Shown: positions 1-64,000 of the stretch, one piece after another
How the letters are laid out: every line of letters starts with the position of its first letter
Numbering within the stretch: the first letter of the stretch is position 1
Source: a virus
Lineage: Duplodnaviria; Caudoviricetes
Length of the DNA stretch: 64,000 bases
IMG/VR virus record: IMGVR_UViG_3300028591_000130
Location: 1 to 64,000 of that record
Strand: one strand, 5' to 3'
The notes under the pieces: generated by a model
Told to the model about the DNA's origin: nothing
The model's input: only the letters and a program-made list of their open reading frames with translations
The model's database searches: none
Translations under genes and position numbers: made by a program

Positions 1-1728
1 AACAAAGACTCTCAGAAAACTATTAACGCTGCTGTTTTTGTACAAGGCGAGTCAGTTAATAAACTTATGATGGACAGTGGTGACGCTGTAGAAAGAAAAG
101 GCGATAAAAGCTCTGCGGCTACACTGTCACAGTTGTCTTCGGTGCAACAAGCCATAGGTCTTGTGTCAGAAATCATAGGACACGCTGATATTCCTATTAT
201 TTCTGATCAATGGTTAAGAGTAAGATCACCGTTAGAGAGTTATCTTGCGGAACAGGTTTACGGTACACCTTACCAAAGCTGGGCGCACCCCATTAATACC
301 TTCTTGTATCCTGCTCTTGAGAGATCGATCTACGAACGTTCCATTTTTTCGTCAATGTTCTCTCACGTGGTAGAAATGGAAAAAACACCTGAGATTAACG
401 TACAGATAGGTAACTTACCACGTCTTAAGATAGGCAGCAAACAGATTACAAGAGGACCAAGACAACTTCTTTATATGACGTCGATTTTGGCTAATCGTAA
501 CGTTTTAGTAGGTCACGCGATAGCTAATATGATCGACGCCAATAACTCTAAGCTTGCTGTTCCGATATCTCACGCTCTTGACGTTGCAACAGGTGCTGCC
601 CATATTATGATAGGCGGTAAGTCATATTTCAGCAGTATGACTCTCGGTGCTTACTTCGGATGGGAAGCTGCTCGTATTAATGAAGTAACAGACAAGAAAA
701 CTAAGGGTAAGTATATGGCTGCAGGTGCTCTTATAGCTGCAGGATTCAGAGCACTTAAACATATCACAACAGGCCGTGACTGGGTTCCGGATCGTGTTCT
801 TGAAGCTCGAGAGATGGAAGATTACTGGGACCGTCTCACTTTTATCAAGTACCAAGGTCTTTATCACGAAGCAGCAAGACGAGCCCTTGACGAAGAAGGC
901 GTTGATATCCAAAGAGTCTTGGAAAATACTGACGAAAAAGATCAAGCAAGAAAAGCAATGTTGCGACACCTAAAAAGTATCAAAAAGGCTCTTGGTGAAG
1001 CTTACGGCGGCAAAACTAACGCTATGAAGGATTACCTGAGTAAGCTTGTTAACCGTAGGATATCAGAACTCGTTCCTGTAGAAAGTATGGTAGAAGGCGG
1101 TAAGTATACCCAAAGTGCCATTATCTACAAGAAAGCTGCTGAAGCTACAATGTATGGTCTCAAAAAAGGCGCGTCATGGTCTTCTATTATATCGGCACTA
1201 CCTACCAATGACAGAGAATACTTTATGGAGTTTGTGTCAGAAACTGATCCTGACAAGAAGAAAGAGATCTTGTCTATAGTATCACCTGCCCTTAGAAGAG
1301 CCCTACAAATGTCATGGGGCCTGCCTACAGAACAAAGAGAAACTAACGAACAGTTCTTTCAACACCATTATCTTCCTGACAGTAACTGGGCAGGTTGGCG
1401 CCCTGAAGTTGATATCGCTGACGTTGAGGTTAAAACTATAGATAACGAAGGTATGAATCTTTCTGACTTTGGCTTTTACGAAAGCAGCCTAAGAGAACCT
1501 GAAGTTATGATAGCGTCACCTTTGCCTTATAAAATGACTAACAAAGATCTTAACATTAGCAGTGAACTTAAAAGCTTGCTCAAAGGTAAAGGATTAAAAG
1601 ACGTCAAAGTTAACGTTACGGAAAACAACACAATGGGGCCTACAGAAATAATAGCTGATATCGGAATATGGTCAGGTATTCTTGATCAACAAAGAAAGGT
1701 AGAAGACAATATACGTTCTTGGATTTGA
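1..1728 (+). CDS. C-terminal part of a large virion-associated protein (5'-truncated), starting with the end of an SNase/thermonuclease-like domain
   Basis: The frame is open from base 1. NKDSQKTINAAVFVQGESVNKLMMDSGDA matches the C-terminal SNase pattern (D..gR.lA.V.v.g..vN..Lv..GlA). Gly/Ala hydrophobic stretches follow. It lies in the structural module. Confidence 0.6.
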   Translation, partial: NKDSQKTINAAVFVQGESVNKLMMDSGDAVERKGDKSSAATLSQLSSVQQAIGLVSEIIGHADIPIISDQWLRVRSPLESYLAEQVYGTPYQSWAHPINTFLYPALERSIYERSIFSSMFSHVVEMEKTPEINVQIGNLPRLKIGSKQITRGPRQLLYMTSILANRNVLVGHAIANMIDANNSKLAVPISHALDVATGAAHIMIGGKSYFSSMTLGAYFGWEAARINEVTDKKTKGKYMAAGALIAAGFRALKHITTGRDWVPDRVLEAREMEDYWDRLTFIKYQGLYHEAARRALDEEGVDIQRVLENTDEKDQARKAMLRHLKSIKKALGEAYGGKTNAMKDYLSKLVNRRISELVPVESMVEGGKYTQSAIIYKKAAEATMYGLKKGASWSSIISALPTNDREYFMEFVSETDPDKKKEILSIVSPALRRALQMSWGLPTEQRETNEQFFQHHYLPDSNWAGWRPEVDIADVEVKTIDNEGMNLSDFGFYESSLREPEVMIASPLPYKMTNKDLNISSELKSLLKGKGLKDVKVNVTENNTMGPTEIIADIGIWSGILDQQRKVEDNIRSWI

Positions 1729-1732
1729 TATC

Positions 1733-1762
1733 TTGACATTAAAGTAAACAGAGTGATATAAT
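1733..1762 (+). promoter_or_regulatory. Consensus sigma-A/sigma70 promoter for htpG (TTGACA-18 bp-TATAAT with extended -10 TG)
   Basis: TTGACA at 1733-1738, TG at 1754-1755, TATAAT at 1757-1762; GGAGG RBS at 1780-1784. Confidence 0.85.
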
Positions 1763-1795
1763 GGAGAAAAAAACGTTACGGAGGCTTTAAACTTT

Positions 1796-3766
1796 ATGGC
1801 AACAGAAAAGCTGCAATTTCAAACAGAAACCAAACGGCTTCTCGATCTTGTTATTAACTCTATCTATACTAACAAAGAAATCTTCTTAAGAGAGTTGATA
1901 TCTAACGCAAGTGATGCCCTTGATAAACTGCGTATTGAGGCGTTAACAAACAAAGATCTTATTAGTGACGACTACGAGCCCGAAATCTTTGTTCTCATAG
2001 ACAAAGAAAAAGGAACTATAACTGTAACAGATAACGGTATTGGTATGACTCGTGACGAAGTTATTAACAATATAGGGACTATCGCCAAAAGTGGCACAAG
2101 TGACTTTCTCGACAAGATCCGTGGATCGTCTGACAGTGTTGCGCAGGAATTAATAGGACAGTTTGGTGTAGGTTTTTATTCTGCGTTTATCGTAGCTGAT
2201 AAGGTTGAACTCGTAACCTGCAAAGCGGGCACTGATCAAGGAGTAAAATGGGTATCTGAAGGTACAGGAGAATATGAGATCGAAGATTGTGAACAGCACG
2301 TTAACGGGACTGCTATTACCTTATACGTTAAGGAAGAATTTAAAGACAATCCCAACGATGAACTGCTGTTTCTTAACGAGTATATTATCCAAAGGCTTAT
2401 CAAGAAGTATTCCGACTTTATTCGATATCCCATAAAGATGTACTTTGAGAAAGTACAGAAGAAAGATCCTGAAGACGAAGAGTCAGAAGAAGAGACTATT
2501 ACCGAGATTAAAACCGTTAACTCTATGAAGCCCTTGTGGATGAGAAACAAAGATGAGATTACTCAAGAAGAGTACAGTAACTTCTTAGGTGCACAGTTTA
2601 GAGGCGGTAATAATCCCCTTGACGTTATTCACGTTAAGGCAGAAGGTACGGTAGAGTATACAGCCCTTCTTTTTATTCCCCGTTATGCACCTGCTAACCT
2701 GTTCAGCAGTGACTATGAAGCAGGATTGCAACTTTTCTCAAGGCACGTTATGGTTATGAAAAAGTGCAAAGATATCTTACCTGACTGGTTACGTTTTATG
2801 CAAGGTTTGGTTGACTCTATTGATCTTCCCCTTAATATTTCAAGAGAAACCTTACAACACAGCAAAGAAGTACAGATCATAAGTAAAGCACTTGAAAAGA
2901 ATATTCTTAAACATTTTGCTAAAATGTTAAAAGAAGATCGCAGCAAGTATGAAGAGTTTTGGTCTGAGTTTGGCAAGTCACTTAAACTTAGTATTTACGT
3001 TAGCGGTTATAACCCTACTCTGCATGAAAAGCTTAAGGAACTGTTTATGTTCCATACGTCAAAAGAAGGTAACGCTCTTTCTACTCTTGCAGAATATGTA
3101 GAGAGAATGCCTGAATATCAAAAAAAGATTTACGTAGTATCGGGTAAGAATCTTAGTGACGTAGAACAAGTTCCCCAAATGGAACTCTTAAAGGATCGCG
3201 GCTTAGAAGTCATTTACCTTGTTGACTCGATAGACGAGTTTACGATACGTCTGCTTAACAGCTACAAAGACAAAGAGTTTCAGTTCATTACGGCAGAAGA
3301 CTTTGATCTTGGTGACGCTGAGGCACAGAAAGAGAAAAACAAGATAGAAGATACAGCCAAAAATTACAAGGAACTTCTCAGGGACGTCAAAGACATTTTA
3401 GGTAATGGTGTTTATGACGTCAGGCTGACGTCTAATCTTAAGAGTAAAGCGATATGTCTTGTAGCCGGTGCAGGGTCACCGTCTCTTTCTATGGAAAAGG
3501 CTTTTGAAAGTCTGGGTAATCACAACGTTAAGTCGGTACAAATTCTTGAATTTAATCCTAACCATAAGGTCTTTGATAAGCTCAAAGAGTTGTATCAAAA
3601 GGGAAAAGACGACGTTACGTTTAGGGATTTTTGCAAGGTGCTTTACTCTCTTGCACTTTTAACAGAGAACGTTATGCCTGATAATCCCAGTGAGATATCA
3701 GGAAAAATAGTTGAGTTTATCGTTGATTCGGCAGAATACCCCCAGGTAAGTTTGGAGAATGACTAA
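1796..3766 (+). CDS. htpG: Molecular chaperone HtpG (Hsp90), full length
   Basis: GHKL and Hsp90 motifs are intact: FLRELISNASDA, DNGIGM, GTIAKSGT, IGQFGVGFYSAF, LPLNISRETLQ and C-terminal LEFNPNH. Confidence 0.97.
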   Translation: MATEKLQFQTETKRLLDLVINSIYTNKEIFLRELISNASDALDKLRIEALTNKDLISDDYEPEIFVLIDKEKGTITVTDNGIGMTRDEVINNIGTIAKSGTSDFLDKIRGSSDSVAQELIGQFGVGFYSAFIVADKVELVTCKAGTDQGVKWVSEGTGEYEIEDCEQHVNGTAITLYVKEEFKDNPNDELLFLNEYIIQRLIKKYSDFIRYPIKMYFEKVQKKDPEDEESEEETITEIKTVNSMKPLWMRNKDEITQEEYSNFLGAQFRGGNNPLDVIHVKAEGTVEYTALLFIPRYAPANLFSSDYEAGLQLFSRHVMVMKKCKDILPDWLRFMQGLVDSIDLPLNISRETLQHSKEVQIISKALEKNILKHFAKMLKEDRSKYEEFWSEFGKSLKLSIYVSGYNPTLHEKLKELFMFHTSKEGNALSTLAEYVERMPEYQKKIYVVSGKNLSDVEQVPQMELLKDRGLEVIYLVDSIDEFTIRLLNSYKDKEFQFITAEDFDLGDAEAQKEKNKIEDTAKNYKELLRDVKDILGNGVYDVRLTSNLKSKAICLVAGAGSPSLSMEKAFESLGNHNVKSVQILEFNPNHKVFDKLKELYQKGKDDVTFRDFCKVLYSLALLTENVMPDNPSEISGKIVEFIVDSAEYPQVSLEND

Positions 3767-3842
3767 CAAAAACGTATTAAGTAATCCGAAGCTGCAGAAC
3801 TAGTTTTGCAGCAGATCATAAGAACCGTAATTGTCATAAGAC

Positions 3843-3870
3843 AAGCCTCCGACAGGAGGCTTTTTGTTTT
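3843..3870 (+). terminator. Rho-independent terminator after htpG
   Basis: AAGCCTCC-GACA-GGAGGCTT stem-loop followed by TTTGTTTT. Confidence 0.85.
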
Positions 3871-3939
3871 CGTAACTCTTAGGCTGTTCGCTTGTCGGTA
3901 ATGTACAGATAGTATAAAAAAGAATAGGAGAGAGGTAAT

Positions 3940-6900
3940 ATGGCGGCCACACCCGTTAACATTGTCGATAACGTATACCAAGCTGACAATGCCAGTGTTA
4001 TAGACCTTGGTGACGTATTACAAGACGATTCTTGGTATCAGCACCTTGATCCCGAGACTCAAGCTTATCTGTTACGTAATGTCATACAGTCAGAGAACGG
4101 ATCTGTTATTAATCTCGGTACAGCTGTTCTGAACAAGGCAGGTATCCAACGTGTCCTGGATAACACAGAACAAACCATTAAGGCTCTGGTTGCAAAAGAA
4201 GAAACACAAACTTACGAGGTTAAGAGAAAGAAAGAGAAGTTTAAACATAATCCCCATATTAGAGAAGGATACAAGAAGCTCGCGACACACGACTTCTTCA
4301 GCAAACTGACAAGCTATATTAGCGAAGACAATGAACTTTTTAAAAACACAAACAAGCCTGTAGAGATACCTTACGAGAATATACAAGGTTTTCAAATTCA
4401 CCAGACTACGAACCAGACCATACAGGCGTTAGCTAATATTGAAAAGCAAGAAGGTATGGTTGTAGGTTTTGACTTTGAAAGTACAGGAGGCGTTAAGCTG
4501 GGTGAAAAACAGATACCGAGAAAACTAACCGAGTTTACCTTTGTTAAAAGGAATATTTATGACGAATCTGATATTCCTGAAATTTTTAGTTCTATTGTTG
4601 GTTCAAGCGAAGAAGACGATCAGGAATATGAAGATATCATAAACAAAATTGAACGTGGACAAGAATTATCTTACGAAGAAAGAGTTACAGCAACGCGTTT
4701 GGCAAAAATAGGTGCGTCGTCACAACTTGACGGCGCTATTGCTTGGAATTCTACTGAAGCTCAACAATATGGTATTTTTACCTTTAATAAGTTTGTCGGT
4801 GAAAACGAAGTTGCTCTCAGAGATACACGAATGATGCGTAGAGGCAAGGACGTACAACGCAAGATCGGAGAAATCCAAAGAAGTTTACCGTTACAAGATA
4901 TCGAACTTGATCACAAAAAGTTTTCAGTTAGAGGTTGGGAAAAAAAGCTGTTAGAAGGTGTTGACGCCGTACTGCACGGAGGCAAAGGGAAAACTGCTCT
5001 TACAGCTGTAGGCCATAACACAAGAACATTTGATATCTCACTTCTAAACAGTCTTATGACTAACGGACAACTCTCTGAAGGCGCCCAAGAAGCAATGCGG
5101 TATCTCTTTAGAGACAAAAATGACAGTCAACAAAAATCAACAACAGCAAAAACTCTTAAAGATAAGGTTGATAAACAACTTAAAGAATTAAGTGATACAC
5201 TTAACAATGAAGATATCAGTAAGACTATACAAGATTATCACACAGAAGTAGATCGTCTTGTGACACAAGGAATTGAGGCAAAAGAAAGTGCAGACGTACA
5301 ACAATATGCACAGTACTTTCTTAACGTACAACAACAAAGAACACAACTTGAAAATGAACTACAACAGAGAACTACAGATTATAATAGCGCTGAACAAAGA
5401 TATCAAAATCTTAAAAACTCAGGTGTTGGCGATGACAGCGAAGAACTTAAAAAAGCTGCCTTTGAACGTGACGAAAAAAGAATCGCACGAGATAGCGTAA
5501 CTCGCCAGATAAAGTCACTGCAACAAGAAGTATTTAGTAAGAGCAGTGAGATATCATTTATCAATGACGCCATTACACATGAGAGAAACGTAATAGCACA
5601 ACAAACAAGAGCAGAGTTAAACAGCTACCAACAACAAAATAAGACACCGGAAGAAATAGCTGCTTTGCGAGAGCAACAAACACAAAAAGAAAGAGCTCTT
5701 ATTAATAGCTGGACAGTTTTTGATAACGCTACAAATGAAATGCGAAAAGTACAAGACAGAGAATACGAACAACAAGTTGATAACGTAAGTCTAAGCATAG
5801 AGAGAGATATACAAGCTACAGAAAATATGAACAAAGGTATTGAGGACCAACAAAAGACATTTCGAGATATCATTAAGTTTAACGAAGATGAAATTCGATC
5901 AAAAGGCTATGATCCGCAACAACGTCCTGACACAATTGCAGACGACGCTTTAAAAAGTGCTTACGATAACTTAGAAACCAGTAACGAAGCGTTACAGGCA
6001 AGTAAAGAACAGTTACAACAAAATAAGCTGGAGATAGACAGTAAAACAAAGTTACAAGATGAGTTGAAAAACACTTCAGATTACAAACAAAAGGCAGTCT
6101 TAATAGAAAGGCATAATCTTCAACGTCTTATCAACGCAGATAATAAAGTTATAACACAAGCAGAAAACTTTCTAACAAATGATAACGTCCAAGATAACTA
6201 TAAACAACAGTATGGCGCGGAAAGCTACAAACGTAAAACTAAACAAGAAGAGAGACGAAAACAAGAAGCACAAAACAGGATAGCTAATTATAAACAACGT
6301 ATAGACGCCTTAGACCAAGGTGCCTTACCTGAGCTTCATACAAAGATCAGTGACAGAAGAGATATTGTTACTAATCTTGCAAAACAACACACACAGTTAC
6401 CAAAGACTTTGGCAGACCAGATTAAAAGTATAACGACAAAAGGAATCGAAGATCTAATTAGCGGTTATTTTCAAGAAACGGTTAATAGTTTTCGTAAGCT
6501 TGAAAGAAAAGACTTCACTACAGATGAAGCTTTTGCTAAATTTCAAAACAGATTTGAAACCATAGACAATAGAATCAAGCAGGCTTCTCAAGGTGAAGAT
6601 ATCATTTACGAGACAAGACAAAGTATAGACGATATGATATCTGAAACATTATCTGATGATTCTGTTATTAATCAAGCGAGCCGTAAAGATATAAATGAAG
6701 CTGCAGTGGATTGGGAAGCAGTTACAGAAGAATACGACAAAATTATTGACGCTAGAGAACAAGGCAATGCAAAAGTTAAAAGTATACAAACAAAGTTACG
6801 CCAGCTGACTGCACAAGGTGACGTTATTGGTATGCCTGACGCTACATTGTTCAGAGATGAGTTTGGTAACGCGTCATTTAAGTATCACTTGGATACTTTG

Positions 6901-9900
6901 GCTGTGTTTAGGCGTTTTATGCCTGAAGATTTTTACGACGAAAGTGATATCGATCAAATGGGTCGTATGAATCTTACGTCAGGACAGCAAGAAGCTATAG
7001 TAAGACGTATGTCTGCAGCTGTAGATCCACAAACAGGTAAACGTAACTGGTCTATGTCTGTTTACGACGATCCCCGTAACGCAGGCGCAGCTCACGCTGC
7101 AACTACGGACACCTTATATAATCTCGAGTATGTTCTTAAAAGGGGTATGCTTGTTGAAACGTCGCCGCTAAGACAGGCGTTATCTTCTTTACAAGAACAA
7201 TCTGATATCGTGTTAAGAAATGACGGCTCTGAACTTTTTCTTGCAACGTCAAGGATAGATCATGAAGCTTACAGACTGATGACTTTTGCCAAGGATCCTT
7301 TAACAGAAACTTTCAGGTTCCCCGATAAGTATGCCGTAAGTTCTAAAGACGTTGAAAATAAAGTTCCAGGCAAGGTTCAAACAGAACTTGTAGGATCTCA
7401 AGGGATCCAGAAAGGTGTTACCTATCGCGTTAAAAGATTGTTTGAAGCTGCTACAGAAAAAGAATTTCACGATATTATGAAAGATATGTATCCTGATACT
7501 GATATCAGTAAACTAACTGTACTTGAGCTTGAAGCTTACGCGCCTAAACCTGATCCAAGGGGTTTGTCTGTCAGGTTAAGAACCCCTGTTTATTACGTAG
7601 GTACAAGACAAGACATAGCTAACGCTATGATGGATCATACCTTTTATATCGGTGACTTACAACGTAACGGTGAGATAGATACAATAAAGGTATCAGATTA
7701 TACAAAAAAACAGCTTGCAAAGCATACCTTTTCACCTGACGGAGTTATAAAGACAACGCCTTTTTCAGCACCTGATATCGTAAGAGAAGGTGTAAGGCGT
7801 GCAGAACAAGAAGCTGCTGCTCGTAAGATCAGGTATCATGACTATAAGGCAGATAAAAAGCTTCTGGATTTTTTGGAGTACGAAGAAGACAAACTTAAGG
7901 AGTTAACCAGCCAAACTACACAAGGTTCTCCTTCTGAAAGAGAAGCACAGATTAAGCTGTATCAAAGACTTTGGGAAAACTCTACGATCATAGCACAGCG
8001 GATCTTTAGAGGAGAAGCTGTTGATATTAACAGTGAAATGTATAAAAACAGTTATCAAAACTTCTTTGGCTTTTATAGTTTTGATGACGCACAAAAAGGT
8101 CACCTATTACCTGAGACACTGTCAGGACAACTTGGTCGCATTGACTGGGCACGCCAAAACAAAGCGACCATACAAGCTGCAGTTACTAAGGCAGAAGAAC
8201 TCGCAGGACCTAAGCAAACTAATCGTGCTGTAGTAAGCTATTACTACAGAAAGCTGATGCAAGGTATAGAAGACTACATAGAACAACAAGAACAAACAAA
8301 GAACAGCAGACGTTTGGGATGGGAACTTGACGGTCTTTACGGTTACGAATTTGAAAACCGTTTTGAGATTAACCTAAAGGGATTTGGTGATATCACAAAG
8401 GATACTATAGTTACTCTTAACCTTAACTCTGAACCTCATACGATATCACACAACATAATGAATGCCCTTGCACAAAATGGTTTTAGAGATAACTATAAAC
8501 CTGAAGAGAGAACATTGTTTTTAAAACAAGTACAAAGATTTTTGTACAATACAAGACAGATAGGGTACTTTACTGACGGTCTGTCAAAACGTAGTAGAGA
8601 GACGTGGATTCAAGAAGTTAGGGACGGAACACGACAGTATCCTGACGCCTTCATACAAGAATTTAATTCTCAGTATCCCTTAGATGAACAAGAAAGACCT
8701 ATGAACCCCTTTAGGATTATGGAACAAGATACCGAAGTTACTGCTGCTCACAAGTTGGTACAAACGCTTAAAAACAAAAGAGCAGTAAATCCTTTCTCCG
8801 GACATATTACAGGGACTTATCGTCATACGACGTCAGGATGGACAGAGACTTTTACAAATGCCGATGAAACAAAAAAGGTTTTAGATACTATTGGTAAAAC
8901 TATTCCTACAGTTACAGGTGTTTTTTCTGAAAAAGAAAAAGATATCGAAACTAAGGTTAACGAAGTTATTGATGACGTCGTTGACAACGTTTTAATGCTC
9001 AAAGACGACAGAATATCAAATGAAGTTTTAGAAGGTGCAGGTTATACAGCTCAAGAGATCACAACTCTCAGATCAGTCAGAAGTCTTCACAAGCAAGGTT
9101 TACAGCGTTACACAAAACAGTTATTTGGTCTGATAGCGCACATGGGCGGTACGATAACTTGGGACTCACATTCAAGATCGGTTATGGCTAAGATAGGTGA
9201 CAAGATGATCGATCTTGCCATACCTACAGAGCGCTTTATCGGTGGACAGTTACAATATCAGGTAGGCGGCAGTTTGCTTTCAATGCCGGTAGGTATCTTC
9301 GATCTTAAGGACGGTTACGGTGAAAGAACCGAACTTAAGATGACAAGCTTGATAGAAAAAGCCATTGCTACTCAAGAAGGCCTTATCAAGTGGCACAAGG
9401 AACAATTTGCCGAAGGTGAAGGCGACGTTTTGTATCACCTTAGTAAAACTTTAACCGGCCTTGGCACAACCTTACGAACTGCACCCATAGTTAAGGATGT
9501 AGGCATAACGTCACGCAGTAACCAGTTTAGGGTAGAGTATAAAGATATCTTTAAAAATATTCCTGCTTTGCTTGGAAGTAACGTGCCTGATATCGACACT
9601 TGGAACACAGACGAAGGCTATAAGCAAGTTATAAGAGACTTGGCAACCGGCGTACAAGAGTATGAGCCTGATCACCCTGCTTACTCTCACTTCACTGCGC
9701 TTCAGGCTAATCTTGACAGACTGCTCATTACGACAAGAGAAGCAGGAATTGTAACAAAAGCTGACTACAATAATATTTTACAAAGTTTTATTCCTAACGT
9801 TAAGATGGCAGATCACCTTGCAGGTATAGCAACTTACCATGGTGACTGGTATAACCAGTTTGTTCAACAAAGAAGAAACCCCGCTAACGTAGAAGACGCT

Positions 9901-12900
9901 GCACAACTTAACGCCAAAAAGATATCGGACTATATTCGGCAAGCAGAAGATTTGCCTGACGAGTTTGGCGCACTACAAGATATCTACATAGGCAAGGGAT
10001 CTACTAACTTGTCAGTGTGGAAACAAGCTACTTACGGCAGTGTTAAACAGCAAGACGGTACTTACAGCAAGCGTCTTGATACCCATATTCAAGCTAACGT
10101 ACTGCATACGTCACCCATTGGTCTTAACGCACTTATAACGGCTAATCTTGCAGATACTGCAACAAAACTGACTACGGGGCAAAAATCGTCAATGACTAAC
10201 GAAGCCTTCTTGGCAAGCACGGGATTATTAACAACTGCTATGCCTGACGAAGGAGTAATGTTTGTTCACGGACAAGTTTTTGACAGAGCGTTTAACGAAC
10301 GCGATACCTTACAAAAGATTAACGTTAAAAAGGTACTTGATATCAACGAAGGTCACTTGCTTGACCTGCCGCAAAAAGTTGCTGCGATGTTCTCTTACGA
10401 TGAACAGAAAGGCTTCTCTTACGGTAAGGGTACCTTTATCCAAGACAGTGATATTTTTGCTCACATAGCAGGATACAGTGGTGTACCTTACGGCAAGAAA
10501 GCCAAGTATGAAGGTATTTTTAAGCTTGGTGTTTTTGATCTTGCTACAGGGCATCTTGTAGAAGAAGATACAATAACTCAGATCATAAAAGAGAGTAAAG
10601 ACCTGATTGACAGAGATAACGCTACTACAGCAGAGCGTTCACAAAGAATCGTTGATCTGTTAAGCCAAAAATATAACGTTTCTTACTATATCCAAACAGA
10701 GAGAGCCAATCCTTTGTTTAAGGCTTCAGAAATGGCTGAGAAGGGCATGACCCGTGCCCTTATTCTTAACACAGGTGAAGCTGACACAAGAGTAAGAAAC
10801 GTAATGCAGAATCTTGGCTTCTACGGAGGTAACTACACTGCGCAAGAAGCTGTTTGGGAAGAAGAACAAGGCTCGCCTAACAAACGTCTTGTACAAAAAC
10901 AGGTTACCCGTACTCTTGGTAAGGTTGACGCCCTTGATATCAAAATGATTGACGCACTCAAGGAAGGCGACCTTGGTGCCTTTGGTGTTGCAGCTAAAGG
11001 CAGATATCAGTTACTGCACGGTGAAAAACTTACAGATGATGCATTGTTTAAGACGATAGGACAAGAATTTGGTATTGACACTACAACAACAGAAGGAAAG
11101 AGTGAAGCCGCAAAAACACTAAGAGAAGCTATTATCCAAGAACGTTACGCACCCAGTAAGGTAATGGCTACTGTTTTACAACAAGCTGGTATCTACGGTA
11201 AAGACGAGTCATTTCACTTTATCTCTAATCATATAGCTAACGTTATTAAACACGGTGATATCAGTAATTATCGTTACCTGATAGACGAATGGGTCTTTAG
11301 AGAAAAAAAAGGAACTCTCAAAGGTGGTACTTCTGCCGCTGAACTCGTTAAGAAATGGTTACTCAGAGATGAAAAAGGACAAGAATACAAAGGTGATATC
11401 AATCTTGAAGATGCTACTCTTATTCTGTCAAGGCAACCAGGTAGTGTTAATATTAATCTTCAAGAGTACAGACAAGCATTGTTAGAAAGCGGCATTGTAG
11501 ATCTTACAAAGAAAGGAAAACAGTTATCTGCCGCTGATCAACAAGCAGCTGCACAAGCTTACATAGATACAGGAAGTCTTGAAAGCGGTGCTTACGGCTT
11601 TAGCAACCAAACCACAAGAGACTTTATGGTTAAAGACGGAATTTCTCAGATGATGAAAGGTTCTGAAGGCGGTTCCGGTAATTTCTCTTTCCTTTATGAG
11701 AAGTCACGTGGTGAGTTTACGAAGATGCGCCATTACTGGGATTGGCAAAAAGAAAGTGATGACGCTGTTCGTTTTAACCAACGTGCCATAACCGCACTTA
11801 GCAATGTCAGAGCAGGACTAAAGAATAAACTTGATATCGAAAATTTCTACAAGGAAAGAGAAAAAGTTTACGGTAAAGACAGTGTTAAGGCAGGTAACAC
11901 CAAGATATATGATACCTACATTAAGGGTCTTGAGAACGGTGAAATAGTACCTACAGCAGCTATCGATCAGATCTATCGTAATATGTTTAACAGGCAAGGT
12001 GGCGGTGAAAAGCTTGCAGGCTTTATCAAGGATACAGGACAAGGTCTTGAATGGAGTATTGATCAACCTGCAGTCGAAAGATTTGTTAAGCGTTATAACG
12101 TAGGTAATGGTGACGTCCAAAAAGGCATTAACATTATGACGTCAATTCTTGGCAGAATGCACCAAGACGGCATAGGTGACAGAAGCATAACTACAATTAA
12201 CGAAGCCGGTGCGTTAAATCTTTGGAAAGCTTTTTCTGCTACTGCAGCTAACGCCATTAATGAAGGTACTATCGATGTGTCTACGAGTCCAGCTGAAGCC
12301 GAACATCTTGGCTTTAAAACTATCAAACTTGAAGATCTTATGGCCGGTCGTTTTGGTGCCGGTAACTTTGAAGAGTCACTATATGGTCATAACTGGCTTA
12401 TTGATCTTGGAGATCATAGTGCTTTTGGTAACAGTTTATGGCGTAACGCAGGTCCCGGTCATAAGAGCGGAAGATATATTGCGATATCAGCAAATCACGT
12501 TGAAGAACCGGGTGCTTATCGTGAAGCTATTGTTGATAAACCTCAAGCACAGGTAGCAGGCTTACAAGATGCTATCGACAGATATCTTCTCGCGTCAAGT
12601 GAAGGAGCAACAGACAGCGAAAGACAAAAACTTTTCGGTAAGATAACAGATAAGGTACAGAAAATCAGAATGACACAACATGACGTCTGGGCAGGTAAAA
12701 AAGGTATCATGGATGAAGCTACCCGTGCCTGGATGCATGACGCACAGCGCGCTACTGCAAAAGGTATGATGCTACTTGGTACTGAAAATGTAGAGGCCGC
12801 ACTTGGTCATGCACACCAGATTGATAACTTAAAAGAATTGATATCTCTTGCAAAAGAAAGAGAAGCTGATATCAGCAAACTTAGTATTAACGGATTTAAC

Positions 12901-15279
12901 CTTGTAGAAGAAGCAAGCAAAGGTAAACTCGCGCATCAGTTTAGCTACAGTATTCTGTCTCTTGAGAGAATGAATAAGATTTATGATACCGGTTTTGCTG
13001 AGATAGGCGATACTCTTATTAACGCAGGTATAGACAAAGGCACTGTTGACGGCCTGATATCACAAATGTCAGGTATAACAAAAGAGATAGCACAAACGGA
13101 AGGTGTTGAAGGAATATCGGCTCGTGAACCGTTACAGTATTACGGTTCTGTTACCCAAAGAAAAGTTTTTTTCAACTCTCTTGCAAGCGGTAATGAAGCT
13201 ATCGGTGACTTTGTGAGTGCGCAAATGCGCAAGGAAGACTATGACTCTGACGCTGTAACTAACGCTTTACACAAGGAACAAGCCGAACTTGCCATTACTC
13301 AGAATGGTGTTACCAAAAGAGTTAATATCGAAGTTGACAGTGCAATGTTGTCTGCTCTTAATAAGATGAAGCCTGCTGAAGGCATACAAATGTCGGTTAA
13401 GCTTCTTGACGAAGGTGCAGCCAAACGTTTTGAGAATTACAAGGCTTCACAATTCTTTCTTGGTGCAGGTGAAGCACAAAGATATCGCACGGTGCAAGAT
13501 TTCTCAAGCCAAGATTTCAAGTTTGACTTTAACTCTTTGTCTGCTGAACACTTAGCTGAAAAGATTGCACCTTATGACTCTCAGTTGTCTCGTGACGTCT
13601 TGTCTACAGTTCAAATGACTCACGGACAGAGAGTAGACTTTGGCAGTGATGATCGATTTAAAGGATTCATGAAACAATTCTATCAAGATATGGTTAAAGA
13701 AGCTTCTCTCGATCAAAAAACCTTTGGTAGAGACTTTATCTTTGCAAGCGGCGAAACACAACGGATAAGAATGCTTGAATATCTTGAGAAGAACGCTGCA
13801 GCAGCAGGTGCTTTGCTGGGCGGAGGCGATAATCAAGATCTTGACTTTGCCTATGACGTGCTAAAGTTTTCCATGCATGACGCAAGCTTGGTAGGTGACA
13901 TGGTTTCAAGCGCAGGTAGAGTGCCTACAGGCAGGATAAACAGAATCACCCAAAATGTTTATGATATTATGCATGAGGTATTGCATAACGAAGATGCAGG
14001 ACAATACTTTGAAAAAGACATAGGCTTGCTGACGAATCAAATAGGTTTGGTTAACCTTGCTGTGCAAGAAGGATTCTTGTCACCTAAGAACATAGGCGCT
14101 CAAGCAGGTACTACGATATCAGGTGAAACTTTAAGAACGCAACTCATTCCTCGTCTTGAAAGTGCGTTTACTGCTGCTCTCAGTGTGAAAGATAACGCTA
14201 CTGACGAGCAAAGGGCTGTTATTAAAAAGGATCTGTCCGATATTTTACAAGAAATAGTCATACCGAGAGCAAGTAACGAACTTGCAAGGGATCCTGCGTT
14301 ACCTACTTTGCTTGAACTTTTACAAGACGAGAATAAGGCAAAGACCTACGGTGTCAACTATAAAGCACTTGTAAAAGATACTCTTGGCAGTTTACCTGAA
14401 GACGATCCACGAGCTTTGACACAAACAGCTAAAAAAGCTATAGGCACTTACGTTGACTTTTTGGTAGACAATGTAGGGTGGCACGGTAACAAGAGAAATC
14501 TTTTCTCATTTAGCGTATCTCACGGTTCAGGCAATCCAAAGAATCTGCCTACTATTTTGCCAAAAGAAAGTAACCAAGCCGCTGTCCAGCTTAGGAACGT
14601 CATGGGTAACGTTATGTCTGACCTTGGTGTTAATGACGCATTGCTTTATACCGGCGGTAACGTAGGTTTTAACAGAAAAGTATCTGCAGCACAAGATCTT
14701 GATAACTTTGCAGATCGTACTGCGAAACAAAAACCCCTGCTTGATATTTCTGAGGTACCGAAAAAAAGAAATTCATTGCTTAGAACTAAACTTAGAGCAA
14801 TGAAAACGGGAGGCATAACAGGCACTCTTGTTAATATAGCAGGAGGACTTATGATATCAGGCTTTGCCAACAATCCGTCACAAAAGCAAGAGCCGCCCAG
14901 ATATCAACAAGGCGGAAGACAACTTCCTACAGCAGAAGGTTCAGCTTTTGGTAACGCACCTATTCCTGCACAGAGTTTGCCTGAACCTGCTACAGGGTTA
15001 GCAGCAGGCGGTGCAGCAGCTTACGCGTCACAGTATCCAATCTCTTTTGCTGACAGTAATCTTAACGTTATGAGAGGCGGTCCTGCTAAGGCTTACACTA
15101 TTAATATATCGGGAGTCAGTCCTAGAGGACAACAGGCAGCAGTAGAAGCTATCCAAAGTTCCATAGGAGGTCCTGTGCCGCAAAATTCTTCCATTAACGT
15201 TGCTATCAACAATAACTATAAAGATACTTTGTCACAAGCACAGGTAGGACGTATGGTTCAAACTGCTATGGGTTTTTGA
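3940..15279 (+). CDS. Giant 3779-aa protein: putative single-chain two-barrel DNA-dependent RNA polymerase (beta+beta'-like, probably virion-packaged) with an N-terminal DEDDh 3'-5' exonuclease domain
   Basis: Exonuclease motifs: GFDFESTG, GHNTRTFD, HLDTL, HAATTD. Collinear RNAP-like motifs: PDEGVMFV, KGTFIQDSDIF, FKASEMAEKG, GKKG..DAQR, REP, EDYDSD, GRVPTGRINR, QEGFLSPK. Confidence 0.72.
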   Translation: MAATPVNIVDNVYQADNASVIDLGDVLQDDSWYQHLDPETQAYLLRNVIQSENGSVINLGTAVLNKAGIQRVLDNTEQTIKALVAKEETQTYEVKRKKEKFKHNPHIREGYKKLATHDFFSKLTSYISEDNELFKNTNKPVEIPYENIQGFQIHQTTNQTIQALANIEKQEGMVVGFDFESTGGVKLGEKQIPRKLTEFTFVKRNIYDESDIPEIFSSIVGSSEEDDQEYEDIINKIERGQELSYEERVTATRLAKIGASSQLDGAIAWNSTEAQQYGIFTFNKFVGENEVALRDTRMMRRGKDVQRKIGEIQRSLPLQDIELDHKKFSVRGWEKKLLEGVDAVLHGGKGKTALTAVGHNTRTFDISLLNSLMTNGQLSEGAQEAMRYLFRDKNDSQQKSTTAKTLKDKVDKQLKELSDTLNNEDISKTIQDYHTEVDRLVTQGIEAKESADVQQYAQYFLNVQQQRTQLENELQQRTTDYNSAEQRYQNLKNSGVGDDSEELKKAAFERDEKRIARDSVTRQIKSLQQEVFSKSSEISFINDAITHERNVIAQQTRAELNSYQQQNKTPEEIAALREQQTQKERALINSWTVFDNATNEMRKVQDREYEQQVDNVSLSIERDIQATENMNKGIEDQQKTFRDIIKFNEDEIRSKGYDPQQRPDTIADDALKSAYDNLETSNEALQASKEQLQQNKLEIDSKTKLQDELKNTSDYKQKAVLIERHNLQRLINADNKVITQAENFLTNDNVQDNYKQQYGAESYKRKTKQEERRKQEAQNRIANYKQRIDALDQGALPELHTKISDRRDIVTNLAKQHTQLPKTLADQIKSITTKGIEDLISGYFQETVNSFRKLERKDFTTDEAFAKFQNRFETIDNRIKQASQGEDIIYETRQSIDDMISETLSDDSVINQASRKDINEAAVDWEAVTEEYDKIIDAREQGNAKVKSIQTKLRQLTAQGDVIGMPDATLFRDEFGNASFKYHLDTLAVFRRFMPEDFYDESDIDQMGRMNLTSGQQEAIVRRMSAAVDPQTGKRNWSMSVYDDPRNAGAAHAATTDTLYNLEYVLKRGMLVETSPLRQALSSLQEQSDIVLRNDGSELFLATSRIDHEAYRLMTFAKDPLTETFRFPDKYAVSSKDVENKVPGKVQTELVGSQGIQKGVTYRVKRLFEAATEKEFHDIMKDMYPDTDISKLTVLELEAYAPKPDPRGLSVRLRTPVYYVGTRQDIANAMMDHTFYIGDLQRNGEIDTIKVSDYTKKQLAKHTFSPDGVIKTTPFSAPDIVREGVRRAEQEAAARKIRYHDYKADKKLLDFLEYEEDKLKELTSQTTQGSPSEREAQIKLYQRLWENSTIIAQRIFRGEAVDINSEMYKNSYQNFFGFYSFDDAQKGHLLPETLSGQLGRIDWARQNKATIQAAVTKAEELAGPKQTNRAVVSYYYRKLMQGIEDYIEQQEQTKNSRRLGWELDGLYGYEFENRFEINLKGFGDITKDTIVTLNLNSEPHTISHNIMNALAQNGFRDNYKPEERTLFLKQVQRFLYNTRQIGYFTDGLSKRSRETWIQEVRDGTRQYPDAFIQEFNSQYPLDEQERPMNPFRIMEQDTEVTAAHKLVQTLKNKRAVNPFSGHITGTYRHTTSGWTETFTNADETKKVLDTIGKTIPTVTGVFSEKEKDIETKVNEVIDDVVDNVLMLKDDRISNEVLEGAGYTAQEITTLRSVRSLHKQGLQRYTKQLFGLIAHMGGTITWDSHSRSVMAKIGDKMIDLAIPTERFIGGQLQYQVGGSLLSMPVGIFDLKDGYGERTELKMTSLIEKAIATQEGLIKWHKEQFAEGEGDVLYHLSKTLTGLGTTLRTAPIVKDVGITSRSNQFRVEYKDIFKNIPALLGSNVPDIDTWNTDEGYKQVIRDLATGVQEYEPDHPAYSHFTALQANLDRLLITTREAGIVTKADYNNILQSFIPNVKMADHLAGIATYHGDWYNQFVQQRRNPANVEDAAQLNAKKISDYIRQAEDLPDEFGALQDIYIGKGSTNLSVWKQATYGSVKQQDGTYSKRLDTHIQANVLHTSPIGLNALITANLADTATKLTTGQKSSMTNEAFLASTGLLTTAMPDEGVMFVHGQVFDRAFNERDTLQKINVKKVLDINEGHLLDLPQKVAAMFSYDEQKGFSYGKGTFIQDSDIFAHIAGYSGVPYGKKAKYEGIFKLGVFDLATGHLVEEDTITQIIKESKDLIDRDNATTAERSQRIVDLLSQKYNVSYYIQTERANPLFKASEMAEKGMTRALILNTGEADTRVRNVMQNLGFYGGNYTAQEAVWEEEQGSPNKRLVQKQVTRTLGKVDALDIKMIDALKEGDLGAFGVAAKGRYQLLHGEKLTDDALFKTIGQEFGIDTTTTEGKSEAAKTLREAIIQERYAPSKVMATVLQQAGIYGKDESFHFISNHIANVIKHGDISNYRYLIDEWVFREKKGTLKGGTSAAELVKKWLLRDEKGQEYKGDINLEDATLILSRQPGSVNINLQEYRQALLESGIVDLTKKGKQLSAADQQAAAQAYIDTGSLESGAYGFSNQTTRDFMVKDGISQMMKGSEGGSGNFSFLYEKSRGEFTKMRHYWDWQKESDDAVRFNQRAITALSNVRAGLKNKLDIENFYKEREKVYGKDSVKAGNTKIYDTYIKGLENGEIVPTAAIDQIYRNMFNRQGGGEKLAGFIKDTGQGLEWSIDQPAVERFVKRYNVGNGDVQKGINIMTSILGRMHQDGIGDRSITTINEAGALNLWKAFSATAANAINEGTIDVSTSPAEAEHLGFKTIKLEDLMAGRFGAGNFEESLYGHNWLIDLGDHSAFGNSLWRNAGPGHKSGRYIAISANHVEEPGAYREAIVDKPQAQVAGLQDAIDRYLLASSEGATDSERQKLFGKITDKVQKIRMTQHDVWAGKKGIMDEATRAWMHDAQRATAKGMMLLGTENVEAALGHAHQIDNLKELISLAKEREADISKLSINGFNLVEEASKGKLAHQFSYSILSLERMNKIYDTGFAEIGDTLINAGIDKGTVDGLISQMSGITKEIAQTEGVEGISAREPLQYYGSVTQRKVFFNSLASGNEAIGDFVSAQMRKEDYDSDAVTNALHKEQAELAITQNGVTKRVNIEVDSAMLSALNKMKPAEGIQMSVKLLDEGAAKRFENYKASQFFLGAGEAQRYRTVQDFSSQDFKFDFNSLSAEHLAEKIAPYDSQLSRDVLSTVQMTHGQRVDFGSDDRFKGFMKQFYQDMVKEASLDQKTFGRDFIFASGETQRIRMLEYLEKNAAAAGALLGGGDNQDLDFAYDVLKFSMHDASLVGDMVSSAGRVPTGRINRITQNVYDIMHEVLHNEDAGQYFEKDIGLLTNQIGLVNLAVQEGFLSPKNIGAQAGTTISGETLRTQLIPRLESAFTAALSVKDNATDEQRAVIKKDLSDILQEIVIPRASNELARDPALPTLLELLQDENKAKTYGVNYKALVKDTLGSLPEDDPRALTQTAKKAIGTYVDFLVDNVGWHGNKRNLFSFSVSHGSGNPKNLPTILPKESNQAAVQLRNVMGNVMSDLGVNDALLYTGGNVGFNRKVSAAQDLDNFADRTAKQKPLLDISEVPKKRNSLLRTKLRAMKTGGITGTLVNIAGGLMISGFANNPSQKQEPPRYQQGGRQLPTAEGSAFGNAPIPAQSLPEPATGLAAGGAAAYASQYPISFADSNLNVMRGGPAKAYTINISGVSPRGQQAAVEAIQSSIGGPVPQNSSINVAINNNYKDTLSQAQVGRMVQTAMGF

Positions 15280-15360
15280 TATCGTGCAATGAAAGTTTGT
15301 ACATTTTGTACAAATGGTAATAATAGAAATAGAAAAAGAATAATGGAAGGGGGCTAACGA

Positions 15361-18300
15361 ATGGCTACCCAAACAACAGGCATTGGTACAAGTCAAGGTG
15401 CACAAACTGTTGTGTCAATAGAACAAGTGATATCACGAATAACTAACGGTACAGCAACTTCTAATGACGAATATACTTACAGACAGTGGCTACAGCAACA
15501 AGTTAAAGAAGGTAAGGCTGATTATGACAAAGATAAAGAGATTTACACTTTTAAAGATTCTGACTGGTCTGTGTCATATTCTAAGGATACTTATCAAAGA
15601 TTTATTAAAGGTGAAAAGTTAAGTGACGCACTCAAAGAACAGGTAGACAGTGGCGCAAAGCCTATGACTGCTGACGAATGCTATCAAGTTCTTACTGGCG
15701 GTACGTCAAATCGTTCCTTACTGGATAAAGCCTTGTCCTATTACGCAATGCACTATGACGAAGTTAACGCTGTTGACAACAATTCTCTAAGAGCACAAAA
15801 AGGCGATAGCGTTAAAGACATAGTTATGAAAGACGAATATATGAGATTACGGCTGGCTAAGCTTGCACAGATAGCCATATCTTACAATACAGGAATAAAT
15901 AAAATTAAAGCTACAGATCTTTACTCTAATTCTTTTCTAAAAGATTTTGGTACATTCGAAGATTCACAAAATGTCAGTGACGTTGATAGGACAGAAGAAA
16001 AGACCGCTAACGACATTGCTAAGGAAGTTCTTGGTAACTCTACTCTTAATCTGTCAGATCAAACTGACTTTAAACTTCCTGACATGGGCGATTACTACCT
16101 TGGTAACGTTGATACTACTTACCTTGATCTGATATCAGAACGTTACGAAAATAAAAAGGATGCTCACGCTGCTGCCTTTTACGCCGAAACTGCACCTGAG
16201 AAAACCTTGGGTTATAATGAAGATACCGATATCTATTTCTTAAAAGCTAAGGTCAATTTATCAGATAATGATATCAAAGATGGTTTTATGGGTACTGATT
16301 TTATAACTTTATTTGTAGATCAAGTCAGTGCAGCAGAAGGTGACGCTACTGCTGCACTGGAAAAACTGTCTGCCGATATTGCCAACAAAACTGCCGGTTA
16401 TCCTGCTATAGCAGGATCTTCTGCCGGTAATATGTTCGAGTTGCAATTAGTAGGCATATCGTCGCCCAAACCTGCAAGGTGGGCTACGGAAACTAACGTT
16501 GAAAAGAGTAGCATATCTTACAAGGGAATAAAAAAAAGCGACACTATTGAAACCTTCTTGTCAAACTCCTTTGTGATATCATTTCCCGATATGCTGGCTT
16601 TGCTTGAACAAAAAGGTAATGACAGTACTAATGACTTTTGTTTTATTTACGTTAACGGTAAATGGCACCAAGCTGAATTGATATCAGAGACTAACGGCAC
16701 GTGTGATTTCAGGTGGCTTATTGATCCCGGTTCTGAAACGGTCAGTACGATTAAACAAAAAGGAACAGAAAGTGTTGATAAAAGTTCTGACGTTATAGCT
16801 AATATGGCACTTGCACAAGGTATCTCTACTTTACGGGAATTAATAAACAGTGCAGGAGGTACAATTTATATTAGATTTGAAGGGGCCGGACTTAAGGAAG
16901 GTGGCAGTGTCAACTTTCCTGCAGCAATGTCCGGAGCACTCTCTGATATCACTGCCAAGTCACAACTATTAAGTATGACCGCTAACTCTTCTGATATCAC
17001 TGCAAGTGGCCTTAACCGTATTCACACAACCAGTAACAGAAGGTATTTAGGCGAAGTATTTATAAAAATGGACTCTCAGTATGGTAACGTTTTTATTAAT
17101 CTTGCCAAGTATATCTTAGGTACCATTGAAGATAACCCTGACGCTAACAAACTTTATCGTGACGAAACCGGCGAATACAAAATGACTGACTTCTACAAAA
17201 TGTCTGACGTTTATGAAGGCAAAAATAATCATAACTTTGTAACCCGAGATTACGATATTGATTCCAAGGTTTACGCTGACGCCTTCTTCGAGACTCTTGA
17301 TATCTTAGATGATCGCAGGGAAATTCAACAAGCGATTCACGGTGAAAATTGGGATAATCTTCACGAGTACAACGTTACCATAGGTGACGTTACCTTCTTT
17401 GTACCGCCTGTCAATATAAGAATGCAGACTCATACCCAGTCAGAACGTATGCAACTTTTGAGAGCAGCAGGTTCTGCTACAAAGACGGATCAACACATGA
17501 CCCGCGTTATTGCTATGGATATCTTCTTTAACGAAGAACGCGGTATTAACGGATATCAGTATACTACTACTTTGAATGACTCAGAAAAGACACCCGTCGT
17601 CTATTCTCTTAACGGGTTGAGAGCTTTGGTATCACAGTTTAAGTTTACACCGTTTCTTCCGATAACTAATACCTTTATCAACGAAACTCTCGGTATAGAA
17701 GCAGTAACTGTATCGTCACTGCAGATAACGTCAGTACACAACTATCCTAAGCTCATTCACGCGACCATAACAATGCTTGAGTTTGACTGGACTGTTTATA
17801 TGCCTGATATCTCACAGCTTAAGATAACCGCAGCTTATGGTGCCGCTATTTTGCAAGAAAAAAACTGGGAAGATCTTCAAGCTGCAGCTAACGCTGCTAC
17901 TGACGAAAACGGCAATGTTGTAACTAATGACGCTATCGAAGAAGCAGCGTCAGACCTTAAAAGAAACAGTAAGTATATTAACTGGTTTGAAAAGACTATT
18001 AACTGGAAGACATTTCGTTACTACTATCAAAGAGCTATAAGAAGAGGCGATCTTCTTAAAAATCTGCCCGTTGACTTTAACTCAGAAGAATATATTTATT
18101 ACACAAGTGGCGGTTTAACCTGTCTTGTTCCTATGGAATTTACCGAACCCAGGATCAAATTCTACATGGCTAATGAGGACTACCTTAAGGAACTGCTTAA
18201 GGCACGTTTTGAATATCTTAGCAAGACAGGTACTAAGGGACAGGAAATATCATTTTCTCCGGATCAGATCAAGTTCTTGGAAGCTCTTGACGAACTTAGA

Positions 18301-21300
18301 CAGAATTTGCTAGAACTGTCACAAAATGCAGAGTTCAGACAGTGTGTAGACAGCGCTAACGAGCTGATACATATGGCAGGTATATTCTCTGACGCTGACG
18401 ACCTTGTCGGCAACCTTCGTCCTGACTCTTTTTATAACAAAGGCTGTATAACCAACGGTATGGGGCTGCCACAAGAATGTGTTAACAGAGTCAACGCTTG
18501 TCTCGCAAGAATAGATCAAATTACTCAAGACGTAAGAACAAGACATAATAACTACTTTGAGTATGATCCCGAGTATTTCAGTATTATCAATAAAGATGGC
18601 ACTAAGGTATCTTTTGCTGTAGCTATAAGACTTAAACGCAGTGCTTTAACCGATACAGAGATGGGGTCTTTCAGACAAACTATAAAGAACTTTACCGGTA
18701 CCGATCCTTTTCAAGAACAAGGCAACTGGCAGGGATGGATAGATGACGCCATTGACAGAAGAAACAGTGAAACAATGGCAATACCTGATCACCTTGTTGA
18801 CTCTAACCAAGATCGTATCATAATTCCTATGTCTATTGGTGTTAAAAAGCAAGGATATATAACCGACGTTTACAAGATAGATCCCTACTCTAACTTTGAC
18901 TTGGACAGTAATACTGCGGGTATGAAACTGTTGTCACAAACGGATCATATTATTAATACTTACAAAGATAAAAAGGCGTCAGCAACAGGACACCCTGACG
19001 TTAACGCACTTATGAATTTAGTATACGATCCTTACGCTGTTACCGACGACAGTTCTGAAGGATTTTTAGTTGTTGACTGGCGCGCAACCTTAACTAATCA
19101 CCTTGCAAGGATACGAGTGATATCAAATGACAGTTACGCACCGCAATATCTTGGCGGTGAAGATACAGAGATTAATATAACTATTCGCACTCAGAATAAA
19201 CAAGCTGCTACAATGCTGACGGCTATTCCCAAACAGATATCAAGATTAACAAGAATGTATCACCTTGTAATGCCTTGTGTGCCGTTAAGAATAGAAAGTG
19301 AGTTTTCTAAGTTCTTGAGTGTTAACGACGTTACCTGTGAACAAAGTGTGATATCAACAGTAGCCAATCACCCCGGTCTTTACGAAGTTAATATGACCTT
19401 TATTTCTATGAACAGAACTATCAGAGAAAGGGAAGCAGCTACGAAGAAAGCTATCAATAACGCGGGCTGGAATTATTACGGTGATGATTCCCTAACTGAT
19501 TACGGTAAAGGACATCTCTATGGTGCTGCGCTAGGATCTGTAGCAGGTCTTTTGGGAGGTATAGCAGGTGGTGTAGGCGCACTTACTCTAAAAGGTGTAG
19601 GCGCTTTGCTTGCTACAGCAGCGGTAGGTGCTGCCGTAGCTGCTACAGGTGCTTGTCTTCTTGTAGGCATAGGACACGTTATTTCTGACGTTATGACATT
19701 AAACAGTACTGACTTGTCTCAAAGTTCTGCAGGTGACGGCACCATTAACAGACGAAAGTTTAGACATTACTTTGATATCAAAAACTCTCTTGCTGAAATG
19801 GATCTTTATCCTGACCTTGAACTTCCTATGATAGCAGAAATGGAAGCAGCAGGTTTTTATTACACAAGGTATAAATTTCAGGATAATCGTCTTTACGTTG
19901 ATCCCGACTTTTACTTTATCTATCCGGTCAAGCTTACCAGTAATATTTACCGTGAGCTTGCTATTCACGGTATGGAAGGCGGAATAGGAGAAACTAAGCT
20001 AACTGACGTTACCGGTGCTTGTGTTACTGTCAAACCTGCACAAGGGTCTACTCTTCAAGCTACTGCGAGTAATAACACCTATAATAAACAAGCACAAACT
20101 GCAAGAGATATCAGACTTGGTGTTATTAAACTAAAGGAAGAATTGCGCAAAGACGGAGAAGAAAATATTAAACAAAACCCTAAGGTAGAGATGCCCTTTA
20201 TGGCTCTTGTTAATCTGACCATGGAACGTGACAGTTGGTCAGTTTGTGACAATATTCAAGGAATGTTTTTAGAAAAAAGATTCTTACAAGAAATAAAAAC
20301 TTACGAGAATACTAACGCTGCTGCTACAGCAGGTAACGTTAACGAAACTAGAGGGACAGGCAGTACTACCAATACTGACGCAGCTGATAAAGAGTCAGAA
20401 GGCGGTGAGGTAGTACAAACAGAAAATCAACAAAATAAACAAGTAGTTCATACAGAAGGAAGCTATATTTTTAATCAACAAGAAAAGGCTATTCAAGCAG
20501 CAGAAGAATTTTACAAGTGGTTATCTACAAAGACTATAGAACAAACCATTCCTAATATGGCAGTGTCAGCAGGTGTCTTTCTTGAAACCGGTCCTGTAAT
20601 TTCAAATAGTCAAGTATTTTCCATAATAAAAACTGCTGTGGTTGCTTGGTTGGGGTTATCTGAAGTTCAAGATTTTCTTTCTGCACTTTACGTTGATATC
20701 AATAATAAGTTTGTAGATCTTGTACAAAATATTGTTTGTGCTGCTGCTTGTGTGTCAGGAGCAAGAAAAGAGTTTTCAGGTGCAGAATCGTCAGATGACT
20801 GGAAGCCTGACTGTAATTTTGTAGGCGTTCAACTTGGCACAAGTCAAAACGCAGGAGGAAGCAATGAAGTACTTTGGCCTAAAGACAAGAGTAAGCAAAA
20901 AGAATGTTTTAACGTCATAGTTAAACATAGTCTTGAATTCAGCATATATCGTTTTAAAATGCTAACTGATCAAGAACTTTACGCTGCTATTTATAAGGGA
21001 GAAGAAGCTGCAATTGAAAAACCCTATACTGACAATATTGAAGAAGGTAACGTTAACTATAGTCATTTCTTGTTAGACCCCGGATATCGAACAGCTACAG
21101 TAGAACTTATCGAAGAATATAAAGGTAAGTGTATTACAAGTATGGCTTACGCTACCTACGCTTACTTAAGACTTCTCTTTTACTGGTTATGCCGCCTTGT
21201 TTATCTTAGAGTATTTCCTAACTTCTCTACCGATATTGCAAGATCTCACGCACAACACGAGATATCAGTACAAAATACTACAAAGTCATTACTGGGTGAG

Positions 21301-24300
21301 TCTAACGCTGAGGTTATGGTTAAAGGTACAGGTGATCGTCTTGTAAGCTTAAGAAAGCATATCGACTTTTTTAGCAAGAATATGCACACAGTTGACTCAG
21401 GAAAGATTTGGACAGCAGCTATTCTTACTTCGTCAGAAGGTGACGCCAGCATTTTGAAAGCAATAGAAGATCGCAATTATGACGCCCTTAACGCAATTAT
21501 AGAAACATGTGCTGCTCCCACAAGTAAATTTAGTCCTATCAATAATCAAGGTGCACTTACTATTCGAAAGATGACTCTTGCTCTCGTAGGTTTAGGAGTA
21601 ATGAGTAGAGAAACAGCAGGTTCTTCTCAAACAACTGCAGCTATACCAAGCAATCAAGACACTATTAATAAGTTATATCTTGAAGCTGCAGACGATCCTA
21701 CGACTTATATACCACACAGTTTTCATGATATGATAGTATCTGACGCAAGGGGACGTATGCTCCGTGCCTTTCCTACTTTCTTTATGACATTTATAGATGA
21801 AGGTAGAGAGATCGGCTTTTGGAAACTACACGACAACTTCTATAACGTTAACGCGATATCAAGCATTGAAGTAGTCAAAAGCAGAAAGCTGCCTGCAGAT
21901 ACTTGTATTATCACTATGTCTAACTTTTTTAACTCTTTTGCTACGGAAGATGAAGATTACATTAGGACTGTCATTGCACCTTTACACGATGCCTATAACT
22001 CGATATTTTCACCAAAGGAATATTTTCAAGAACAAGAAGTTGCGAGATCTATTAAGCCACCTGAACCTAAACTCAGACTAAGACCCGGTGCAAGATTACA
22101 CGTTAGAATGGGTTACGGCAATAACGCTGATATGTTACCTATAGTTTTTAACGGCGTTATAGCTGAAGTATCTTCAGAAGCCACTGTTCAAATAGTAGCA
22201 CAAGGTGACGGCATTGAACTTTTGAATCCCATTAATATAGACAAAGAAGCGCACAATCTTCCTAACGAAGATGATTTTGAGGGACATAGTTGGGCTACTA
22301 ACGCAATATCACCACTACAATTAGCTACAGCAATGTTTACTATTCACGGGGGGTTTCTTAATGAACAATTAAAGAAAAGATTAAAATTTAACTTAACCCC
22401 CAGAAATCCTTTTGGTATAGTTCATTTTGGTGATCCTGACTTTAAAAGTTTTTGCAAAACGGGAGAATGTTGTCAAAACCTTTACGAGATGACAACAAAG
22501 CCTATGTACGGTGGAAGCATTAATGACTTGTTCAGTAACAGCTACAACTTTAAGGATATCACAAGAATTACCTTTGACTTGTTTCAAAAAACGCCTTGGG
22601 ACGTTCTCAATATTTGTAAGAGTATATCACCTGACGCCAAACTTGCTGTAGTACCTTTTATGGTAAGAAGCACTGTCTTTATGGGTATGCCCCATTACTA
22701 TTACGCTTACGATTATTACATTGACGAAGATAACGTAGCTAAGGAGAAGAGAAAACCTTTTGAACAATGGCATATTTACACAGCAGAACAAGATATCATA
22801 GGTAATGGTGTAGTAGCTACAACACGTGACGTTAAAACTGTAGCCATGGGGCTTTACCAAATTTGTGAGACCTTTAACAGCAAGTCACAACAAAGAGTAG
22901 GCCCACTTTACGCTGACTTTGATATCTACAGTGATTGTCAAAGAACTATGGTTGTTGATACAAGCTTGTTAGGAAAAGGTCCGCCTTTTATCGGAACCAT
23001 AACTAATTATTTTTCTACATGGGGATGTGATCTTTTTAGCGGACAAGGCGGTATTGACGCACTTTTTGATGACACAGGTCCTGTAGCAAGCCATAAAAAA
23101 ATAGCTTGGCGTGCAACGGCGTCAAAGCTTAGAGAAAGCGTTATGGATATGTACGCAGGGGATCTTGTCGTTATAGGTGACGCAAGCGTTAAACCACAAG
23201 ACAGATTCTTTATGTCAGATAAGTATTCTTGTATGCACGGTCAATGTCTCGTTAAAGAGGTTGTACACAGACTGTCTGTAGAAAACGGTTTTACTACTAC
23301 GATATCACCTGACTGTATAGCTGTTGTTAACGACAAAGCTGAATTGTTAAAGTATGAAAGTATGAATAGGATAGGCGGCTTATGTGCTATGTCTGCAACT
23401 ACTGCTGAGGAACTTAACGACTCAACGTCATGGCTGTCTGTCGCTGCTCGTACTGTAGCTTATGCCGGCATAGGTCTTGCAACAACAGGAGCAGTAGGAC
23501 TTTTGACTACTCGTGCCATTAAACAAGCTGCTACTTTTATTATGCAACATAGCCCTATGTTTGCGACAACTACAGGTACTGTCCTTGGTAGTATGGGCAA
23601 GATAGTGCAAACCATAGGTAACTTTGTCAGCAGGGCACCCAGTATACTGGGAAGAGTAGGTACGTCAATAGCAGCAAGAGGTGCGTCAATGATGTTAGCC
23701 GGAGGAGCTGCCGGCGCAACAGGCGCAGGTGTCATAGCAGGCGGAATCCTTGGTACCATATCTCTACCTATCATAGCTGCAACTACAATAGCAAGTGCAC
23801 TTATAATGCCACTTCTTAACTCATGGGTAGCAGAACAACTCAGGAATTATAAGGTTATAACGATCTATCCAATTAAGAAGTTTGGTTACGCTTACACTGC
23901 AGGTTTCGAAGGTGCAAGGGGTACAGTTTACGGTTCACCTACTTGGGGTGACAGAGGCAGTTTTGGTGACGTACTTGACTATATGCAAGAAGAATATCCT
24001 ATTGTCAGCTCTGTACTTGGTTTCTTAGCCAGTGACGAAGTAGGCGATCTTGCAAAAAAGTACCAAAAGGATAACGCAATTATTGGTAGTGACGGAGAAC
24101 CTGTTGTTGCAGAGGAAGAATATAATAAAATGATGGCACACCTTGCAGGAGCACCTTCTTCTTACTTTTCCAACAGTTATCGATCCAACCAGATAGTACC
24201 AAGAGCAGGTACTTCTACCCCTGTTGCGTTTACTAACGCTTATAATCATTATAAAAAACTTGATACTAAAAATTGGAAAAACGATCTTGGCGATAACGTT

Positions 24301-24900
24301 TTTATACCAAATGACACAAGATTAAGACCTTATATAAAGGAACAATTTTTAACTATAGTTCACGTAGAACCCGGTACACCTGTTGACGGTCAAAAAGTTA
24401 CTGACGAAAACGTTACCGTCAACGGAAAAACGGTAAGATTAAAAGCAATTCATACAGTTGACGGAAAAGGTAACGCTGTTGTTGATATACCATTCTTACA
24501 CCGTGACGCAATACACATTCTTTACGAGATTATCAAACGTGCTAAAAAGAAAATGCCGCCTGCTAACTCACAAGACCCACAAGAGTACTGGGAACAGAAC
24601 AAGAACGATCATATAGCGTTAAAAAGTGCACTAAGAGTAGGCGACAGAACTTCAATGGGTGCAACCGGATTTACCTTCGTATTACAAGCTACAGCTGATA
24701 ACAGTAAAAGGGCTCTTAAAAGTGCTATTGAAGAATTCTACCAAGAAACTAAAAACTATGAGGGCAACCCTTGTATATCTTCTGATATCTTTGAGTATAA
24801 ACAACAAGATAACGGTGAAGTATCTGTAGTAGTTACAATGACGTCAGTTAGCGGACAACCTGAAAGTTCAAGTAACGATAGTAAAAAGAAAGAGGGGTAA
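15361..24900 (+). CDS. 3179-aa multidomain baseplate hub / tail-tip megaprotein (degenerate SNase-like, tube-initiator-like, gp27/late-control-D-like hub, hydrophobic Gly/Ala segments, degenerate M15-like C-terminus)
   Basis: Hub signature AISSIEVVKSRKLPADTCIITMSN...LRPGARLHVRMGYG...VFNGVIAEV...IVAQGDG and GDLVVIGDASVKPQD...VKEVVHRLSVENGFTTTI. It sits immediately upstream of spike, gp25-like and baseplate J-like genes. Confidence 0.65.
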   Translation: MATQTTGIGTSQGAQTVVSIEQVISRITNGTATSNDEYTYRQWLQQQVKEGKADYDKDKEIYTFKDSDWSVSYSKDTYQRFIKGEKLSDALKEQVDSGAKPMTADECYQVLTGGTSNRSLLDKALSYYAMHYDEVNAVDNNSLRAQKGDSVKDIVMKDEYMRLRLAKLAQIAISYNTGINKIKATDLYSNSFLKDFGTFEDSQNVSDVDRTEEKTANDIAKEVLGNSTLNLSDQTDFKLPDMGDYYLGNVDTTYLDLISERYENKKDAHAAAFYAETAPEKTLGYNEDTDIYFLKAKVNLSDNDIKDGFMGTDFITLFVDQVSAAEGDATAALEKLSADIANKTAGYPAIAGSSAGNMFELQLVGISSPKPARWATETNVEKSSISYKGIKKSDTIETFLSNSFVISFPDMLALLEQKGNDSTNDFCFIYVNGKWHQAELISETNGTCDFRWLIDPGSETVSTIKQKGTESVDKSSDVIANMALAQGISTLRELINSAGGTIYIRFEGAGLKEGGSVNFPAAMSGALSDITAKSQLLSMTANSSDITASGLNRIHTTSNRRYLGEVFIKMDSQYGNVFINLAKYILGTIEDNPDANKLYRDETGEYKMTDFYKMSDVYEGKNNHNFVTRDYDIDSKVYADAFFETLDILDDRREIQQAIHGENWDNLHEYNVTIGDVTFFVPPVNIRMQTHTQSERMQLLRAAGSATKTDQHMTRVIAMDIFFNEERGINGYQYTTTLNDSEKTPVVYSLNGLRALVSQFKFTPFLPITNTFINETLGIEAVTVSSLQITSVHNYPKLIHATITMLEFDWTVYMPDISQLKITAAYGAAILQEKNWEDLQAAANAATDENGNVVTNDAIEEAASDLKRNSKYINWFEKTINWKTFRYYYQRAIRRGDLLKNLPVDFNSEEYIYYTSGGLTCLVPMEFTEPRIKFYMANEDYLKELLKARFEYLSKTGTKGQEISFSPDQIKFLEALDELRQNLLELSQNAEFRQCVDSANELIHMAGIFSDADDLVGNLRPDSFYNKGCITNGMGLPQECVNRVNACLARIDQITQDVRTRHNNYFEYDPEYFSIINKDGTKVSFAVAIRLKRSALTDTEMGSFRQTIKNFTGTDPFQEQGNWQGWIDDAIDRRNSETMAIPDHLVDSNQDRIIIPMSIGVKKQGYITDVYKIDPYSNFDLDSNTAGMKLLSQTDHIINTYKDKKASATGHPDVNALMNLVYDPYAVTDDSSEGFLVVDWRATLTNHLARIRVISNDSYAPQYLGGEDTEINITIRTQNKQAATMLTAIPKQISRLTRMYHLVMPCVPLRIESEFSKFLSVNDVTCEQSVISTVANHPGLYEVNMTFISMNRTIREREAATKKAINNAGWNYYGDDSLTDYGKGHLYGAALGSVAGLLGGIAGGVGALTLKGVGALLATAAVGAAVAATGACLLVGIGHVISDVMTLNSTDLSQSSAGDGTINRRKFRHYFDIKNSLAEMDLYPDLELPMIAEMEAAGFYYTRYKFQDNRLYVDPDFYFIYPVKLTSNIYRELAIHGMEGGIGETKLTDVTGACVTVKPAQGSTLQATASNNTYNKQAQTARDIRLGVIKLKEELRKDGEENIKQNPKVEMPFMALVNLTMERDSWSVCDNIQGMFLEKRFLQEIKTYENTNAAATAGNVNETRGTGSTTNTDAADKESEGGEVVQTENQQNKQVVHTEGSYIFNQQEKAIQAAEEFYKWLSTKTIEQTIPNMAVSAGVFLETGPVISNSQVFSIIKTAVVAWLGLSEVQDFLSALYVDINNKFVDLVQNIVCAAACVSGARKEFSGAESSDDWKPDCNFVGVQLGTSQNAGGSNEVLWPKDKSKQKECFNVIVKHSLEFSIYRFKMLTDQELYAAIYKGEEAAIEKPYTDNIEEGNVNYSHFLLDPGYRTATVELIEEYKGKCITSMAYATYAYLRLLFYWLCRLVYLRVFPNFSTDIARSHAQHEISVQNTTKSLLGESNAEVMVKGTGDRLVSLRKHIDFFSKNMHTVDSGKIWTAAILTSSEGDASILKAIEDRNYDALNAIIETCAAPTSKFSPINNQGALTIRKMTLALVGLGVMSRETAGSSQTTAAIPSNQDTINKLYLEAADDPTTYIPHSFHDMIVSDARGRMLRAFPTFFMTFIDEGREIGFWKLHDNFYNVNAISSIEVVKSRKLPADTCIITMSNFFNSFATEDEDYIRTVIAPLHDAYNSIFSPKEYFQEQEVARSIKPPEPKLRLRPGARLHVRMGYGNNADMLPIVFNGVIAEVSSEATVQIVAQGDGIELLNPINIDKEAHNLPNEDDFEGHSWATNAISPLQLATAMFTIHGGFLNEQLKKRLKFNLTPRNPFGIVHFGDPDFKSFCKTGECCQNLYEMTTKPMYGGSINDLFSNSYNFKDITRITFDLFQKTPWDVLNICKSISPDAKLAVVPFMVRSTVFMGMPHYYYAYDYYIDEDNVAKEKRKPFEQWHIYTAEQDIIGNGVVATTRDVKTVAMGLYQICETFNSKSQQRVGPLYADFDIYSDCQRTMVVDTSLLGKGPPFIGTITNYFSTWGCDLFSGQGGIDALFDDTGPVASHKKIAWRATASKLRESVMDMYAGDLVVIGDASVKPQDRFFMSDKYSCMHGQCLVKEVVHRLSVENGFTTTISPDCIAVVNDKAELLKYESMNRIGGLCAMSATTAEELNDSTSWLSVAARTVAYAGIGLATTGAVGLLTTRAIKQAATFIMQHSPMFATTTGTVLGSMGKIVQTIGNFVSRAPSILGRVGTSIAARGASMMLAGGAAGATGAGVIAGGILGTISLPIIAATTIASALIMPLLNSWVAEQLRNYKVITIYPIKKFGYAYTAGFEGARGTVYGSPTWGDRGSFGDVLDYMQEEYPIVSSVLGFLASDEVGDLAKKYQKDNAIIGSDGEPVVAEEEYNKMMAHLAGAPSSYFSNSYRSNQIVPRAGTSTPVAFTNAYNHYKKLDTKNWKNDLGDNVFIPNDTRLRPYIKEQFLTIVHVEPGTPVDGQKVTDENVTVNGKTVRLKAIHTVDGKGNAVVDIPFLHRDAIHILYEIIKRAKKKMPPANSQDPQEYWEQNKNDHIALKSALRVGDRTSMGATGFTFVLQATADNSKRALKSAIEEFYQETKNYEGNPCISSDIFEYKQQDNGEVSVVVTMTSVSGQPESSSNDSKKKEG

Positions 24901-24906
24901 AATTCT

Positions 24907-25275
24907 ATGACAGCACTAAGACAACAAATGATAGATAAACTTGTAACACCGATAACTTATCCTAACGAAGCTATAACTACTACTGCACTTGTGTTAAGAG
25001 CTGACGATAAGAATAACTGTTGTGATATCAGATTTGTTAACAAAGAAGGTGTTATGTGTGAAAGAGAAAATGTCATTGTAAGATTAACGGGATCAGGTAT
25101 GGATTGGTTCCCTGTTGAGGGCGACTATGTTACTATTGAACTTTCTCGTGATATCTGCGCTATTGTGGCACGCAGTGTTTCTAACTACAATATGGATGTG
25201 CGCAGCAAGATGGAACTTAAGCAAGATATCTACTCTGACAGCTTTGGATATCCTCCGGGTGGTATTATATACTGA
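24907..25275 (+). CDS. Putative baseplate spike OB-fold protein (gpV/gp5 N-terminal-like)
   Basis: 122 aa with a WFPVEGDYVTIE pattern (P..GD.V.i) and a position directly after the hub gene. Confidence 0.5.
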   Translation: MTALRQQMIDKLVTPITYPNEAITTTALVLRADDKNNCCDIRFVNKEGVMCERENVIVRLTGSGMDWFPVEGDYVTIELSRDICAIVARSVSNYNMDVRSKMELKQDIYSDSFGYPPGGIIY

Positions 25276-25296
25276 CAAAGAAAGAAAGGTGATATC

Positions 25297-26610
25297 GTGG
25301 CAAAAACACTTGCTGAAATTCAAAGTCAAATGGCTATAGGATCTGATACAGTTACTATTGATAATTCTGACGCACAAACAGGTGATATTAACGTACCTGT
25401 GTCAAAAGAAAACGATAACTTTAATCCTACCCAAACACAGATCCAAGACGCCGTTAAGTTTATAAAGAGAGGGCACGAAAGCGGCCTTATCAACGATACT
25501 ACGCAGTCGTCTATAGTCATAAGACATAACGGACAAGTTAACCTTAGTTCAAGCCGTTACGCACAGTATAAGCTTAGCCCTAACGGTAAGATCATAGAAG
25601 AATCAATGGAAAGTGTCAGTGTGACTAATCGAAGAAAAGTTAGTACAGATGATATAGTTCTTAACGAGCATAAGCTTAATCCTTATCTTTACGAACTAAC
25701 TGATATCAAGAAACTTGCTACAGCTTATAATGATAATATGATCGTAGGTAACTTTTGTTTGTTTGGATCTGTTCTGACCCTTGCTTGGGAAATGAACCTT
25801 AAGCGTTACGTATTTTTACGGCGCCCTGCAAGAATGCCTATGTTTTCACCTGCCCTTAATATACCTGAAATTGACGAAGGTCTGGGTGTAACAGATCCAC
25901 TACGGATAGACGAAACTTTGCTTGCTAAAAGTACTAAAGGATATCAAGTTAACGCTGTAGTCTCTGACTCTAAGAGTTTAATAGGTAAAGATGGTCAAGC
26001 AAGATGGGGCAATGCTAACAGTAACGTAAGTTTTGGTAGAGATGGCAGTAGCGCAAGTTCTTCTTATAAGTTTATGTCTGGAACACCCGGTATTACTCTC
26101 GGATCTCCTGCACTAAGACAATGGTTCTTAGAAAGAGCACCTTACGCTACCGACGACATTTACAACCTGTTAATTCATACTGCTGCGAAATATGGTCTGC
26201 CTTTTGAAAGAGTTCTAGCGACTTGTATTCAAGAAAGTAGAGGTAACGTAGGAGATATGTCAGGAGCGGGAGCAATAGGCCTAATGCAACTAATGCCAGA
26301 TACTGCTGCAGGATTAGGTTTTGATCCTTATGATATCGAACAAAATGTTGAAGCAGGATGTGTGTATCTCAAAAGTATGTATGAACAATTTGGTGATTGG
26401 TCTTTAGCTCACGCTGCTTATAACGCAGGACCCGGTGCAGTTCAGAAAGCCGGGAATCAAATACCGAATTATGGTGAAACCACAAATTACGTTTACCTGA
26501 TTAATAAGTATATTTCAGAACTTCCTGCTGACGCACTTAACGCACAAGCACAAGGTAATACGGGGCAAACAAAAAAGGAAGAAAAGAAAGATACCCCGTC
26601 AAGAACGTAA
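25297..26610 (+). CDS. Baseplate/spike-associated lytic transglycosylase (C-terminal SLT domain)
   Basis: SLT motifs QESRGN (catalytic Glu), GAIGLMQLMP, AAYNAGPGAV and ETTNYV; the N-terminal region is beta-rich. Confidence 0.85.
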   Translation: MAKTLAEIQSQMAIGSDTVTIDNSDAQTGDINVPVSKENDNFNPTQTQIQDAVKFIKRGHESGLINDTTQSSIVIRHNGQVNLSSSRYAQYKLSPNGKIIEESMESVSVTNRRKVSTDDIVLNEHKLNPYLYELTDIKKLATAYNDNMIVGNFCLFGSVLTLAWEMNLKRYVFLRRPARMPMFSPALNIPEIDEGLGVTDPLRIDETLLAKSTKGYQVNAVVSDSKSLIGKDGQARWGNANSNVSFGRDGSSASSSYKFMSGTPGITLGSPALRQWFLERAPYATDDIYNLLIHTAAKYGLPFERVLATCIQESRGNVGDMSGAGAIGLMQLMPDTAAGLGFDPYDIEQNVEAGCVYLKSMYEQFGDWSLAHAAYNAGPGAVQKAGNQIPNYGETTNYVYLINKYISELPADALNAQAQGNTGQTKKEEKKDTPSRT

Positions 26611-26619
26611 CAAAAGGAA

Positions 26620-28629
26620 GTGATATCGTCAATGCCAACAACTAACGCTAACGGTGACTTTGTACCTGCTTGGGAGGGTTGTAAAACAGTAGTTGAACTT
26701 GAAGCTGAGTTTAACAGCTGGGCAATAACTATTTGTGTGCAATGGTTTAAAAGTGATATGTTATTGCAAGACGGTGTAGATATCAGTGCCGCTTACTTTC
26801 AACACTATAACAGAACCCCTGCAGACTTTTACTCAATACCATTTTCCGGCAGCACTAATCTCTACTATTACGGTGGCAGCGCTGCACACAATGACAGAAA
26901 GAAAATATTATCAAAACAGGCAGGTACACTGGGTATAAAAAAACAAGCTGTAAGAATACAAAGTTCTTTGTCTGATATCAATAACACTGTCAGTCAAGCA
27001 ACACAAGATCTAACCAAAGAAATAACAGGAACTTACGTTTATGATAAAGAAGCACGTACTGCTCTTGAGAAGATATCAAATGACTACAAAAACGGTAAGT
27101 CACAACAAGAAATAAAAAGTGAAATTATAGCCTTTAACGCCAGTCACGGTACCAATATATCAACAGATCTTACAGCAGCGCAAATTCACAAGGAAGCTAC
27201 AAAAACACGTGGTGGTATAGTTAACGAGGTTAATAACTTATTTGAGGGAAAGAACGTTTACTCTGAGGCTGCGCAAAATACTCTTCGTGATATCGCTGAT
27301 CGTTACGAAAAAAATGAAATAACAGAAGACGAAAAGAAACAAGCGATTAAAGATTTCAATAGTACTTACGGTGCTAACGTGTCAGAAAAAGCTACGGCTG
27401 CTACACTAAGAAAGACGGCAGATAAAAAAGACGGCATTGCGCACCTTACCGGTAATGACATAGCCGATGCCTGGAAAGCAGGAGTTAAGAAGGTTACTCA
27501 CTTGTCAGGTTATTGGGACAACAGCAAGAATTCTACTATCCAAAAGTTTACAAAAGAAGGTATTACCGGTGACGTTATGTGGGGTGTTATTACCGGTAAA
27601 TATAATAATGACGATAAGTGTAGGAAAGAACTTGAAGCCCTTGAACGTGATATCAGTTTAGGTAAATTGTCTGAAGATCAAAAGAAAGAAAGAGTAGCAG
27701 CTATTAACCAAAAATACGGCTTGAATCTTTCTGACGACGTTAGTGCAGAAGATTTGGTTGCTGTTGTCAAAAGCGACCAAAAATATACGTACAAAAAGAA
27801 AGTTAAAGAAATAGCAGGACAGATTGTAGAAGACCACCTTAATAAACATATAAGAGAACAAATAGAAGCCAGGATAGGCGCCAAGCTTGAAGATTGGGGC
27901 TTTGAATTTCAAAATGGTGATATCATAGGTGCTATTCGTGACTTAATACGTGGTAACAAAAATGCTTTCTTTAAGGAAGAAAAATTTATCAAACAACTAA
28001 AAATACAGCTTGAAGAACGAATTGATCAACTTATAGAAGATAAGATTAATCCGATTATTGATGAGCGGGCAAAACAGTTGCAAAACCAAGTTGACGCCGT
28101 AGCAGATAGATTTATGCAGACCATAGACCCTTATCGTCAGAAGGTTGATAATATTTATGACAATATTGAGTCATGGCTTACTAACTCTGAAGTTGCCAAG
28201 CTCATTATAGTTGACCAACTTGATAATTACATTAAGACACCTGTTACTAACATTGCTAACAAGATTGCGTCAATAGACAATTACTTTAAGAAGATAGGCT
28301 TGGGCAATCTTGGTTTGAGTAAGCAATTTGTGCACCTAACTCAAACTTTTACTAAGAGTTTGGGGGGCAAACTTTATGACATTACAAGGCCATTTGTAGA
28401 AAAAGCCCTTGGTATAGTGTCAAAGGTAAAACAAGGAATTAAAAAACTTATTGACACTGTGAACAATCTTAAAAAGAAAGCCAAAGAGCTTATAGAAAAA
28501 TGGAAAGAGCAACTCAAGAAGGTAATTGAAAATGTTACAAAGAAACTTATTGACGAAATTTCTAAGTATGTTAAGGTTAAGCTTTTGGGAACGTTAAAGG
28601 ATAGTAGTATTGGAGGAATTTTCAAGTAA
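26620..28629 (+). CDS. Hypothetical virion protein with three ~50-aa helical repeats and an amphipathic helical C-terminus
   Basis: 669-aa ORF with an RBS. The repeat A...LE.I...Y..G......K..I..fN..yG.N.S...tA occurs three times. Confidence 0.6.
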   Translation: MISSMPTTNANGDFVPAWEGCKTVVELEAEFNSWAITICVQWFKSDMLLQDGVDISAAYFQHYNRTPADFYSIPFSGSTNLYYYGGSAAHNDRKKILSKQAGTLGIKKQAVRIQSSLSDINNTVSQATQDLTKEITGTYVYDKEARTALEKISNDYKNGKSQQEIKSEIIAFNASHGTNISTDLTAAQIHKEATKTRGGIVNEVNNLFEGKNVYSEAAQNTLRDIADRYEKNEITEDEKKQAIKDFNSTYGANVSEKATAATLRKTADKKDGIAHLTGNDIADAWKAGVKKVTHLSGYWDNSKNSTIQKFTKEGITGDVMWGVITGKYNNDDKCRKELEALERDISLGKLSEDQKKERVAAINQKYGLNLSDDVSAEDLVAVVKSDQKYTYKKKVKEIAGQIVEDHLNKHIREQIEARIGAKLEDWGFEFQNGDIIGAIRDLIRGNKNAFFKEEKFIKQLKIQLEERIDQLIEDKINPIIDERAKQLQNQVDAVADRFMQTIDPYRQKVDNIYDNIESWLTNSEVAKLIIVDQLDNYIKTPVTNIANKIASIDNYFKKIGLGNLGLSKQFVHLTQTFTKSLGGKLYDITRPFVEKALGIVSKVKQGIKKLIDTVNNLKKKAKELIEKWKEQLKKVIENVTKKLIDEISKYVKVKLLGTLKDSSIGGIFK

Positions 28630-28647
28630 GGAGGTAAGATAATAACA

Positions 28648-29166
28648 ATGTCTATTGACTTTAAAGTTGATGATCGTGGTGACTTTGTCGTTTCTACACC
28701 GCCATTACACAAGAGATTAAAGATATCTTTTGTTAACAGCAAGTACCCTGTCTTAAGAGTAAGGTTCGAACAAGGACAAGACGTAGCAGCTGTTGACGGT
28801 AACAACAAACTTTGTGTTAAGTTTGCAACTTGTCAAGGACAAGAAAGTATGAACCGCAGGATATCAACGGTATCTGATATCAACGAACTGAGACAGAGAA
28901 TTATGATAAGATTACGAACTGAAGCGGGTGAGATAGGATTACTACCGTCTGTAGGTTCTTACGTTACTATCCTTAAGCACGAAGATATCTTGTCAGAGAA
29001 GACACAAGCCGAACTTCAAAGTGCGGTATTGTTTGCTATTGCTGATATCGTACAAAATCCTAAGGTTGTAGTAGTACCCAAGCGTAAAAGCGGTCCTTTT
29101 TTCTGTCAGAATATCAACGTTTACATTTATCAAAATGATATCTTGTTGTATACCTTATCTCTTTGA
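28648..29166 (+). CDS. Baseplate wedge protein, gp25/gpW-like
   Basis: ELRQRIMIRLRTEAGEIGLLPSVGS matches the gp25 pattern (Q.I...L.T..GE....P..G). Confidence 0.75.
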   Translation: MSIDFKVDDRGDFVVSTPPLHKRLKISFVNSKYPVLRVRFEQGQDVAAVDGNNKLCVKFATCQGQESMNRRISTVSDINELRQRIMIRLRTEAGEIGLLPSVGSYVTILKHEDILSEKTQAELQSAVLFAIADIVQNPKVVVVPKRKSGPFFCQNINVYIYQNDILLYTLSL

Positions 29167-29183
29167 AAGGAGGTGCTGTCGTT

Positions 29184-29978
29184 TTGAAAACTTCTCAACA
29201 GGTTAAGGAAGATATTCTTGATCGATTTTATGAAAAGACCAAAACTACAGTAGAAGAAGGAACGGTTATAGATATCTTTACAACTACTCTTGCTGAAGTT
29301 GTAGAAGATATCTACCAAGAGATAGATAATAACAGGACGCCGCATGTGTGGTCTTACCTTGAACAAGAACAACTTGATGATACCGGAGTAATGCTAAACC
29401 TTCCAAGAAAGACAGGTGAACTTGATACTAACTACCGATATCGTCTTATGAACTGGACGCTTTCTAATGAGGCGTCTAACCTGACAGCAATTAATGACGC
29501 ACTTTTAACACCTACATGGGCGTCAAATATTGAATTTAGACCTAAGGTAAGGGGATGCGGCACGGGTATATGTTACGTTATTCCTAAAGAATATACAGAT
29601 GTTTACATTACTAACGCACTTCTTGAAGCTAAAGAAGTTATAGAAAGAGTAGGTACTCCGGGATTATTTGTAGAGTATATAGTGCCACAAATTCTTGGTA
29701 TACAGTTACAAGTATATATGATATCAGAGAACGGCGATATCGATGCTATCAGGAGTAACATAGAAAGCAAGGTTCTTGAGTATATTAACGATATACCGCC
29801 TTACGCTTATCTGCAGATAGGACAAATTAACAGAATAGGCATAACGGAAGAAAAGGTTGACTACTTTAACGTTATGTCTGTCATAGTTAATGGTGAGACA
29901 GTAACAGATACTTCTTTATTACAAGGTATAGACACCAAGTTTTTGTATGATCAAATTATCTGGACAGGAAGTGACTGA
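29184..29978 (+). CDS. Baseplate J-like wedge protein
   Basis: EGTVIDIFTTTLAE..., LDDTGVMLNLPRKTGELDTNYRYRL and RGCGT. The likely start is TTG at 29184, downstream of GGAGG (the ORF track starts at 29163). Confidence 0.75.
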   Translation: MKTSQQVKEDILDRFYEKTKTTVEEGTVIDIFTTTLAEVVEDIYQEIDNNRTPHVWSYLEQEQLDDTGVMLNLPRKTGELDTNYRYRLMNWTLSNEASNLTAINDALLTPTWASNIEFRPKVRGCGTGICYVIPKEYTDVYITNALLEAKEVIERVGTPGLFVEYIVPQILGIQLQVYMISENGDIDAIRSNIESKVLEYINDIPPYAYLQIGQINRIGITEEKVDYFNVMSVIVNGETVTDTSLLQGIDTKFLYDQIIWTGSD

Positions 29979-29980
29979 TA

Positions 29981-32900
29981 ATGGCAGTTAAACTTACAAC
30001 AGCAAGAAATACTTTTTTACAAGCCGTGTCAGAATTTCCGCGCTGGATGAGTATAAGAAAAAGACCGGAGAAAGCTACTTCCGGTCTTTTTCTTCAAGCA
30101 GTCATAGACGAACAAACTGATATCGTAGAAGAACTTAACAAGTTTATCAAAGAATTTTTTTTGATATCATACGTCGGTAAGGAGTCAACAATAGCGTCAT
30201 ATGTTGATATTATACAGACAGGTGTGTTTGATTACACTAACGCTGCAATGATCAAGCCTGCTGTTGACATTACCATAGATCCTAAAACCTTCTTGGCCGA
30301 TATGGACAGTTACGCACTTTATCAGGATGGTTATCTGATTATAAGTGTTAACAACGAACCAAGCGATAACACCTTACTGTACACCGTTGACGGTTATCGA
30401 TATGGTGGCAAACTTTCACGATATCATATTTGGAATATTTTTGACGAGTTTGCAATGTTTCTTGGTCTTGAAAGATTTGCTGACACAAATGAGACTAACG
30501 AACAGCTGCTAAAGCGTTGTTTCTTAGTCTTCGGTAACCCTACCAACAGCACAAGACGTGGACTGCAAAATACAATCATTAACTGTCTTTCTAACGATAT
30601 CACTGTTGACAGAGAAGATATTAAGGTCGAAATCCTTGACGACAATAACGCGTGGTTACCCTATAACGACAGTACGGTATATGAGTACTTTGTTAGGATT
30701 AACAGAGACATTCTCAGAACCAAGGTTTGGGATCTTTGTTGGTGGGAACATAACTTTGCGCAACTCAGCTATCTCTCTAACAAATGGGATGCGCACCTTG
30801 ACGTCTATCAAGACGGCACAGGACAACGAGACGATCTTAAGATATCGTTATCTCAAGGACAAGGTGCTACCACTAACGTTACTGTGCGCGGTTTTAAGCA
30901 TAGTGAAATCAAGGTCAACTCTTACTGCAGAAAACAAGACTTACGAAGTGCGATACCTTTATCGTTAATAAGGTATCATAATATCGTTAACCCGAGACAT
31001 GTGCGTTACACGATAACGGCAACACCTGCTGTACAGATTAATACCGAAGATATCTTTATAACCGAGATAATCAAGAAAGAAGGCTTCAGCACAGTTTACC
31101 TGCAAGATATCGTTAGCAGTCAAGGTTACGCTACTGTTATCAATTCTGGTCTCGTAGAAGGGTCTAAAAGTTACTACCTTATCTTTAGGTCAAATGGTGA
31201 CTATTCTTCTATGAAGATTAATAAGATTGACTTTTATGACGGCAACGATACCGTTAGTTTGATATCACCTACTGCCTTGTTTAAGAAAGACGGTAACGGA
31301 CTTTCTCACGTTGACGTAGTTAAACATACTAACACGATATCAGAATTAAAAAGTTCTACTAATCTTGTTGATATTAACGGTGGTTTCACATTGCAAAGTA
31401 GTCGTACCGAAGGATCTTTTACCCTTGACGTTACAGGATGCGGAGGTAAGACATTACGGATAATGTCTGAAGGGCGTATGTTTGACTTAACCAACCAGAC
31501 AGACAGGTGGCAACTTTCAGGATTAAAACTTGTTGACGGTTACCTGATATCAGATACCGTACTTGAAGATAACGGCAGTGCTACTCTTACTGTAAGTGTA
31601 ATGTCTTACTCTGTTAAGCTGATATCAACAGAAGAAAACCAAGGAACTTGCAGTATGAAAGTTTATGTTAATGATATCTTGCAACGTACTTATACCCAAC
31701 TGCAAGCTAACGAAACTTTGCAACAAACTTTTGACGTTATGTCAACTGTCAAAATAGTTTTTGTTAAACAAGGCAGCTATCCTTTTTCTGCTGAGGTTAA
31801 AGGAACTAAGTATGAGATTAACTATAGTCTGACTCACGGTGTTCTTGAGCCGCAGTTGTTCTCTACGGTGTTACCGTCTTTACCTGATAATACACCTAAT
31901 ACTTTAACCGTTACTGTCTCTGCTTACGACGTTGAAGCGCCTGTTATAAGGTATGTTCACATAGGTCCTTCTACAAACAGAGCTGTGTACAAGACTGCTG
32001 TTGTAGCAGCCAAAAACGACAGTGCGTTCTTTGACATAGATACCGTTTGTAACGTTAGTCTTTATGACGCTGACACAAACACTTTGATATCAGACAATTT
32101 TGTTACTAAGAAAAAGTATAGAAATAAAACAACAGAAGACATTTATCTTGATATCAACGTTTCTCAGTTTAGCGAAATTATATCTTCGTCATTACCTATT
32201 AAGAAAACAGTGCAAGCAGGGAAAACTGTAAGTTACGTTACTCTTAAACCTGAGCAAGAAGTAGAGTCCGTAACTATTAACGGTATCGTTAACAGCGAAC
32301 TTGGCAAGTACAGTCTTGATACTTTGCTTGATATCAACGTAACCTACAACGTTTACGTTAGTAAAGGGATCAACGGTTTTGTCGTAAGAAATCCTACTAC
32401 AGGTGAAGAATGGCTTACAAGGATTGATCGTAAATCTTTCTCTGACACAGCTACTACTTTTGTTTACAACGCCTTACCTGTTGGAATTACTGGCGTTTTC
32501 GTAACAGATATCGCTAACAATACAAGTATGATATCAAACTACTCTGACAAAAACTTTGACTGCACATTCTTACAAACTACAGACGATCAGATCTTCATAG
32601 CACATAACGAGCTTGATATCTACAAGAATATAACGGGGATATCAGAAGATATCGAGATTATAGACAGTACGTTTTACCCTGCACTTCCTGCTAACGTATC
32701 AATGGTTTATAACGTTATCATAAATCAAGGCATTGACGATGCCTTTGCGGTAACTGCCGTTTTTAAGAAAACAAGATATGATCATAATCACTACTTTTGT
32801 GTTACTGCTGCTGCAAGATCGGTACTGCAAGATATCTTGTGGCTGCTTGATAACGACGGCGCATCAACAACTGTCAACGAGAAACTGTCAACGTTAGAAG

Positions 32901-35203
32901 CCTTATCAGGTATTGTTTTGGCTAACAACACAACCTTGTTTAACAGAGTAACAGAACTGCTAACTGAAGGTTCATGGTGCCTGTGGAAACACGAAATCTG
33001 TTTCATAACCGACTTTGACTTTAAAAACAAGGAAACCATAGCTTACGATGTTAGTATGATATCACCATTGTTTAAACTGTCTAACGCAATTGAACTGCCT
33101 AAAAAAGTCGTCATTGACACAAGAGAAGAAGATATCTCTTGTTTTATGATCAAGCCGCCTTCTTACCTTGCAGTTCACTATAGTAATGAATATGACGGTG
33201 AAACAACAGATACAGGTTATGTGTCAGATGACGGTTTCACCAAACTTCATTACTCTAACATTAAAAGTATCGTGTCGATTACGATTAACGGACTTCCGAC
33301 AAACAGTTACGATATTCTGCTTGACGAAGGTGTCATTATCTGGAACTTAAACGATATGACGTCATTACAAGATACTCCAATTCAGTATCAGGTTACTTAT
33401 CTTTACAAAATTCCCGAAAGCTTACTGTATACCGATCTATCTGCCTTGTATGATATCATACCAAAAAGTTTAAGTGCGTATAACGCTGTATCGTTGAAAA
33501 GTACTATACCGACCAAGCTTGAAGACGGTGACTCTTTCGTTGTAACATTCTTTGACACCGTAGATTACGTGCCGGCACCTGTTTGCAGCAACCCTAACTT
33601 TATAGCTGTTTACGATAACGGTGTTGTAACAGTTCATAAGGTATACGACGATAACGTTATTCTCGTTAACGCAGGTTACTATTACGATGATGAGCAAGAA
33701 TATTACCTGTACAATCACGTATATAGTGATATTATAGATCGTTACAGTAACGTTACTCTGCATAACGTTAAAAGACTTGGTTCTTTGTTACAAACTATGA
33801 TATCAAGCAATAACAGGATCAGAAGATCTGACTTCAAAGGAAGAAACAATGAAGATGAACTCTGTTTAGTTAAGTTCACAGATCCTGTTATAGGATCAAA
33901 AGGTGTTTCCTTACTTAACGAGATTACAGCTGCACAAAGCTATAGCACCTGGCAAGGATATAAAATGGATATCAACTTCGTCACAGGTATCAAGGATATA
34001 GGACTGTTATTTACCGCAGAAGATTCTAATAGTTACGCCATTACTGATATTACACATTACGTTAATAACTCTATTGTGATATCAGCTTTTACCGCACGAG
34101 ATATTACCCTAGAGATTTACCGTGAGATCAAGATGTCTGACGATATCGCAAGAAAGACGGTTTTTGCAGAACCTTACGGTACTTTTGTTGTTGACGGCAA
34201 CTTTCAAGGATATCGTTTTGATGATACTGTAGACCTGTCTTATCGTTACTATCTTGTAGTCAAAGGAACAGGCATAGTAGATGATATCATAGCAAGACCG
34301 GAAATACGGCTTGACGATCAATTGCAGGTACATATTAAGAATATTGAACACTTGGGGTTTGATATTGTCGAGAAAGAAGAAAAAGGTATGACTCTTTCTT
34401 TGGCCTTTGATCCTGTAGGTTGTACTCTTGCAGATCTTGAGATTACAAACGATGGTACTGTCAGAATAGGATCTAACGTTGACTATGGCGTAACCAAGGT
34501 TTTCAGCAGTCATAACTGTTACGAGAATATCATAGCTGACGTTGTCGTAAGCAGATATAAGGAAACCTTTGTAACAGCAGAAAATAAAGGATGGATTCGG
34601 ACGCCGTTCTTTTACCTTGATAACAGTGCTAACGCTATAGATATTTACGTTAAGGTTAATAGTTTGATATCAGGACATTTAAAGAATTTTGATATCAAAC
34701 TGTACACTGCCGATAACGAACAAGGTACTGACGCCATACTTATCGGTTACGTACAAAAAACTAATCTTGCTTGTTTTGACGGTACAACTGTAAAGTCTTA
34801 CGTTAGTGCTGAGGTTAGTATGGATCCAAACAAGGTTGTAGACGTCATAGAAATGTTTGTTCGTTATGGTGAACTCGGTATTGTTCCCTTGGTAATACAA
34901 GATAACAGTAATGGTTCTGTAACAACTAAAGTTTATGATACAGTTATTACAGCAAACTATCGTTTGTTACGCCTTACAGGATCTTGTTCTGATATCACCA
35001 AGATTAAGTTTTTTGTCAGAGGATGTAAAAAAGACAACCTGTATCTTGTATGGACACCTTGGTATGATATCACCTTAAATAACCAACTTGTTGCAACGTC
35101 GTCACACATTTTCGATGACTACAGATTGTTTCAGTTTAAGATAAAACTTTTATCTGCTGACGTAGAGATAAAGATCAGTAACTTTGTACTGGAGGTAGTA
35201 TAG
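29981..35203 (+). CDS. Large baseplate wedge protein (gpI/gp7-like N-terminus, beta-rich extension)
   Basis: WNIFDEFAMFLGLERFADTNETNEQLLKR...NSTRRGLQN is a gpI-like motif. It follows the J-like gene. Confidence 0.6.
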   Translation: MAVKLTTARNTFLQAVSEFPRWMSIRKRPEKATSGLFLQAVIDEQTDIVEELNKFIKEFFLISYVGKESTIASYVDIIQTGVFDYTNAAMIKPAVDITIDPKTFLADMDSYALYQDGYLIISVNNEPSDNTLLYTVDGYRYGGKLSRYHIWNIFDEFAMFLGLERFADTNETNEQLLKRCFLVFGNPTNSTRRGLQNTIINCLSNDITVDREDIKVEILDDNNAWLPYNDSTVYEYFVRINRDILRTKVWDLCWWEHNFAQLSYLSNKWDAHLDVYQDGTGQRDDLKISLSQGQGATTNVTVRGFKHSEIKVNSYCRKQDLRSAIPLSLIRYHNIVNPRHVRYTITATPAVQINTEDIFITEIIKKEGFSTVYLQDIVSSQGYATVINSGLVEGSKSYYLIFRSNGDYSSMKINKIDFYDGNDTVSLISPTALFKKDGNGLSHVDVVKHTNTISELKSSTNLVDINGGFTLQSSRTEGSFTLDVTGCGGKTLRIMSEGRMFDLTNQTDRWQLSGLKLVDGYLISDTVLEDNGSATLTVSVMSYSVKLISTEENQGTCSMKVYVNDILQRTYTQLQANETLQQTFDVMSTVKIVFVKQGSYPFSAEVKGTKYEINYSLTHGVLEPQLFSTVLPSLPDNTPNTLTVTVSAYDVEAPVIRYVHIGPSTNRAVYKTAVVAAKNDSAFFDIDTVCNVSLYDADTNTLISDNFVTKKKYRNKTTEDIYLDINVSQFSEIISSSLPIKKTVQAGKTVSYVTLKPEQEVESVTINGIVNSELGKYSLDTLLDINVTYNVYVSKGINGFVVRNPTTGEEWLTRIDRKSFSDTATTFVYNALPVGITGVFVTDIANNTSMISNYSDKNFDCTFLQTTDDQIFIAHNELDIYKNITGISEDIEIIDSTFYPALPANVSMVYNVIINQGIDDAFAVTAVFKKTRYDHNHYFCVTAAARSVLQDILWLLDNDGASTTVNEKLSTLEALSGIVLANNTTLFNRVTELLTEGSWCLWKHEICFITDFDFKNKETIAYDVSMISPLFKLSNAIELPKKVVIDTREEDISCFMIKPPSYLAVHYSNEYDGETTDTGYVSDDGFTKLHYSNIKSIVSITINGLPTNSYDILLDEGVIIWNLNDMTSLQDTPIQYQVTYLYKIPESLLYTDLSALYDIIPKSLSAYNAVSLKSTIPTKLEDGDSFVVTFFDTVDYVPAPVCSNPNFIAVYDNGVVTVHKVYDDNVILVNAGYYYDDEQEYYLYNHVYSDIIDRYSNVTLHNVKRLGSLLQTMISSNNRIRRSDFKGRNNEDELCLVKFTDPVIGSKGVSLLNEITAAQSYSTWQGYKMDINFVTGIKDIGLLFTAEDSNSYAITDITHYVNNSIVISAFTARDITLEIYREIKMSDDIARKTVFAEPYGTFVVDGNFQGYRFDDTVDLSYRYYLVVKGTGIVDDIIARPEIRLDDQLQVHIKNIEHLGFDIVEKEEKGMTLSLAFDPVGCTLADLEITNDGTVRIGSNVDYGVTKVFSSHNCYENIIADVVVSRYKETFVTAENKGWIRTPFFYLDNSANAIDIYVKVNSLISGHLKNFDIKLYTADNEQGTDAILIGYVQKTNLACFDGTTVKSYVSAEVSMDPNKVVDVIEMFVRYGELGIVPLVIQDNSNGSVTTKVYDTVITANYRLLRLTGSCSDITKIKFFVRGCKKDNLYLVWTPWYDITLNNQLVATSSHIFDDYRLFQFKIKLLSADVEIKISNFVLEVV

Positions 35204-35204
35204 C

Positions 35205-37379
35205 GTGCAAGCCTTTTTTGACACAGCAAGAGTGCAAGCTACAGAACAAGGTTTGCACTTTTACGAACAAGATATTTTGGTATCGTCTTACCTGTTTAAT
35301 GGTGACGTCACTGTTAAAATGACAATATTATATCTGAGATCAGGTTTCGGTATCGTTATAACCGATAATGTACCGGATCAAGCTAAATACTCGTGTTTAT
35401 TCCACGTCGGCACTAACTCCTTTCAAGCTATGGAACGATATTTATCACAGCAAGAAAACTATGCTGCCGTTTCTAACACGTTAAAACCTGAAGGCGATAT
35501 TAATCTTGTCTTTAAACTTACGGGACAGAAGGGGCAGCTGTTTCTCGTTAACGGTAATAGCCTTATAAACTTAGGCACCCATATTATGTCACGAGAACTG
35601 TCAACCTATTACCTTGGTTTTTACTCTGCAGCGGGCAATACTGTCAAGGACGTTGCCTTTCTGCAAGGTGTCCCTGACTTTTGGCATTGTTCCATAGCTA
35701 ACATACACGGTGGCAGGATATCATTCTGGCCTGAAAGCTTTATGTTTGAAAACTGTACTAACGACGCTTACCTTGAACAAAAAGGTATCGAACTCCCCGC
35801 AGGTACGTTTTGGTTTAACTATGATACTGATACCATTAATGACACTTACGATATCGAAGGTTTTATCTACAAGGAAGAGATTCCGACGATAACAGTTAAT
35901 CCTGACGATTCTTTCTATGACAGTACAACAATCCACTACGACGAGGATAACTTTGAAGATATCAATAAAAGCTTTGTTCATAATCAAGGAAGTTTTACCC
36001 TTAAAGAATCTGCTACTGTTATTGTCAGCTTTAAGGGACGTAACGGCAAGGTAAGCAATGTTACCATTAAGGATACCAAGGGCGGATCTTTTGTTGTTAC
36101 TCAGGATAAACCTAAAGTTGTAGAAAGCAGCTATATTGAAATAGATTTAAGTAACGTCAAAACAGTGGTATGGGAAGGCGTTATCCACAGTGTACCGTCT
36201 TTTGATGACGCTGCTAAGATTAGCCCTTATGGTATTATAGTTACAAACCAAAACAGAATAACTCTTGACGCCTTCTTGATTAACTTTGATCAACAGTATA
36301 ACTTTACTATCGGTATGGACACTCTAACCTTGTCTGTAGATGATCCGGTTACAGGCAAGCCTTGTGGGTTAAAAAGTTTTCTGTTAACAACAGAAGATCA
36401 TAACTCTGTTAAGATTTTTTATAACGTTAGTGCTGATATCGCTAACCTGACGTTAATTATGGCTGACGGAACAAGTATCAACGCTAACATACAAGGCAGT
36501 TATACTGCTGTTGTTCCTTCCTATGTTAAGGGGCCTATCATAGTAACTAACATAAACGACGAAGCTTTTGACCTGTCAGGAAGTTACAGAGAAGTTGTTG
36601 AACCTGATAATATATTCATTGACTTGTTTACAAAGAGTTCGCTTGAACTAAAACTGTCTTATCATACTACGTCATTGTCTCGTAACCTTGAAATATTCGG
36701 TATACCAAAGGGTGCTCTTGTTGACAGAAGTCAAACTGATATCACTAAGTTTGCCAGTGTCTACAATAAATTGGACGATATCACAGTATCGGTTAAAAAT
36801 GACGTTATCACAATTCCTGACGCTGTCAGAAATGACTATGACTTCATAGCTGTCAGATATCAAAGAGCTGATAAATTTTACTATTTCTTTACTGTACAAG
36901 AGAGAGAACTGTTTAACGGTACAGAAACTGTTTTACGCTTAACTTCTGATATCAATGAGTCAGGACAAGGTATAACGGTTTACGGTGTAGAAACGGGAAC
37001 TTTTAACCCTGACTACTTTTTAAGAATAGCTGATATCAGCGCAGTGTCTTCTATTGATCTGTGTGTAGATCAAGGTGCTTACGCTGTTTTGTCTTCTGCA
37101 CTGTACGATATTAACGCAGGCGATCGTACCATAACGTTAGACAGTACTCTTGAAAATATGTATGAGTATTACATTGTTGATTACGCAAAAAAAGACTCTT
37201 ACGCTATTAACAAAGACGAAGAAAGCGGTAACTACGTTATCGATATCGTAACAGACGATACCTCAGTTAAGGTTAACTACGAGCTTAATGACACAGGCAT
37301 ATCTGATCCGGTTATCCATACTGATATCAAACCTGACGGCAATAAGTTTGTTATCCTAAAAAGAGGTGCTGCACTATGA
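35205..37379 (+). CDS. Putative baseplate/tail structural protein
   Basis: 724-aa beta-rich ORF, translationally coupled within the baseplate operon. Confidence 0.55.
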   Translation: MQAFFDTARVQATEQGLHFYEQDILVSSYLFNGDVTVKMTILYLRSGFGIVITDNVPDQAKYSCLFHVGTNSFQAMERYLSQQENYAAVSNTLKPEGDINLVFKLTGQKGQLFLVNGNSLINLGTHIMSRELSTYYLGFYSAAGNTVKDVAFLQGVPDFWHCSIANIHGGRISFWPESFMFENCTNDAYLEQKGIELPAGTFWFNYDTDTINDTYDIEGFIYKEEIPTITVNPDDSFYDSTTIHYDEDNFEDINKSFVHNQGSFTLKESATVIVSFKGRNGKVSNVTIKDTKGGSFVVTQDKPKVVESSYIEIDLSNVKTVVWEGVIHSVPSFDDAAKISPYGIIVTNQNRITLDAFLINFDQQYNFTIGMDTLTLSVDDPVTGKPCGLKSFLLTTEDHNSVKIFYNVSADIANLTLIMADGTSINANIQGSYTAVVPSYVKGPIIVTNINDEAFDLSGSYREVVEPDNIFIDLFTKSSLELKLSYHTTSLSRNLEIFGIPKGALVDRSQTDITKFASVYNKLDDITVSVKNDVITIPDAVRNDYDFIAVRYQRADKFYYFFTVQERELFNGTETVLRLTSDINESGQGITVYGVETGTFNPDYFLRIADISAVSSIDLCVDQGAYAVLSSALYDINAGDRTITLDSTLENMYEYYIVDYAKKDSYAINKDEESGNYVIDIVTDDTSVKVNYELNDTGISDPVIHTDIKPDGNKFVILKRGAAL

Positions 37380-39181
37380 AGATCAATCTTTCAAAACATA
37401 TTGTGATATCAAGAACACCGCAAGAGTTACAAGGTGACAGCGGCCTACGCTATACAAGCTTGAAAGAAATACCCCTTGGTTACGTTAACTTTGATAACGT
37501 TGAAATGCAGCCCCATATCGATGTCAAAGAAGAATTTTTACAAGATAAGAGAGAAAAGGTTACTCCTTACAGTGTTTTTAGTAAGGCTAACGTATTTCTT
37601 TTTGACAGTAATAATAATGTTGTACAAAAGAATATGAAAAGACAAGGTGACAGTTATTACTATGAACCTACTAGCTTTGTAGAGTTTAGTCCGCTTTCTT
37701 TTAACGTTTATCTTGAAATCCAACGAACAGAACAATATTACAACAACAGAATTTATGATATCAAGGTAGGTGCAGCAAGCAGTGGCGCCAGTCTTACCTT
37801 TTCTAATAAACTTATGAGACTTTTTGGTGACAGTTACCTGCAAGGATCGTGTCCTTTTAACCTTCGCTTTAACGGAGGTAGTACTAATTACATGACACTT
37901 ATTGATAGTGCAAATAGTGACTGCGACTTTCTGTTTATCAAAAGTGCTGACGGTGTCCATTATGGTACCAGTGACGAAGAGATCGATATCGCTGATATCT
38001 TTGATAATCATACTAATGTTTGGCTGTTCTGCGATGACTATAAAGGACGTTTTAAAAACGTTACATCTTTTGACACTTCTGATATCACACTAAATATGAT
38101 AACAACTACACTGTACACAACAGAAAGTTACAGAATTACAAGAAACCAAGCTTCTGTTTTTAACCAAGATATCACCTTCTTTGATGATACCTTTTTTGAT
38201 GATCACATTTATCTTAACGAAGCTACTCTTGTTTTACACAAGAGAAACAAAGGTTTTGTGATCGTTACACCGTCATGGTTTCTTGACAATATCGATGACG
38301 TTGCACAATCAGTGTATGAAACACTTATTTACTGTTATCTTCAAAGATATGAGAAAAGCAGAACGATACCATTATGGATAACTGACGTACCTGTTAATTA
38401 CTTGGCATACAGTACAGCAAGCTTTAACAGAACCCATCCTAAGATATCATTGTCTGACTTTTTGCCCCAAGAAGATTTGTCTCTCAGTAATCTGTCCATA
38501 GTTGATATCATAGTTGACACACCTTACGTAAGATATCAAAATATTGACAGAAATAACTATGAAATTTCTTTTGTTAAGGTAAGTAACAATACAGTGCCTG
38601 ATCCGGCCCAAGACGTTAACGATATCTCTTTTTACACCAGCAAGCATACTGTAGTTTTTTATAAGCCTGAGGACATTTTTACGGTAGAGACACCCTTAAG
38701 CTATAATTTTACCAAGAGCGATAACGTGTTTTATCTTATGGTTAAACCTATGATATCAAGTTCTTATGATATTTGTACGGTGACAGATCAAATATTTAAG
38801 ATAGAAGACCTTACTATATCTTACTCTCTTTTTGTAGGACAAAGAACTTCTTCTCTCTGTAATACTTTTTATCTTTTGTCCGAAAAAGAAACGCCTTTGT
38901 CTTCTTACGTTAAAGTTGCTGATATCTACTTTACTGTACAACAAGATATCACTATTTACGATACACGCATAAACGGTGGAGGATTACCTGACGATCAACC
39001 TGATGATTATAATATGTCCGATATCGGCAATATCCTTGGGAGACCTTACCGTCTCGGATCAAGCTTGGTTATAAGGTTACCTGTCTTACTAAAACAGTAT
39101 GAAGAAAGAATACGCAAAGAACTTGATAAGCACGTAGCGGCAGGTGACACTTACGTTATAGTTTTTGAAAGCAAAAAGTAA
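37376..39181 (+). CDS. Putative baseplate/tail structural protein
   Basis: 601-aa ORF whose ATGA overlaps the upstream stop codon. It ends in DTRINGGGLP...KHVAAG. Confidence 0.55.
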   Translation: MKINLSKHIVISRTPQELQGDSGLRYTSLKEIPLGYVNFDNVEMQPHIDVKEEFLQDKREKVTPYSVFSKANVFLFDSNNNVVQKNMKRQGDSYYYEPTSFVEFSPLSFNVYLEIQRTEQYYNNRIYDIKVGAASSGASLTFSNKLMRLFGDSYLQGSCPFNLRFNGGSTNYMTLIDSANSDCDFLFIKSADGVHYGTSDEEIDIADIFDNHTNVWLFCDDYKGRFKNVTSFDTSDITLNMITTTLYTTESYRITRNQASVFNQDITFFDDTFFDDHIYLNEATLVLHKRNKGFVIVTPSWFLDNIDDVAQSVYETLIYCYLQRYEKSRTIPLWITDVPVNYLAYSTASFNRTHPKISLSDFLPQEDLSLSNLSIVDIIVDTPYVRYQNIDRNNYEISFVKVSNNTVPDPAQDVNDISFYTSKHTVVFYKPEDIFTVETPLSYNFTKSDNVFYLMVKPMISSSYDICTVTDQIFKIEDLTISYSLFVGQRTSSLCNTFYLLSEKETPLSSYVKVADIYFTVQQDITIYDTRINGGGLPDDQPDDYNMSDIGNILGRPYRLGSSLVIRLPVLLKQYEERIRKELDKHVAAGDTYVIVFESKK

Positions 39182-39197
39182 GAAAGGAGGACGTGCT

Positions 39198-41591
39198 TTG
39201 GGTATACAACAACTTAACAACCTTGACTTTGCACCCGGTATTAAAGCTGCACCCATTAACGCTAACTTTAACCTTATAAATACTTGGCTTGCAAGAGAAA
39301 GATTAAGAACAGGCGGATGGGGTATCGTAGAAGGCTTTGCCTTGTCTTTTGATCAAGATACCTTGTCGGTAACAGTTAACGAAGGTGTCTTTATCAATAA
39401 AGACGGTGAAGAAGTTATCGTTGATAAGAAAGTTTTTGCTACAGGTGATATCAGCTACGACACTATTGAAAGAACTTATACAGTGGATACTGATGGCAGA
39501 GTTGTGCTGGACGATAACGTCTATGACTTTGAGAACAAGAAATATCTTGTTTATAATCCGCCTGATATCACAGTAGAAATTGACGACAGCATTCTGAGAG
39601 TGCGTGACGTTGACGGATATCCAATTTCTGTAGTAAGGCTTTTGGGAAACATTTTATGGCTTAACAGCAGCTTTGCAGGATCAAGAGTTACGGTAACCCA
39701 AACTGTAGCTTATAACAGGGTAGATACGATTATGCTAAACCTTGACGGCAGTTATGAGTATCTTTGGTCTATTGATTCACCCAGTCCAAGTCACGTAGAT
39801 CTTGCTGACTACGACACAAGTCTTTGTGTAGCTGTTCTGTTTTGGCAGATAACCGAAGAAGGTATAACCTGTGACTTCTTCACAAATCACAGGTCATATC
39901 GTACGGTCTACGTTAATAATCATAACGAACTTTACATTAACGGTGAGAGATATCAGAAACAAAAGTTCATTTACTTCGTTGAACCTCCTTTAAGAGACAG
40001 ACAAGAGAATGATCTATGGTATAACAGCAAGGATAACACCTTGTACATTTGGCGCCAAGTTGACGGTGAGTGGGGATGGACTATAGTTAATGATCACTCA
40101 GAGATCGTTATCCAAGAAAGAAAACTTTGGACACCTGATATCAACCCTGACGACTTACAAACATTTCTGTTTGATCCCGAAGAACTTAACCTGAAATACG
40201 TGCCGGGTACTAACTCGTTAACCATATTTGTCGATAACGCCGTACTAATGCACGATCAATACGACGAAATTGTTATGACTCAAGCTGATGTCAACGATCT
40301 TGTTGCACAACAAAAAGAGCTGAAAGATAAGATTACCAAAGCCAAAATAGTCTTACAAACCTTAAAAAGGAACAGAGACAGTTTGGAGCCCGGCATTAAA
40401 GCACTTAAGAAAGACCTTAGTGACTCAACCAAGCTTTATCCTGACGCTTACGATCTTGCTAACGAAGATTACACGATAAAGGATACTGACCTTGACAATC
40501 TCAGAAACCTTATGGTTATCGACAAAAGACTGGCACATTTGATATCAGACTTTATCGACCTTTTATCACAGATAGAGAATTCAGAGAAGTTGATATCGGT
40601 TTATGAACAGGAACTGACAACGATATCAGAAGTACTTGAAGCTACAAGAGTAAACAAAGGTGCCGGTTTTAAACTTAAGAAACCGTTATTGCACCCTGCT
40701 TTTGTTGCGATAACTGTAACTCACGCGGTAAGAATGAAGCCTGCGAGAGAAACATTTCAACGCGGTGCAGTCTTTGTTAAAGAAGTTAATATTGCAGCAG
40801 CAGTCACAGGATCCAACCAAGTCTTTGAGACTGCAGCAGGCTATACCGTAGGACAAGAGCAACTTGAAGTTTACGTTGACGGTATTAAATTGCCTCGCAG
40901 TATTAACGGTTTTTGCGAGATAGTCGATACTGTTAATCCTACAGTTGACTACTCTTACGTTGATGACTCTCTTGTGACCAGATATCAAGATACGATATCG
41001 CATCATTTTAAGGTTGTTAAAAATATTACTGTAGGACAGACTATTACTTGCCGTATATCAAGACAAGTTTGGAATTACGATCAGCTTGATACGTTAGTCT
41101 CTAACATAAAGGCTTACGCTAACAGTGCAATGTCTGTAGCCAACAGCGCTCTTGAACAGGTAGAAACTCTTAACACTAACTTTATTTCTAACTGGAATGA
41201 TATCAAGGATTTAACCGATACTATCCAAGAGAACATAGCTGATCTTGATAACTGTTACAAACAAGGAACAACTATAGCGCTGTCTGATATTCCTGCACAA
41301 GTGAGAACAGGTGTAATATCAAATTCCTTTGATATCATTGTTCCGATAACTTCTACTGTCCTTACTGTAAATAACGTTAATATCAACGATGTATTTTCTG
41401 TCTATTACGTTACAGCAGATAACGTCAGATTGCTTATTCAAAATGGAAGTAACAGAGATATCCAGGATATTGATTATGACATACAAAGACTAACTGATAC
41501 TCAAGTCAAGATTATCTTAAGAGATGACTTAGTTATTCCTAACACAAAGCTTTACGTTAGGGGATTCAAGAGAGGTGTAAGCAGTGGATAA
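39198..41591 (+). CDS. Putative tail-fibre attachment / baseplate protein with Ig-like modules and a coiled coil
   Basis: TTG start after GGAGG. GWGIVEGF..S...LSVTVNEG N-terminus, ENDLWYNS motif, and YVPGTNSLTIFVD and YTVGQEQLEVYVDG modules. Confidence 0.55.
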   Translation: MGIQQLNNLDFAPGIKAAPINANFNLINTWLARERLRTGGWGIVEGFALSFDQDTLSVTVNEGVFINKDGEEVIVDKKVFATGDISYDTIERTYTVDTDGRVVLDDNVYDFENKKYLVYNPPDITVEIDDSILRVRDVDGYPISVVRLLGNILWLNSSFAGSRVTVTQTVAYNRVDTIMLNLDGSYEYLWSIDSPSPSHVDLADYDTSLCVAVLFWQITEEGITCDFFTNHRSYRTVYVNNHNELYINGERYQKQKFIYFVEPPLRDRQENDLWYNSKDNTLYIWRQVDGEWGWTIVNDHSEIVIQERKLWTPDINPDDLQTFLFDPEELNLKYVPGTNSLTIFVDNAVLMHDQYDEIVMTQADVNDLVAQQKELKDKITKAKIVLQTLKRNRDSLEPGIKALKKDLSDSTKLYPDAYDLANEDYTIKDTDLDNLRNLMVIDKRLAHLISDFIDLLSQIENSEKLISVYEQELTTISEVLEATRVNKGAGFKLKKPLLHPAFVAITVTHAVRMKPARETFQRGAVFVKEVNIAAAVTGSNQVFETAAGYTVGQEQLEVYVDGIKLPRSINGFCEIVDTVNPTVDYSYVDDSLVTRYQDTISHHFKVVKNITVGQTITCRISRQVWNYDQLDTLVSNIKAYANSAMSVANSALEQVETLNTNFISNWNDIKDLTDTIQENIADLDNCYKQGTTIALSDIPAQVRTGVISNSFDIIVPITSTVLTVNNVNINDVFSVYYVTADNVRLLIQNGSNRDIQDIDYDIQRLTDTQVKIILRDDLVIPNTKLYVRGFKRGVSSG

Positions 41592-42033
41592 GGCACAAAT
41601 ATCTTGGTATGCAAAATGTTTATCTGACGAACGTTACTCTGTTAATAATGACTTTTACGCTGGTAAGTATACTAATGAGGACCCCATAGTAGTTGATATC
41701 CAACTTTGGAATAACAGATGGGGTACAGAAACCGTAGCAGATCTTACTAACTATGACATATGCTTCTTCTTTGATTGTGTAGAAGATTCTGTACTGCTTG
41801 ATTACTGCACTATTATTTATAATGACAGTAATATTATTCCTTTTTACGTTACCGGGCGCAAAGCTGTTCTTTCTATGGATACTAAGCCTGTCTTGTCAGG
41901 AACTAAAAACAACGGGTCAAGTGCAGACAATATCGATCACTTTCTTCAACTTAGATTAATCTTTAACGCTACAGAAGAAAAACTAAAGAATAACGACTTA
42001 AAGTCATTGTACTTTGAAGTACTTGAAAGATAA
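41584..42033 (+). CDS. Hypothetical structural protein
   Basis: 149-aa coupled ORF with an RBS. Confidence 0.5.
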   Translation: MDKAQISWYAKCLSDERYSVNNDFYAGKYTNEDPIVVDIQLWNNRWGTETVADLTNYDICFFFDCVEDSVLLDYCTIIYNDSNIIPFYVTGRKAVLSMDTKPVLSGTKNNGSSADNIDHFLQLRLIFNATEEKLKNNDLKSLYFEVLER

Positions 42034-42095
42034 GAAATATCTTATCTGCAGTAATATGGTTTGTAAAGGAATTCTGTAAAAAGGAGGTAATCAGA

Positions 42096-44063
42096 TTGTC
42101 TACAGTTAGGTTCGTTGACAAAGATACGTTATACAGCAGCGAACGATCAACTGCTCAAGAAGTTAACTATCCTGTAGCTACTGTGGTGTACGCAGTATCT
42201 ACCGAACTTCCTGTTAAGCTGCCAAAAAATGTACTTTTATACACTACTGACACAAGAGAATTGTATATCGGTACAGGCGATAAATTGGTCAGAGTTAACA
42301 TAGGCTCAGACGGTGCTGTTGTAAGCTTGGCTGACTACCTGACAGAAGCACAGTTAGGTAATACCTACACAAAACTTGAACGTTTTAATCCCGTCAAAGA
42401 TCAAGTAGACGCACTTAATGTTCAGCTTGGTCGTCTGCAAGACTCTATTAGTACCGTCAATATCAAACTTGACAATAAAGTTGATGACGATGATATCTTT
42501 ACAGTCAGAGAGATGCAGAACACCTTTGTTAAGAATGAACAGTTTATTAACGGTCTTGACAATAAAGTTAACGTACGTGTTAATGATCAGGGCAATGAGT
42601 CATATCACGTTAACACTAAAGACGGATCTGTAATCCAGTTTATTAACGGTCAAACGAAGATAACGTCAAAAGTCAGTGTTCAAAAAGATAATGTTACGTT
42701 ACAAGCTTTAAATAACTCTAACTTGGGTAGTCGTTTGTTCGTTAAACAGACCGGTATCTTTTATACCGAAGACCAAGAGACACCAAAAGAAAAAGACAGA
42801 CTGGCCACACAAGACGATATTGACAAGTTACAAAATATGTACAGTGATCTGGTATCAAGAGTAGAAGGTATTGAGATACAGCACGGGCAGGTTAAGGCAC
42901 AAACTGACAGTTTTGAACTTAACCTTGCTCGTATGATTGCATCTTTGGAAGCAGCAAGTGCTGACGCCACCGAAATAAGAGATATTGCAACAAGAGCAGA
43001 CAACCTGGCAAGTGTTACTAACAATAACTATATTGACTTGTATAACACGGTAGGTTCTTTAAATTCTGCTGTGCAAAACATATCTTCTACAGCGCAAGCT
43101 GCCTATACCGACGCAAACTGGAGTTCTGATGCCATAGCACAATATCGTCTTGAAAATGACGCAAGGGTTACCACTCTTGAACAAAGTCTTGACAGGTATA
43201 TGGGTGCACAAGTTATTTATAGCGTCATAGATAACCCTGCAGCAAAAGTTATCACAAATATTGTGCCCGGTTATTACGTTAATAATCCTGTTAATATTCT
43301 TGAAGTTCCTTACGGCACTAAAGATATTGCCAGTAAGATAGCAGCTGTTGATGCCGATAACGTTCTTGTAGCTGCAGTTACCGAAAGTGATATGCCTTTA
43401 ACTGTACCTGCGGGTATATCTTGGGACTTCACTATGTACAATCCTACAAATTATCAAACAGCTGTAGTTTACGCAGGTAATATTAAAGAAACGGCAGATC
43501 TTAAATTGCCTGTCGGCAGTACGCTAAGACCGCAGATTGTTATCAAGGTTAAAGCACCTGACAATATCTTACCTGTTGACATAGCTGATAACGGATGGAT
43601 TGAGTACTTTGTTATGCCTATTAACTGTTATATGGTTAGAGATTTCGCATCTTCATTTATCCAAAAGAGCATAGGATCTGAAGAACTTATGGGTATAGAT
43701 CAGAACGGCGAACCTGTTATTCGTACTGTACGTCTGGATCTCGTAGGTGCACTTAACGAAAGAGACGAGACACAAGAAAATCCGGTTCTAAAGACCTATA
43801 CAGACTTAACGGATACAACTGACGTTCTTGACAGTAAGTTTATATCCAAATATCCTGAAGGTTTGGAAGTTCCTGTCAGACTCAACAATGAAGACACCTT
43901 TGATGAGTATGAAACAGAATGTTATCACGCAGGTGCGTTTATCAGCAACGGTGCATTCTGGTATAACCAAGATTCTGACTGTCTTGTGTTTGATAACAGA
44001 AGTCCTGTTAACTTGGTTTACAAGATATATACTATTAGTCCTTCTTCTGAAGGAGGTGCGTAA
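42096..44063 (+). CDS. Tail fibre / appendage protein
   Basis: LLYTTDTRELYIG fibre N-terminal module and a coiled-coil shaft. Its N-terminus is paralogous to that of 44684. Confidence 0.6.
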   Translation: MSTVRFVDKDTLYSSERSTAQEVNYPVATVVYAVSTELPVKLPKNVLLYTTDTRELYIGTGDKLVRVNIGSDGAVVSLADYLTEAQLGNTYTKLERFNPVKDQVDALNVQLGRLQDSISTVNIKLDNKVDDDDIFTVREMQNTFVKNEQFINGLDNKVNVRVNDQGNESYHVNTKDGSVIQFINGQTKITSKVSVQKDNVTLQALNNSNLGSRLFVKQTGIFYTEDQETPKEKDRLATQDDIDKLQNMYSDLVSRVEGIEIQHGQVKAQTDSFELNLARMIASLEAASADATEIRDIATRADNLASVTNNNYIDLYNTVGSLNSAVQNISSTAQAAYTDANWSSDAIAQYRLENDARVTTLEQSLDRYMGAQVIYSVIDNPAAKVITNIVPGYYVNNPVNILEVPYGTKDIASKIAAVDADNVLVAAVTESDMPLTVPAGISWDFTMYNPTNYQTAVVYAGNIKETADLKLPVGSTLRPQIVIKVKAPDNILPVDIADNGWIEYFVMPINCYMVRDFASSFIQKSIGSEELMGIDQNGEPVIRTVRLDLVGALNERDETQENPVLKTYTDLTDTTDVLDSKFISKYPEGLEVPVRLNNEDTFDEYETECYHAGAFISNGAFWYNQDSDCLVFDNRSPVNLVYKIYTISPSSEGGA

Positions 44064-44065
44064 GA

Positions 44066-44680
44066 ATGAGTACAGTTACAAGAGCTGATATCGAAGAACT
44101 TAAAAATTACTTACAAAAAATAGTTCTTGCAGACAATCTTTCTTCTAATCCGGAACTCAGATCTCACGCATTACTTGAAAAGAATGCCAAGCTTGAAACG
44201 TCAACCAAGACTGTCATAGGCGCCATTAACGAACTTGTAAGACGTATTAACACAGAGACTAAAAGTAATCGTCAAGTTATTATGTCCTTGCTCAGACTGG
44301 TAGGAGACCCTTACCTGCACCCTAATCTTGTTGATCAGGTATTACGACAAAGTACGTCACTAACCCAAATGGTATTAGACTTAACACGTAAAGTTAACGA
44401 AGTCAAAAATGCGTCAAGGACAGTTTACTATCAAGTATTTTCTGTTACCAACAACGACTATCTCAATAACTTTACGTATAAGCTTGATCATGTGCCGGTA
44501 AAAGAGTCAGTTAAGTTTATCCTTAACGGTGTAACCTATATTAAGGGATTTATTGTTAATCCTAATGAGTGTACTGTTCAATGGACAGACACAAAGGAAG
44601 CAATGGGTGCAGCAGGTATTACACCTGAGGTTGATTCAAGCATTATGATAGAGTATGTAGGCATAGAAGTGGAGGATTAA
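44066..44680 (+). CDS. Small fibre-associated protein
   Basis: LETSTKTVIGAINEL fibre motif; the C-terminal Ig-like module resembles that of 49385. Confidence 0.55.
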   Translation: MSTVTRADIEELKNYLQKIVLADNLSSNPELRSHALLEKNAKLETSTKTVIGAINELVRRINTETKSNRQVIMSLLRLVGDPYLHPNLVDQVLRQSTSLTQMVLDLTRKVNEVKNASRTVYYQVFSVTNNDYLNNFTYKLDHVPVKESVKFILNGVTYIKGFIVNPNECTVQWTDTKEAMGAAGITPEVDSSIMIEYVGIEVED

Positions 44681-44683
44681 GAT

Positions 44684-46852
44684 ATGGCTTCAACGTTAAA
44701 ATTCACAGGTAACGTTACAGGACAAATTAAGGCAAGGGGATCTTACGTTACAAAAAGTTATCCTACAAGTGCAATCCTATACACTACAAGTACAGAGTTG
44801 CCGGAAAAACTTGACGAAAATGCACTGATCTTCACAACCGATACTGCTGAACTTTTTGTAGGTACCAAGACAGGTATTCAAAAGTTAAAACTTGGCAGCG
44901 AAGCTGATCTTAATCCTGCAATTTACCTTACTATTGCTAACGCCAAAAACACCTACCAAACAAAGGAAGGTATGCAAAAGGTTAAGGACGATATCTACGA
45001 AGATATCTACACCTTACAAAATAACGTTTATACCAAGGAAGCTATTAATGACTTTATAGCTAAAGATTATGACAAAGACGGTGTTTTGGATAACCTTCAA
45101 ACTTATACAATGCAACGTATTGATGAGTTGCTTGGTGAAAAGGCAGCTTCTTCTGATATTTACTCCAAAAGAGAAACTAACGAACTCTTGTTGAACAAGG
45201 TAAACTATGATGACTTTACACCTGTTCAAAGCGCAGTTAATGCAATGTCACCCGTATTAACTCGTCTGTCTTCTGATATCACAACGAAGGCAAACAAGGA
45301 TGACGTTTACAGACAAACTGAAATTGACAATAAGTTTGTAGCTGTTAACACAAGCATTCTTGATATCCAAAATAGTGTAACGGCACTTGACGAAGCAGCA
45401 GCCAAACAAGCTGACGTCACAGATACCGTAAGAGAGATAAACAACAGGATTGACGCCCTGGATGACACAAAGACTTCGCTGGCTTACGTTAATGAGCAAG
45501 ATCTTGCTATTAAAACAACAGTTGGCAGTTTGTCTCGTGATCTTTCTGACTTTAAGACTACTGTTTACAACAAAAGTGAAATCGACTCTAAAGTTAGAGA
45601 ACTTAACAGCGCTGTCCAAGATACCAATACTGCTATTAATAACAGTGTTGCTGAAATCAATGAAACAATAGCAACGTTAAGTCACGATATCATAGATAAC
45701 AGCGCTGCAATCGGCAATAATGTTCGTGATATTACCACTAACGCAAGAGATATTGCAAGCGCAGTCATAGATATCAACACGATCAAAAGTACCTTACAAA
45801 CTAAAGCTAACAGCACTGACGTTTATACCAAAATTGAAGTTCAAAATCTTCTCGAAGGTAAAACTGATCTTACCGCCTTGTATCGTACTATAGAAGAGTA
45901 TAACGAACAAACAATCAAGGAAATGTTTGAAAGAGAAGATGCCCTTGACTTAACATTATTCTATACAAAGACTGAAGTTGACAATCTGTTAGCTAACAAA
46001 GCAAGCAGTACTAATCTTGAAACTCTTGTTGAAAGAGTCTCAACCATAGATCGTGACGTTACTCGTATTCTTGAAACAAAGTTACCGGCTATCACTAATG
46101 ATATGTCTACTATGGCAGGACAAATTGACAATGCCTTGTCTACAGTTAACGATAATACTATAGCTGTAAGGTCAGCCAATCGTAATTCTCTTGAAGCTAA
46201 AGTTAACGCTCAAAATGCCGTTGACACAGCAAACAACGCTCTTAATATTGCGAATAGTACTATCGAAAAAGGCGATAAGGCTATTGTTGACTCTGCTGCT
46301 GCACTCAGTGCTGCTACTGATGCTGCTGCTGCAGTTGAAGGTGCAGTCAGAGCTGCAAACAATATCCAAGACTTGATAGCAGGCGTTCAGCTTGAATTCG
46401 CAAACCTTAAGAATAATACAGTGAATACTGCTACCTTTACTGCCGAACTTGCAAAGAAAGCTGATATCGTTGCACTTGAAAATAAGGCAAGCAAAACAGA
46501 ACTTACTACAGGTTTGTCTCTTAAGGCAGACAAAAGTGCACTTGAAGATCTTGCTGACGTTGTAGCAATAAAGAGTACGGTAGAAAGTGCACTTGCTACT
46601 AAAGCTGACACAACAACAGTTGACTCAAAAGTTAGAGAAATAAACAATAGTATAACAAGTATTATAAATAGTGTAGAAGATCTCAATACTAAGCTTGAAG
46701 CTGCCATAAATGATACATCTTACGTTGATACTGCACTTCAAGAGAAGGCTAACATAACTGATGTTTACACAAAAGCTGAAGTTGACGAGATTATTAATGA
46801 TACTGTCAGACAGGTAATGAACACGTTAACCCTTAAGTTATTGGGACAGTAA
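44684..46852 (+). CDS. Coiled-coil tail fibre protein with KA..dvYTK.EvD repeats
   Basis: Multiple YTKxEVD / YSKxE repeats and heptad periodicity. Confidence 0.65.
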   Translation: MASTLKFTGNVTGQIKARGSYVTKSYPTSAILYTTSTELPEKLDENALIFTTDTAELFVGTKTGIQKLKLGSEADLNPAIYLTIANAKNTYQTKEGMQKVKDDIYEDIYTLQNNVYTKEAINDFIAKDYDKDGVLDNLQTYTMQRIDELLGEKAASSDIYSKRETNELLLNKVNYDDFTPVQSAVNAMSPVLTRLSSDITTKANKDDVYRQTEIDNKFVAVNTSILDIQNSVTALDEAAAKQADVTDTVREINNRIDALDDTKTSLAYVNEQDLAIKTTVGSLSRDLSDFKTTVYNKSEIDSKVRELNSAVQDTNTAINNSVAEINETIATLSHDIIDNSAAIGNNVRDITTNARDIASAVIDINTIKSTLQTKANSTDVYTKIEVQNLLEGKTDLTALYRTIEEYNEQTIKEMFEREDALDLTLFYTKTEVDNLLANKASSTNLETLVERVSTIDRDVTRILETKLPAITNDMSTMAGQIDNALSTVNDNTIAVRSANRNSLEAKVNAQNAVDTANNALNIANSTIEKGDKAIVDSAAALSAATDAAAAVEGAVRAANNIQDLIAGVQLEFANLKNNTVNTATFTAELAKKADIVALENKASKTELTTGLSLKADKSALEDLADVVAIKSTVESALATKADTTTVDSKVREINNSITSIINSVEDLNTKLEAAINDTSYVDTALQEKANITDVYTKAEVDEIINDTVRQVMNTLTLKLLGQ

Positions 46853-46879
46853 TGTCTGAAAAATCGGAGGTATAACAAA

Positions 46880-48577
46880 ATGGCTGAATTAAAAAATCTT
46901 GAAACATTGGCTCAGAATGTTGCTAACGCTGCAGCAGCTGCTCGTACTGCTGATATCAACGCAGCTAAAGCTGACGTTATCAACACAGTAGAAACTACTG
47001 TTGTTGAACGCGTTATCAAAAACACCCTTGACGTTGATATCAATCAGCTTGCTACTAAAGCTGAAGTTACTGCTGTTGCTGACGCTGCGGCGAGCGCACT
47101 TTCTACTGCTATCAGCGGTGTCAATACCACTATCGAAACTAACCGTCAGGCAGCAAGTGATAGTCTCGACAACTATCGTAGTACTGTTAACACAACAGTT
47201 GAAGGTATTAACGCTGATATCCAGGCTAACGCTGACGCTATTGCAGCTAACGGCGCAAGCATTACTCAGCACACTAACGATATCGCACAAGCACAAGCTG
47301 ATATCAGTGCTAACGCTACGGCTATCGAAAATGCTAATGGTCAGATTGCTCTTAAAGCTAACGCAGCTGACGTTTATACCAAGGCAGAAGTTAACGCTCT
47401 TCTCGGCAACGCTGCCAACGTAGAGGAAATCGTCGGTACTTACACTAAGGATAAGATTGACGAACTTCTTGCTCGTGAAATGGACGTTGAGAACACTTAT
47501 TCTCAAGCACAGGCTGACGCAAAGTTTGCAACTATCACAAACCTTAACGCAGCTACCGATCGTGTAACCGAACTTGAGACCAAGTGTGCAACTGTTTTGA
47601 CAAGCGTTCAAGCTAACGCCACTGCAGCAGCTACTGCTAACCAGAACGCTACCGACGCCCTTACAACTGCTAATAGTGCAAAAACTCTTGCTGACGACGC
47701 ACGTACTCGTTCAACAACAGCAAAAGAAATTGCAGAAGAAGCTAAAGGTATTGCCAGCACTGCGTCAGGTAACGCAGCAACAGCTCTTGATACTGCTAAC
47801 ACTGCAGCGTCAACTGCTACTACAGCTGACGGTAAAGCTGATACTGCTGTTACTACGGCAGGTACTGCTGTTACCAAAGCAGAAGCAGCACAAGCTGACG
47901 TAAGCACTCTCTCTGAAGACTTTGAAACTTACAAGACCACGACTGACGCAGCTCTTGCTACTAAGGCAACAACGACTGCACTCTCTGACGCACAGTTTGC
48001 ACTTCAGCAATCTATTAACGCCAAACTTGACACTGCTACTTATAACACAGATATCGCAACCAAAGTTGATACCGAAACCTACGAAGCAGGTATGGCCCTT
48101 AAGCTTGACGCGGCAACATTCCGTGATCATATTGCTGATTCCTATACCAAGGATCAGCTTTACACGAAGTCTGACGTTTATAACCAGACTGAAGTAAACA
48201 ATCTCTTACAAGGGTACGTTACAACTGCTAACCTTCGTACTCTTGAAACTGAACTTTCTTCAACCTTTAATAATAAAATTGATAAGGACGATTATCAAGA
48301 AGATCAAACTGCGTTACAAAACACTATTGCTACTCTCGCTGTTGCAAATACTGTTAACGCAGCTATTGCTCTTAAGGCTGATCAGGCTACCACCTATACC
48401 AAGACTGAAGTTGACGCTGCCATTGCACCCCTTGCTACTACTGCAAATGTAACTGCAGGTCTTGCTCTTAAAGCTGACGCATCTGATACCTATACCAAGG
48501 CTGAAGTTGACGCTGCCATTAACGCGGCCATTGCTGAAGTCCTTGAGACTATCCAAGCACAGCTTGCAGGCGAGTAA
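46880..48577 (+). CDS. Ala/Thr-rich coiled-coil fibre protein with YTKxEVD repeats
   Basis: Repeats KA...TYTK.EVDAAI and strongly biased codon usage. Confidence 0.65.
   Translation: MAELKNLETLAQNVANAAAAARTADINAAKADVINTVETTVVERVIKNTLDVDINQLATKAEVTAVADAAASALSTAISGVNTTIETNRQAASDSLDNYRSTVNTTVEGINADIQANADAIAANGASITQHTNDIAQAQADISANATAIENANGQIALKANAADVYTKAEVNALLGNAANVEEIVGTYTKDKIDELLAREMDVENTYSQAQADAKFATITNLNAATDRVTELETKCATVLTSVQANATAAATANQNATDALTTANSAKTLADDARTRSTTAKEIAEEAKGIASTASGNAATALDTANTAASTATTADGKADTAVTTAGTAVTKAEAAQADVSTLSEDFETYKTTTDAALATKATTTALSDAQFALQQSINAKLDTATYNTDIATKVDTETYEAGMALKLDAATFRDHIADSYTKDQLYTKSDVYNQTEVNNLLQGYVTTANLRTLETELSSTFNNKIDKDDYQEDQTALQNTIATLAVANTVNAAIALKADQATTYTKTEVDAAIAPLATTANVTAGLALKADASDTYTKAEVDAAINAAIAEVLETIQAQLAGE
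48392..48520 (+). repeat. 33-bp direct repeat (1 mismatch, 96-bp period) within the fibre gene
   Basis: ACCTATACCAAGA/GCTGAAGTTGACGCTGCCATT at 48392-48424 and 48488-48520. Confidence 0.85.
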
Positions 48578-48613
48578 TCTTAATAGACTATATTATAGTT
48601 AGATAAAATAACC

Positions 48614-48682
48614 GGAGGTAATCGGAATATAATCTGTACAAAGATAAAGTCCGGTTACCTCCTGTTTTAACAAAAGGAGGTA
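48614..48682 (+). promoter_or_regulatory. Leader with mutually exclusive stems (anti-SD / anti-anti-SD, or terminator-like)
   Basis: GGAGGTAATCGGA (48614-48626) pairs with TCCGGTTACCTCC (48650-48662). Alternatively TACCTCCT (48656-48663) pairs with the SD region AGGAGGTA (48675-48682). Confidence 0.5.
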
Positions 48683-48683
48683 T

Positions 48684-49346
48684 ATGGCTTTGGTTAACTT
48701 ACAAGCGTTAGCACAAAATCTTGCAACCAGCATATCGCAGTCACAAGAAACAAAAATAACGGCAGCTAACGCTGCTACTATCGCTAAAGTTAAAGACGAA
48801 GTAATATCAGATGCCATTAAGGAAAACCTTGGTGTTTCTGCTATGTCAGGATTAGCTACTGACGCTGAACTTACTGCAGCTCTTGCGTCTTACGTTAAGA
48901 CTGATGATATCTTTAAAAACGGATATTTTTATACCAAGAAAGATAACGCTGACGAATCTTACGCTTTGCTTTGGAACGAAAGTGACGGTGGCGGTTCACA
49001 GTACTATAACAAAACAGCTGATATCATTTCTTACGTGGGAACCAATGACGGTAACGCTGACGGTATAGCTGTACAAATTTACTCTAAGTATAAAGACGGT
49101 ATCGGTGACAATACCGTCAAAAACAGTGGGGTTCGTATTAACGTCAATCCTAAAGGAGCTTATTACACTAAAGGTACTGACACAACTGCAACAGGCGGAT
49201 CCGTCGATAACGAGATAGCAGTTAAGGGCGATATTACTGCGTTACTAAACAGGATATCAGATCTTGAAAGTTTGGTTACTACCCTTCAGACAGCTCTTGC
49301 TAACGCTGTTGACGGCAATGGTAACGCAGTCTACTCATTGCCGTAA
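48684..49346 (+). CDS. Small fibre/appendage protein
   Basis: The N-terminus is paralogous to 46880 (NL..LAQN.A). The beta-domain NESDGGG...GVRINVNPKGAYYT is shared with 42096. Confidence 0.6.
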   Translation: MALVNLQALAQNLATSISQSQETKITAANAATIAKVKDEVISDAIKENLGVSAMSGLATDAELTAALASYVKTDDIFKNGYFYTKKDNADESYALLWNESDGGGSQYYNKTADIISYVGTNDGNADGIAVQIYSKYKDGIGDNTVKNSGVRINVNPKGAYYTKGTDTTATGGSVDNEIAVKGDITALLNRISDLESLVTTLQTALANAVDGNGNAVYSLP

Positions 49347-49384
49347 AATAAAAATTTCGATATCATAAAGAGGTGTAACATTCT

Positions 49385-52201
49385 ATGGCAATCTTAATTA
49401 AACGAAACCAGATTGATGGTTTGGTAGCAATGTATGATCTGTTGCATCAGATCGACGAAAGCTATCCTGCGTCTAAAGTTACTACTGAAGTCGTTAAAAC
49501 ACCCGGTGACAGCAGTAATCCTCCGGTGTTGTATAATGCTGAAGATCTTGTTGAAGAGTTAAAAACTAACGTTGATAACATAATGGGTGGCGCCAACAAT
49601 ATCAGTCTTCCTGAACTTGAACGCGCCATTGGACAACTTAACGCAGAACTCAACGGCGGCAGTTATTATACTACTGTCGGCGGAACCAGCACGTCAGTTT
49701 TAGGTTTAAAGAATAAACCCATTAAAGACGTAGTACGCCTTGAATACAGCTGGATAGGACCTTCGTCAGGAAGTACGGCTACTCTTGTAAACGGTGAGAA
49801 AACTGCTAATCTTACAAGCAGTGACTCAACTGTTGCAGATCAGAGTGACGTTCTTTATAATACACAGCTTATTCCTTATACTGTTGAAGGTGAACGTATT
49901 GTTTCTTTTGAAAATAATACAGCAGGTGATATCACCTTTAATATCCAGACAGGAACATTCAGCAGTGATCCTTATATTATCGACTTTGAAGGTACGGTAG
50001 GATCTTACGGATCTAACAGGGAAACAGGGGCCGCTGTTGAGCCTGATCAAATTGTTTATAAACGTTTCCAAGGAACCAGCAGTGATCCTGTAAGATTTAA
50101 AGTATTCCCACGTGGCAAGTGGACTATTGAAGATCTTCCTACTAACGCACTTTTAGACAATAACGAACTGCAGCTTATCGCTTATGATCAAGCCTTAAAA
50201 AAGGTCGTTATCCAACTTGCCAAAGATACCAATCTTGTTAACCGGATAATTGAAGCTGTAGGCGTTGAAGCTATTGATGAAGCTATTGCTGCTCACTCTC
50301 AAGTTATAGATAATCGTCTTGATCTTCTTGAAGGTGTAGCTACTCCTGACAATACAACCATACCTGCAAGTGAACAAATAGGCAGAGCAGCAGTCAGATA
50401 TCAGTATGTTCAAGGCGCACCTGCAAAAACTGCCACTGCTTATAACGCAACCGGTGTTGCGTCAACTGCTACAATTAACGCCAGCGCTGAGTCTGTTACA
50501 AAGACCACTGTAGTACCGACAAAGAAATATGTAGATGACGCTATCACAGAAATTAAAACTTATGCCGTAGGCAGCGTCAATGATACGCCTGCCATTAACA
50601 GTAGCGGCTACGTTACTTTAGGTACAGCATTTGCAGAAATCAACGGTATTAAAGACAAGATGTTGTACAAAGATAAACTTATCGTTGGTGTCAAAAGCTC
50701 TCTTACTGCAAGCCAGGCTGTTACAAATAATACTATTGACGAAAAATCTCTTGTTACAAAATTTGCCAGCGTTGACGCAAACCACGCATCGTTAAGAAGT
50801 GATTTTGATCACTTCGTTACAGATCCTGACACTGTTCCTAACTCAGCCAGAGATCTGTTTGTACAATTTAGCGATGACGTTATTAATACATTTACTAAGG
50901 TCACAAAAGTTAATGATACTTATACCTTTGTTGACGCTGATTCTGATCACCCTGACGTCACAGGTATTAGAATCTTTAACGAAAAAACGTCAGAACTTAT
51001 TGATACAATAAAAGAAAACGATGACTCGTCTTACAAATGGAAATATATTGTTACTGCTCCTTCGTATACCGCAGCTACTCCTGCTCTTGCTTATTCTTCT
51101 GAAGAATCACTTAGCAGCAATGGCGGTATTACAGCCAAACCACTGGAAACAGCAGCAAGTCAAAGTACAGCAGTTTTATCTGAGCAATACACACGTTATC
51201 TTATTAGAGAAGAAAAGGAACGTGCCAGCTATAACGAATTACACATCTATCAGGATGCTTACTTGTGGAACAACATTACTAACGGAACTAAGGACACTGA
51301 TAACGTGTCTGTTACTGTTCCTACGTTTAACAGTGTTACCGGTGCGGCAGGCAGTGATACGCTAAAAACGGGCATAGCAACCGCAGCAAATGACAAGACT
51401 GTTGACGAAAAAACTCAAAGCATTAACGTACCTTCTGTTAAGTGGACACAGTATCGTATTGCAGAAGCCAAGAAGATTGCAGAGCTGAGAACAGAGGGTG
51501 TTAGAGACGAACTTCTTGCTCGTATAGCTTATGAACACGTTTACGCTGCTAACGCTCTTGCTGCTGCAGTTGAAGAACTTAATACTACAATAGCAGCGCT
51601 TGACGCCAAAACTTATGACTGGTCTCATATCGTAACAGCGAGCAGTCACGCTGCAATTACCGACTCTGCAGGTGTAACTGTTCAAGCTGCCCTTAATGCT
51701 GAAACCGCTGTATCAGAAAATACGGCTACGGTATCTAAGCAGTATGTGGATCAACAACTTTTGGTACACAAGGCAGAAGCTATCGTTGAAGCACACAATA
51801 TTGCTTATAATCTTGATCGTCGTCTTGACGTTGTTGAAGCTATTACTCCTATAAGAGAAAAACTTTCAGTTAATATTGTAAAAGATAGTGTAACCGGAGA
51901 GGTAACGTCAGAGACCTTTACATTATCGCAAATTCCACTTGACCTTAACGAACTTGTTGTTTCTGTTAACGGTGTTAACTATTACTATTTCGATCAAATC
52001 TTTACAGTCGCCCGTAACGCTAAGGTTGTTACGTGGAAACTTAAGAATGTCAATGGCAGTGCAGGCTTTAATCTTAGCGAAGTTCTTGATAATCCTGCTA
52101 CAGTTGTTGCGTCATACAACTACGTTGCGACCAACAAGCTTACAAACAATAATTACGCAGACAGCGCTCTTGCAACCGTACAAGTCGGTTTTATAGAGTA
52201 A
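49385..52201 (+). CDS. Tail fibre / appendage protein
   Basis: 938 aa with fibre-type repeats (PTKKYVD, SKQYVD) and a C-terminal Ig-like module. Confidence 0.55.
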   Translation: MAILIKRNQIDGLVAMYDLLHQIDESYPASKVTTEVVKTPGDSSNPPVLYNAEDLVEELKTNVDNIMGGANNISLPELERAIGQLNAELNGGSYYTTVGGTSTSVLGLKNKPIKDVVRLEYSWIGPSSGSTATLVNGEKTANLTSSDSTVADQSDVLYNTQLIPYTVEGERIVSFENNTAGDITFNIQTGTFSSDPYIIDFEGTVGSYGSNRETGAAVEPDQIVYKRFQGTSSDPVRFKVFPRGKWTIEDLPTNALLDNNELQLIAYDQALKKVVIQLAKDTNLVNRIIEAVGVEAIDEAIAAHSQVIDNRLDLLEGVATPDNTTIPASEQIGRAAVRYQYVQGAPAKTATAYNATGVASTATINASAESVTKTTVVPTKKYVDDAITEIKTYAVGSVNDTPAINSSGYVTLGTAFAEINGIKDKMLYKDKLIVGVKSSLTASQAVTNNTIDEKSLVTKFASVDANHASLRSDFDHFVTDPDTVPNSARDLFVQFSDDVINTFTKVTKVNDTYTFVDADSDHPDVTGIRIFNEKTSELIDTIKENDDSSYKWKYIVTAPSYTAATPALAYSSEESLSSNGGITAKPLETAASQSTAVLSEQYTRYLIREEKERASYNELHIYQDAYLWNNITNGTKDTDNVSVTVPTFNSVTGAAGSDTLKTGIATAANDKTVDEKTQSINVPSVKWTQYRIAEAKKIAELRTEGVRDELLARIAYEHVYAANALAAAVEELNTTIAALDAKTYDWSHIVTASSHAAITDSAGVTVQAALNAETAVSENTATVSKQYVDQQLLVHKAEAIVEAHNIAYNLDRRLDVVEAITPIREKLSVNIVKDSVTGEVTSETFTLSQIPLDLNELVVSVNGVNYYYFDQIFTVARNAKVVTWKLKNVNGSAGFNLSEVLDNPATVVASYNYVATNKLTNNNYADSALATVQVGFIE

Positions 52202-52240
52202 AAGAAAATAACTGACAGTAAAATAACGCTTATCCTTTGA

Positions 52241-52300
52241 TATAATCCCAAAGCAAAAGACGATCAAAAAATTTTGATCGTCTTTTGCTTTGGGATTATA
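52241..52300. repeat. 29-bp perfect inverted repeat (long hairpin; possible terminator or cruciform)
   Basis: TATAATCCCAAAGCAAAAGACGATCAAAA-AA-TTTTGATCGTCTTTTGCTTTGGGATTATA. Confidence 0.9.
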
Positions 52301-52358
52301 AAAAGGTAATACTGTTTTTAGAAACTTACAAGAGTTATAAGACAAGGAGGTTAGGGCT

Positions 52359-52712
52359 GTGGAGCAATATGCTATACAACTTTTTTCTGTCGTAATCAAC
52401 ATTATTCTTCTTTACGCTTTTAATAGATATAACGACAAACAAAAAGAAACATACAAGAAACAAATTGCTATCGAAAACGGACTGCGCAGTTTACTGAGAG
52501 ACAGGATTATTTACCAGTCATTGCACCATATCAAGGTCGGACTTGTGTCTGTTGAAGATATCGACAATATAACTTCGTTGTATAACGCATATAAAGATCT
52601 TAACGGTAATGGTGCAGTAGACAACGTTTACAATAAACTGCTTTCTTTACCTACGGTTACGTTACACTCAGAGATATCACACGGCAGTGAAACAGTAGTG
52701 CAAGAACACTGA
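52359..52712 (+). CDS. Putative holin-like membrane protein
   Basis: A single N-terminal TM helix followed by LRSLLRDRI...LYNAYKDLNGNG, a pattern common in Bacillota phage lysis genes. Confidence 0.6.
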   Translation: MEQYAIQLFSVVINIILLYAFNRYNDKQKETYKKQIAIENGLRSLLRDRIIYQSLHHIKVGLVSVEDIDNITSLYNAYKDLNGNGAVDNVYNKLLSLPTVTLHSEISHGSETVVQEH

Positions 52713-52726
52713 GAGGAGGATATACC

Positions 52727-54403
52727 TTGGCTTCAACTGATTTTAGCGGTATTATCGGGAAAGGCGTAAGAAAGGTCAGTGAGCAAACTGTTCAAGAAGG
52801 TCGCGCTCTTATCATAACAGAAGAGAACGAAAATGAGTACTCATGGGAAGATATTCCTAACGGTTCTCTTAAAGTTAACGGTTCTACAGGACTGATAATG
52901 ATAAAAATAGCAGGTCAGTCTAACTGGGTACCGTCAAACATACGCCTTGATATCGCAAGAAACGAAGAAGGACAAATTCTTGATATCAACGGTAATGTAG
53001 TAACAGATCCTACCTATCTTGAAATTGTAGAACGTGCAGTATCACAAGGCGGGCATACTCTTTCTATAGCCAAAGACGCAATTATAACAAGAGAGAATTT
53101 TACTATTGTTGAAACTGACTTGCCACACAATAAGTTTACTTACAGAGATGAAAATGATCGTCTTTATTATAGCGATCAAAATGACAGAGGATTTTGGTTC
53201 GAACTAAAGAAAGGACATTACGCACCGGGACGTAATATGATCGAAGTAACGATAGATGACGTATTGGTTCGTTCAGCAGCTACCGGAGGAATAACAGAGA
53301 TATCAGAAACAAGATTTATAATGCCTGAAAAGCTTGAACCCGGTATGGAACTCACGGTGCGTTACTATCAACTTAACAGGATAGGTAATCCATATCCGCG
53401 TATTTATCTTAGAAAAGGCAACTACTCTGTTGATCAAGAAAGTTACGAAACTCTAACTGGTACTGATGATTCTTGCACTCCTGAAAATGCAGAAATAGGT
53501 GATATCTGGTTCGACTATAACAGTAATCCTGAGAATGTTGACAGCTTTTTAGGTGATATCAGACCTGAAGACGTAATATCATATGACAGGATAGCAGGAA
53601 TGCCCGCTACTGTAGCTGATGCTGCTGCCAAAGGATTAATGGTTGACGCAGTTGCAAAAGGCCACAGACACAGTGCAGGAGAAATTATAGATCTTGACTT
53701 TCAGGTACAAAACCTGGTTAACGAAGCCTTAAAGAGAAAGACGTTACCTGCAGTACCTTACGCACAGTCAGCGGGAATGGCTACAACGTCAATGAATACG
53801 ATGTGTCTTAACGGCAACGTTGTAGGATTACAAAAAGGCAACATAGTTGCTGTAGGAGCCAACGGTTTCATTTCTGACAAGTTGATATCATATAACTGCA
53901 GATCGATATCCAAAATGGTAGACTACTCTATCCATATGAACAACGTTAAGAAGTTGATATCAAGCTTATTGCCAAGGGGTACTATCGTCGCTTGGTATGG
54001 TTCGCCAGATAATATTCCTGAAGGATGGGCTATTTGCGACGGAGAAGAACATACGGCTACTGACGGCATTACAAAGGTCTTAACACCCGATCTGCGCGGA
54101 AGATGTATTATGGGTGTTGATGACAGGAATTACGATAACAACAAGTTTAAAACTTGGGGCTCAATTCTTGAAGCGGGATTACCGAACATAGCAGGCGAGA
54201 TAGGCGGAAGCGGATCTCAAGAGAGCGGTATAGTCGGCGGTGCCTTTTACGTTAACCAAAGTACGGGTGCACCCGGTGTTAATGATACCAGCTACGGACA
54301 GAAGATAAGCTTTAGTGCTACAAGATCGGATCCAATTTACGGCAGAAGTGATACCGTACAACCTCCTGCAGTAACACTCTATTATATTATGAGAACAGAC
54401 TAA
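52727..54403 (+). CDS. Tail fibre protein with a C-terminal phage tail-collar domain
   Basis: PRGTIVAWYG...IPEGWAICDG...TPDLRGRCIMG...AGLPNI...IYGRSDTVQPPAVTLYYIMR. Confidence 0.8.
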   Translation: MASTDFSGIIGKGVRKVSEQTVQEGRALIITEENENEYSWEDIPNGSLKVNGSTGLIMIKIAGQSNWVPSNIRLDIARNEEGQILDINGNVVTDPTYLEIVERAVSQGGHTLSIAKDAIITRENFTIVETDLPHNKFTYRDENDRLYYSDQNDRGFWFELKKGHYAPGRNMIEVTIDDVLVRSAATGGITEISETRFIMPEKLEPGMELTVRYYQLNRIGNPYPRIYLRKGNYSVDQESYETLTGTDDSCTPENAEIGDIWFDYNSNPENVDSFLGDIRPEDVISYDRIAGMPATVADAAAKGLMVDAVAKGHRHSAGEIIDLDFQVQNLVNEALKRKTLPAVPYAQSAGMATTSMNTMCLNGNVVGLQKGNIVAVGANGFISDKLISYNCRSISKMVDYSIHMNNVKKLISSLLPRGTIVAWYGSPDNIPEGWAICDGEEHTATDGITKVLTPDLRGRCIMGVDDRNYDNNKFKTWGSILEAGLPNIAGEIGGSGSQESGIVGGAFYVNQSTGAPGVNDTSYGQKISFSATRSDPIYGRSDTVQPPAVTLYYIMRTD

Positions 54404-54423
54404 AAGAAAGGAGGGTATAGATA

Positions 54424-55908
54424 GTGAAAAGCGTTAACAAAATTAGGGCACGTGACCTGGATTCTGACTTTTTGTTAGATATTTACGGCAGTAAAACAGC
54501 AGGGCAACTTCAAACGTTATTGTCAGGTTATCTTAAAAAAACTGATCGTGTTAACCGAAACAGTTTGCCTGAGGATTACGTTAATGATATCGATAATCAA
54601 ATTAAAGCAGTTCAAGGTGATATAGCTGATATCAAAGACGAATACCGTAAAAAAGATGTAGCCATTAACCTCAGTGACCTTGATCAAAATGTAGTTGATA
54701 TCATTAATGGACTCTCTTACTTTATCCAGAACGTCAGAACTGACAGAGGTAATACCTTAGTAGCAGAAACTTCAACAGGACAAAGAGCTATCAAGGTAAG
54801 AGATAACACAGGTGAAGAACATATAGTTATTCTTCCCGATACTTACTATGAACGTTCTGACGAAGCAGTTAGTCTTCAACTTATGGCTGACAGAGTCAGA
54901 CAACTGCAACTAAGGTTTACAGTTCTTGAAGAAACCATTAAGGCTGTTATAAAAAGACTTGACGGATTACCTGCTCCTACTATTGATACGTCATTGCCTT
55001 ATTATCCCGGGGGCGGTGACAGTATGATTCTTCCCCCTTATGATACACAAGGTACTGTTACTTCTTCTTTGAGTATTTCTTCTGATTATGAAACGTTAAT
55101 AAATGAAGTTAGTGATTTCCTTTATGGTGACGGAAGCTCTTCTCTGTCTTTTATCAACAACAAAATAGGGCGTCTTCAAACTTCTGTTACTAACCTTGAA
55201 GGCAAGGTGAGCTCAGGTATCAAACGTACCAGTCTTGAAAGCAGCGTACAAAACGATCTTAACAGGATATCGGAATTTGCAACAAGAATAGGTAATCTTG
55301 AGATTACAAAAATGACGGAACCTACTCTTGATAAAAGCGGTTATTTTTACTGTAATCGCAGTAGTGACAATAGCACTATATCCTTACGAACACCTGTCAT
55401 ACGGGCACTTTTATGTTACGACAACAGTTCTGTAACAAGTGCGATATCTACTATGGAACCTTACATTATTGACTGCACACAAGGTATAGTGTACAACTAC
55501 AACAGCACTACAAACACTTACCTTAGCAAGAGCCTGTCTGAATCAACCTTGTATGATAATCTCTTTGTAATGGACGTAACTACTAACATTATCGAATATA
55601 TTATCATAGACGGCACGCTGGCTAAACTTAATAACGGTAAAAACAGTGCAACTAACATAGGCGCAAGCAGTATCAGTACACGAACGGTTACTATAGCAAG
55701 CAATAACTCTGAACGGATAGGACGTGTTAATAACCTTAAAAAGTATCCGCCTACAGTTCTTGTTTACGATAACGACATAACAAGTCGTACTAATGGCAGT
55801 TATATTAATAATGAAGGCGTCATTACGATATCTCATAATACTGACAGCTTTGTAGTTTATAACGACAGCGATAAGACAATTGAAGTACTGATAATAATGG
55901 GGGATTAA
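54424..55908 (+). CDS. Putative tail fibre / structural protein
   Basis: 494-aa ORF with coiled-coil segments, in the fibre cluster. Confidence 0.5.
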   Translation: MKSVNKIRARDLDSDFLLDIYGSKTAGQLQTLLSGYLKKTDRVNRNSLPEDYVNDIDNQIKAVQGDIADIKDEYRKKDVAINLSDLDQNVVDIINGLSYFIQNVRTDRGNTLVAETSTGQRAIKVRDNTGEEHIVILPDTYYERSDEAVSLQLMADRVRQLQLRFTVLEETIKAVIKRLDGLPAPTIDTSLPYYPGGGDSMILPPYDTQGTVTSSLSISSDYETLINEVSDFLYGDGSSSLSFINNKIGRLQTSVTNLEGKVSSGIKRTSLESSVQNDLNRISEFATRIGNLEITKMTEPTLDKSGYFYCNRSSDNSTISLRTPVIRALLCYDNSSVTSAISTMEPYIIDCTQGIVYNYNSTTNTYLSKSLSESTLYDNLFVMDVTTNIIEYIIIDGTLAKLNNGKNSATNIGASSISTRTVTIASNNSERIGRVNNLKKYPPTVLVYDNDITSRTNGSYINNEGVITISHNTDSFVVYNDSDKTIEVLIIMGD

Positions 55909-55912
55909 CGAT

Positions 55913-58900
55913 ATGATAATAAAAGTAGCTACAGGCAAAGATGAGAATAATAACATACAATGGACGCCACTTTATGCTGCAGCTATAAGAAACAGACTCA
56001 GAAGAGATAATAACTTGTCTGACGTTACTGACATTGTTGCAGCAAGAGAGAATCTTGGTATCGACAGTAACTTTGTATCCATATTTCAATCTTTTAAAGA
56101 CGATATCACACAGTACGTTAACGAACAAATTATGAAAGAAGGGGAAGATGTGGCGACAGTACTTGCACAGATAAGCGATATCTTAACTGCACTTACTCTA
56201 AGATTGTCAAGCTGGGAAAATGCACTTACTACTAACTGGGGCGGCAGTAGCGTAGATCTTGAAAACTATTTATATTACGTAGGTGAGATGGCTAACTTTC
56301 CCGAAAGTCCTCAAGTTGGTTGGACTGTTTGTATTGACGGGATTATTTATCTCTATACCGGCAGTGCTTGGGTACAACTTAACGGAACTATTACTGCCGG
56401 TGGTGGATCCGGTACTATAGAAGGTGGCGGAGGATCTGGTATTCTTCCTTATCCTGCAGTTAAATACGATAACTATAGTATACCTAAGGTGACAGAAACA
56501 TTCCCCGTTCTCGTTGACGCTGATCAGTGCAGGTACAGACTAATATTCCCGCTTGAAGCTGCACCTACTACAGAACAAGGTCTAATGATATCAGGATATA
56601 ACACAAGAGAAGCATATACTCACTACGTCAAAGGACGTTTCGCTATGCACGGCAGCAATGCTGTTTTATATCTCCCTAAAAGTTTTGCTATCCAAAATAA
56701 CGACCGTGCTATGACACAAAGAATATTTCCTCCTGAAGGTGTGACAAGAGACCCCATAGACATATCTAATGATCTTACTTTTGAGTATGACGCGATGCCA
56801 CCAAGTTCACAATATATAGTTGTAAGACTTACAAGCAGTGTGCTGAATTCTATAAGAGACACTTGGGGGATGGCAAATATAACGGGTATGCGTTTAGTTC
56901 TTGATTACAGTTACGCACAAGGATTAGCAGTAGGCAGTGACGTTACGGTTAAAATTTATCGTTTTGTACCGGAAGGAGAAAGTCCGTTATCTAATGAAAG
57001 TACTATTTTGCCAAAAAGTGACTTATGGAAAATGTGGCTGTCTGACGATGAACTAAGATTGTCAGAACCTACTGCAAGTTATAACAGTACATTATCTTAT
57101 GTACTTAACGGACAATATCCGATTGAATGGCAAGAAGCTGTTAACGTTAGTGCACAATATGCGTCACCTCTTTCTTACAGCTATAGTCTGTTAGGTGAAC
57201 CTATGTTAAGACTAAGCGATATATCAACAACAACAGCTATTTATCGTAGTTTTAGTAACGCCGCTTATACTAACTTGGCTATAGCTTGTTGGAGTGAGAC
57301 AGAAAAAAAAGGCGAAGATGACGACATTAAACCATTACCTGTTACGACATTGCCACCTTTTCAGGAGCCTTCTACGTGGATAACAATTTGTCAAGGTATC
57401 GACGAACCTGTTGGTGACGATGAAACACTTGTCAGTCTTGAGTTTGAGATTTTCGCTCATAAACAGGTTAACAAGGTTTTTGCTGTTCAAGAAAATTTAA
57501 ATCTTTCTGTTGACCACACACGGCTTTATCAATGGGGTACTAACAAAAATAGTAATTACTTATCTCTTTATCTTCCTGCTGACTTTATGACGAAACGTGG
57601 TGCTAACCGTGATATCACATTTGAACTGTTAGACGGAGTTGATGATAGCTATATACCGAAAATTTTCTTACTGCCGTCAGAATACGGTAAGATGTATGTT
57701 AACTGGTCTCTATATAATAATACCTTCCCTGGTGTTAACGAAAGTTTAAGAGAAATACCTTATGCACAACTGTCTGACTATAAAGACGATTCAAGTTGGC
57801 AACCGTTTACTTACGTTATGAAGAAAACAAATGATGGTGAACAAGTTATTATCAGTATAGATAAAAATTTAGTAAACACTTATGTTAATGATCTACCATA
57901 CGATATCACAAATCTTGCTTTTGACTCTACGGGAAAGTATATGTATACCAGTACAGGAGGCTATGGCACGCATCAAACTAATAAAAGATTATTGTTGCAA
58001 TGGAAAGTTAAGAGACATACAACTGGACAAGCATATTACTACGAAAAGTATATGTGGCAACATAAAGATCAAGCTTTATCTAAAACAAGTGCATGTTTTG
58101 ATGTTATAGCAAAACAGGGAACAGAAACTACAAGGTACAATAAAATTGTAACACCTATAGATGCCAAAAATAAACTCGAAGATGGTAACGCAGCTTACGG
58201 ACAAATTACTATTTCCGATGGTGATGTTTCTTGGAAGTACAGTGATAGCAGCCATATTCGAGTAGTTAGCAATGGTGATACAACAAACACAACTACAAGA
58301 ATAAGAACTTTGTCATATGCACCTGTCAATAACGTAACAAACTTTTATTACGAACCTGAAAATCTTTACGTTCGTCTCATTTACAATAAATTGCTCAATC
58401 ACTTCGGTTCTGTTAGTGATCCTCCACCAAAAGAACCGGATCCGCCACCTTCACCGTCACCAGGTATTGTTCTTGGTATTGATAAAAAGTTTGACGATGG
58501 CTTCCCTGACCTTCTCGATATCTGTAAATATACTTTACCTGCGCGTAACTATAAGTTTATTTTTACCCTTGAAGATTATAGCCCGAATATATTGAAATAC
58601 GGATATAACGCTTATAGAATACAATCACACAATACAAAACATAGCAGTGTATCAGATATTACTCAATGTGATGGCACTGAGGGCGCTTACACACAACGAA
58701 AACACCAGGTTAGTGGACGTTTTATGTATAACCAACGTGTAGACAGACTAGACAATACGTCACCCCCTGCTTTAGGTGCGTCATTGTTTTTGCCTGAGAG
58801 CTTTTTCGATGAAGCTGTATACGAAGAGATGTTCATTGCAATAAGAGCACCACAAGGTATAGCTACAACTACAGTTAATCTTTATAATTCTACTACTAAA

Positions 58901-59851
58901 CCAAAAGATTTTATATGGTTACGTAACGCAGATAAAGATAATGACGAAGCTCCCAGTGACGGATCTATTGTTGTTTATAAGACAACAAGTAAACATAAAC
59001 TTACTTGGTCTTCAACTTGTACATATCAAACTTATAAGTCAACTGATAAGTTTTCAGAGAGAACACCATATCCGGGATACCGTGTTATCCATGTGCCTCA
59101 AGAAACTTTAGACAGAATAACAGGTGGATGGAATTGCAACGTATCTAAAAAGAATCTTAGTAACTTACAGTTAATGATATCATATACCTTGAAATCAAGC
59201 ATTTTTAGTGATCTTGAGTTACCTAAAGACCAAATGAATAAGATTAGGTCGCGACAAGTAGTTGTTAGGAATCTTGTTGCAGAATTTTTCAAAGATAATT
59301 ATACGAGCTTATATACTACCGAACGGAAAAGCGCCATAGATCAAGCGAATGATGCACAAACTATGAAACACTTTGTTTTTGCAGGAACTAAGGGTAATAA
59401 TAACGGTGGTTTATCTCTAGAATGGCCTGGGCAAATTAGTCTCGGTTATAGCAATCGAGGAGTTCCACGTATTATTTTGCCTTACGAGATAAATAATTAC
59501 AGTGTAATTTTGCAAAACAGATATATAGCAGGTGCTAGCGTTGTAACATGGTTGACTAATGATGCTACACGTAAAACCTTACACTTAATACCGGGCAAAA
59601 CTGATATGTCTAAAATATTGCCTGGACAATATTATGATATGTCACAATTATCTTCTGTTAACAGATTCGTATTTGACGACCAGTATGATCCTTCTTCAAA
59701 AGAGTACTATATGGATGCTTTTTATAGTCATATATGGATTATTCCTCAGTCAAGATATCCGGACGGGATAGATACTGATGCCTTCTATATGAACGAAAGT
59801 ACTGTCGGTAAGTTTCACAATACTGCTATGATAATTTATGAAGAACCTTAA
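55913..59851 (+). CDS. Large tail fibre / receptor-binding protein with internally repeated globular domains
   Basis: NNLSDVTDIVAARENLG fibre motif, Gly and Pro linkers, and a repeated Y.lIF.LE...H.V.GRF...lyLP.SF module. Confidence 0.6.
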   Translation: MIIKVATGKDENNNIQWTPLYAAAIRNRLRRDNNLSDVTDIVAARENLGIDSNFVSIFQSFKDDITQYVNEQIMKEGEDVATVLAQISDILTALTLRLSSWENALTTNWGGSSVDLENYLYYVGEMANFPESPQVGWTVCIDGIIYLYTGSAWVQLNGTITAGGGSGTIEGGGGSGILPYPAVKYDNYSIPKVTETFPVLVDADQCRYRLIFPLEAAPTTEQGLMISGYNTREAYTHYVKGRFAMHGSNAVLYLPKSFAIQNNDRAMTQRIFPPEGVTRDPIDISNDLTFEYDAMPPSSQYIVVRLTSSVLNSIRDTWGMANITGMRLVLDYSYAQGLAVGSDVTVKIYRFVPEGESPLSNESTILPKSDLWKMWLSDDELRLSEPTASYNSTLSYVLNGQYPIEWQEAVNVSAQYASPLSYSYSLLGEPMLRLSDISTTTAIYRSFSNAAYTNLAIACWSETEKKGEDDDIKPLPVTTLPPFQEPSTWITICQGIDEPVGDDETLVSLEFEIFAHKQVNKVFAVQENLNLSVDHTRLYQWGTNKNSNYLSLYLPADFMTKRGANRDITFELLDGVDDSYIPKIFLLPSEYGKMYVNWSLYNNTFPGVNESLREIPYAQLSDYKDDSSWQPFTYVMKKTNDGEQVIISIDKNLVNTYVNDLPYDITNLAFDSTGKYMYTSTGGYGTHQTNKRLLLQWKVKRHTTGQAYYYEKYMWQHKDQALSKTSACFDVIAKQGTETTRYNKIVTPIDAKNKLEDGNAAYGQITISDGDVSWKYSDSSHIRVVSNGDTTNTTTRIRTLSYAPVNNVTNFYYEPENLYVRLIYNKLLNHFGSVSDPPPKEPDPPPSPSPGIVLGIDKKFDDGFPDLLDICKYTLPARNYKFIFTLEDYSPNILKYGYNAYRIQSHNTKHSSVSDITQCDGTEGAYTQRKHQVSGRFMYNQRVDRLDNTSPPALGASLFLPESFFDEAVYEEMFIAIRAPQGIATTTVNLYNSTTKPKDFIWLRNADKDNDEAPSDGSIVVYKTTSKHKLTWSSTCTYQTYKSTDKFSERTPYPGYRVIHVPQETLDRITGGWNCNVSKKNLSNLQLMISYTLKSSIFSDLELPKDQMNKIRSRQVVVRNLVAEFFKDNYTSLYTTERKSAIDQANDAQTMKHFVFAGTKGNNNGGLSLEWPGQISLGYSNRGVPRIILPYEINNYSVILQNRYIAGASVVTWLTNDATRKTLHLIPGKTDMSKILPGQYYDMSQLSSVNRFVFDDQYDPSSKEYYMDAFYSHIWIIPQSRYPDGIDTDAFYMNESTVGKFHNTAMIIYEEP

Positions 59852-59869
59852 GATCGGAGTTGATATTTA

Positions 59870-61633
59870 ATGTATCTTATGTCTGATCTTTTTGACAAAA
59901 TATCGGCCCCTTCTTTGTCTATAGGTTCTATTTCTCAAAGCATAGACAATGACTGGCACGTTAGTGTAACTAAAGATACAACAACAAGCTGCAATAATGC
60001 CTTTAAACTTAACTTTCAAATTCCCTATGATCCTTCCTTAAAAGTTTTACGTGGCAATAAAGGCGAACAAGGTCCTGCTGCTACGATTCGACTGGGCACT
60101 GTAACAACAGGTATGTCAGCTGCTGTTACTAACACAGGCAATGAACACGACGCCATTTTTAACTTTGTTTTGCCAAAGGGCGATAAAGGGAACAAAGGTG
60201 ATAAAGGCGATAAAGGAAGCAAAGGCAGCAAAGGAGACAAAGGCGATCGAGGCGAACAAGGAGCTGCTGCTGTCGTTAAGGTAGGCGACGTTGACTTCTC
60301 TACAACAGGTCTTGTCAGAGTAACTAACAGAAGCATATCAGGTATTGACGGTACTGTAGAAACACTTTTGGACTTTCATTTTCCTAAAGTCATTGTTAAC
60401 TCTCTCAGCAGTTTGAGCTTCTACGGTGCAAGCAGTATTTTGTTTCCTGATAATACTACGCTTATAGAAAAATATAATGATATCAAGGCTGATATCACAA
60501 AGCTTACAACAACAATGGCAGATCAAACGATATCAATGTCGTCTGTTATTATTAATAACAATATGACGTTACAGCAGTATCTTGAACAACAAGAAAGCAG
60601 CTATGACGCAGAACAACAAGTCTTTTCCTTATCGGTAGCAGAACCTGTCTTTGAAGGTAACACAGTAACTGTGGCTAACATAGGCAGTGAGAGTAATCCT
60701 AATCTCTTGTTTACTTTTCCTGCTGATCTTGAAAATTTCTCTTTATCAAGCACTATACAGCAGCCTGCTTCTATGACCACTGCAATGTTTTCTTCTTGGC
60801 CTGTGTTCCTTGACGCACACGGCAATCTTAACCTTGAACAAACTAACATAGTTCCTGTAAGTCCTAACGAAGGAACTATAGGCACTTACTCGTTACCTTT
60901 TGCTAACGGTGCTTTTACACATCTTGTAATGGGAGAAAGACCTTTACTGCAAAGAGAAATCTTTACTATCAACGGTACCTTTCAGATACCTGAAGGTGTC
61001 AACACCTTGTTTATTACTGCAGTAGCAGGAGGAGGCGGAGGTGCCATAGGTACAGGTGGTGGTGGTGGAGAAGGCTGCGTAAAACGTGTGCTTGACGTTA
61101 AGGGGTTACGATCAATTGACGTCATAGTAGGATATGGTGGTGCAGGTAACAGGATTGTTTACGACGGTCTTAGTAACACTTTCTGTGGTACCGCTTTTAA
61201 AGGGCAAGACGGAGGCAATACTATTGTAGGATCCGTAATGTTACAAGGTGGCAAAGGTGGAAAGGTACAGTTTGATATCACACCTGTTTGGACAGTAGGA
61301 AGCAGTGGAGGCAATTACGCTTGCCACGGTGCTAACGCTACATTATTTGATATCAAACAAGATAACGTCATAACGATATCAGAAAAAGAAAACAAGACAG
61401 ATATCCTTTACATTTGGAATGGCGGATCCGGAGGATCAAGCTTACTTGGATCGGGTGGTACAGGTGGTATGATATCATATCGCAATATCATTACAAAAAT
61501 AGAAGGATCTAACGGCTGCGGTTTTGGATCTGGCGGTGGCGGCGGTGCTATTGTCAAACAAGGCAATTACTTCTTGATCAACACAGCAGGAGGAACAGGG
61601 GCACCTGGTATTGCCATTATCGAATGGGAGTGA
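59870..61633 (+). CDS. Tail fibre protein with collagen-like repeats and a glycine-rich C-terminal domain
   Basis: (GDK/GNK/GSK)n tract at about 60175-60264, and GTFQIPEGVNTLFITAVAGGGGG...GGTGAPGIAIIEW. Confidence 0.75.
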   Translation: MYLMSDLFDKISAPSLSIGSISQSIDNDWHVSVTKDTTTSCNNAFKLNFQIPYDPSLKVLRGNKGEQGPAATIRLGTVTTGMSAAVTNTGNEHDAIFNFVLPKGDKGNKGDKGDKGSKGSKGDKGDRGEQGAAAVVKVGDVDFSTTGLVRVTNRSISGIDGTVETLLDFHFPKVIVNSLSSLSFYGASSILFPDNTTLIEKYNDIKADITKLTTTMADQTISMSSVIINNNMTLQQYLEQQESSYDAEQQVFSLSVAEPVFEGNTVTVANIGSESNPNLLFTFPADLENFSLSSTIQQPASMTTAMFSSWPVFLDAHGNLNLEQTNIVPVSPNEGTIGTYSLPFANGAFTHLVMGERPLLQREIFTINGTFQIPEGVNTLFITAVAGGGGGAIGTGGGGGEGCVKRVLDVKGLRSIDVIVGYGGAGNRIVYDGLSNTFCGTAFKGQDGGNTIVGSVMLQGGKGGKVQFDITPVWTVGSSGGNYACHGANATLFDIKQDNVITISEKENKTDILYIWNGGSGGSSLLGSGGTGGMISYRNIITKIEGSNGCGFGSGGGGGAIVKQGNYFLINTAGGTGAPGIAIIEWE

Positions 61634-61643
61634 TACTACGATT

Positions 61644-62402
61644 ATGACCAAAAAGATATTATTTATCGGTGACGACCTGTTAGATATCAATAACGGTATT
61701 CCTACTGTAGATCAAAGCTATCTTCACTGGTTAGAACTCTTCGAAAGTCAGGTTCCATTTGCTTGTTGCTTTTTGGGACGTTGCGGTACTACAACTACGA
61801 CTGTTTTGTCAGAGATAGAAACAGCTGTTGACGAACAACAACCTAATCTTGTGGTCTTTTCCTGCGGTCTTAATGATATCATAGAAGGGGTCTTACCTGC
61901 TGTTGCTGCGGTTAACGTTAGACAAATCTTTAAAAAAATTCACAACAAAGGCAAGCTTGGTTTGATGCTGTTGCCGCCTATGGAAGGTAACGATCGTAAT
62001 ATCATAGAAAAGAACGAACAGAGATATCAGGAATTTTCTCGAGCTTGCCTTGCCCTTAACTTTGAACAAAGTTATGACTGCACAGTTAATCTTGCAGGAC
62101 TCCATCTCGGACTAACGGGCAGTCTTGATAAAACAAATTATTATGACGATCTGCTATTGACAGCCAAGGGACATAATCACGTTGCAGAAATTGTGATACG
62201 CTCTGTCACGAGAATTTTAAAAGATACAGACAATGATATCAGAAGTGATATCAAGATTAGCAGCAAGATTTACGCTGACAGGCTTAACAGGCGTCCTGTT
62301 CATATTAATCTTGGTACTGTTCAAGAACCTGTTTGGAAAGAACTATGGTTTAACGCCGAGAGTTTATCGTCAATTACTGTTAAACCTGAATGGAGGGCTT
62401 AA
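61644..62402 (+). CDS. SGNH/GDSL hydrolase-fold protein, probably catalytically inactive
   Basis: Block I KILFIGDDL, block II G.CGTTT, block III CGLND, block V DDLLLTAKGH. The likely start is ATG at 61644 (the ORF track starts at 61611). Confidence 0.7.
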   Translation: MTKKILFIGDDLLDINNGIPTVDQSYLHWLELFESQVPFACCFLGRCGTTTTTVLSEIETAVDEQQPNLVVFSCGLNDIIEGVLPAVAAVNVRQIFKKIHNKGKLGLMLLPPMEGNDRNIIEKNEQRYQEFSRACLALNFEQSYDCTVNLAGLHLGLTGSLDKTNYYDDLLLTAKGHNHVAEIVIRSVTRILKDTDNDIRSDIKISSKIYADRLNRRPVHINLGTVQEPVWKELWFNAESLSSITVKPEWRA

Positions 62403-62405
62403 GAT

Positions 62406-64000
62406 ATGTCATTTGCAGCAGGATTTCCTGCAATCTTTGATGACGCAACAAAAAAATGGACAGAAATCTATATCGGAACTAAAGCCTCTGAAGTGTTCTT
62501 TTCTGATGGGCAAACCCTTGAAGAAAAAATACACAGTGGGCAATTTAACGGTAAAGACGGTATTGACGGCAAGGATGGAGTAACAACGACCATAACTGTT
62601 CCGGGAACTGTTTTTTGGAAAGAGATAGATGATATCATAACAGAAGAAAATGGCGGCCTTATTTTTAGCAACAGTCTTAATAACGGTGCTACCTTTGTAA
62701 AGTTTCACTATAAAGATAAGCTTAAAAATGTGTATGACTGCTATGGTTACTGGATGAAAACTGACGAAACCGGTTACGGAGTAACGGCTTCTTGGACACC
62801 TGAACACGGCGTATGGCAAATGTTCGGTCTTGCTGACGGTACTATGACTGTAGAAAGAGTATATCCCATAGACAAAACCATATGGTTACCCGTAGGCGAT
62901 ATCAGTCTTAACACTGGCGGTTATGACATACACCAAAAGATCTTAAACGATGGCTTTTGCTGTTTCTCTGCGAGAATAGCAGGACGCAACGGTTATGGAT
63001 GGTGGCTTCGTAACGAGACAGAAGGATCTGGTTTCTTCTTTGACCTTACAAACAATATCTATCTTATCTGGAAAGACAATATTACCTTAAAAGGTAAGTT
63101 GATATCGCAGGGTACACAAAGTACTGTTATCAAGGACTTTGAAACATTCTCTTGGAAAGAAGTTAAGATATCAACTCATGACGGCGGTAAGATATTAAGA
63201 GAAAACACTGCACAAGGTTTTAACTGTGTGAAGGCAATTGTAGATAACGTTAACAGCTTTGGTTGGTGGCTTAACTATAACGCCCTTTACGGTATAGGTT
63301 TATTTCTGTCTTATTCTGTCTCTGACGTTGATATCTGGATTGGTTACTCTTTTGGTGAAGATCTTTTGCATCGCTTTTCCGTTTTTGGCGTTGATACCGG
63401 TACTATAGACACAGCGTCTCTTAACAGTATAGTCAGTAAGGCTAAAATGTCTATTATTCCCCAAAACGTTACAAGCAGTAACGAAGATAAAATGTTAAGT
63501 AATTTGTTAGACCTCAACGAAGGTGCTAACGTTATCCAAGGAAAGTTTAAGAATAAAGACAGTATGGGTTTGTGGTTTAACACGAAGCCTCAAGGAACAA
63601 AGCGACAAGGGTCAGGTTTAATCTTTTCTGATAACAGTATATCGTGGGTTAGCGGCAATAACGACAAAAAATTTATTGTACAACAATTATTTTCTCTTGC
63701 AGAAACTTCTAATGATATCAACTTAACAAGCAGCACCGGTATAACCAATCTTGGTTACGTTAACGTTAATAAAAGTAACGCTACGACAGGAAATACTGCT
63801 GCAGTGTTTGATATCTTACCTGACGGATTTAATCCCGTTAAATTCTTTCTTGTCCTTTCTGACGGTTCAGTTGAACGTTGTAACGGATTTTGGGTTAAGA
63901 CAGGAGCAACAGGTATAGGGCTGCTTATAACTAATGACGACACAAGTTCTTCTGTAGCCAAGAGTTGTTGGACTGCTGTTAAGACAGGAATGTCACTTCA
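62406..64000 (+). CDS. Putative fibre/receptor-binding protein with tandem ~85-aa beta repeats (3'-truncated, absent from the ORF track)
   Basis: ATG at 62406 after GGAGG; the frame stays open to the window end. MSFAAGFPAIFDDATKKWTEIYIGTKASEVFFSDGQTLEEK, a short collagen stretch GKDGIDGKDG, then repeats. Confidence 0.75.
   Translation, partial: MSFAAGFPAIFDDATKKWTEIYIGTKASEVFFSDGQTLEEKIHSGQFNGKDGIDGKDGVTTTITVPGTVFWKEIDDIITEENGGLIFSNSLNNGATFVKFHYKDKLKNVYDCYGYWMKTDETGYGVTASWTPEHGVWQMFGLADGTMTVERVYPIDKTIWLPVGDISLNTGGYDIHQKILNDGFCCFSARIAGRNGYGWWLRNETEGSGFFFDLTNNIYLIWKDNITLKGKLISQGTQSTVIKDFETFSWKEVKISTHDGGKILRENTAQGFNCVKAIVDNVNSFGWWLNYNALYGIGLFLSYSVSDVDIWIGYSFGEDLLHRFSVFGVDTGTIDTASLNSIVSKAKMSIIPQNVTSSNEDKMLSNLLDLNEGANVIQGKFKNKDSMGLWFNTKPQGTKRQGSGLIFSDNSISWVSGNNDKKFIVQQLFSLAETSNDINLTSSTGITNLGYVNVNKSNATTGNTAAVFDILPDGFNPVKFFLVLSDGSVERCNGFWVKTGATGIGLLITNDDTSSSVAKSCWTAVKTGMSL

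Follow-up and report, generated by a model that had tools for sequence, protein, structure and literature searches.

An uncultured giant phage from the sheep gut and its close relatives contain the hexamer GATATC about 20 times too often. In a few related, uncultured giant phages of the ruminant gut, which form a small clade, (T)GATATC(A) is a highly iterated palindrome (HIP) specific to this lineage and a phage counterpart of the cyanobacterial HIP1 repeat.

Abundance and shape of the word

We have analyzed a stretch of 64,000 nt (the window) and the complete record of 104,760 bp to which it belongs. The window contains 236 GATATC sites, against 20.6 (order 0) or 10.8 (order 1) expected, and the whole record contains 371. 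GATATC is at the top of all 4096 hexamers. A first-pass annotation had counted 33 sites between positions 30001 and 35000, and our recount gives exactly 33. The features mentioned in the text are the following (window positions, except for the last one):

1..64000, unstranded: GATATC field of 236 sites, about 1 per 270 bp, with Poisson-like spacing
28001..40000, plus strand: stretch of highest density, with about 6 sites per kb (23-26 in 4 kb), over the virion or tail-like genes 29163-41591
1727..1732, unstranded: site which shares bases with the TGA stop codon of gene 67-1728; it abuts the -35 TTGACA of the htpG promoter
1796..3766, plus strand: phage htpG, with 4 sites
15278..15283, unstranded: site overlapping the stop codon of a gene of 3779 amino acids
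25291..25296, unstranded: intergenic site directly 5' of the GTG start of gene 25297-26610
42096..44063, plus strand: the only long gene mostly free of GATATC, with 1 of 8 synonymously possible positions used
49359..49364, unstranded: intergenic site between genes 48684-49346 and 49385-52201
79216-80262 of the record: archaeo-eukaryotic-type (AEP) primase

Sites are separated by 281 bp on average in the record. Their nearest-neighbour spacing is exponential-like, with a CV of 1.0, and shows no architectural periodicity, although the published autocorrelation test needs a sequence longer than 105 kb.

TGATATCA is the first octamer in the ranking of the 104.8-kb record, with 138 copies against 13.05 expected (z 32). 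It accounts for 38% of all GATATC sites in the record, a density of 1.35 per kb. In every frame which permits it, the hexamer is preferentially preceded by T (-1) and followed by A (+1); a preceding G and a following C are avoided in frames 0 and 2. Among half-site spacings, only 0 is strongly enriched, and GAT-N1..10-ATC gives observed/expected ratios of 0.6-1.6. The real word is 8 bp long, T-GATATC-A. It is not HIP1 proper (GCGATCGC, which contains CGATCG and GATC methylation sites), since the word found here is TGATATCA and CGATCG appears only 4 times in the window.

The first-pass annotation contrasted this abundance with the usual avoidance of restriction palindromes by phages. The contrast holds within the phage itself: 15 of the 64 palindromic hexamers, such as GTCGAC, GCATGC, CAATTG and ACATGT, have z < -2.

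Codons, proteins and non-coding DNA

An excess of this kind might be an artefact of amino acid, dipeptide or codon preference. The commonest frame is GAT-ATC, and Asp-Ile is a frequent dipeptide, 1.93 times the expected value. As a null model, codons were shuffled synonymously within each gene, which keeps the protein sequence, and hence all dipeptides, as well as the codon counts. The first-pass annotation had named the loss of the excess under such a shuffle as evidence against its claim. The excess persists: Genes in the window contain 225 GATATC against 43.2 +/- 5.6 after shuffling (maximum 59). For the genes of the record, the values are 360 and 74.5 +/- 8.5 (maximum 100 in 300 shuffles), and a codon permutation gives 34.6.

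All three frames are used, as had been claimed: 220 sites are GAT-ATC, 100 are xxG-ATA-TCx and 40 are xGA-TAT-Cxx. About 62% of the positions permitted by the protein sequence carry the word, with very similar saturation in frames 0, 2 and 1 (65%, 58% and 61%). GAT-ATC spells 220 of the 337 Asp-Ile pairs, about 33 being expected from background codon frequencies. Intergenic DNA (5,566 nt) is also enriched, 5-9 times, with 9 sites lying wholly within it against 1.0-1.85 expected. The four sites reported at stop codons or between genes are all confirmed, either at the end of a gene or between two genes, the one given as 1726 being located at 1727. Amino acid preference is therefore insufficient, as the first-pass annotation argued: The shuffle in both window and record, the equal saturation of the frames and the intergenic counts refute the artefact, to which we give practically no credit. 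GATATC is imposed on the DNA itself, a HIP-like feature.

The same annotation listed AACGTT, GTTAAC and TGAC as enriched. Their enrichment is present, 1.4-1.7 times over the same null, but it is not a phenomenon of the GATATC type: It is found mostly in a single frame (AAC-GTT, GTT-AAC and xxT-GAC-Gxx), and these are codon-context effects.

The word has in turn pushed proteins towards Asp-Ile, Ile-Ser and Arg/Gly-Tyr. The densest stretch (28001..40000) has a saturation of 0.64-0.78 per gene, which is the usual level. Its excess is due to a larger number of Asp-Ile, x-Ile-Ser and x-Tyr-x positions, so the protein sequence itself has been shaped. In htpG, the codons used by the phage for a conserved Leu-Ile-Ser and a conserved Arg-Tyr-Pro form GATATC; the Selenomonadaceae gene, 62% identical, encodes these residues with different codons and has no site. 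Gene 42096..44063 falls within a gap without sites, one of the longer ones (42492 to 44087), and its escape has a nominal binomial P of about 0.006, which is not significant after correction for about 40 genes. The word is under-represented in mobile introns, where 15.3 sites would be expected and 5 are present (P = 0.002). The open reading frames of these introns use 3 of 12 possible positions.

Relatives and candidate hosts

The same word with the same flanks is found in three other phage genomes, L048, L049/L053 and G546. L048 has 19 sites in 5.9 kb, and L049 has 40 sites in 11.8 kb; the L053 contig is 99.8% identical to L049. The DnaE proteins of L048, L049 and L053 are 62-69% identical to that of the phage, and their sites are found in all frames. 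G546 contains 237 sites in 79.6 kb, 191 of them to be compared with 41.5 +/- 5.2 under the shuffle. Another relative, G002, is collinear with the record over one part of its length and with G546 over a complementary part. G546, a fragment of a different phage, stands for the missing half of this genome type. G002 has a milder excess of GATATC, mostly in frame 0 and without the T/A flanks. The word is absent from L050 (55% DnaE identity) and from about 40 IMG/VR relatives (42-50%).

Across relatives, density is kept while individual sites turn over. Pairs of dnaE genes share 4 of 15, 1 of 15 and 2 of 14 sites, in pairs which are only about 67% identical in DNA and saturated at synonymous positions. 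Sharing at conserved Asp-Ile positions (3 of 6) is close to the base saturation rate, and no conservation of position above this rate is seen in dnaE pairs at about 67% DNA identity. All comparable pairs are at this same distance, so gains and losses do not polarise, and selection is inseparable in these genomes from a mutational or repair drive.

Selenomonadaceae were taken as the candidate host family, the one basis for this choice being the 62% identity of HtpG. The 151 genomes of this family contain 0-179 copies of TGATATCA each, 0.07 per kb at most, against 1.35 in the phage. In the 401 genomes of the phylum, close pairs of sites do not exceed 3 per genome, against 9 per 105 kb in the phage. 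All these genomes are below one tenth of the density found in the phage, and so are five gut Firmicutes MAGs picked among the GTDB-wide matches listed. Many Selenomonadaceae hold almost no copies of the word, and several purge it. One of them is G130, which has R.EcoRV (E 5e-109) adjoining a D12 methyltransferase and not a single TGATATCA.

Possible readers and known systems

We tentatively favour the view that GATATC is a recognition word for a putative sequence-specific DNA-binding protein, with its density being maintained. A perfect palindrome of 8 bp, with its half-sites at a strictly fixed distance, would be the type of target bound by a homodimeric protein which recognises specific sequences in double-stranded DNA. 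Such a reader would act on phage DNA. Site density, and not single positions, would be the target of selection, or of a drive linked to the activity of this protein. The protein might be encoded among the many function-unassigned open reading frames of the phage, a host protein being less likely. Most open reading frames of the phage have no match in Pfam, PHROGs or PDB sequences, and no reader has been found. The word would mark phage DNA apart from the chromosomes of the candidate host family, where it is rare or missing, and it could be used in packaging recognition or in recombination-dependent replication. In G547, a fragment of an unrelated phage, six copies of TGATATCA are packed into 200 bp, and the terminase and portal genes follow about 2 kb downstream. 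By analogy, this cluster may be a precedent for TGATATCA as a protein site. The pac site of phage P1 consists of clustered TGATCA hexamers, and the cluster of G547, beside a terminase gene, presumably has a similar layout.

The first-pass annotation suggested a link to a methyltransferase. Elhai proposed a methylation-linked ratchet for cyanobacterial HIPs. Applied to this phage, a GATATC methyltransferase would mark the sites, and methyl-directed or very-short-patch-like repair would convert near-cognate sites to cognate ones, which would pile up without having any function. The enzyme may be a phage protein which is unrecognisable, or an M.EcoRV-type protein of the host. Several observations agree with this: EcoRV-type systems exist in the candidate host family (G130), GATC, a related Dam-class site, is 1.45 times over the shuffle null, and the commonest one-off neighbours of GATATC, AATATC and GATATT, are what a C-to-T change of its only cytosine gives. 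The pattern is also similar to that of HIP1 (PMC4390886), with sites in all frames and in both coding and non-coding DNA, a strict core and degenerate outer positions. Nevertheless, the suggested link was not found in the available sequence. D12 (the M.EcoRV-Dam class), N6_N4, N6_Mtase, C5, Dam and Eco57I, six informative families, are absent from the 105-kb record and the 80-kb G546, as are Vsr and thymidylate-synthase-like genes; these fragments of different phages, about 185 kb, cover both halves of the genome type. PF02086, PF01555, PF02384, PF00145, PF05869, PF05063 and PF07669 have no match in either of them, the MT-A70 search being uninformative, as its control matched nowhere. The EcoRV nuclease family is absent from the 105-kb record, the only sequence searched for it. 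Very-short-patch repair bias is not known to lead to more than a modest excess in E. coli, and the excess over the synonymous null is fivefold here. A host enzyme should also enrich the host genome, which is not seen in the 151 and 401 genomes. On balance, the ratchet is rather unlikely.

The phages might instead mirror an unsampled host, either in its oligonucleotide bias or in a word with a function, such as a Chi-like recombination signal or a site for a nucleoid protein. The weak host assignment leaves some room for this, but we find it quite improbable: The sampled genomes of the family and of the phylum and the gut MAGs all lack the required density, relatives with DnaE identities of 55% or less in similar samples do not have the word, and GATATC is palindromic, while known Chi sites are asymmetric and orientation-dependent. 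It is very improbable that the AEP primase initiates at this word, frequently and on both strands, or that transcripts are read at GAUAUC. In favour of this, both strands carry a palindrome equally often, with a mean spacing of 281 bp here, the phage has an AEP primase, a DnaB-like helicase and a DnaE polymerase of its own, and nearly all its DNA is transcribed. Against this, known primase recognition sites are about 3 nt long, and G002 and/or L050 share the primase, helicase and polymerase and lack the word. Reading in RNA, which strand arguments do not separate because GATATC is palindromic, gives no reason for a perfect DNA palindrome with symmetric flanks.

Like HIP1 (GCGATCGC) and the alternate cyanobacterial HIPs, GATATC is a short perfect palindrome, far over-represented, with roughly at least one copy per gene. 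Xu, Lawrence and Durand (2018, PMC5861425) give an over-representation of 15- to 300-fold for HIP1, which is not explained by codon preference or amino acid motifs. Elhai (2015, PMC4390886) describes HIPs as a core with more variable outer positions. Cyanobacterial HIPs co-occur with a cognate methyltransferase. The phage word shares the hyper-abundance, the presence in all frames and in non-coding DNA beyond codon or amino acid effects, the core with variable outer positions and the distribution within a clade. It does not share the cognate methyltransferase in the same genome: None is found in the record or G546, both of which are fragments. It is also found in a virus and not in a cell, it is AT-rich, it is the EcoRV site, and the candidate hosts do not share it. 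Positional conservation beyond the base rate and periodicity, two further points of comparison with HIP1, are not observed in tests which are weak here.

EcoRV restriction-modification uses the same hexamer, which has been purged from the genome carrying the G130 pair; the phage hoards it and avoids many other restriction palindromes, and neither enzyme is found in the available sequence. As a dense word which may be read by a DNA-processing machine, it is analogous to Chi sites (including those of Chi-rich phages), DNA uptake sequences and the P1 pac site. Nevertheless, Chi and uptake sequences are asymmetric and shared with the host, and the hexamers of a pac site cluster locally and do not form a field across the genome. 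GATATC is a palindrome, with no excess in the candidate hosts sampled. It also differs from the phage palindromes AGTACT, CTCGAG and ACGGCCGT in word, phage group and habitat.

To our knowledge, the function of HIPs is still unsolved thirty years after the description of HIP1. The phage provides an independent, viral case, in a genome about 20 times smaller than that of a cyanobacterium and with a different word. The small genome, the different word, the lack of an evident methyltransferase and the sister lineages free of the word narrow the search for a reader and challenge the methylation-centred model. Against what is expected of a phage, this one purges many restriction palindromes and hoards the EcoRV site, in a habitat where EcoRV systems occur in a candidate host family which purges this very hexamer. 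The word is also a cheap signature for binning fragments of this clade, which is how G546 was found. A bolder idea, which we consider unlikely, is that it is a genome-wide viral 'self' mark, the very word which EcoRV-type systems made the host family delete. If this were true, a putative phage protein would read TGATATCA, present once per 280 bp in the phage and almost never in the host, and this reading would serve packaging or recombination-dependent replication. A restriction-driven gap in the sequence space of the host would have become a viral addressing code, and the function of HIPs would be testable in a virus.

The GATATC excess and its unit

The IMG/VR virus record is linear, with 104,760 bp, 39% GC and a CheckV completeness of 45%; the window is its first 64 kb. 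It encodes giant virion-type proteins (3779, 3179 and 1740 aa), tail-fibre-like proteins, Hsp90/HtpG and an SLT lysin. Outside the window, the same record codes for an AEP primase, a DnaB-like helicase, RecJ, a thymidylate-kinase-like protein, a DnaE-type polymerase, a dCMP deaminase, several lysins and a group II intron reverse transcriptase. Nearly all its ORFs of at least 100 aa were compared with Pfam and PHROGs, and the majority have no match; no GenBank phage matches the record by blastn. A near-consensus promoter (TTGACA-17-TATAAT), adjoined by a GATATC, precedes the phage htpG gene (window 1727-1790).

GATATC ranks first among hexamers, with 236 copies in the window, where base composition predicts 20.6 and dinucleotides 10.8, and 371 in the record. 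It is found across the entire record (5-26 per 4 kb) with an exponential-like spacing (CV 1.0), and the 33 sites counted by hand at 30001-35000 in the first-pass annotation are exact on recount.

As a null, synonymous codons were shuffled inside each gene (300 shuffles), which preserves the protein, thus all dipeptides, and the codon counts of the gene. The coding DNA of the record contains 360 GATATC, against 74.5 +/- 8.5 after shuffling and a maximum of 100 in the 300 shuffles; for the genes of the window only, the figures are 225 and 43.2 +/- 5.6. The excess survives the codon- and dipeptide-preserving shuffle which had been proposed as a refutation test, so amino acid preference is insufficient to explain it, as had been claimed, and a codon artefact has practically no probability left. 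A whole-codon permutation gives 34.6 GATATC; therefore about half of the synonymous null reflects a surplus of suitable dipeptides. Asp-Ile reaches 1.93 times the frequency that the amino acids predict, and 220 of its 337 pairs are spelled GAT-ATC, where background codon frequencies would give about 33.

The presence of GATATC in all three frames and in intergenic DNA, also pointed out from the sequence, is confirmed. The share of synonymously possible positions actually used is 65% for GAT-ATC, 58% for xxG-ATA-TCx and 61% for xGA-TAT-Cxx, an equal saturation which a translational cause would hardly produce. Wholly intergenic sites are enriched as well: There are nine, where 1.0-1.85 would be expected for 5,566 nt of such DNA.

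A T before and an A after GATATC are far above the codon-position prediction in every frame permitting them, and in frames 0 and 2 a G ahead and a C behind are disfavoured. The resulting 8-bp word T-GATATC-A, TGATATCA, has 138 copies in genes, where 13 are expected (z 32). Strong enrichment is limited to a half-site spacing of 0, with GAT-N1..10-ATC at 0.6-1.6 of expectation. The unit is therefore a strict 8-bp palindrome. GATC is mildly raised (1.45x), and no larger motif common to the intergenic sites was found.

AACGTT, GTTAAC and TGAC/GTCA had also been listed as enriched. They are, but not as part of the same phenomenon: They are mostly single-frame, and AACGTT and GTTAAC, chiefly AAC-GTT and GTT-AAC, reach only 1.7x over the null. 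Throughout the coding DNA, TGACG is found 331 times (133 expected) and TAACG 387 times (186 expected), with 92-95% of the copies in a single frame, xxT-GAC-Gxx or xxT-AAC-Gxx. There is a strong codon-context bias, C-ending Asp and Asn codons being preferred between T-ending and G-starting codons. TAACGTTA is a weak second palindrome, reproducible in the record (33 against 9.0, 3.7x the null) and in the related phage record G546 (23 against 5.9). A shared consensus, TRAYRTYA, was rejected: TAACGTTA is up, but TAATATTA is not raised and AACGTT is mostly in one frame, which leaves at best a weak second word. TGACGTCA is raised in the record (12 against 1.7), not in G546.

The lowest 4-mer against the synonymous null is CATC (38 against 241; GATG, 245 against 424), a depletion comparable with that of CTAG (33 against 186); CATG and ACAT are low too. 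The depletion is alike in G546 and in L049, a DnaE-relative locus, and weak in another one, L048. It would fit the avoidance of a restriction or defence site that is non-palindromic and specific to certain strains. Depletion of GACATC was considered as a sign of C-to-T drive and discarded, since it belongs to the general avoidance of CATC/GATG and CAT/ATG, and synonymous alternatives to GATATC are trivially depleted.

Distribution in related phages and turnover of sites

Relatives of the polymerase exist at 99%, 86% and 62% DnaE identity, one of them on an 80.6-kb contig. An IMG/VR scan with DnaE as a single protein found no relative, and chance matches are among those listed by a two-site pattern scan of IMG/VR. 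Three loci from JGI metagenomes have GATATC at about 5x their own synonymous null, in every frame: L048 (62% DnaE identity, 19 GATATC in 5.9 kb), L049 (65%, 40 in 11.8 kb) and L053, which is 99.8% identical to L049. The excess is absent from L050 (55% DnaE identity) and from about 40 IMG/VR giant-phage relatives (42-50%). L050 (Ga0310690_10002801) has no GATC in 24.6 kb, where about 96 are expected: Sister lineages have different word signatures. G002, a related phage record, shows a milder excess, chiefly in frame 0 and without the T/A flanks.

G546 was recovered from IMG/VR by a three-site pattern scan. It has 79.6 kb, 43% GC, a CheckV completeness of 55% and 237 GATATC; in coding DNA there are 191, against 41.5 +/- 5.2 after shuffling, in all frames, with the same flanks and with TAACGTTA as runner-up. 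G546 and our record have almost no genes in common. Both are collinear with parts of G002 (13-82 and 118-122 kb of it for the record, 84-117 kb for G546), and this complementary alignment indicates that G546, although it comes from another phage of the clade, is the other half of the genome type. In its left arm (L236:3730-7359 and L237:4461-7235, minus strand), G546 encodes two proteins without counterparts in G002:

a 1209-aa DUF1848 and Macro-domain protein
a 924-aa protein with a terminal AAA_33/zeta-toxin-like P-loop kinase

Individual sites are rarely shared. In dnaE, the pairs compared have 4 of 15, 1 of 15 and 2 of 14 GATATC sites in common, and sharing at conserved Asp-Ile positions is close to the 65% base rate. 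Many sites fall on Asp-Ile or Tyr where Asp-Val, Asp-Leu or Phe stands in the relative. It is therefore density that is maintained, rather than positions, so far as pairs with ~67% DNA identity can show; selection and drive are not separable at this distance.

The two mobile introns, whose positions were drawn in part from reverse transcriptase and LAGLIDADG matches, have 5 GATATC, against 15.3 expected from the remaining genome (P = 0.002), and of the 12 positions possible in their ORFs, 3 are occupied (P = 0.009). The phage htpG is fully converted, with 4 of 6 positions used. Its nearest homologue in bacteria has 62% identity, and conserved Leu-Ile-Ser and Arg-Tyr-Pro are encoded with GATATC in the phage, not in the bacterium. 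Low introns and a converted htpG fit a process acting continuously in the phage lineage.

Candidate hosts, restriction and methylation

Among bacteria, HtpG is best matched in a Selenomonadaceae MAG from goat reticulum, which has no TGATATCA in 2.2 Mb. The 151 Selenomonadaceae genomes contain 0-179 TGATATCA each, many of them near zero. Their density does not exceed 0.07 per kb; that of the phage is 1.35 per kb. None of 401 genomes of the phylum has more than 3 close TGATATCA pairs, and the phage has 9 per 105 kb. In one Selenomonadaceae genome without TGATATCA, G130, an EcoRV nuclease (E 5e-109) directly adjoins a D12 methyltransferase (G130:C132:1616-3128, locus L175). This family thus avoids the word under genuine GATATC restriction. 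Tandem or CRISPR-like arrays are among the matches listed by a three-site scan of GTDB, and five gut MAGs taken from those matches are not HIP-like. One Eubacterium sp. MAG from sheep ileum, G554, has a dispersed, often tandem repeat of ~93 bp (L251, L268 and L290 are examples), each copy with TGATATCA at its start and CTGTAGAC inverted repeats inside, and at least 27 pairs genome-wide. This is a small repeat family, not HIP.

The phage avoids many restriction palindromes in the ordinary way. GTCGAC, GCATGC, CAATTG, ACATGT, GAGCTC and CTAG-containing words are low, and z is below -2 for 15 of the 64 palindromic hexamers. GTCGAC, GCATGC, GGGCCC, CGGCCG and CCTAGG are missing from the window; ACTAGT, TCTAGA, GCTAGC and TGGCCA are found once and ACATGT twice. 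GATATC aside, restriction acts on the phage as usual, which speaks against a hypermodified genome with global protection. Thymidine hypermodification was considered because of a Tmk-like kinase and dCMP deaminase in the record and P-loop kinase, DUF1848 and Macro proteins in G546; it was dropped, as no thymidylate-synthase or hydroxymethylase homologue was found and many restriction palindromes are avoided.

The suggested link with an M.EcoRV/Dam-class methyltransferase was not found in the record or G546. Six-frame searches of both gave no match to D12, N6_N4, N6_Mtase, C5, Dam or Eco57I methyltransferases, Vsr or thymidylate synthase; MT-A70 gave none in either, but its control was uninformative. 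Thymidylate synthase and four classical methyltransferase families are absent from G002 as well, and the EcoRV nuclease family is absent from the record. Used as tblastn queries, the G130 nuclease and methyltransferase matched no phage record.

Possible role of the word

The GATATC word is a DNA-level, lineage-specific 8-bp palindrome, maintained in density, which has reshaped protein sequences. Among described phenomena, HIP1 of cyanobacteria comes closest, together with its alternates (PMC4390886, PMC5861425). GATATC resembles HIP1 in abundance, frame independence and clade sharing; unlike HIP1, it has no cognate methyltransferase that we could find in the record or G546. We have found no published account of such a word in a phage, though analogous words (AGTACT, CTCGAG, ACGGCCGT) reportedly occur in other phages.

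A ratchet of methylation and repair is an unlikely explanation, with the methyltransferase and Vsr searches negative. The excess is not due to host composition as far as candidate hosts have been sampled, and that a host outside this sample carries the same word is rather improbable; a primase or RNA signal is more improbable still. A symmetric dimer bound to double-stranded DNA would be expected to have a strict 8-bp palindrome as its footprint. We tentatively favour, as a possibility well short of established, that GATATC is the recognition word of a putative dimeric protein which binds DNA sequence-specifically and acts on that of the phage. Pfam and PHROGs searches of the ORFs of the record, L048, L049, L053 and the G546 left arm revealed neither a methyltransferase nor a restriction nuclease, nor any protein that would evidently bind a specific site, and five clade-specific proteins have no match among PDB sequences.

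A lead comes from G547 (L240), a 22-kb fragment of a phage unrelated to the GATATC-rich one:

4690-4890: six TGATATCA within 200 bp, at 30-60-bp spacing
7020-8354: terminase large subunit, ~2 kb downstream of the array
8351-10582: portal

This array is a candidate pac- or operator-like element, and its layout resembles that of the P1 pac site.

In a phage which avoids many restriction palindromes, the hoarding of a single one is all the more striking. The function of the GATATC word may be to tell phage from host DNA.

Follow-up and report, generated by a model that had tools for sequence, protein, structure and literature searches.

The nearest precedent for the protein described here is gp96 of Thermus phage P23-45, a tape-measure-fused virion RNA polymerase (RNAP) of the two-barrel type that has been proposed to transcribe the first phage genes during DNA entry (Chaban et al. 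2024, PMC10770324). Two-barrel RNAP families share little beyond the D-x-D-x-D motif (PMC10770324). Gp66 of the crAss-like phage phi14:2, a two-barrel enzyme made of one chain, has a non-canonical DFDID motif, and most of its mass has no known fold; related single-chain enzymes readily transcribe a single-stranded template in vitro, and crAss gp66 prefers ssDNA. In Bacillus phage 0305phi8-36, gp146 has been identified as a virion protein by mass spectrometry, its tape-measure role itself being only an assignment, and only its last ~60 residues have been reported to be conserved within that lineage (PMC2147016). The window analyzed here (64,000 nucleotides of the virus record IMGVR_UViG_3300028591_000130) comes from an uncultured, 0305phi8-36-like large phage with a contractile, myovirus-type tail module, and contains a giant gene whose product, P0001, carries a predicted DnaQ-like exonuclease domain ahead of a candidate two-barrel polymerase core.

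Gene order and layout of the giant protein

The giant gene lies between homologs of gp145 and gp147 (Table 1), which corresponds to the putative tape-measure slot of 0305phi8-36. L002 encodes a full-length gp145-like protein (E = 3e-46), and the intervening Hsp90/HtpG-family gene is found in L002 and L003 and not in L001. The downstream gene (15361..24900, + strand) encodes a 3,179-aa homolog of gp147, a baseplate hub with wall-degrading domains; its product matches phrog_20474 at E = 2.7e-160, and tblastn links it to gp147 and to relatives in Moorella and Bacillus phages.

Table 1. Coordinates of the features in and around the giant gene.
Feature	Position	Strand	Residues of P0001	Remarks
Homolog of 0305phi8-36 gp145 (virion protein), C-terminal part	1..1728	+		BLASTP E = 2e-49
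Hsp90/HtpG-family gene	1796..3766	+		Pfam HSP90 E = 5.4e-117; between gp145-like gene and giant gene
Giant ORF P0001, 3,779 aa	3940..15279	+		predicted exonuclease, unknown middle, polymerase-like core, hydrophobic segment, conserved tail
Predicted exonuclease, N half	4357..5115	+	140-392	family HMM match aa 140-396
ExoI GFDFESTG	4465..4488	+	176-183	D178, E180
ExoII GHNTRTFD	5011..5034	+	358-365	N360, D365
Coiled-coil-like insert, 583 aa	5116..6864	+	393-975	Q/E/D/K-rich, helical; loop preceding DTL strand
Predicted exonuclease, C half	6865..7212	+	976-1091	family HMM match aa 971-1091
HLDTL	6886..6900	+	983-987	D985
ExoIII HAATTD	7093..7110	+	1052-1057	H1052, D1057
Candidate two-barrel polymerase core	12460..13329	+	~2841-3130	best conserved segment of P0001
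GKKG	12694..12705	+	2919-2922	candidate basic residues of beta-like barrel (inferred assignment)
R3062-E-P3064	13123..13131	+		candidate equivalent of beta-prime N-R-A-P
DYDSD	13237..13251	+	3100-3104	candidate metal-binding D-x-D-x-D; aspartates invariant
Mildly hydrophobic Gly-rich segment GTLVNIAGGLMISGFANNP	14818..14877	+	3627-3646	
C-terminal tail Y-x-I-N-I ... S-I-N ... M-N	15037..15276	+		family consensus

P0001 belongs to a family of ~45 giant proteins (2,550-3,789 aa) that share its motifs and its fusion. Whether homologs keep the nuclease joined to the putative RNAP had been raised in the initial annotation, and every full-length homolog does retain both the exonuclease motifs and the polymerase-like core. 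The exonuclease domain gave 38 matches at E <= 1e-10, placed within aa ~60-610 and mostly at ~130-500, in proteins nearly all of 2,550-3,779 aa, and every protein returned by a search with the polymerase end carries the exonuclease too. Three short matches were examined: P0025 and P0013 are giant genes split by a frameshift, and P0043 is truncated by its contig end. When 16 diverse members (18-43% identical to the first) were aligned, 37 columns out of ~2,900 proved invariant, and seven of them are the D, E, N, D, D, H, and D of the exonuclease motifs; K, P, D, D, and D of the polymerase-like core are also invariant. The two catalytic centers of P0001 are separated by ~1,750 residues. Towards the C-terminus, the Gly-rich segment bears a GxAGG motif conserved in the family consensus, and its homologous segments in P0004, P0011, and P0044 exceed the Kyte-Doolittle threshold of 1.5; the C-terminal tail is 95% identical to that of P0003.

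A predicted DEDDh domain split by a long insert

The exonuclease motifs, with the residue numbers and nucleotide positions first assigned to them, are exact on the translation of P0001, and the full acidic set and the His of the DnaQ/PolC-exo family were all found. The residue set of a two-metal site is thereby complete (D178, E180, D365, and D1057, with H1052 as the general base, plus N360 and D985), and ExoIII has the H-x4-D spacing of DEDDh enzymes. Across the ~45-member family, the motif residues rank as the most conserved positions, the D and E of ExoI, the D of ExoII, the D of HLDTL, and the H and D of ExoIII being invariant and the N of ExoII at least 90% conserved. The N half (47% identity to P0004) comprises, in an AlphaFold2 (AF2) model of the homolog, strands beta1-beta3, a helical/beta-hairpin sub-domain, and the ExoII strand and helix; the sub-domain of ~130 aa (roughly aa 223-350), between beta3 and ExoII, occurs family-wide. 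A 583-residue insert interrupts the domain within a surface loop. This insert is lineage-specific, appearing as an alignment gap in P0004, and is only 51% identical to P0003, vs. 88-94% for its flanks; it shows heptad periodicity (z = 5.9 vs. shuffles, compared with 0.33 in a control region) and weak lamin/keratin matches.

A structure prediction with the insertion removed had been suggested, and the naturally insert-free homolog P0004 (aa 135-520, 42-row alignment) is predicted by AF2 to fold as a DEDD exonuclease, with a DnaQ/RNase-H-like fold at pLDDT 90.5 and pTM 0.90. In a wide VIA-align search with this model, the best 50 matches were all DEDD/DnaQ-fold exonucleases or polymerase exonuclease-like domains, including PolC-exo (Z 12.2, 187 aligned, rmsd 3.5), Pol III epsilon (Z 11.9, 170 of 174 residues aligned, rmsd 3.0), and ExoI (Z 11.6), and the exonuclease of S. 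aureus DinG was a further structural neighbor (Z 11.4). The top Foldseek rows were nearly all TREX1 (E from 2.3e-3, probability 1.00), and the family profile matched the TREX1 homolog Plex9.1 in the PDB (9mrd_A/9mrc_A, E = 0.0017) with ExoI, ExoII, DTL, and ExoIII in register. The closest named ESM-Atlas clusters were RNase_T exonucleases at 0.90, which is a lead only. The RNase_T profile PF00929 found nothing in a six-frame search. Because no Pfam or PHROGs model matches the domain, its assignment draws on the predicted structure, on the motifs, and on a single profile match that is marginal.

The two halves of the P0001 domain, supplied as separate chains, were predicted to dock at ipSAE 0.85 (best of three controls, 0.00), a pass that for halves of one domain signifies likeness to solved DEDDh folds, the very point under test; 58 of 80 solved complexes attain the docking mark, as do 2 of 110 mismatched pairs. 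At least 83% of contacts agreed between runs, with partner pLDDT of at least 78, and the predicted interface (aa 176-178, 180, 353-362, 976-989, and 1048-1059) holds residues of ExoI, the ExoII strand, and ExoIII. Taken with the fold of the insert-free homolog, this docking supports the earlier proposal that the motifs assemble into one RNase-H-like active site, and residues 140-392 and 976-1091 are accordingly modeled as a single DnaQ-like (DEDDh) 3'-5' exonuclease domain.

Candidate polymerase core and proposed role

The candidate core is 68.5% identical to P0004, vs. 39-62% in other segments. The K of GKKG, invariant in the 16 diverse members and also in 34 members, is the one invariant basic residue found where two would be expected. 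In all 45 full-length members, R/K-x-P is followed ~36 residues on by D-x-D-x-D, and DYDSD aligns onto NADFDGD of phiKZ gp55 and E. coli RpoC. Because the phiKZ gp55 alignment reaches only E = 1.3, the RNAP assignment rests on motifs; the designation as a putative RNAP is thus upheld at the motif level and finds no significant match to any RNAP, E. coli RpoB and RpoC included. These sequence features (GKKG, R-x-P, DYDSD) suggest that aa ~2841-3130 make up the catalytic barrels of a nucleotide polymerase of the single-chain, two-barrel kind, with DNA-dependent RNA synthesis as the most likely activity. It is unlikely, but deserves serious weight, that the D-x-D-x-D region is instead an unrelated acidic metal site, and P0001 a tape-measure or ejection protein headed by an exonuclease: beyond the missing RNAP match, ESM-Atlas (aa 2780-3250) and the RdRP-family PF05183 (genome) both returned nothing, and D-x-D-x-D by itself is a short motif. 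However, the spacing of 36 residues is near the 33 that separate the P and the first D of E. coli beta-prime, the motif residues are among the very few invariants of the 2,900-column alignment, and some members have canonical DFDGD or DYDGD. Further, apart from exonucleases, the family profile matches in the PDB only the catalytic barrel of an RNAP, that of phiKZ gp55 beta-prime, motif on motif, and limited likeness outside the motif is what two-barrel RNAP families are known for (PMC10770324).

We favor, as reasonably probable, a model in which P0001 is an injected tail protein that unites a 3'-5' exonuclease with a two-barrel polymerase and works at the start of infection. Judging from gene position and from analogy to P23-45 gp96, crAss gp66, and the N4 virion RNAP (vRNAP), P0001 would be packaged into the virion as part of the tail and ejected ahead of or with the DNA; on leaving the tail in this way, both of its enzymes would act in the host as soon as infection begins. 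The exonuclease would work on free 3'-OH ends, stripping nucleotides by the two-Mg2+ hydrolysis that is standard for DEDDh enzymes, and may share one nucleic acid substrate with the polymerase. In the preferred version, it would resect the 3'-ended strand at the end by which the linear genome enters, possibly leaving a single-stranded template for the fused polymerase. Since resection at the leading end would expose template read towards the genome end, it would be useful only if early genes point that way.

Alternatively, the exonuclease may trim or proofread the RNA 3' end issuing from the fused polymerase, or rescue backtracked complexes, in parallel with Gre/TFIIS-stimulated cleavage in cellular RNAPs and with nsp14 ExoN of the nidovirus RdRp. 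The strict co-occurrence of both catalytic centers (45 of 45 full-length members) agrees with this, as do the readiness of DEDDh enzymes to take RNA as well as DNA and structural neighbors such as 3'hExo, ERI2, RNase T, REXO2, ISG20, PARN, and CAF1; to our knowledge, minimal single-chain two-barrel RNAPs also work without the cellular cleavage factors. However, we regard such editing as improbable, as the catalytic domains lie far apart in the chain, early transcripts would be few and their fidelity of little importance, Z-scores fail to separate RNA-specific from DNA-specific relatives, and in the literature searched no proofreading exonuclease was found appended to a DNA-dependent RNAP.

We would likewise give only a small chance to an injected weapon or counter-defense, independent of the polymerase, that degrades host or competitor nucleic acids, or defense oligonucleotides or DNA, on entry; degradation of host nucleic acids or defense signals had already been put forward in the initial annotation. 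Delivery with the DNA, as predicted from the tail slot, would suit the timing against immediate defenses, and DEDDh neighbors with roles in immunity include TREX1, ISG20, Cap18 of CBASS, and Cas2-DEDDh. However, few copies per virion are expected of a tape-measure-like protein, cyclic signals have no free 3' end, and it would be left unexplained why, within this family, the nuclease always accompanies the polymerase core.

P0001 might be cleaved after synthesis, and in a further scenario it is a polyprotein whose exonuclease is set free, for example as proofreader of the phage DnaE-type polymerase or as a recombination nuclease, the fusion being merely a means of co-expression or co-packaging. 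The genome fragment does encode a DnaE-like polymerase and no separate DnaQ, and cleavage of fused giant virion polyproteins has been suggested in the crAss literature. However, the available sequence covers only 45% of the genome and a DnaQ gene may be encoded in the rest, P0001 showed neither a protease domain nor a cleavage motif, and its location inside the tail gene block disfavors a replication role; we judge this scenario very unlikely. That the four motifs came together by chance or are a catalytically dead relic, as the missing Pfam match and the split domain could suggest, is disfavored to the point of being barely credible, given seven motif residues invariant across lineages down to ~20% identity and a confident, uniquely DEDD-like fold whose halves are predicted to assemble.

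Comparison with known systems

P0001 occupies the same slot as 0305phi8-36 gp146, a "hypothetical tape measure protein" that is giant too (2,537 aa), although neither P0001 nor the family profile detects any similarity to gp146. The RNAP of 0305phi8-36, YonO-like orf99, is a separate protein. In the literature searched, no RNAP fused to a DnaQ-like exonuclease was found, in agreement with the initial annotation, which knew of no characterized example. The words "exonuclease" and "nuclease" are absent from the P23-45 gp96 paper (PMC10770324), and "nuclease" from the phi14:2 gp66 preprint. The very large, virion-packaged phi14:2 gp66 and N4 gp50 resemble the proposed P0001 in that a polymerase is carried into the host; however, they belong to podovirus-type virions rather than to a tail tape-measure slot, N4 gp50 is a T7-like and not a two-barrel enzyme, and neither has a sequence match to the P0001 family in the phage collection.

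E. coli Pol III epsilon (1J53), PolC-exo, ExoI, TREX1, and Plex9.1 (9MRC/9MRD) share the RNase-H-like fold predicted for the P0001 domain, and DnaQ-like enzymes have in common with it ExoI D-x-E, ExoII N-x4-D, DTL, and ExoIII H-x4-D at Z 11-12. However, identity is only 12-20%, and the P0001 domain differs in its ~130 extra residues between beta3 and ExoII, its long insert, and its place in a 3,779-aa tail-module protein. A polymerase or translocase is paired with a 3'-5' exonuclease on the same strand in archaeal PolD (two-barrel DP2 with Mre11-like DP1, a two-barrel core working with a proofreader of different nuclease fold), in the nidovirus RdRp with the nsp14 DEDDh ExoN (an RNA-templated palm-fold polymerase), and in S. 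aureus DinG (an N-terminal DEDDh domain on a translocase); all three parallel P0001 in logic and are not homologous to it over the whole protein. P23-45 gp96 comes closest, as a giant tape-measure-slot protein that has a membrane-type segment and the D-x-D-x-D signature of two-barrel polymerases; by its description, it is a siphovirus protein with an N-terminal RNAP (DFDGD aa 779-783) and a metallopeptidase domain (PMC10770324), whereas P0001 has its polymerase-like core in the C-terminal third and its predicted DEDDh exonuclease at the N-terminus.

The exonuclease domain and its fold

The initial annotation held that the giant protein encoded in the window carries an intact DEDDh 3'-5' exonuclease fused to a putative RNA polymerase, and the four motifs that it named are matched exactly, position for position, in the translation of the ORF (P0001). 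The ExoIII motif is that of the 'h' subtype rather than Y-x3-D, and its counterpart in the alignment with Plex9.1 is the A-H ... D motif. An alignment of 16 diverse family members, 18-43% identical to the first, has about 2,900 columns, of which 37 are invariant; seven of these are the Asp and Glu of ExoI, the Asn and Asp of ExoII, the Asp of the DTL motif, and the His and Asp of ExoIII.

Positions and residues of the features discussed (aa, P0001; L-numbers, loci; other positions, the window unless marked genome)
Feature	Position	Key residues	Observation
Giant ORF	3940-15279 (+)		3,779 aa
ExoI, GFDFESTG	aa 176-183	D178, E180	D-x-E of the DnaQ-like DEDDh superfamily; D and E invariant family-wide
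ExoII, GHNTRTFD	aa 358-365	H359, N360, D365	(H/Y)-N-x(3,4)-D; D invariant, N at least 90% conserved
Insert	aa 393-975 (5116-6864)		583 residues
DTL motif, HLDTL	aa 983-987	D985	
ExoIII, HAATTD	aa 1052-1057	H1052, D1057	H-x4-D spacing; H and D invariant
Conserved D-L	aa 2822-2823		
Best conserved segment	aa 2841-3130		68.5% identity to P0004
GKKG	aa 2920 (Lys)	Lys	Lys invariant
R-x-P	aa 3062-3064	R3062, P3064	P invariant; R at least 90% conserved, K in P0015
D-Y-D-S-D	aa 3100-3104	three Asp	Asp invariant in 16 diverse members
Conserved tail, Y-x-I-N-I	15037-15276		
Hsp90/HtpG-family gene	1796-3766 (+)		full length; Pfam HSP90, E = 5.4e-117
gp145-like proteins	L001:4738-9903; L002:2720-7936		1,721-1,738 aa
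DnaE-type polymerase	L005:4852-8229 (+); genome 88,852-92,229		Pol III alpha-like
Reverse transcriptase	L005:14900-16834 (-); genome 98,900-100,834		644 aa; HNH-like C-terminus
Frame-broken giant gene	L009:114-4889		frames 3>2>1
Frame-broken giant gene	L010:3001-6434		frames 1>3

One homologue, P0004, lacks the residues corresponding to aa ~393-975 of P0001 and retains all four motifs, thereby supplying a natural version of the insertion-free domain whose structure prediction had been proposed. An AF2 model of this domain (aa 135-520) reached a pLDDT of 90.5 and a pTM of 0.90 with a 42-row alignment; five sequences alone gave a pLDDT of 45. The equivalents of D178 and E180 lie at the end of model strand 32-40, as at the end of strand beta1 in the superfamily, and ExoII occupies strand 229-232 followed by helix 235-247. 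Foldseek against the PDB returned nearly all TREX1 in its top rows, from E = 2.3e-3 at a probability of 1.00, the modest TM-scores being attributable to insertions in the domain. A second structure search, independent of Foldseek and covering 48,161 chains, gave only DnaQ/DEDD-fold exonucleases or polymerase exonuclease-like domains among its best 50 rows; the PolC-type exonuclease (Z 12.2, the highest), Pol III epsilon (Z 11.9, with 170 of 174 residues aligned at an rmsd of 3.0), ExoI (Z 11.6), 3'hExo (Z 11.5), the DinG exonuclease (Z 11.4) and Plex9.1 (Z 11.0) are tied within 1 Z unit, such that DNA-specific and RNA-specific relatives are not separable by these scores. Independently of the fold searches, the family sequence profile matched Plex9.1 in the PDB (E = 0.0017), and in this match each of the four motifs falls in register. 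An underpowered hhalign comparison of the domain alignment with single sequences, in which RNase HI was the negative control, matched E. coli DnaQ at ExoI only (E = 0.034).

The search against the RNase_T profile that had also been proposed gave no match. PF00929 had no match at E <= 10 in P0001, its pieces, P0003, P0004 or 10 short members, none at E <= 1 in 16 full-length members, and none in six frames of the genome; as its gathering threshold is not reached, the domain is placed in the DnaQ-like DEDDh superfamily and not in PF00929. Pfam as a whole returned no exonuclease or RNA polymerase family for P0001 (entire and in halves), P0003, P0004, or the 10 short and 16 full-length members, the faint matches being one to DNA_pol_A_exo1 (E = 0.16) and one to RNase_H_2 (E = 0.046). 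PHROGs gave no match on P0001, nor did a PDB search with a shallow 5-row profile, and a 3-row full-length profile found weak coiled-coil proteins in the PDB on the insert only. In BFVD the best matches to the exonuclease model were two long viral proteins without a known role, one auto-labelled 'YprB ribonuclease H-like'. These proteins, A0A7R7G2L5_1 and A0A8S5RKK9 (pieces of 1,257 and 1,009 aa; E = 1e-7 and 4e-6), surpassed every named exonuclease as matches, and are probably members or cousins of the giant-protein family that are functionally unnamed in public databases.

A long insert within the nuclease domain

In P0001 the domain is interrupted by an insert, whose site in the model is the loop that joins a helix to the DTL strand. 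The insert is rich in Gln, Glu, Asp and Lys, has few Pro or Gly, and shows heptad periodicity (z = 5.9 versus shuffles; 0.33 for a control region). It diverges faster than its flanks, at 51% identity to P0003 versus 88-94%. The loop is a hot spot for insertion, with 583 aa in both P0001 and P0003, and shorter inserts of ~120-130 aa at the same site in P0007 and P0052, two further homologues. Two features are peculiar to the window, namely the splitting of the nuclease domain by a coiled coil of 583 residues and the adjoining Hsp90 gene.

The two halves of the interrupted domain (aa 140-392 and 976-1091) were submitted to structure prediction as separate chains, each with its own alignment, and were predicted to dock with an ipSAE of 0.85 against 0.00 for the best of three controls, on a mark that 58 of 80 solved complexes and 2 of 110 mismatched pairs had attained, with the reservation that halves of one domain may pass via their likeness to solved folds, a likeness which is itself the point tested. 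Contact agreement between runs was at least 83% and partner pLDDT at least 78. The predicted interface comprises aa 176-178 and 180 (ExoI), 353-362 (the ExoII strand, with H359 and N360), 976-989 (with D985) and 1048-1059 (with H1052 and D1057). That the motifs would assemble into one RNase-H-like site, on which the initial annotation depended, is thus borne out at the level of prediction by the AF2 fold, the structural matches and the docking of the window's own halves. A coiled coil of this length in the loop of an enzyme domain offers a natural test of how much the DEDDh fold can tolerate; were the giant protein to set the length of the tail, the insert would make it longer.

The fusion and the polymerase-like core

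A word-indexed search recovered P0002 (97% identity to P0001), P0003 (66%; 3,789 aa) and P0004 (40%; 3,190 aa). A profile built from the P0004 domain and two halves each from P0001 and P0003 was then searched against 1.84 billion representatives, giving 44 matches, 38 of them at E <= 1e-10; the matched proteins are nearly all 2,550-3,779 aa long and carry the domain close to their N-terminus, in most cases at aa ~130-500. In the reverse direction, every protein returned by a search from aa 2800-3250 also has the exonuclease domain. The fusion is therefore kept among homologues, as the exonuclease and the D-x-D-x-D region occur together in searches from both ends of the protein, and neither a free-standing exonuclease nor a polymerase-only form was found by the profile and C-terminal searches, within their limits of length and word. 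Short matches (591-1,023 aa) were considered as free-standing exonucleases and rejected, since two of the three that were examined, P0025 and P0013, are giant genes split by frameshifts and the third, P0043, runs off the end of its contig. Two metagenomic relatives (L009 and L010) carry a giant gene broken in frame with homology continuous over the breaks, which may stem from misassembly, from pseudogene formation or from programmed frameshifting. Members of the family are common in metagenomes and lie on contigs as long as 344 kb, whereas among 50,697 phage records tblastn found no match to aa 1-1120 or to aa 2021-3779.

Within the best conserved segment of P0001 the order is GKKG, about 140 residues, R-x-P, 36 residues from the Pro to the first Asp, and D-Y-D-S-D. 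A D-x-D-x-D motif is present in 45 of 45 full-length members, some of which have the canonical DFDGD or DYDGD variants. In two-barrel polymerases an invariant R-x-P precedes D-x-D-x-D by ~30-45 residues (Ruprich-Robert and Thuriaux 2010, PMC2919709); the published list of eight invariant residues of two-barrel RNA polymerases includes the Arg, the Pro and the three Asp, and the families have little in common beyond this region (PMC10770324). For the second barrel, where two basic residues and one Asp were sought, the candidates are the invariant Lys of GKKG and the conserved D-L, at a spacing unlike that of known families. The sole non-nuclease PDB match of the family profile was the beta-prime-like subunit phiKZ gp55 (7OGP_A; E = 1.3, 9.4 bits), with R-x-P on R-N-P and K-G-D-y-D-S-D-k on N-A-D-F-D-G-D-Q. 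Neither hhalign nor hmmsearch gave a match to E. coli RpoB or RpoC, a local HMM of the core aligned with RpoC at D-x-D-x-D only and with a negative score, ESM-Atlas was uninformative over aa 2780-3250, and PF05183 had no match in six frames of the genome. From its motifs, the C-terminal third is probably a two-barrel polymerase. Towards its C-terminal end the protein has a Gly-rich, mildly hydrophobic segment and the conserved tail.

Taken together, the computations show a complete DEDDh site within a confidently predicted DnaQ fold, conserved along with the fusion, and Mg2+-dependent 3'-5' exonuclease activity is predicted for it. Pfam and PHROGs overlook an entire enzyme domain, and probably a polymerase too, in genes whose usual annotation is hypothetical or tape measure.

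Genomic slot, proposed mechanism and known systems

The window makes up the first 64 kb of a linear record, 104,760 bp long, with a CheckV completeness of 45%. A scaffold of 344,407 bp (L002) carries the closest full relative, and other members are on contigs of 190-253 kb, so the true genome is probably jumbo-sized and the record a fragment of it. The ORF upstream is the C-terminus of a homologue of gp145 of Bacillus phage 0305phi8-36 (E = 2e-49), and the ORF downstream (3,179 aa) is a homologue of gp147, a baseplate hub with wall-degrading domains; further downstream are a transglycosylase protein and tail-fibre-like genes. The same slot in 0305phi8-36 is held by gp146, a virion protein of 2,537 aa to which the tape-measure role has been assigned. 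The giant gene thus has the position of a tape measure, between tail-assembly genes and baseplate hub, with an Hsp90 gene interposed. However, no similarity between P0001 and gp146 was detectable by sequence or profile comparison, nor was there a match to PHROG tail families, and the protein is accordingly named a tape-measure-slot protein rather than a tape measure. Large folded enzyme domains are atypical of tape measures. The only alignment with gp146 was a non-significant C-terminal 'GY-V-N-I' stretch (hhalign probability 0.3%), in which the conserved tail takes part with G-Y-E-V-N-V at a similar distance from the C-terminus. This is reminiscent of the 0305phi8-36 lineage, in which reportedly only the last ~60 tape-measure residues are conserved (PMC2147016).

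The Hsp90 gene, situated between the gp145-like and giant genes, may encode a chaperone for giant proteins; it is present in the phage of P0003 (L002, L003) and absent from that of P0004 (L001), and Hsp90 matches were found in 38 of 50,697 phage records, several being short unannotated fragments. The gp145-like proteins have a faint precomputed LAGLIDADG_3 match, possibly an intein or homing-endonuclease remnant. The reverse transcriptase (phrog_1423, E = 1.7e-86; phrog_6050) looks like a group II intron-type maturase within the phage genome. Replication genes include the DnaE-type polymerase (34% identity to that of Moorella phage MTATph1), DnaB and RecJ, and a separate DnaQ-type proofreader was not detectable in the 105-kb fragment. 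Together, the tail module and the replication genes indicate a distant relative of the 0305phi8-36/Moorella-phage large myoviruses; a crAss-like phage was considered and rejected, as tail-module synteny and the DnaE polymerase fit the former group.

Given its gene position and the precedents of P23-45 gp96, crAss gp66 and N4 gp50, we infer that the giant protein is probably a virion tail component delivered at infection. The nuclease would act on the same nucleic acid as the putative polymerase fused to it. We favor a mechanism whereby the nuclease would resect the end of the entering genome to expose a single-stranded template, as crAss gp66 transcribes single-stranded DNA strongly in vitro. 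Alternatively, the exonuclease could edit transcripts, a role also raised in the initial annotation, or could serve as a counter-defence nuclease independent of the polymerase; we consider each of these unlikely. It is rather improbable that both active sites serve a single 3' end in the manner of a proofreading DNA polymerase, with the core extending the 3'-OH and the DEDDh domain excising; if so, this would be the first two-barrel polymerase of a bacterial virus with a covalent editing nuclease, and the core might make DNA or extend the DNA 3' end of the entering genome, beyond promoter transcription. That the giant ORF is a polyprotein, later cleaved, seems very doubtful.

Full-text literature searches found no paper with a DnaQ-like nuclease on a two-barrel RNA polymerase or in a tape-measure-slot protein, and no description of a DNA-dependent RNA polymerase with a strictly conserved 3'-5' exonuclease partner, in agreement with the earlier statement that no characterised RNA polymerase is joined to such a nuclease. 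If template preparation or product editing is its function, the nuclease would represent a new way of starting phage infection, and the two-barrel scaffold would gain a further instance of coupling between polymerase and nuclease. Phages that bring their own RNA polymerase into the cell have been described in a handful of lineages, and the present family, unrelated in sequence, suggests a similar strategy in a second group, that of large contractile-tailed phages.

Follow-up and report, generated by a model that had tools for sequence, protein, structure and literature searches.

To our knowledge, only two families of cryptic two-barrel virion RNA polymerases (RNAPs) have been characterized in phages, that of the crAss-like protein gp66 and that of P23-45 gp96. 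Each of them changed views on how phage infection starts and on the limits of RNAP divergence. Cryptic two-barrel RNAPs in giant virion proteins thus have precedent (PMC10770324; bioRxiv 10.1101/2020.03.07.982082): phi14:2 gp66 is the crAss-like virion RNAP (PDB 6VR4; bioRxiv 10.1101/2020.03.07.982082), and P23-45 gp96 is the tape-measure-fused virion RNAP of a Thermus phage (PDB 8H2M/8H2N; PMC10770324).

Here we analyzed a window of 64,000 nucleotides, positions 1 to 64,000 of the 104.8-kb IMG/VR record IMGVR_UViG_3300028591_000130, assigned to the Caudoviricetes. The gene under study encodes a protein of 3779 aa and occupies 3940..15279, stop codon included, on the + strand, on which all features described below also lie; it is defined by its open reading frame and by full-length homologues at 99% and 88% identity. 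A first-pass annotation had placed a cryptic polymerase at 10200-14100, an interval that does contain the polymerase core but does not cover the entire gene. We interpret the product as a tail-block protein in which a very diverged, apparently intact RNAP core is joined to an exonuclease. Taken together, the alignments and the structure model suggest a new family of virion-type two-barrel RNAP, for which both activity and packaging are predicted.

Motifs and conserved residues of the polymerase core

Every motif on which the first-pass annotation relied was found in the open reading frame at the residue assigned to it: PDEGVMFV at residue 2102, KGTFIQDSDIFA at 2163, FKASEMAEKG at 2260 (containing K2261 and K2268), HFISNH at 2426, GKKG at 2919, DYDSD at 3100-3104 (nt 13237-13251), SAGRVPTGRINR at 3324, and QEGFLSPK at 3376. 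The distance from R3062-E-P to D3100 is likewise 38 aa, as proposed. The protein has no DxDxD besides DYDSD, and 1.27 would be expected by chance given the protein's length and Asp content; moreover, D.D[GSA]D is also present in three other frames of the record. DYDSD alone is therefore not evidence for a polymerase. It rises above chance through its conservation across 65-67 aligned, distant homologues and through the predicted fold.

A profile search covering 1.84e9 proteins returned solely the giant-protein family itself, comprising 68 relatives (about 68 clusters at 50% identity). The full-length members are all metagenomic proteins of 2500-3800 aa, and the contigs of several of them span 160-355 kb. 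Every full-length relative has a single DxD[S/G/A]D, always in the same aligned column; the residue at position 3103 is Ser in 42, Gly in 23, and Ala in 2 of 67 sequences, and distant members carry the canonical DFDGD and DYDGD, and also DLDGD. Conservation was counted over 65-67 aligned sequences sharing 17-20% identity. The three aspartates on which the earlier proposal depended, D3100, D3102, and D3104, are each retained in 67/67, as are P3064, E2267, and K2268, while K2261 is retained in 66/67 and R3062 in 65/67. H2438 is invariant, and conservation is 90% or higher for E2104 and K2920. Like the aspartates, K2261, K2268, R3062, and K2920 are invariant or nearly so.

Conventional searches did not recognize a polymerase. 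With the 3779-aa protein as the query, Pfam gave no RNAP family at E<=1, PHROGs gave nothing relevant, and phmmer against the PDB gave nothing; profile searches of the PDB did not reveal a polymerase either, and RNAP families were also absent from Pfam searches of 18 divergent family members. No match reached the gathering cut-off of the Pfam families for multisubunit RNAP beta'/Rpb1 (PF04997, PF00623, and others), and PF00623 and PF00562 had no match in any of the six frames of the record. Searching 50,697 GenBank phages by tblastn with the core and two distant members gave zero matches, pattern scans of IMG/VR (protein and alignment) gave no confirmed locus, and the polymerase core had no usable match in the ESM Atlas. 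When the family profile was compared by hhalign with residues 1-1200 of gp96, with RpoB and RpoC of E. coli, and with gp99 of 0305phi8-36, none of the local alignments was significant, and only those with gp96 and RpoC fall on the Asp loop. The gp96 alignments had E values of 0.04-0.24 and probabilities of <2%; the weak one at E 0.04 is gapless over 55 columns and places R3062-x-P on R-N-P and DYDSD on DFDGD-779 with identical spacing.

Predicted fold of the polymerase core

A structure model of aa 2090-3289 (1200 residues) was built without templates; an earlier AF2 model from 8 sequences, with a pLDDT of 50, had been set aside before the structure search. The model matched RNAP largest subunits and single-chain two-barrel RNAPs, and among the matches listed it retrieved almost exclusively RNAP beta' and Rpb1. 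The alignments to QDE-1, P74 gp62, and P23-45 gp96 begin at model residues 8-14 and end at about residue 1090. These matches and the Asp conservation bear out the original proposal that a single-chain two-barrel RNAP with a DxDSD catalytic loop is hidden here. They also speak directly to whether the resemblance is mere coincidence, short motifs occurring by chance in so long a protein, as the expected frequency of DxDxD, its recurrence in other frames, and the failure of every sequence search to reach significance for an RNAP could suggest. Coincidence is contradicted by the occurrence of the motif at a single aligned column in every full-length member, by what the template-free model retrieves, and by residue conservation, and we give it hardly any credence.

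The beta-like barrel region (DPBB-B) was assigned to aa 2095-2330 (10222..10929), which is beta-rich in the model, on the basis of structural alignments and conservation. It contains E2104 (nt 10249-10251), K2261 (nt 10720-10722), E2267-K2268 (nt 10738-10743), and K2189. The candidates for the two basic residues and the acidic residue that would face the Asp triad are K2261, K2268, and E2104, with K2189 and K/R2195 as alternatives. The conserved acid that starts this barrel is E2104, not D2103 as first annotated. In QDE-1, D709 is a cation-B ligand (PMC9508822), and in the structural alignment, which starts with QDE-1 residue 708 against model residue 14, it probably sits opposite E2104. It is doubtful that HFISNH corresponds to beta DIVLNP; by eye, LILNTG (2274-2279), just after K2268, fits better. 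The invariant H2438 lies near HFISNH.

A connector, aa 2331-2776 (10930..12267), follows; it is helical in the model, and its conserved residues include H2438 (invariant), E2401-R2402, R2615, and N2774. The beta'-like clamp core and catalytic barrel (DPBB-A), aa 2777-3179 (12268..13476), contain R3062-E-P3064 (nt 13123-13131) and DYDSD (nt 13237-13251), so that the catalytic barrel carries the conserved DxDxD metal-binding loop that characterizes the two-barrel superfamily. As the superfamily would also require, DPBB-B lies upstream in the chain and is predicted to pack against DPBB-A. Jointly predicting the two barrels, each as its own chain, yielded a score of 0.00 with the partner's own fold uncertain, a value that weighs neither way. 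Past the catalytic barrel lies a conserved region, aa 3180-3460 (13477..14319), mostly beyond the model. It includes a candidate bridge helix and trigger loop (3324-3383), which lie outside the model; G3331, E3377, and K3383 are each at least 90% conserved.

An exonuclease and other regions of the giant protein

The N-terminal part contains a DEDDh (DnaQ-like) 3'-5' exonuclease, identified by conservation and by profile matches to the PDB. Its first part, aa 140-400 (4357..5139), carries ExoI, D178-x-E180 (DLETTGG), and ExoII, H359-N360...D365; its second part, aa 981-1060 (6880..7119), carries ExoIII, H1052-x4-D1057, aligned to the H-x4-D of PDB exonucleases. The defining motifs (ExoI D-x-E, ExoII N-x4-D, ExoIII H-x4-D) are thus all present and in order. 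Among 65 sequences, conservation is at least 90% for D178, E180, N360, D365, and D1057 and complete for H1052. The family profile matched PDB DEDDh exonucleases, aligned on the motifs (9mrd_A, E 5e-5; ExoI, E 0.1). Pfam searches of single sequences miss the domain (best match DNA_pol_B_exo1, E 0.002, below the cut-off), and a shallow 6-sequence exonuclease profile found no exonuclease in the PDB where the deeper family profile succeeded. Neither this exonuclease nor the published P23-45 gp96 precedent figured in the first-pass annotation.

The exonuclease domain is interrupted by a charged, Pro/Gly-poor insertion of about 580 aa, aa 401-980 (5140..6879; EKQRD 43.5%, P+G 3.4%), recognized by its composition and by a BLAST alignment with a 3207-aa homologue that jumps aa 394-978 of the 3779-aa protein. 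The insertion is confined to long members (3555-3789 aa), and it is the only part of the protein with the appearance of an extended charged helix. The middle region, aa 1061-2089 (7120..10206), is kept across the family and has no match in Pfam, PHROG, or the PDB; for aa 1060-2089 the sole lead from the ESM Atlas, a weak one, is to LPD39 polyvalent-protein domains. A Kyte-Doolittle scan revealed a sole hydrophobic segment, Gly-rich, at aa ~3624-3643 (14809..14868), and by eye a hydrophobic stretch occupies the equivalent C-terminal place in 0305phi8-36 gp146 and Moorella phage CDS0031. The protein ends in a conserved domain, aa 3690-3779 (15007..15276), in which Y3719, N3722, A3737, and N3753 are at least 90% conserved and which weakly matches the gp146 C terminus (E 0.017, 32-sequence set).

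Like tape measures, the protein has a hydrophobic segment and a long, charged insertion. Together with the tape-measure slot described below, these features could fit a structural role in the tail or in ejection, the RNAP-like fold persisting as an inactive remnant that serves as a scaffold. Such a remnant seems very improbable given that the Asp triad, P3064, and E2267-K2268 are absolutely conserved, and K2261 and R3062 nearly so, at 17-20% identity, which would be unexpected for a dead site.

The presence of exonuclease and polymerase catalytic residues conserved jointly in one chain raises another question, whether an active two-barrel polymerase might do a different job: copying RNA into RNA as an RNA-dependent RNA polymerase, acting like a primase, or serving as a DNA polymerase like archaeal PolD, proofread by the DEDDh exonuclease. 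QDE-1, a structural match, has both DNA- and RNA-templated activity (PMC9508822), and the Asn of NADFDGD, two residues ahead of the first Asp, is replaced by Lys. Nevertheless, we consider such a job unlikely. Since Pol III alpha, a DnaB-like helicase, and RecJ are already encoded by the phage, a second replicase is unneeded; the best structural matches are transcription enzymes, PolD being absent among the matches listed; and the exonuclease is also present in slot homologues that lack a polymerase, gp146 and Moorella CDS0027, and is therefore not tied to the polymerase. Neither a second polymerase paralogue nor a sigma factor was found in the 104.8-kb record; a T7-type RNAP was not found there either, in a search whose control was silent too and which therefore carries no weight.

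Position in the tail module

The gene is flanked upstream by the C-terminal 575 aa of a homologue of the virion structural protein gp145 of 0305phi8-36 (1..1728; BLASTP 3.9e-48 to gp145 and 1.4e-47 to Moorella phage CDS0026) and downstream by a 3179-aa homologue of the baseplate hub/lysin gp147 (15361..24900; phrog_20474, E 2.7e-160; tblastn and BLASTP matches to gp147 and Moorella CDS0032). This placement is constant in 8/8 loci examined. In relatives, homologues of the tail chaperones gp143/gp144 lie upstream, and the order chaperones, gp145-like gene, giant gene, gp147-like hub, and gpV-like gene is common to the relatives' loci and 0305phi8-36. The giant gene thus lies where a tape measure gene is expected, with the tail assembly chaperones on one side and the baseplate hub on the other; the window also has an HSP90 gene inserted on the upstream side. 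The gp145-like or gp147-like neighbor, instead of the giant protein, could be the tail-length ruler.

Synteny and weak homology to gp146 support the inference, already made in the first-pass annotation, that the protein is packaged and ejected and belongs to a Bacillota jumbo myophage. An active RNAP made in the cell like non-virion RNAPs, its place in the tail module being incidental, would accord with the lack of proteomic evidence for the family and with 0305phi8-36, whose RNAP, gp99, is encoded separately and carries no virion note in the record. We regard this as improbable: the flanking genes are constant, the exonuclease and C-terminal module are common to the virion protein gp146, and a gene of the late module would be ill placed for early or middle transcription from within the cell.

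On balance, it is reasonably probable that the giant gene encodes a multidomain tape-measure-slot protein of a jumbo myophage related to 0305phi8-36, bringing a virion-packaged, ejected RNAP for early transcription. From the observed gene, motifs, conservation, predicted fold, and synteny we infer its catalytic activity, template and product, packaging, ejection, and timing as follows. From N to C terminus, the protein would consist of a DEDDh exonuclease split by the ~580-aa insertion, a ~1000-aa region, the polymerase core, the hydrophobic segment, and the C-terminal domain. The beta-like barrel would provide E2104 and K2261/K2268, and the beta'-like clamp and barrel would provide R3062-x-P and the Mg-binding D3100-x-D3102-S-D3104. 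The protein would be assembled into the virion, probably within the tail lumen or next to it, and upon infection would exit with the DNA and transcribe phage DNA by the two-metal mechanism that two-barrel RNAPs share. The outcome would be early transcription independent of the host, as for crAss-like gp66 and P23-45 gp96.

A bolder version, possible but rather doubtful, is that the tape-measure-slot protein of a contractile-tailed jumbo phage lineage is an ejected self-contained nucleic-acid machine in which a 3'-5' exonuclease and a two-barrel polymerase of a hitherto unrecognized deep branch, structurally nearer to cellular beta/beta' than to QDE-1/YonO, cooperate, fusion of RNAPs to tail-lumen proteins having arisen several times. 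If so, cooperation might mean, for example, transcript proofreading or processing, or clearance of host nucleic acid during the first phage transcription on DNA entry, and fusion of virion RNAPs to tail-lumen proteins would be a general strategy rather than a P23-45 oddity.

The reading that we favor would make this a third family of cryptic virion RNAP, one recognized by no family library or sequence search, and the architecture, an exonuclease and a polymerase in a myophage tape-measure slot, would be new. Searches for DxDGD and Pfam overlook such enzymes. The work provides a defined residue set for mutation and a fragment for expression, and such proteins may be of interest as new single-chain RNA polymerase tools.

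Among described proteins, gp146 of 0305phi8-36, annotated as "hypothetical tape measure protein" and, from mass spectrometry, as a virion protein, occupies the same gp145-gp147 slot. Both proteins have a DEDDh-like domain (gp146, E 4e-4; Moorella CDS0027, E 4e-8; both with the 32-sequence set) and, as a weaker likeness, a similar C-terminal layout of hydrophobic segment, linker, and small domain. gp146 differs in its length of 2537 aa and in having neither DxDxD nor a detectable polymerase module; it is worth re-examining, since it too appears to hide an exonuclease. The separate RNAP of 0305phi8-36, gp99, is YonO/RdRP-like, and HMM and hhalign comparisons of gp99 with the giant-protein family gave no correctly placed similarity. 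Recent capture of a gp99-type polymerase was rejected for this reason. Like similarity to gp99, a Pfam RdRP (PF05183) match, which would mark the QDE-1/YonO single-subunit RNAPs and eukaryotic RdRPs, was not found, and the clamp region is more like beta'/Rpb1 than QDE-1. Cellular RNAP beta/beta' (Rpb2/Rpb1) differs in turn: the giant protein is a single chain, has no scoring Pfam RNAP domain, and has Lys for Asn before the Asp triad and Ser for Gly within it; for its beta-like half, no beta chain is among the matches listed.

Judged by sequence homology, the giant protein is not a gp96-type member, although it would work like gp96; its domain order is reversed, the RNAP of gp96 being N-terminal with the tape-measure body after it. 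With gp66 it shares the form of a large virion-type, single-chain two-barrel RNAP with a non-Gly fourth motif residue (DFDxD in gp66). gp66 differs in length (2180 aa), in being QDE-1-like, and in its origin, the podophage-like Crassvirales of Bacteroidota. In BFVD, crAss-like proteins matched weakly (E 4e-3 to 0.1), and 6VR4 is not among the structural matches listed. gp66 is delivered with the DNA and transcribes early genes, and we propose the same function for the giant protein, which points to a third way, after those of crAss-like phages and P23-45, to carry an RNAP in a giant virion protein.

A conserved putative catalytic motif in a family of giant proteins

The giant protein of 3,779 aa is encoded by a single unbroken frame in the window (nt 3940-15279, + strand), which covers the initial 64 kb of a 104,760-bp IMG/VR record with a CheckV completeness of 45%; an identical protein is also encoded on a 354,821-bp ENA contig. 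The first-pass annotation had proposed that this protein conceals a single-chain two-barrel RNA polymerase (RNAP), and a script check found all of the motifs it quoted at the residues given. DYDSD (residues 3100-3104, nt 13237-13251) is the sole DxDxD of the protein. By itself this motif is unremarkable, because 1.27 occurrences are expected by chance in a protein of 3,779 aa with 7.0% Asp and D.D[SGA]D is also present in three other frames of the record, and the case therefore hinges on conservation and fold.

Pfam and PHROGs returned nothing relevant for the giant protein, phmmer against all PDB chains and tblastn of its core against 50,697 GenBank phages gave no match, and two IMG/VR scans yielded no confirmed locus. 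A word-indexed search recovered 13 homologues of 3,071 to 3,789 aa, and when 1.84 billion representative proteins were scored with a profile built on aa 2090-3289, 68 reached E values of ≤1e-3, with no conventional RNAP among them. The full-length matches are all unnamed proteins of 2,485 to 3,779 aa. Every full-length member carries DxD[S/G/A]D in the corresponding place, as DYDSD, DFDSD, or DNDSD in near members and as the canonical DFDGD, DYDGD, DLDGD, or DADGD in far ones.

Conservation was scored in two alignments, A3 and A6, of 65 to 67 sequences 17 to 20% identical to the query. H1052, E2267, K2268, H2438, P3064, D3100, D3102, and D3104 are invariant, and K2261 is present in 66 of 67 sequences in A3 and invariant in A6. 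At least 90% conserved in both alignments are E2104, G2164, G2192, G2279, E2401, R2402, R2615, N2774, K2920, G3055, R3062 (65 of 67, the remainder Lys), D3133, G3331, E3377, and K3383, and K2189 (61 of 67) reaches at least 90% in A3. Position 3103 is Ser in 42 sequences, Gly in 23, and Ala in 2. The three Asp residues of DYDSD, whose loss in homologues the first-pass annotation had named as grounds for abandoning the polymerase, are thus conserved in all family members aligned; set beside this triad, a catalytically dead scaffold is very improbable. Two of the earlier assignments have to be moved: the conserved acid at the start of the first barrel is E2104 instead of D2103, and LILNTG (2274-2279), directly after K2268, is by eye a better likeness of β DIVLNP than HFISNH. 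Near HFISNH, in the connector, lies the invariant H2438 (nt 11251-11253, + strand; motif K-H-x-D), to which no counterpart in known RNAPs can be assigned. The candidate bridge helix (aa 3324-3335) and candidate trigger loop (aa 3376-3383) lie past the end of the structural model at aa 3289.

Predicted fold of the polymerase region

AlphaFold2 gave a pLDDT of 50 with 8 sequences and, for aa 2090-3289 with 32 diverse sequences, a pLDDT of 77 and a pTM of 0.66. The structural case is built on this one predicted model (model residue n is protein residue n+2089), with both barrel regions folded and searched together. Foldseek against the PDB gave 68 matches at E values of ≤1e-3; those listed are all bacterial RNAP β′ chains (best, 8dkc_D at 1.6e-5; probabilities, 0.95 to 1.0), and no RNAP β chain is among the structural matches listed. 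Structural alignments to three single-chain enzymes (QDE-1, P74 gp62, and gp96, the virion RNAP of Thermus phage P23-45) run from model residues 8-14 to ~1090-1184, so the N-terminal β-rich domain and the Asp-bearing barrel superpose together. The QDE-1 alignment starts with QDE-1 residue 708 at model residue 14, and QDE-1 D709, the ligand of cation B in the first double-psi β-barrel (PMC9508822), probably lies opposite the conserved E2104. In BFVD, two long viral proteins (E values of 5e-9 and 7e-7), one of them annotated “minor tail protein,” are followed by jumbo-phage RNAP pieces and crAss-like proteins. hhalign of the family against gp96 gave 55 gapless columns at an E value of 0.04, a weak but well-placed match that pairs R3062-x-P with R-N-P and DYDSD with DFDGD-779 of gp96. 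The modeling and structure search that the first-pass annotation had proposed thus yielded a predicted model matching RNAP β′ and single-chain two-barrel enzymes. Overall, it is highly probable that this region has a two-barrel polymerase fold whose active site is intact, and chance resemblance, which the motif count by itself would accommodate, is scarcely credible.

Exonuclease domain and genomic setting

At the N terminus, DEDDh exonuclease motifs occur in order (D178-x-E180, H359-N360...D365, and H1052-x4-D1057), all at least 90% conserved. The family profile matched DEDDh exonucleases in the PDB (E value of 5e-5) and ExoI (0.1), aligned on these motifs; the domain was undetected by single-sequence Pfam and by a shallow profile. 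A different polymerase chemistry, possibly coupled to this exonuclease, seems unlikely. Between ExoII and ExoIII lies a charged insertion of ~580 aa, poor in Pro and Gly (aa 401-980, nt 5140-6879, + strand), that is found only in members of 3,555 to 3,789 aa (the giant protein and its closest kin) and might add length as a coiled coil, in the manner of tape measures. Near the C terminus, a single Gly-rich stretch of hydrophobic residues (about aa 3624-3643) precedes a conserved domain of 90 aa.

The giant gene is the second of three consecutive giant genes. Upstream is a truncated homologue of the virion protein gp145 (nt 1-1728), and between the two sits a phage-encoded HSP90/HtpG homologue (nt 1796-3766, + strand; PF00183, E value of 5e-117; HATPase_c_3 domain), also present in an 88%-identical relative and absent from more distant loci. 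In that relative (locus L002, nt 1-7936), the gene calls for the gp145-like protein are two pieces of 996 and 1,738 aa, and an additional ~520-aa insertion in it gives a faint LAGLIDADG match, possibly marking an intein or homing endonuclease. Downstream are the gene for a 3,179-aa protein (nt 15361-24900, + strand; phrog_20474), whose homologues are the baseplate hub gp147 in Bacillus phage 0305phi8-36 and CDS0032 in Moorella phage MTATph1, and SLT transglycosylase, baseplate-like, and tail-fiber genes. Several long hydrophobic stretches of the gp147-like protein are rich in Gly and Ala, and the ~2,100 aa at its N terminus match gp147 by BLAST in short patches only. In seven relatives, gp143/gp144 tail-chaperone homologues, a gp145-like gene, the family member, a gp147-like gene, and, where gp148 (P2 gpV-like) would lie, a gene of 120 aa follow the gp143-to-gp148 order of 0305phi8-36, which places the family in the gp146 slot. 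Against this setting, an RNAP that is not packaged in the virion is improbable.

gp146 itself (locus L013, nt 9845-17458), published as a “hypothetical tape measure protein” and annotated as a virion protein from mass spectrometry, lacks both DxDxD and polymerase similarity. It appears to include an unannotated domain of the DEDDh-like exonuclease type (~aa 1200-1560, LDIETTG). The MTATph1 slot gene (locus L014, nt 8946-16302, CDS0027 to CDS0031) looks transposase-broken, with exonuclease motifs in CDS0027 and the hydrophobic segment and C-terminal domain in CDS0031. In targeted tests with the 32-sequence set, the family exonuclease profile matched gp146 (E value of 4e-4) and CDS0027 (4e-8), and the C-terminal profile gave a weak match at the corresponding place in gp146 (0.017). 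The family layout of hydrophobic segment, linker, and small domain can be recognized by eye in gp146 and CDS0031. On these comparisons, the protein in this slot appears to be an old virion protein that bears an exonuclease, and the lineage of the giant protein apparently has a polymerase module in addition.

A possible virion RNAP and its known counterparts

The 104,760-bp record encodes Pol III alpha, RecJ, a DnaB-like helicase, and a reverse transcriptase (nt 98900-100834 of the full record, − strand, outside the window; RVT_1, E value of 3e-38; adjoining an M23 peptidase gene), and no other recognizable RNAP or sigma factor. 0305phi8-36 has a separate RdRP/YonO-like RNAP, gp99, with no similarity to the family. 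We propose that the giant protein is an enzyme carried in the virion that would exit the particle together with the DNA and transcribe early genes by a two-metal mechanism. The Asp triad would bind Mg, E2104 would assist binding of the second metal, and K2261 and K2268 would hold the RNA 3′ end and the NTP phosphates. We favor this chain as a whole, with reservations. Early transcription by a virion RNAP is the mode of gp66 of crAss-like phage phi14:2 and of P23-45 gp96 (bioRxiv 10.1101/2020.03.07.982082; PMC10770324).

We found no published description of the family in the literature searched, and we rate it, from alignments and the predicted model, as a putative third family of cryptic virion-type two-barrel RNAPs, with metagenomes as the only source to date. 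The giant protein is proposed to work in the same way as gp96 and gp66, yet it apparently belongs to neither of their families: no significant sequence link was found, its domain order is different, the clamp-like region of its model matches β′/Rpb1 best, and, unlike them, it carries a fused exonuclease in a myophage background.
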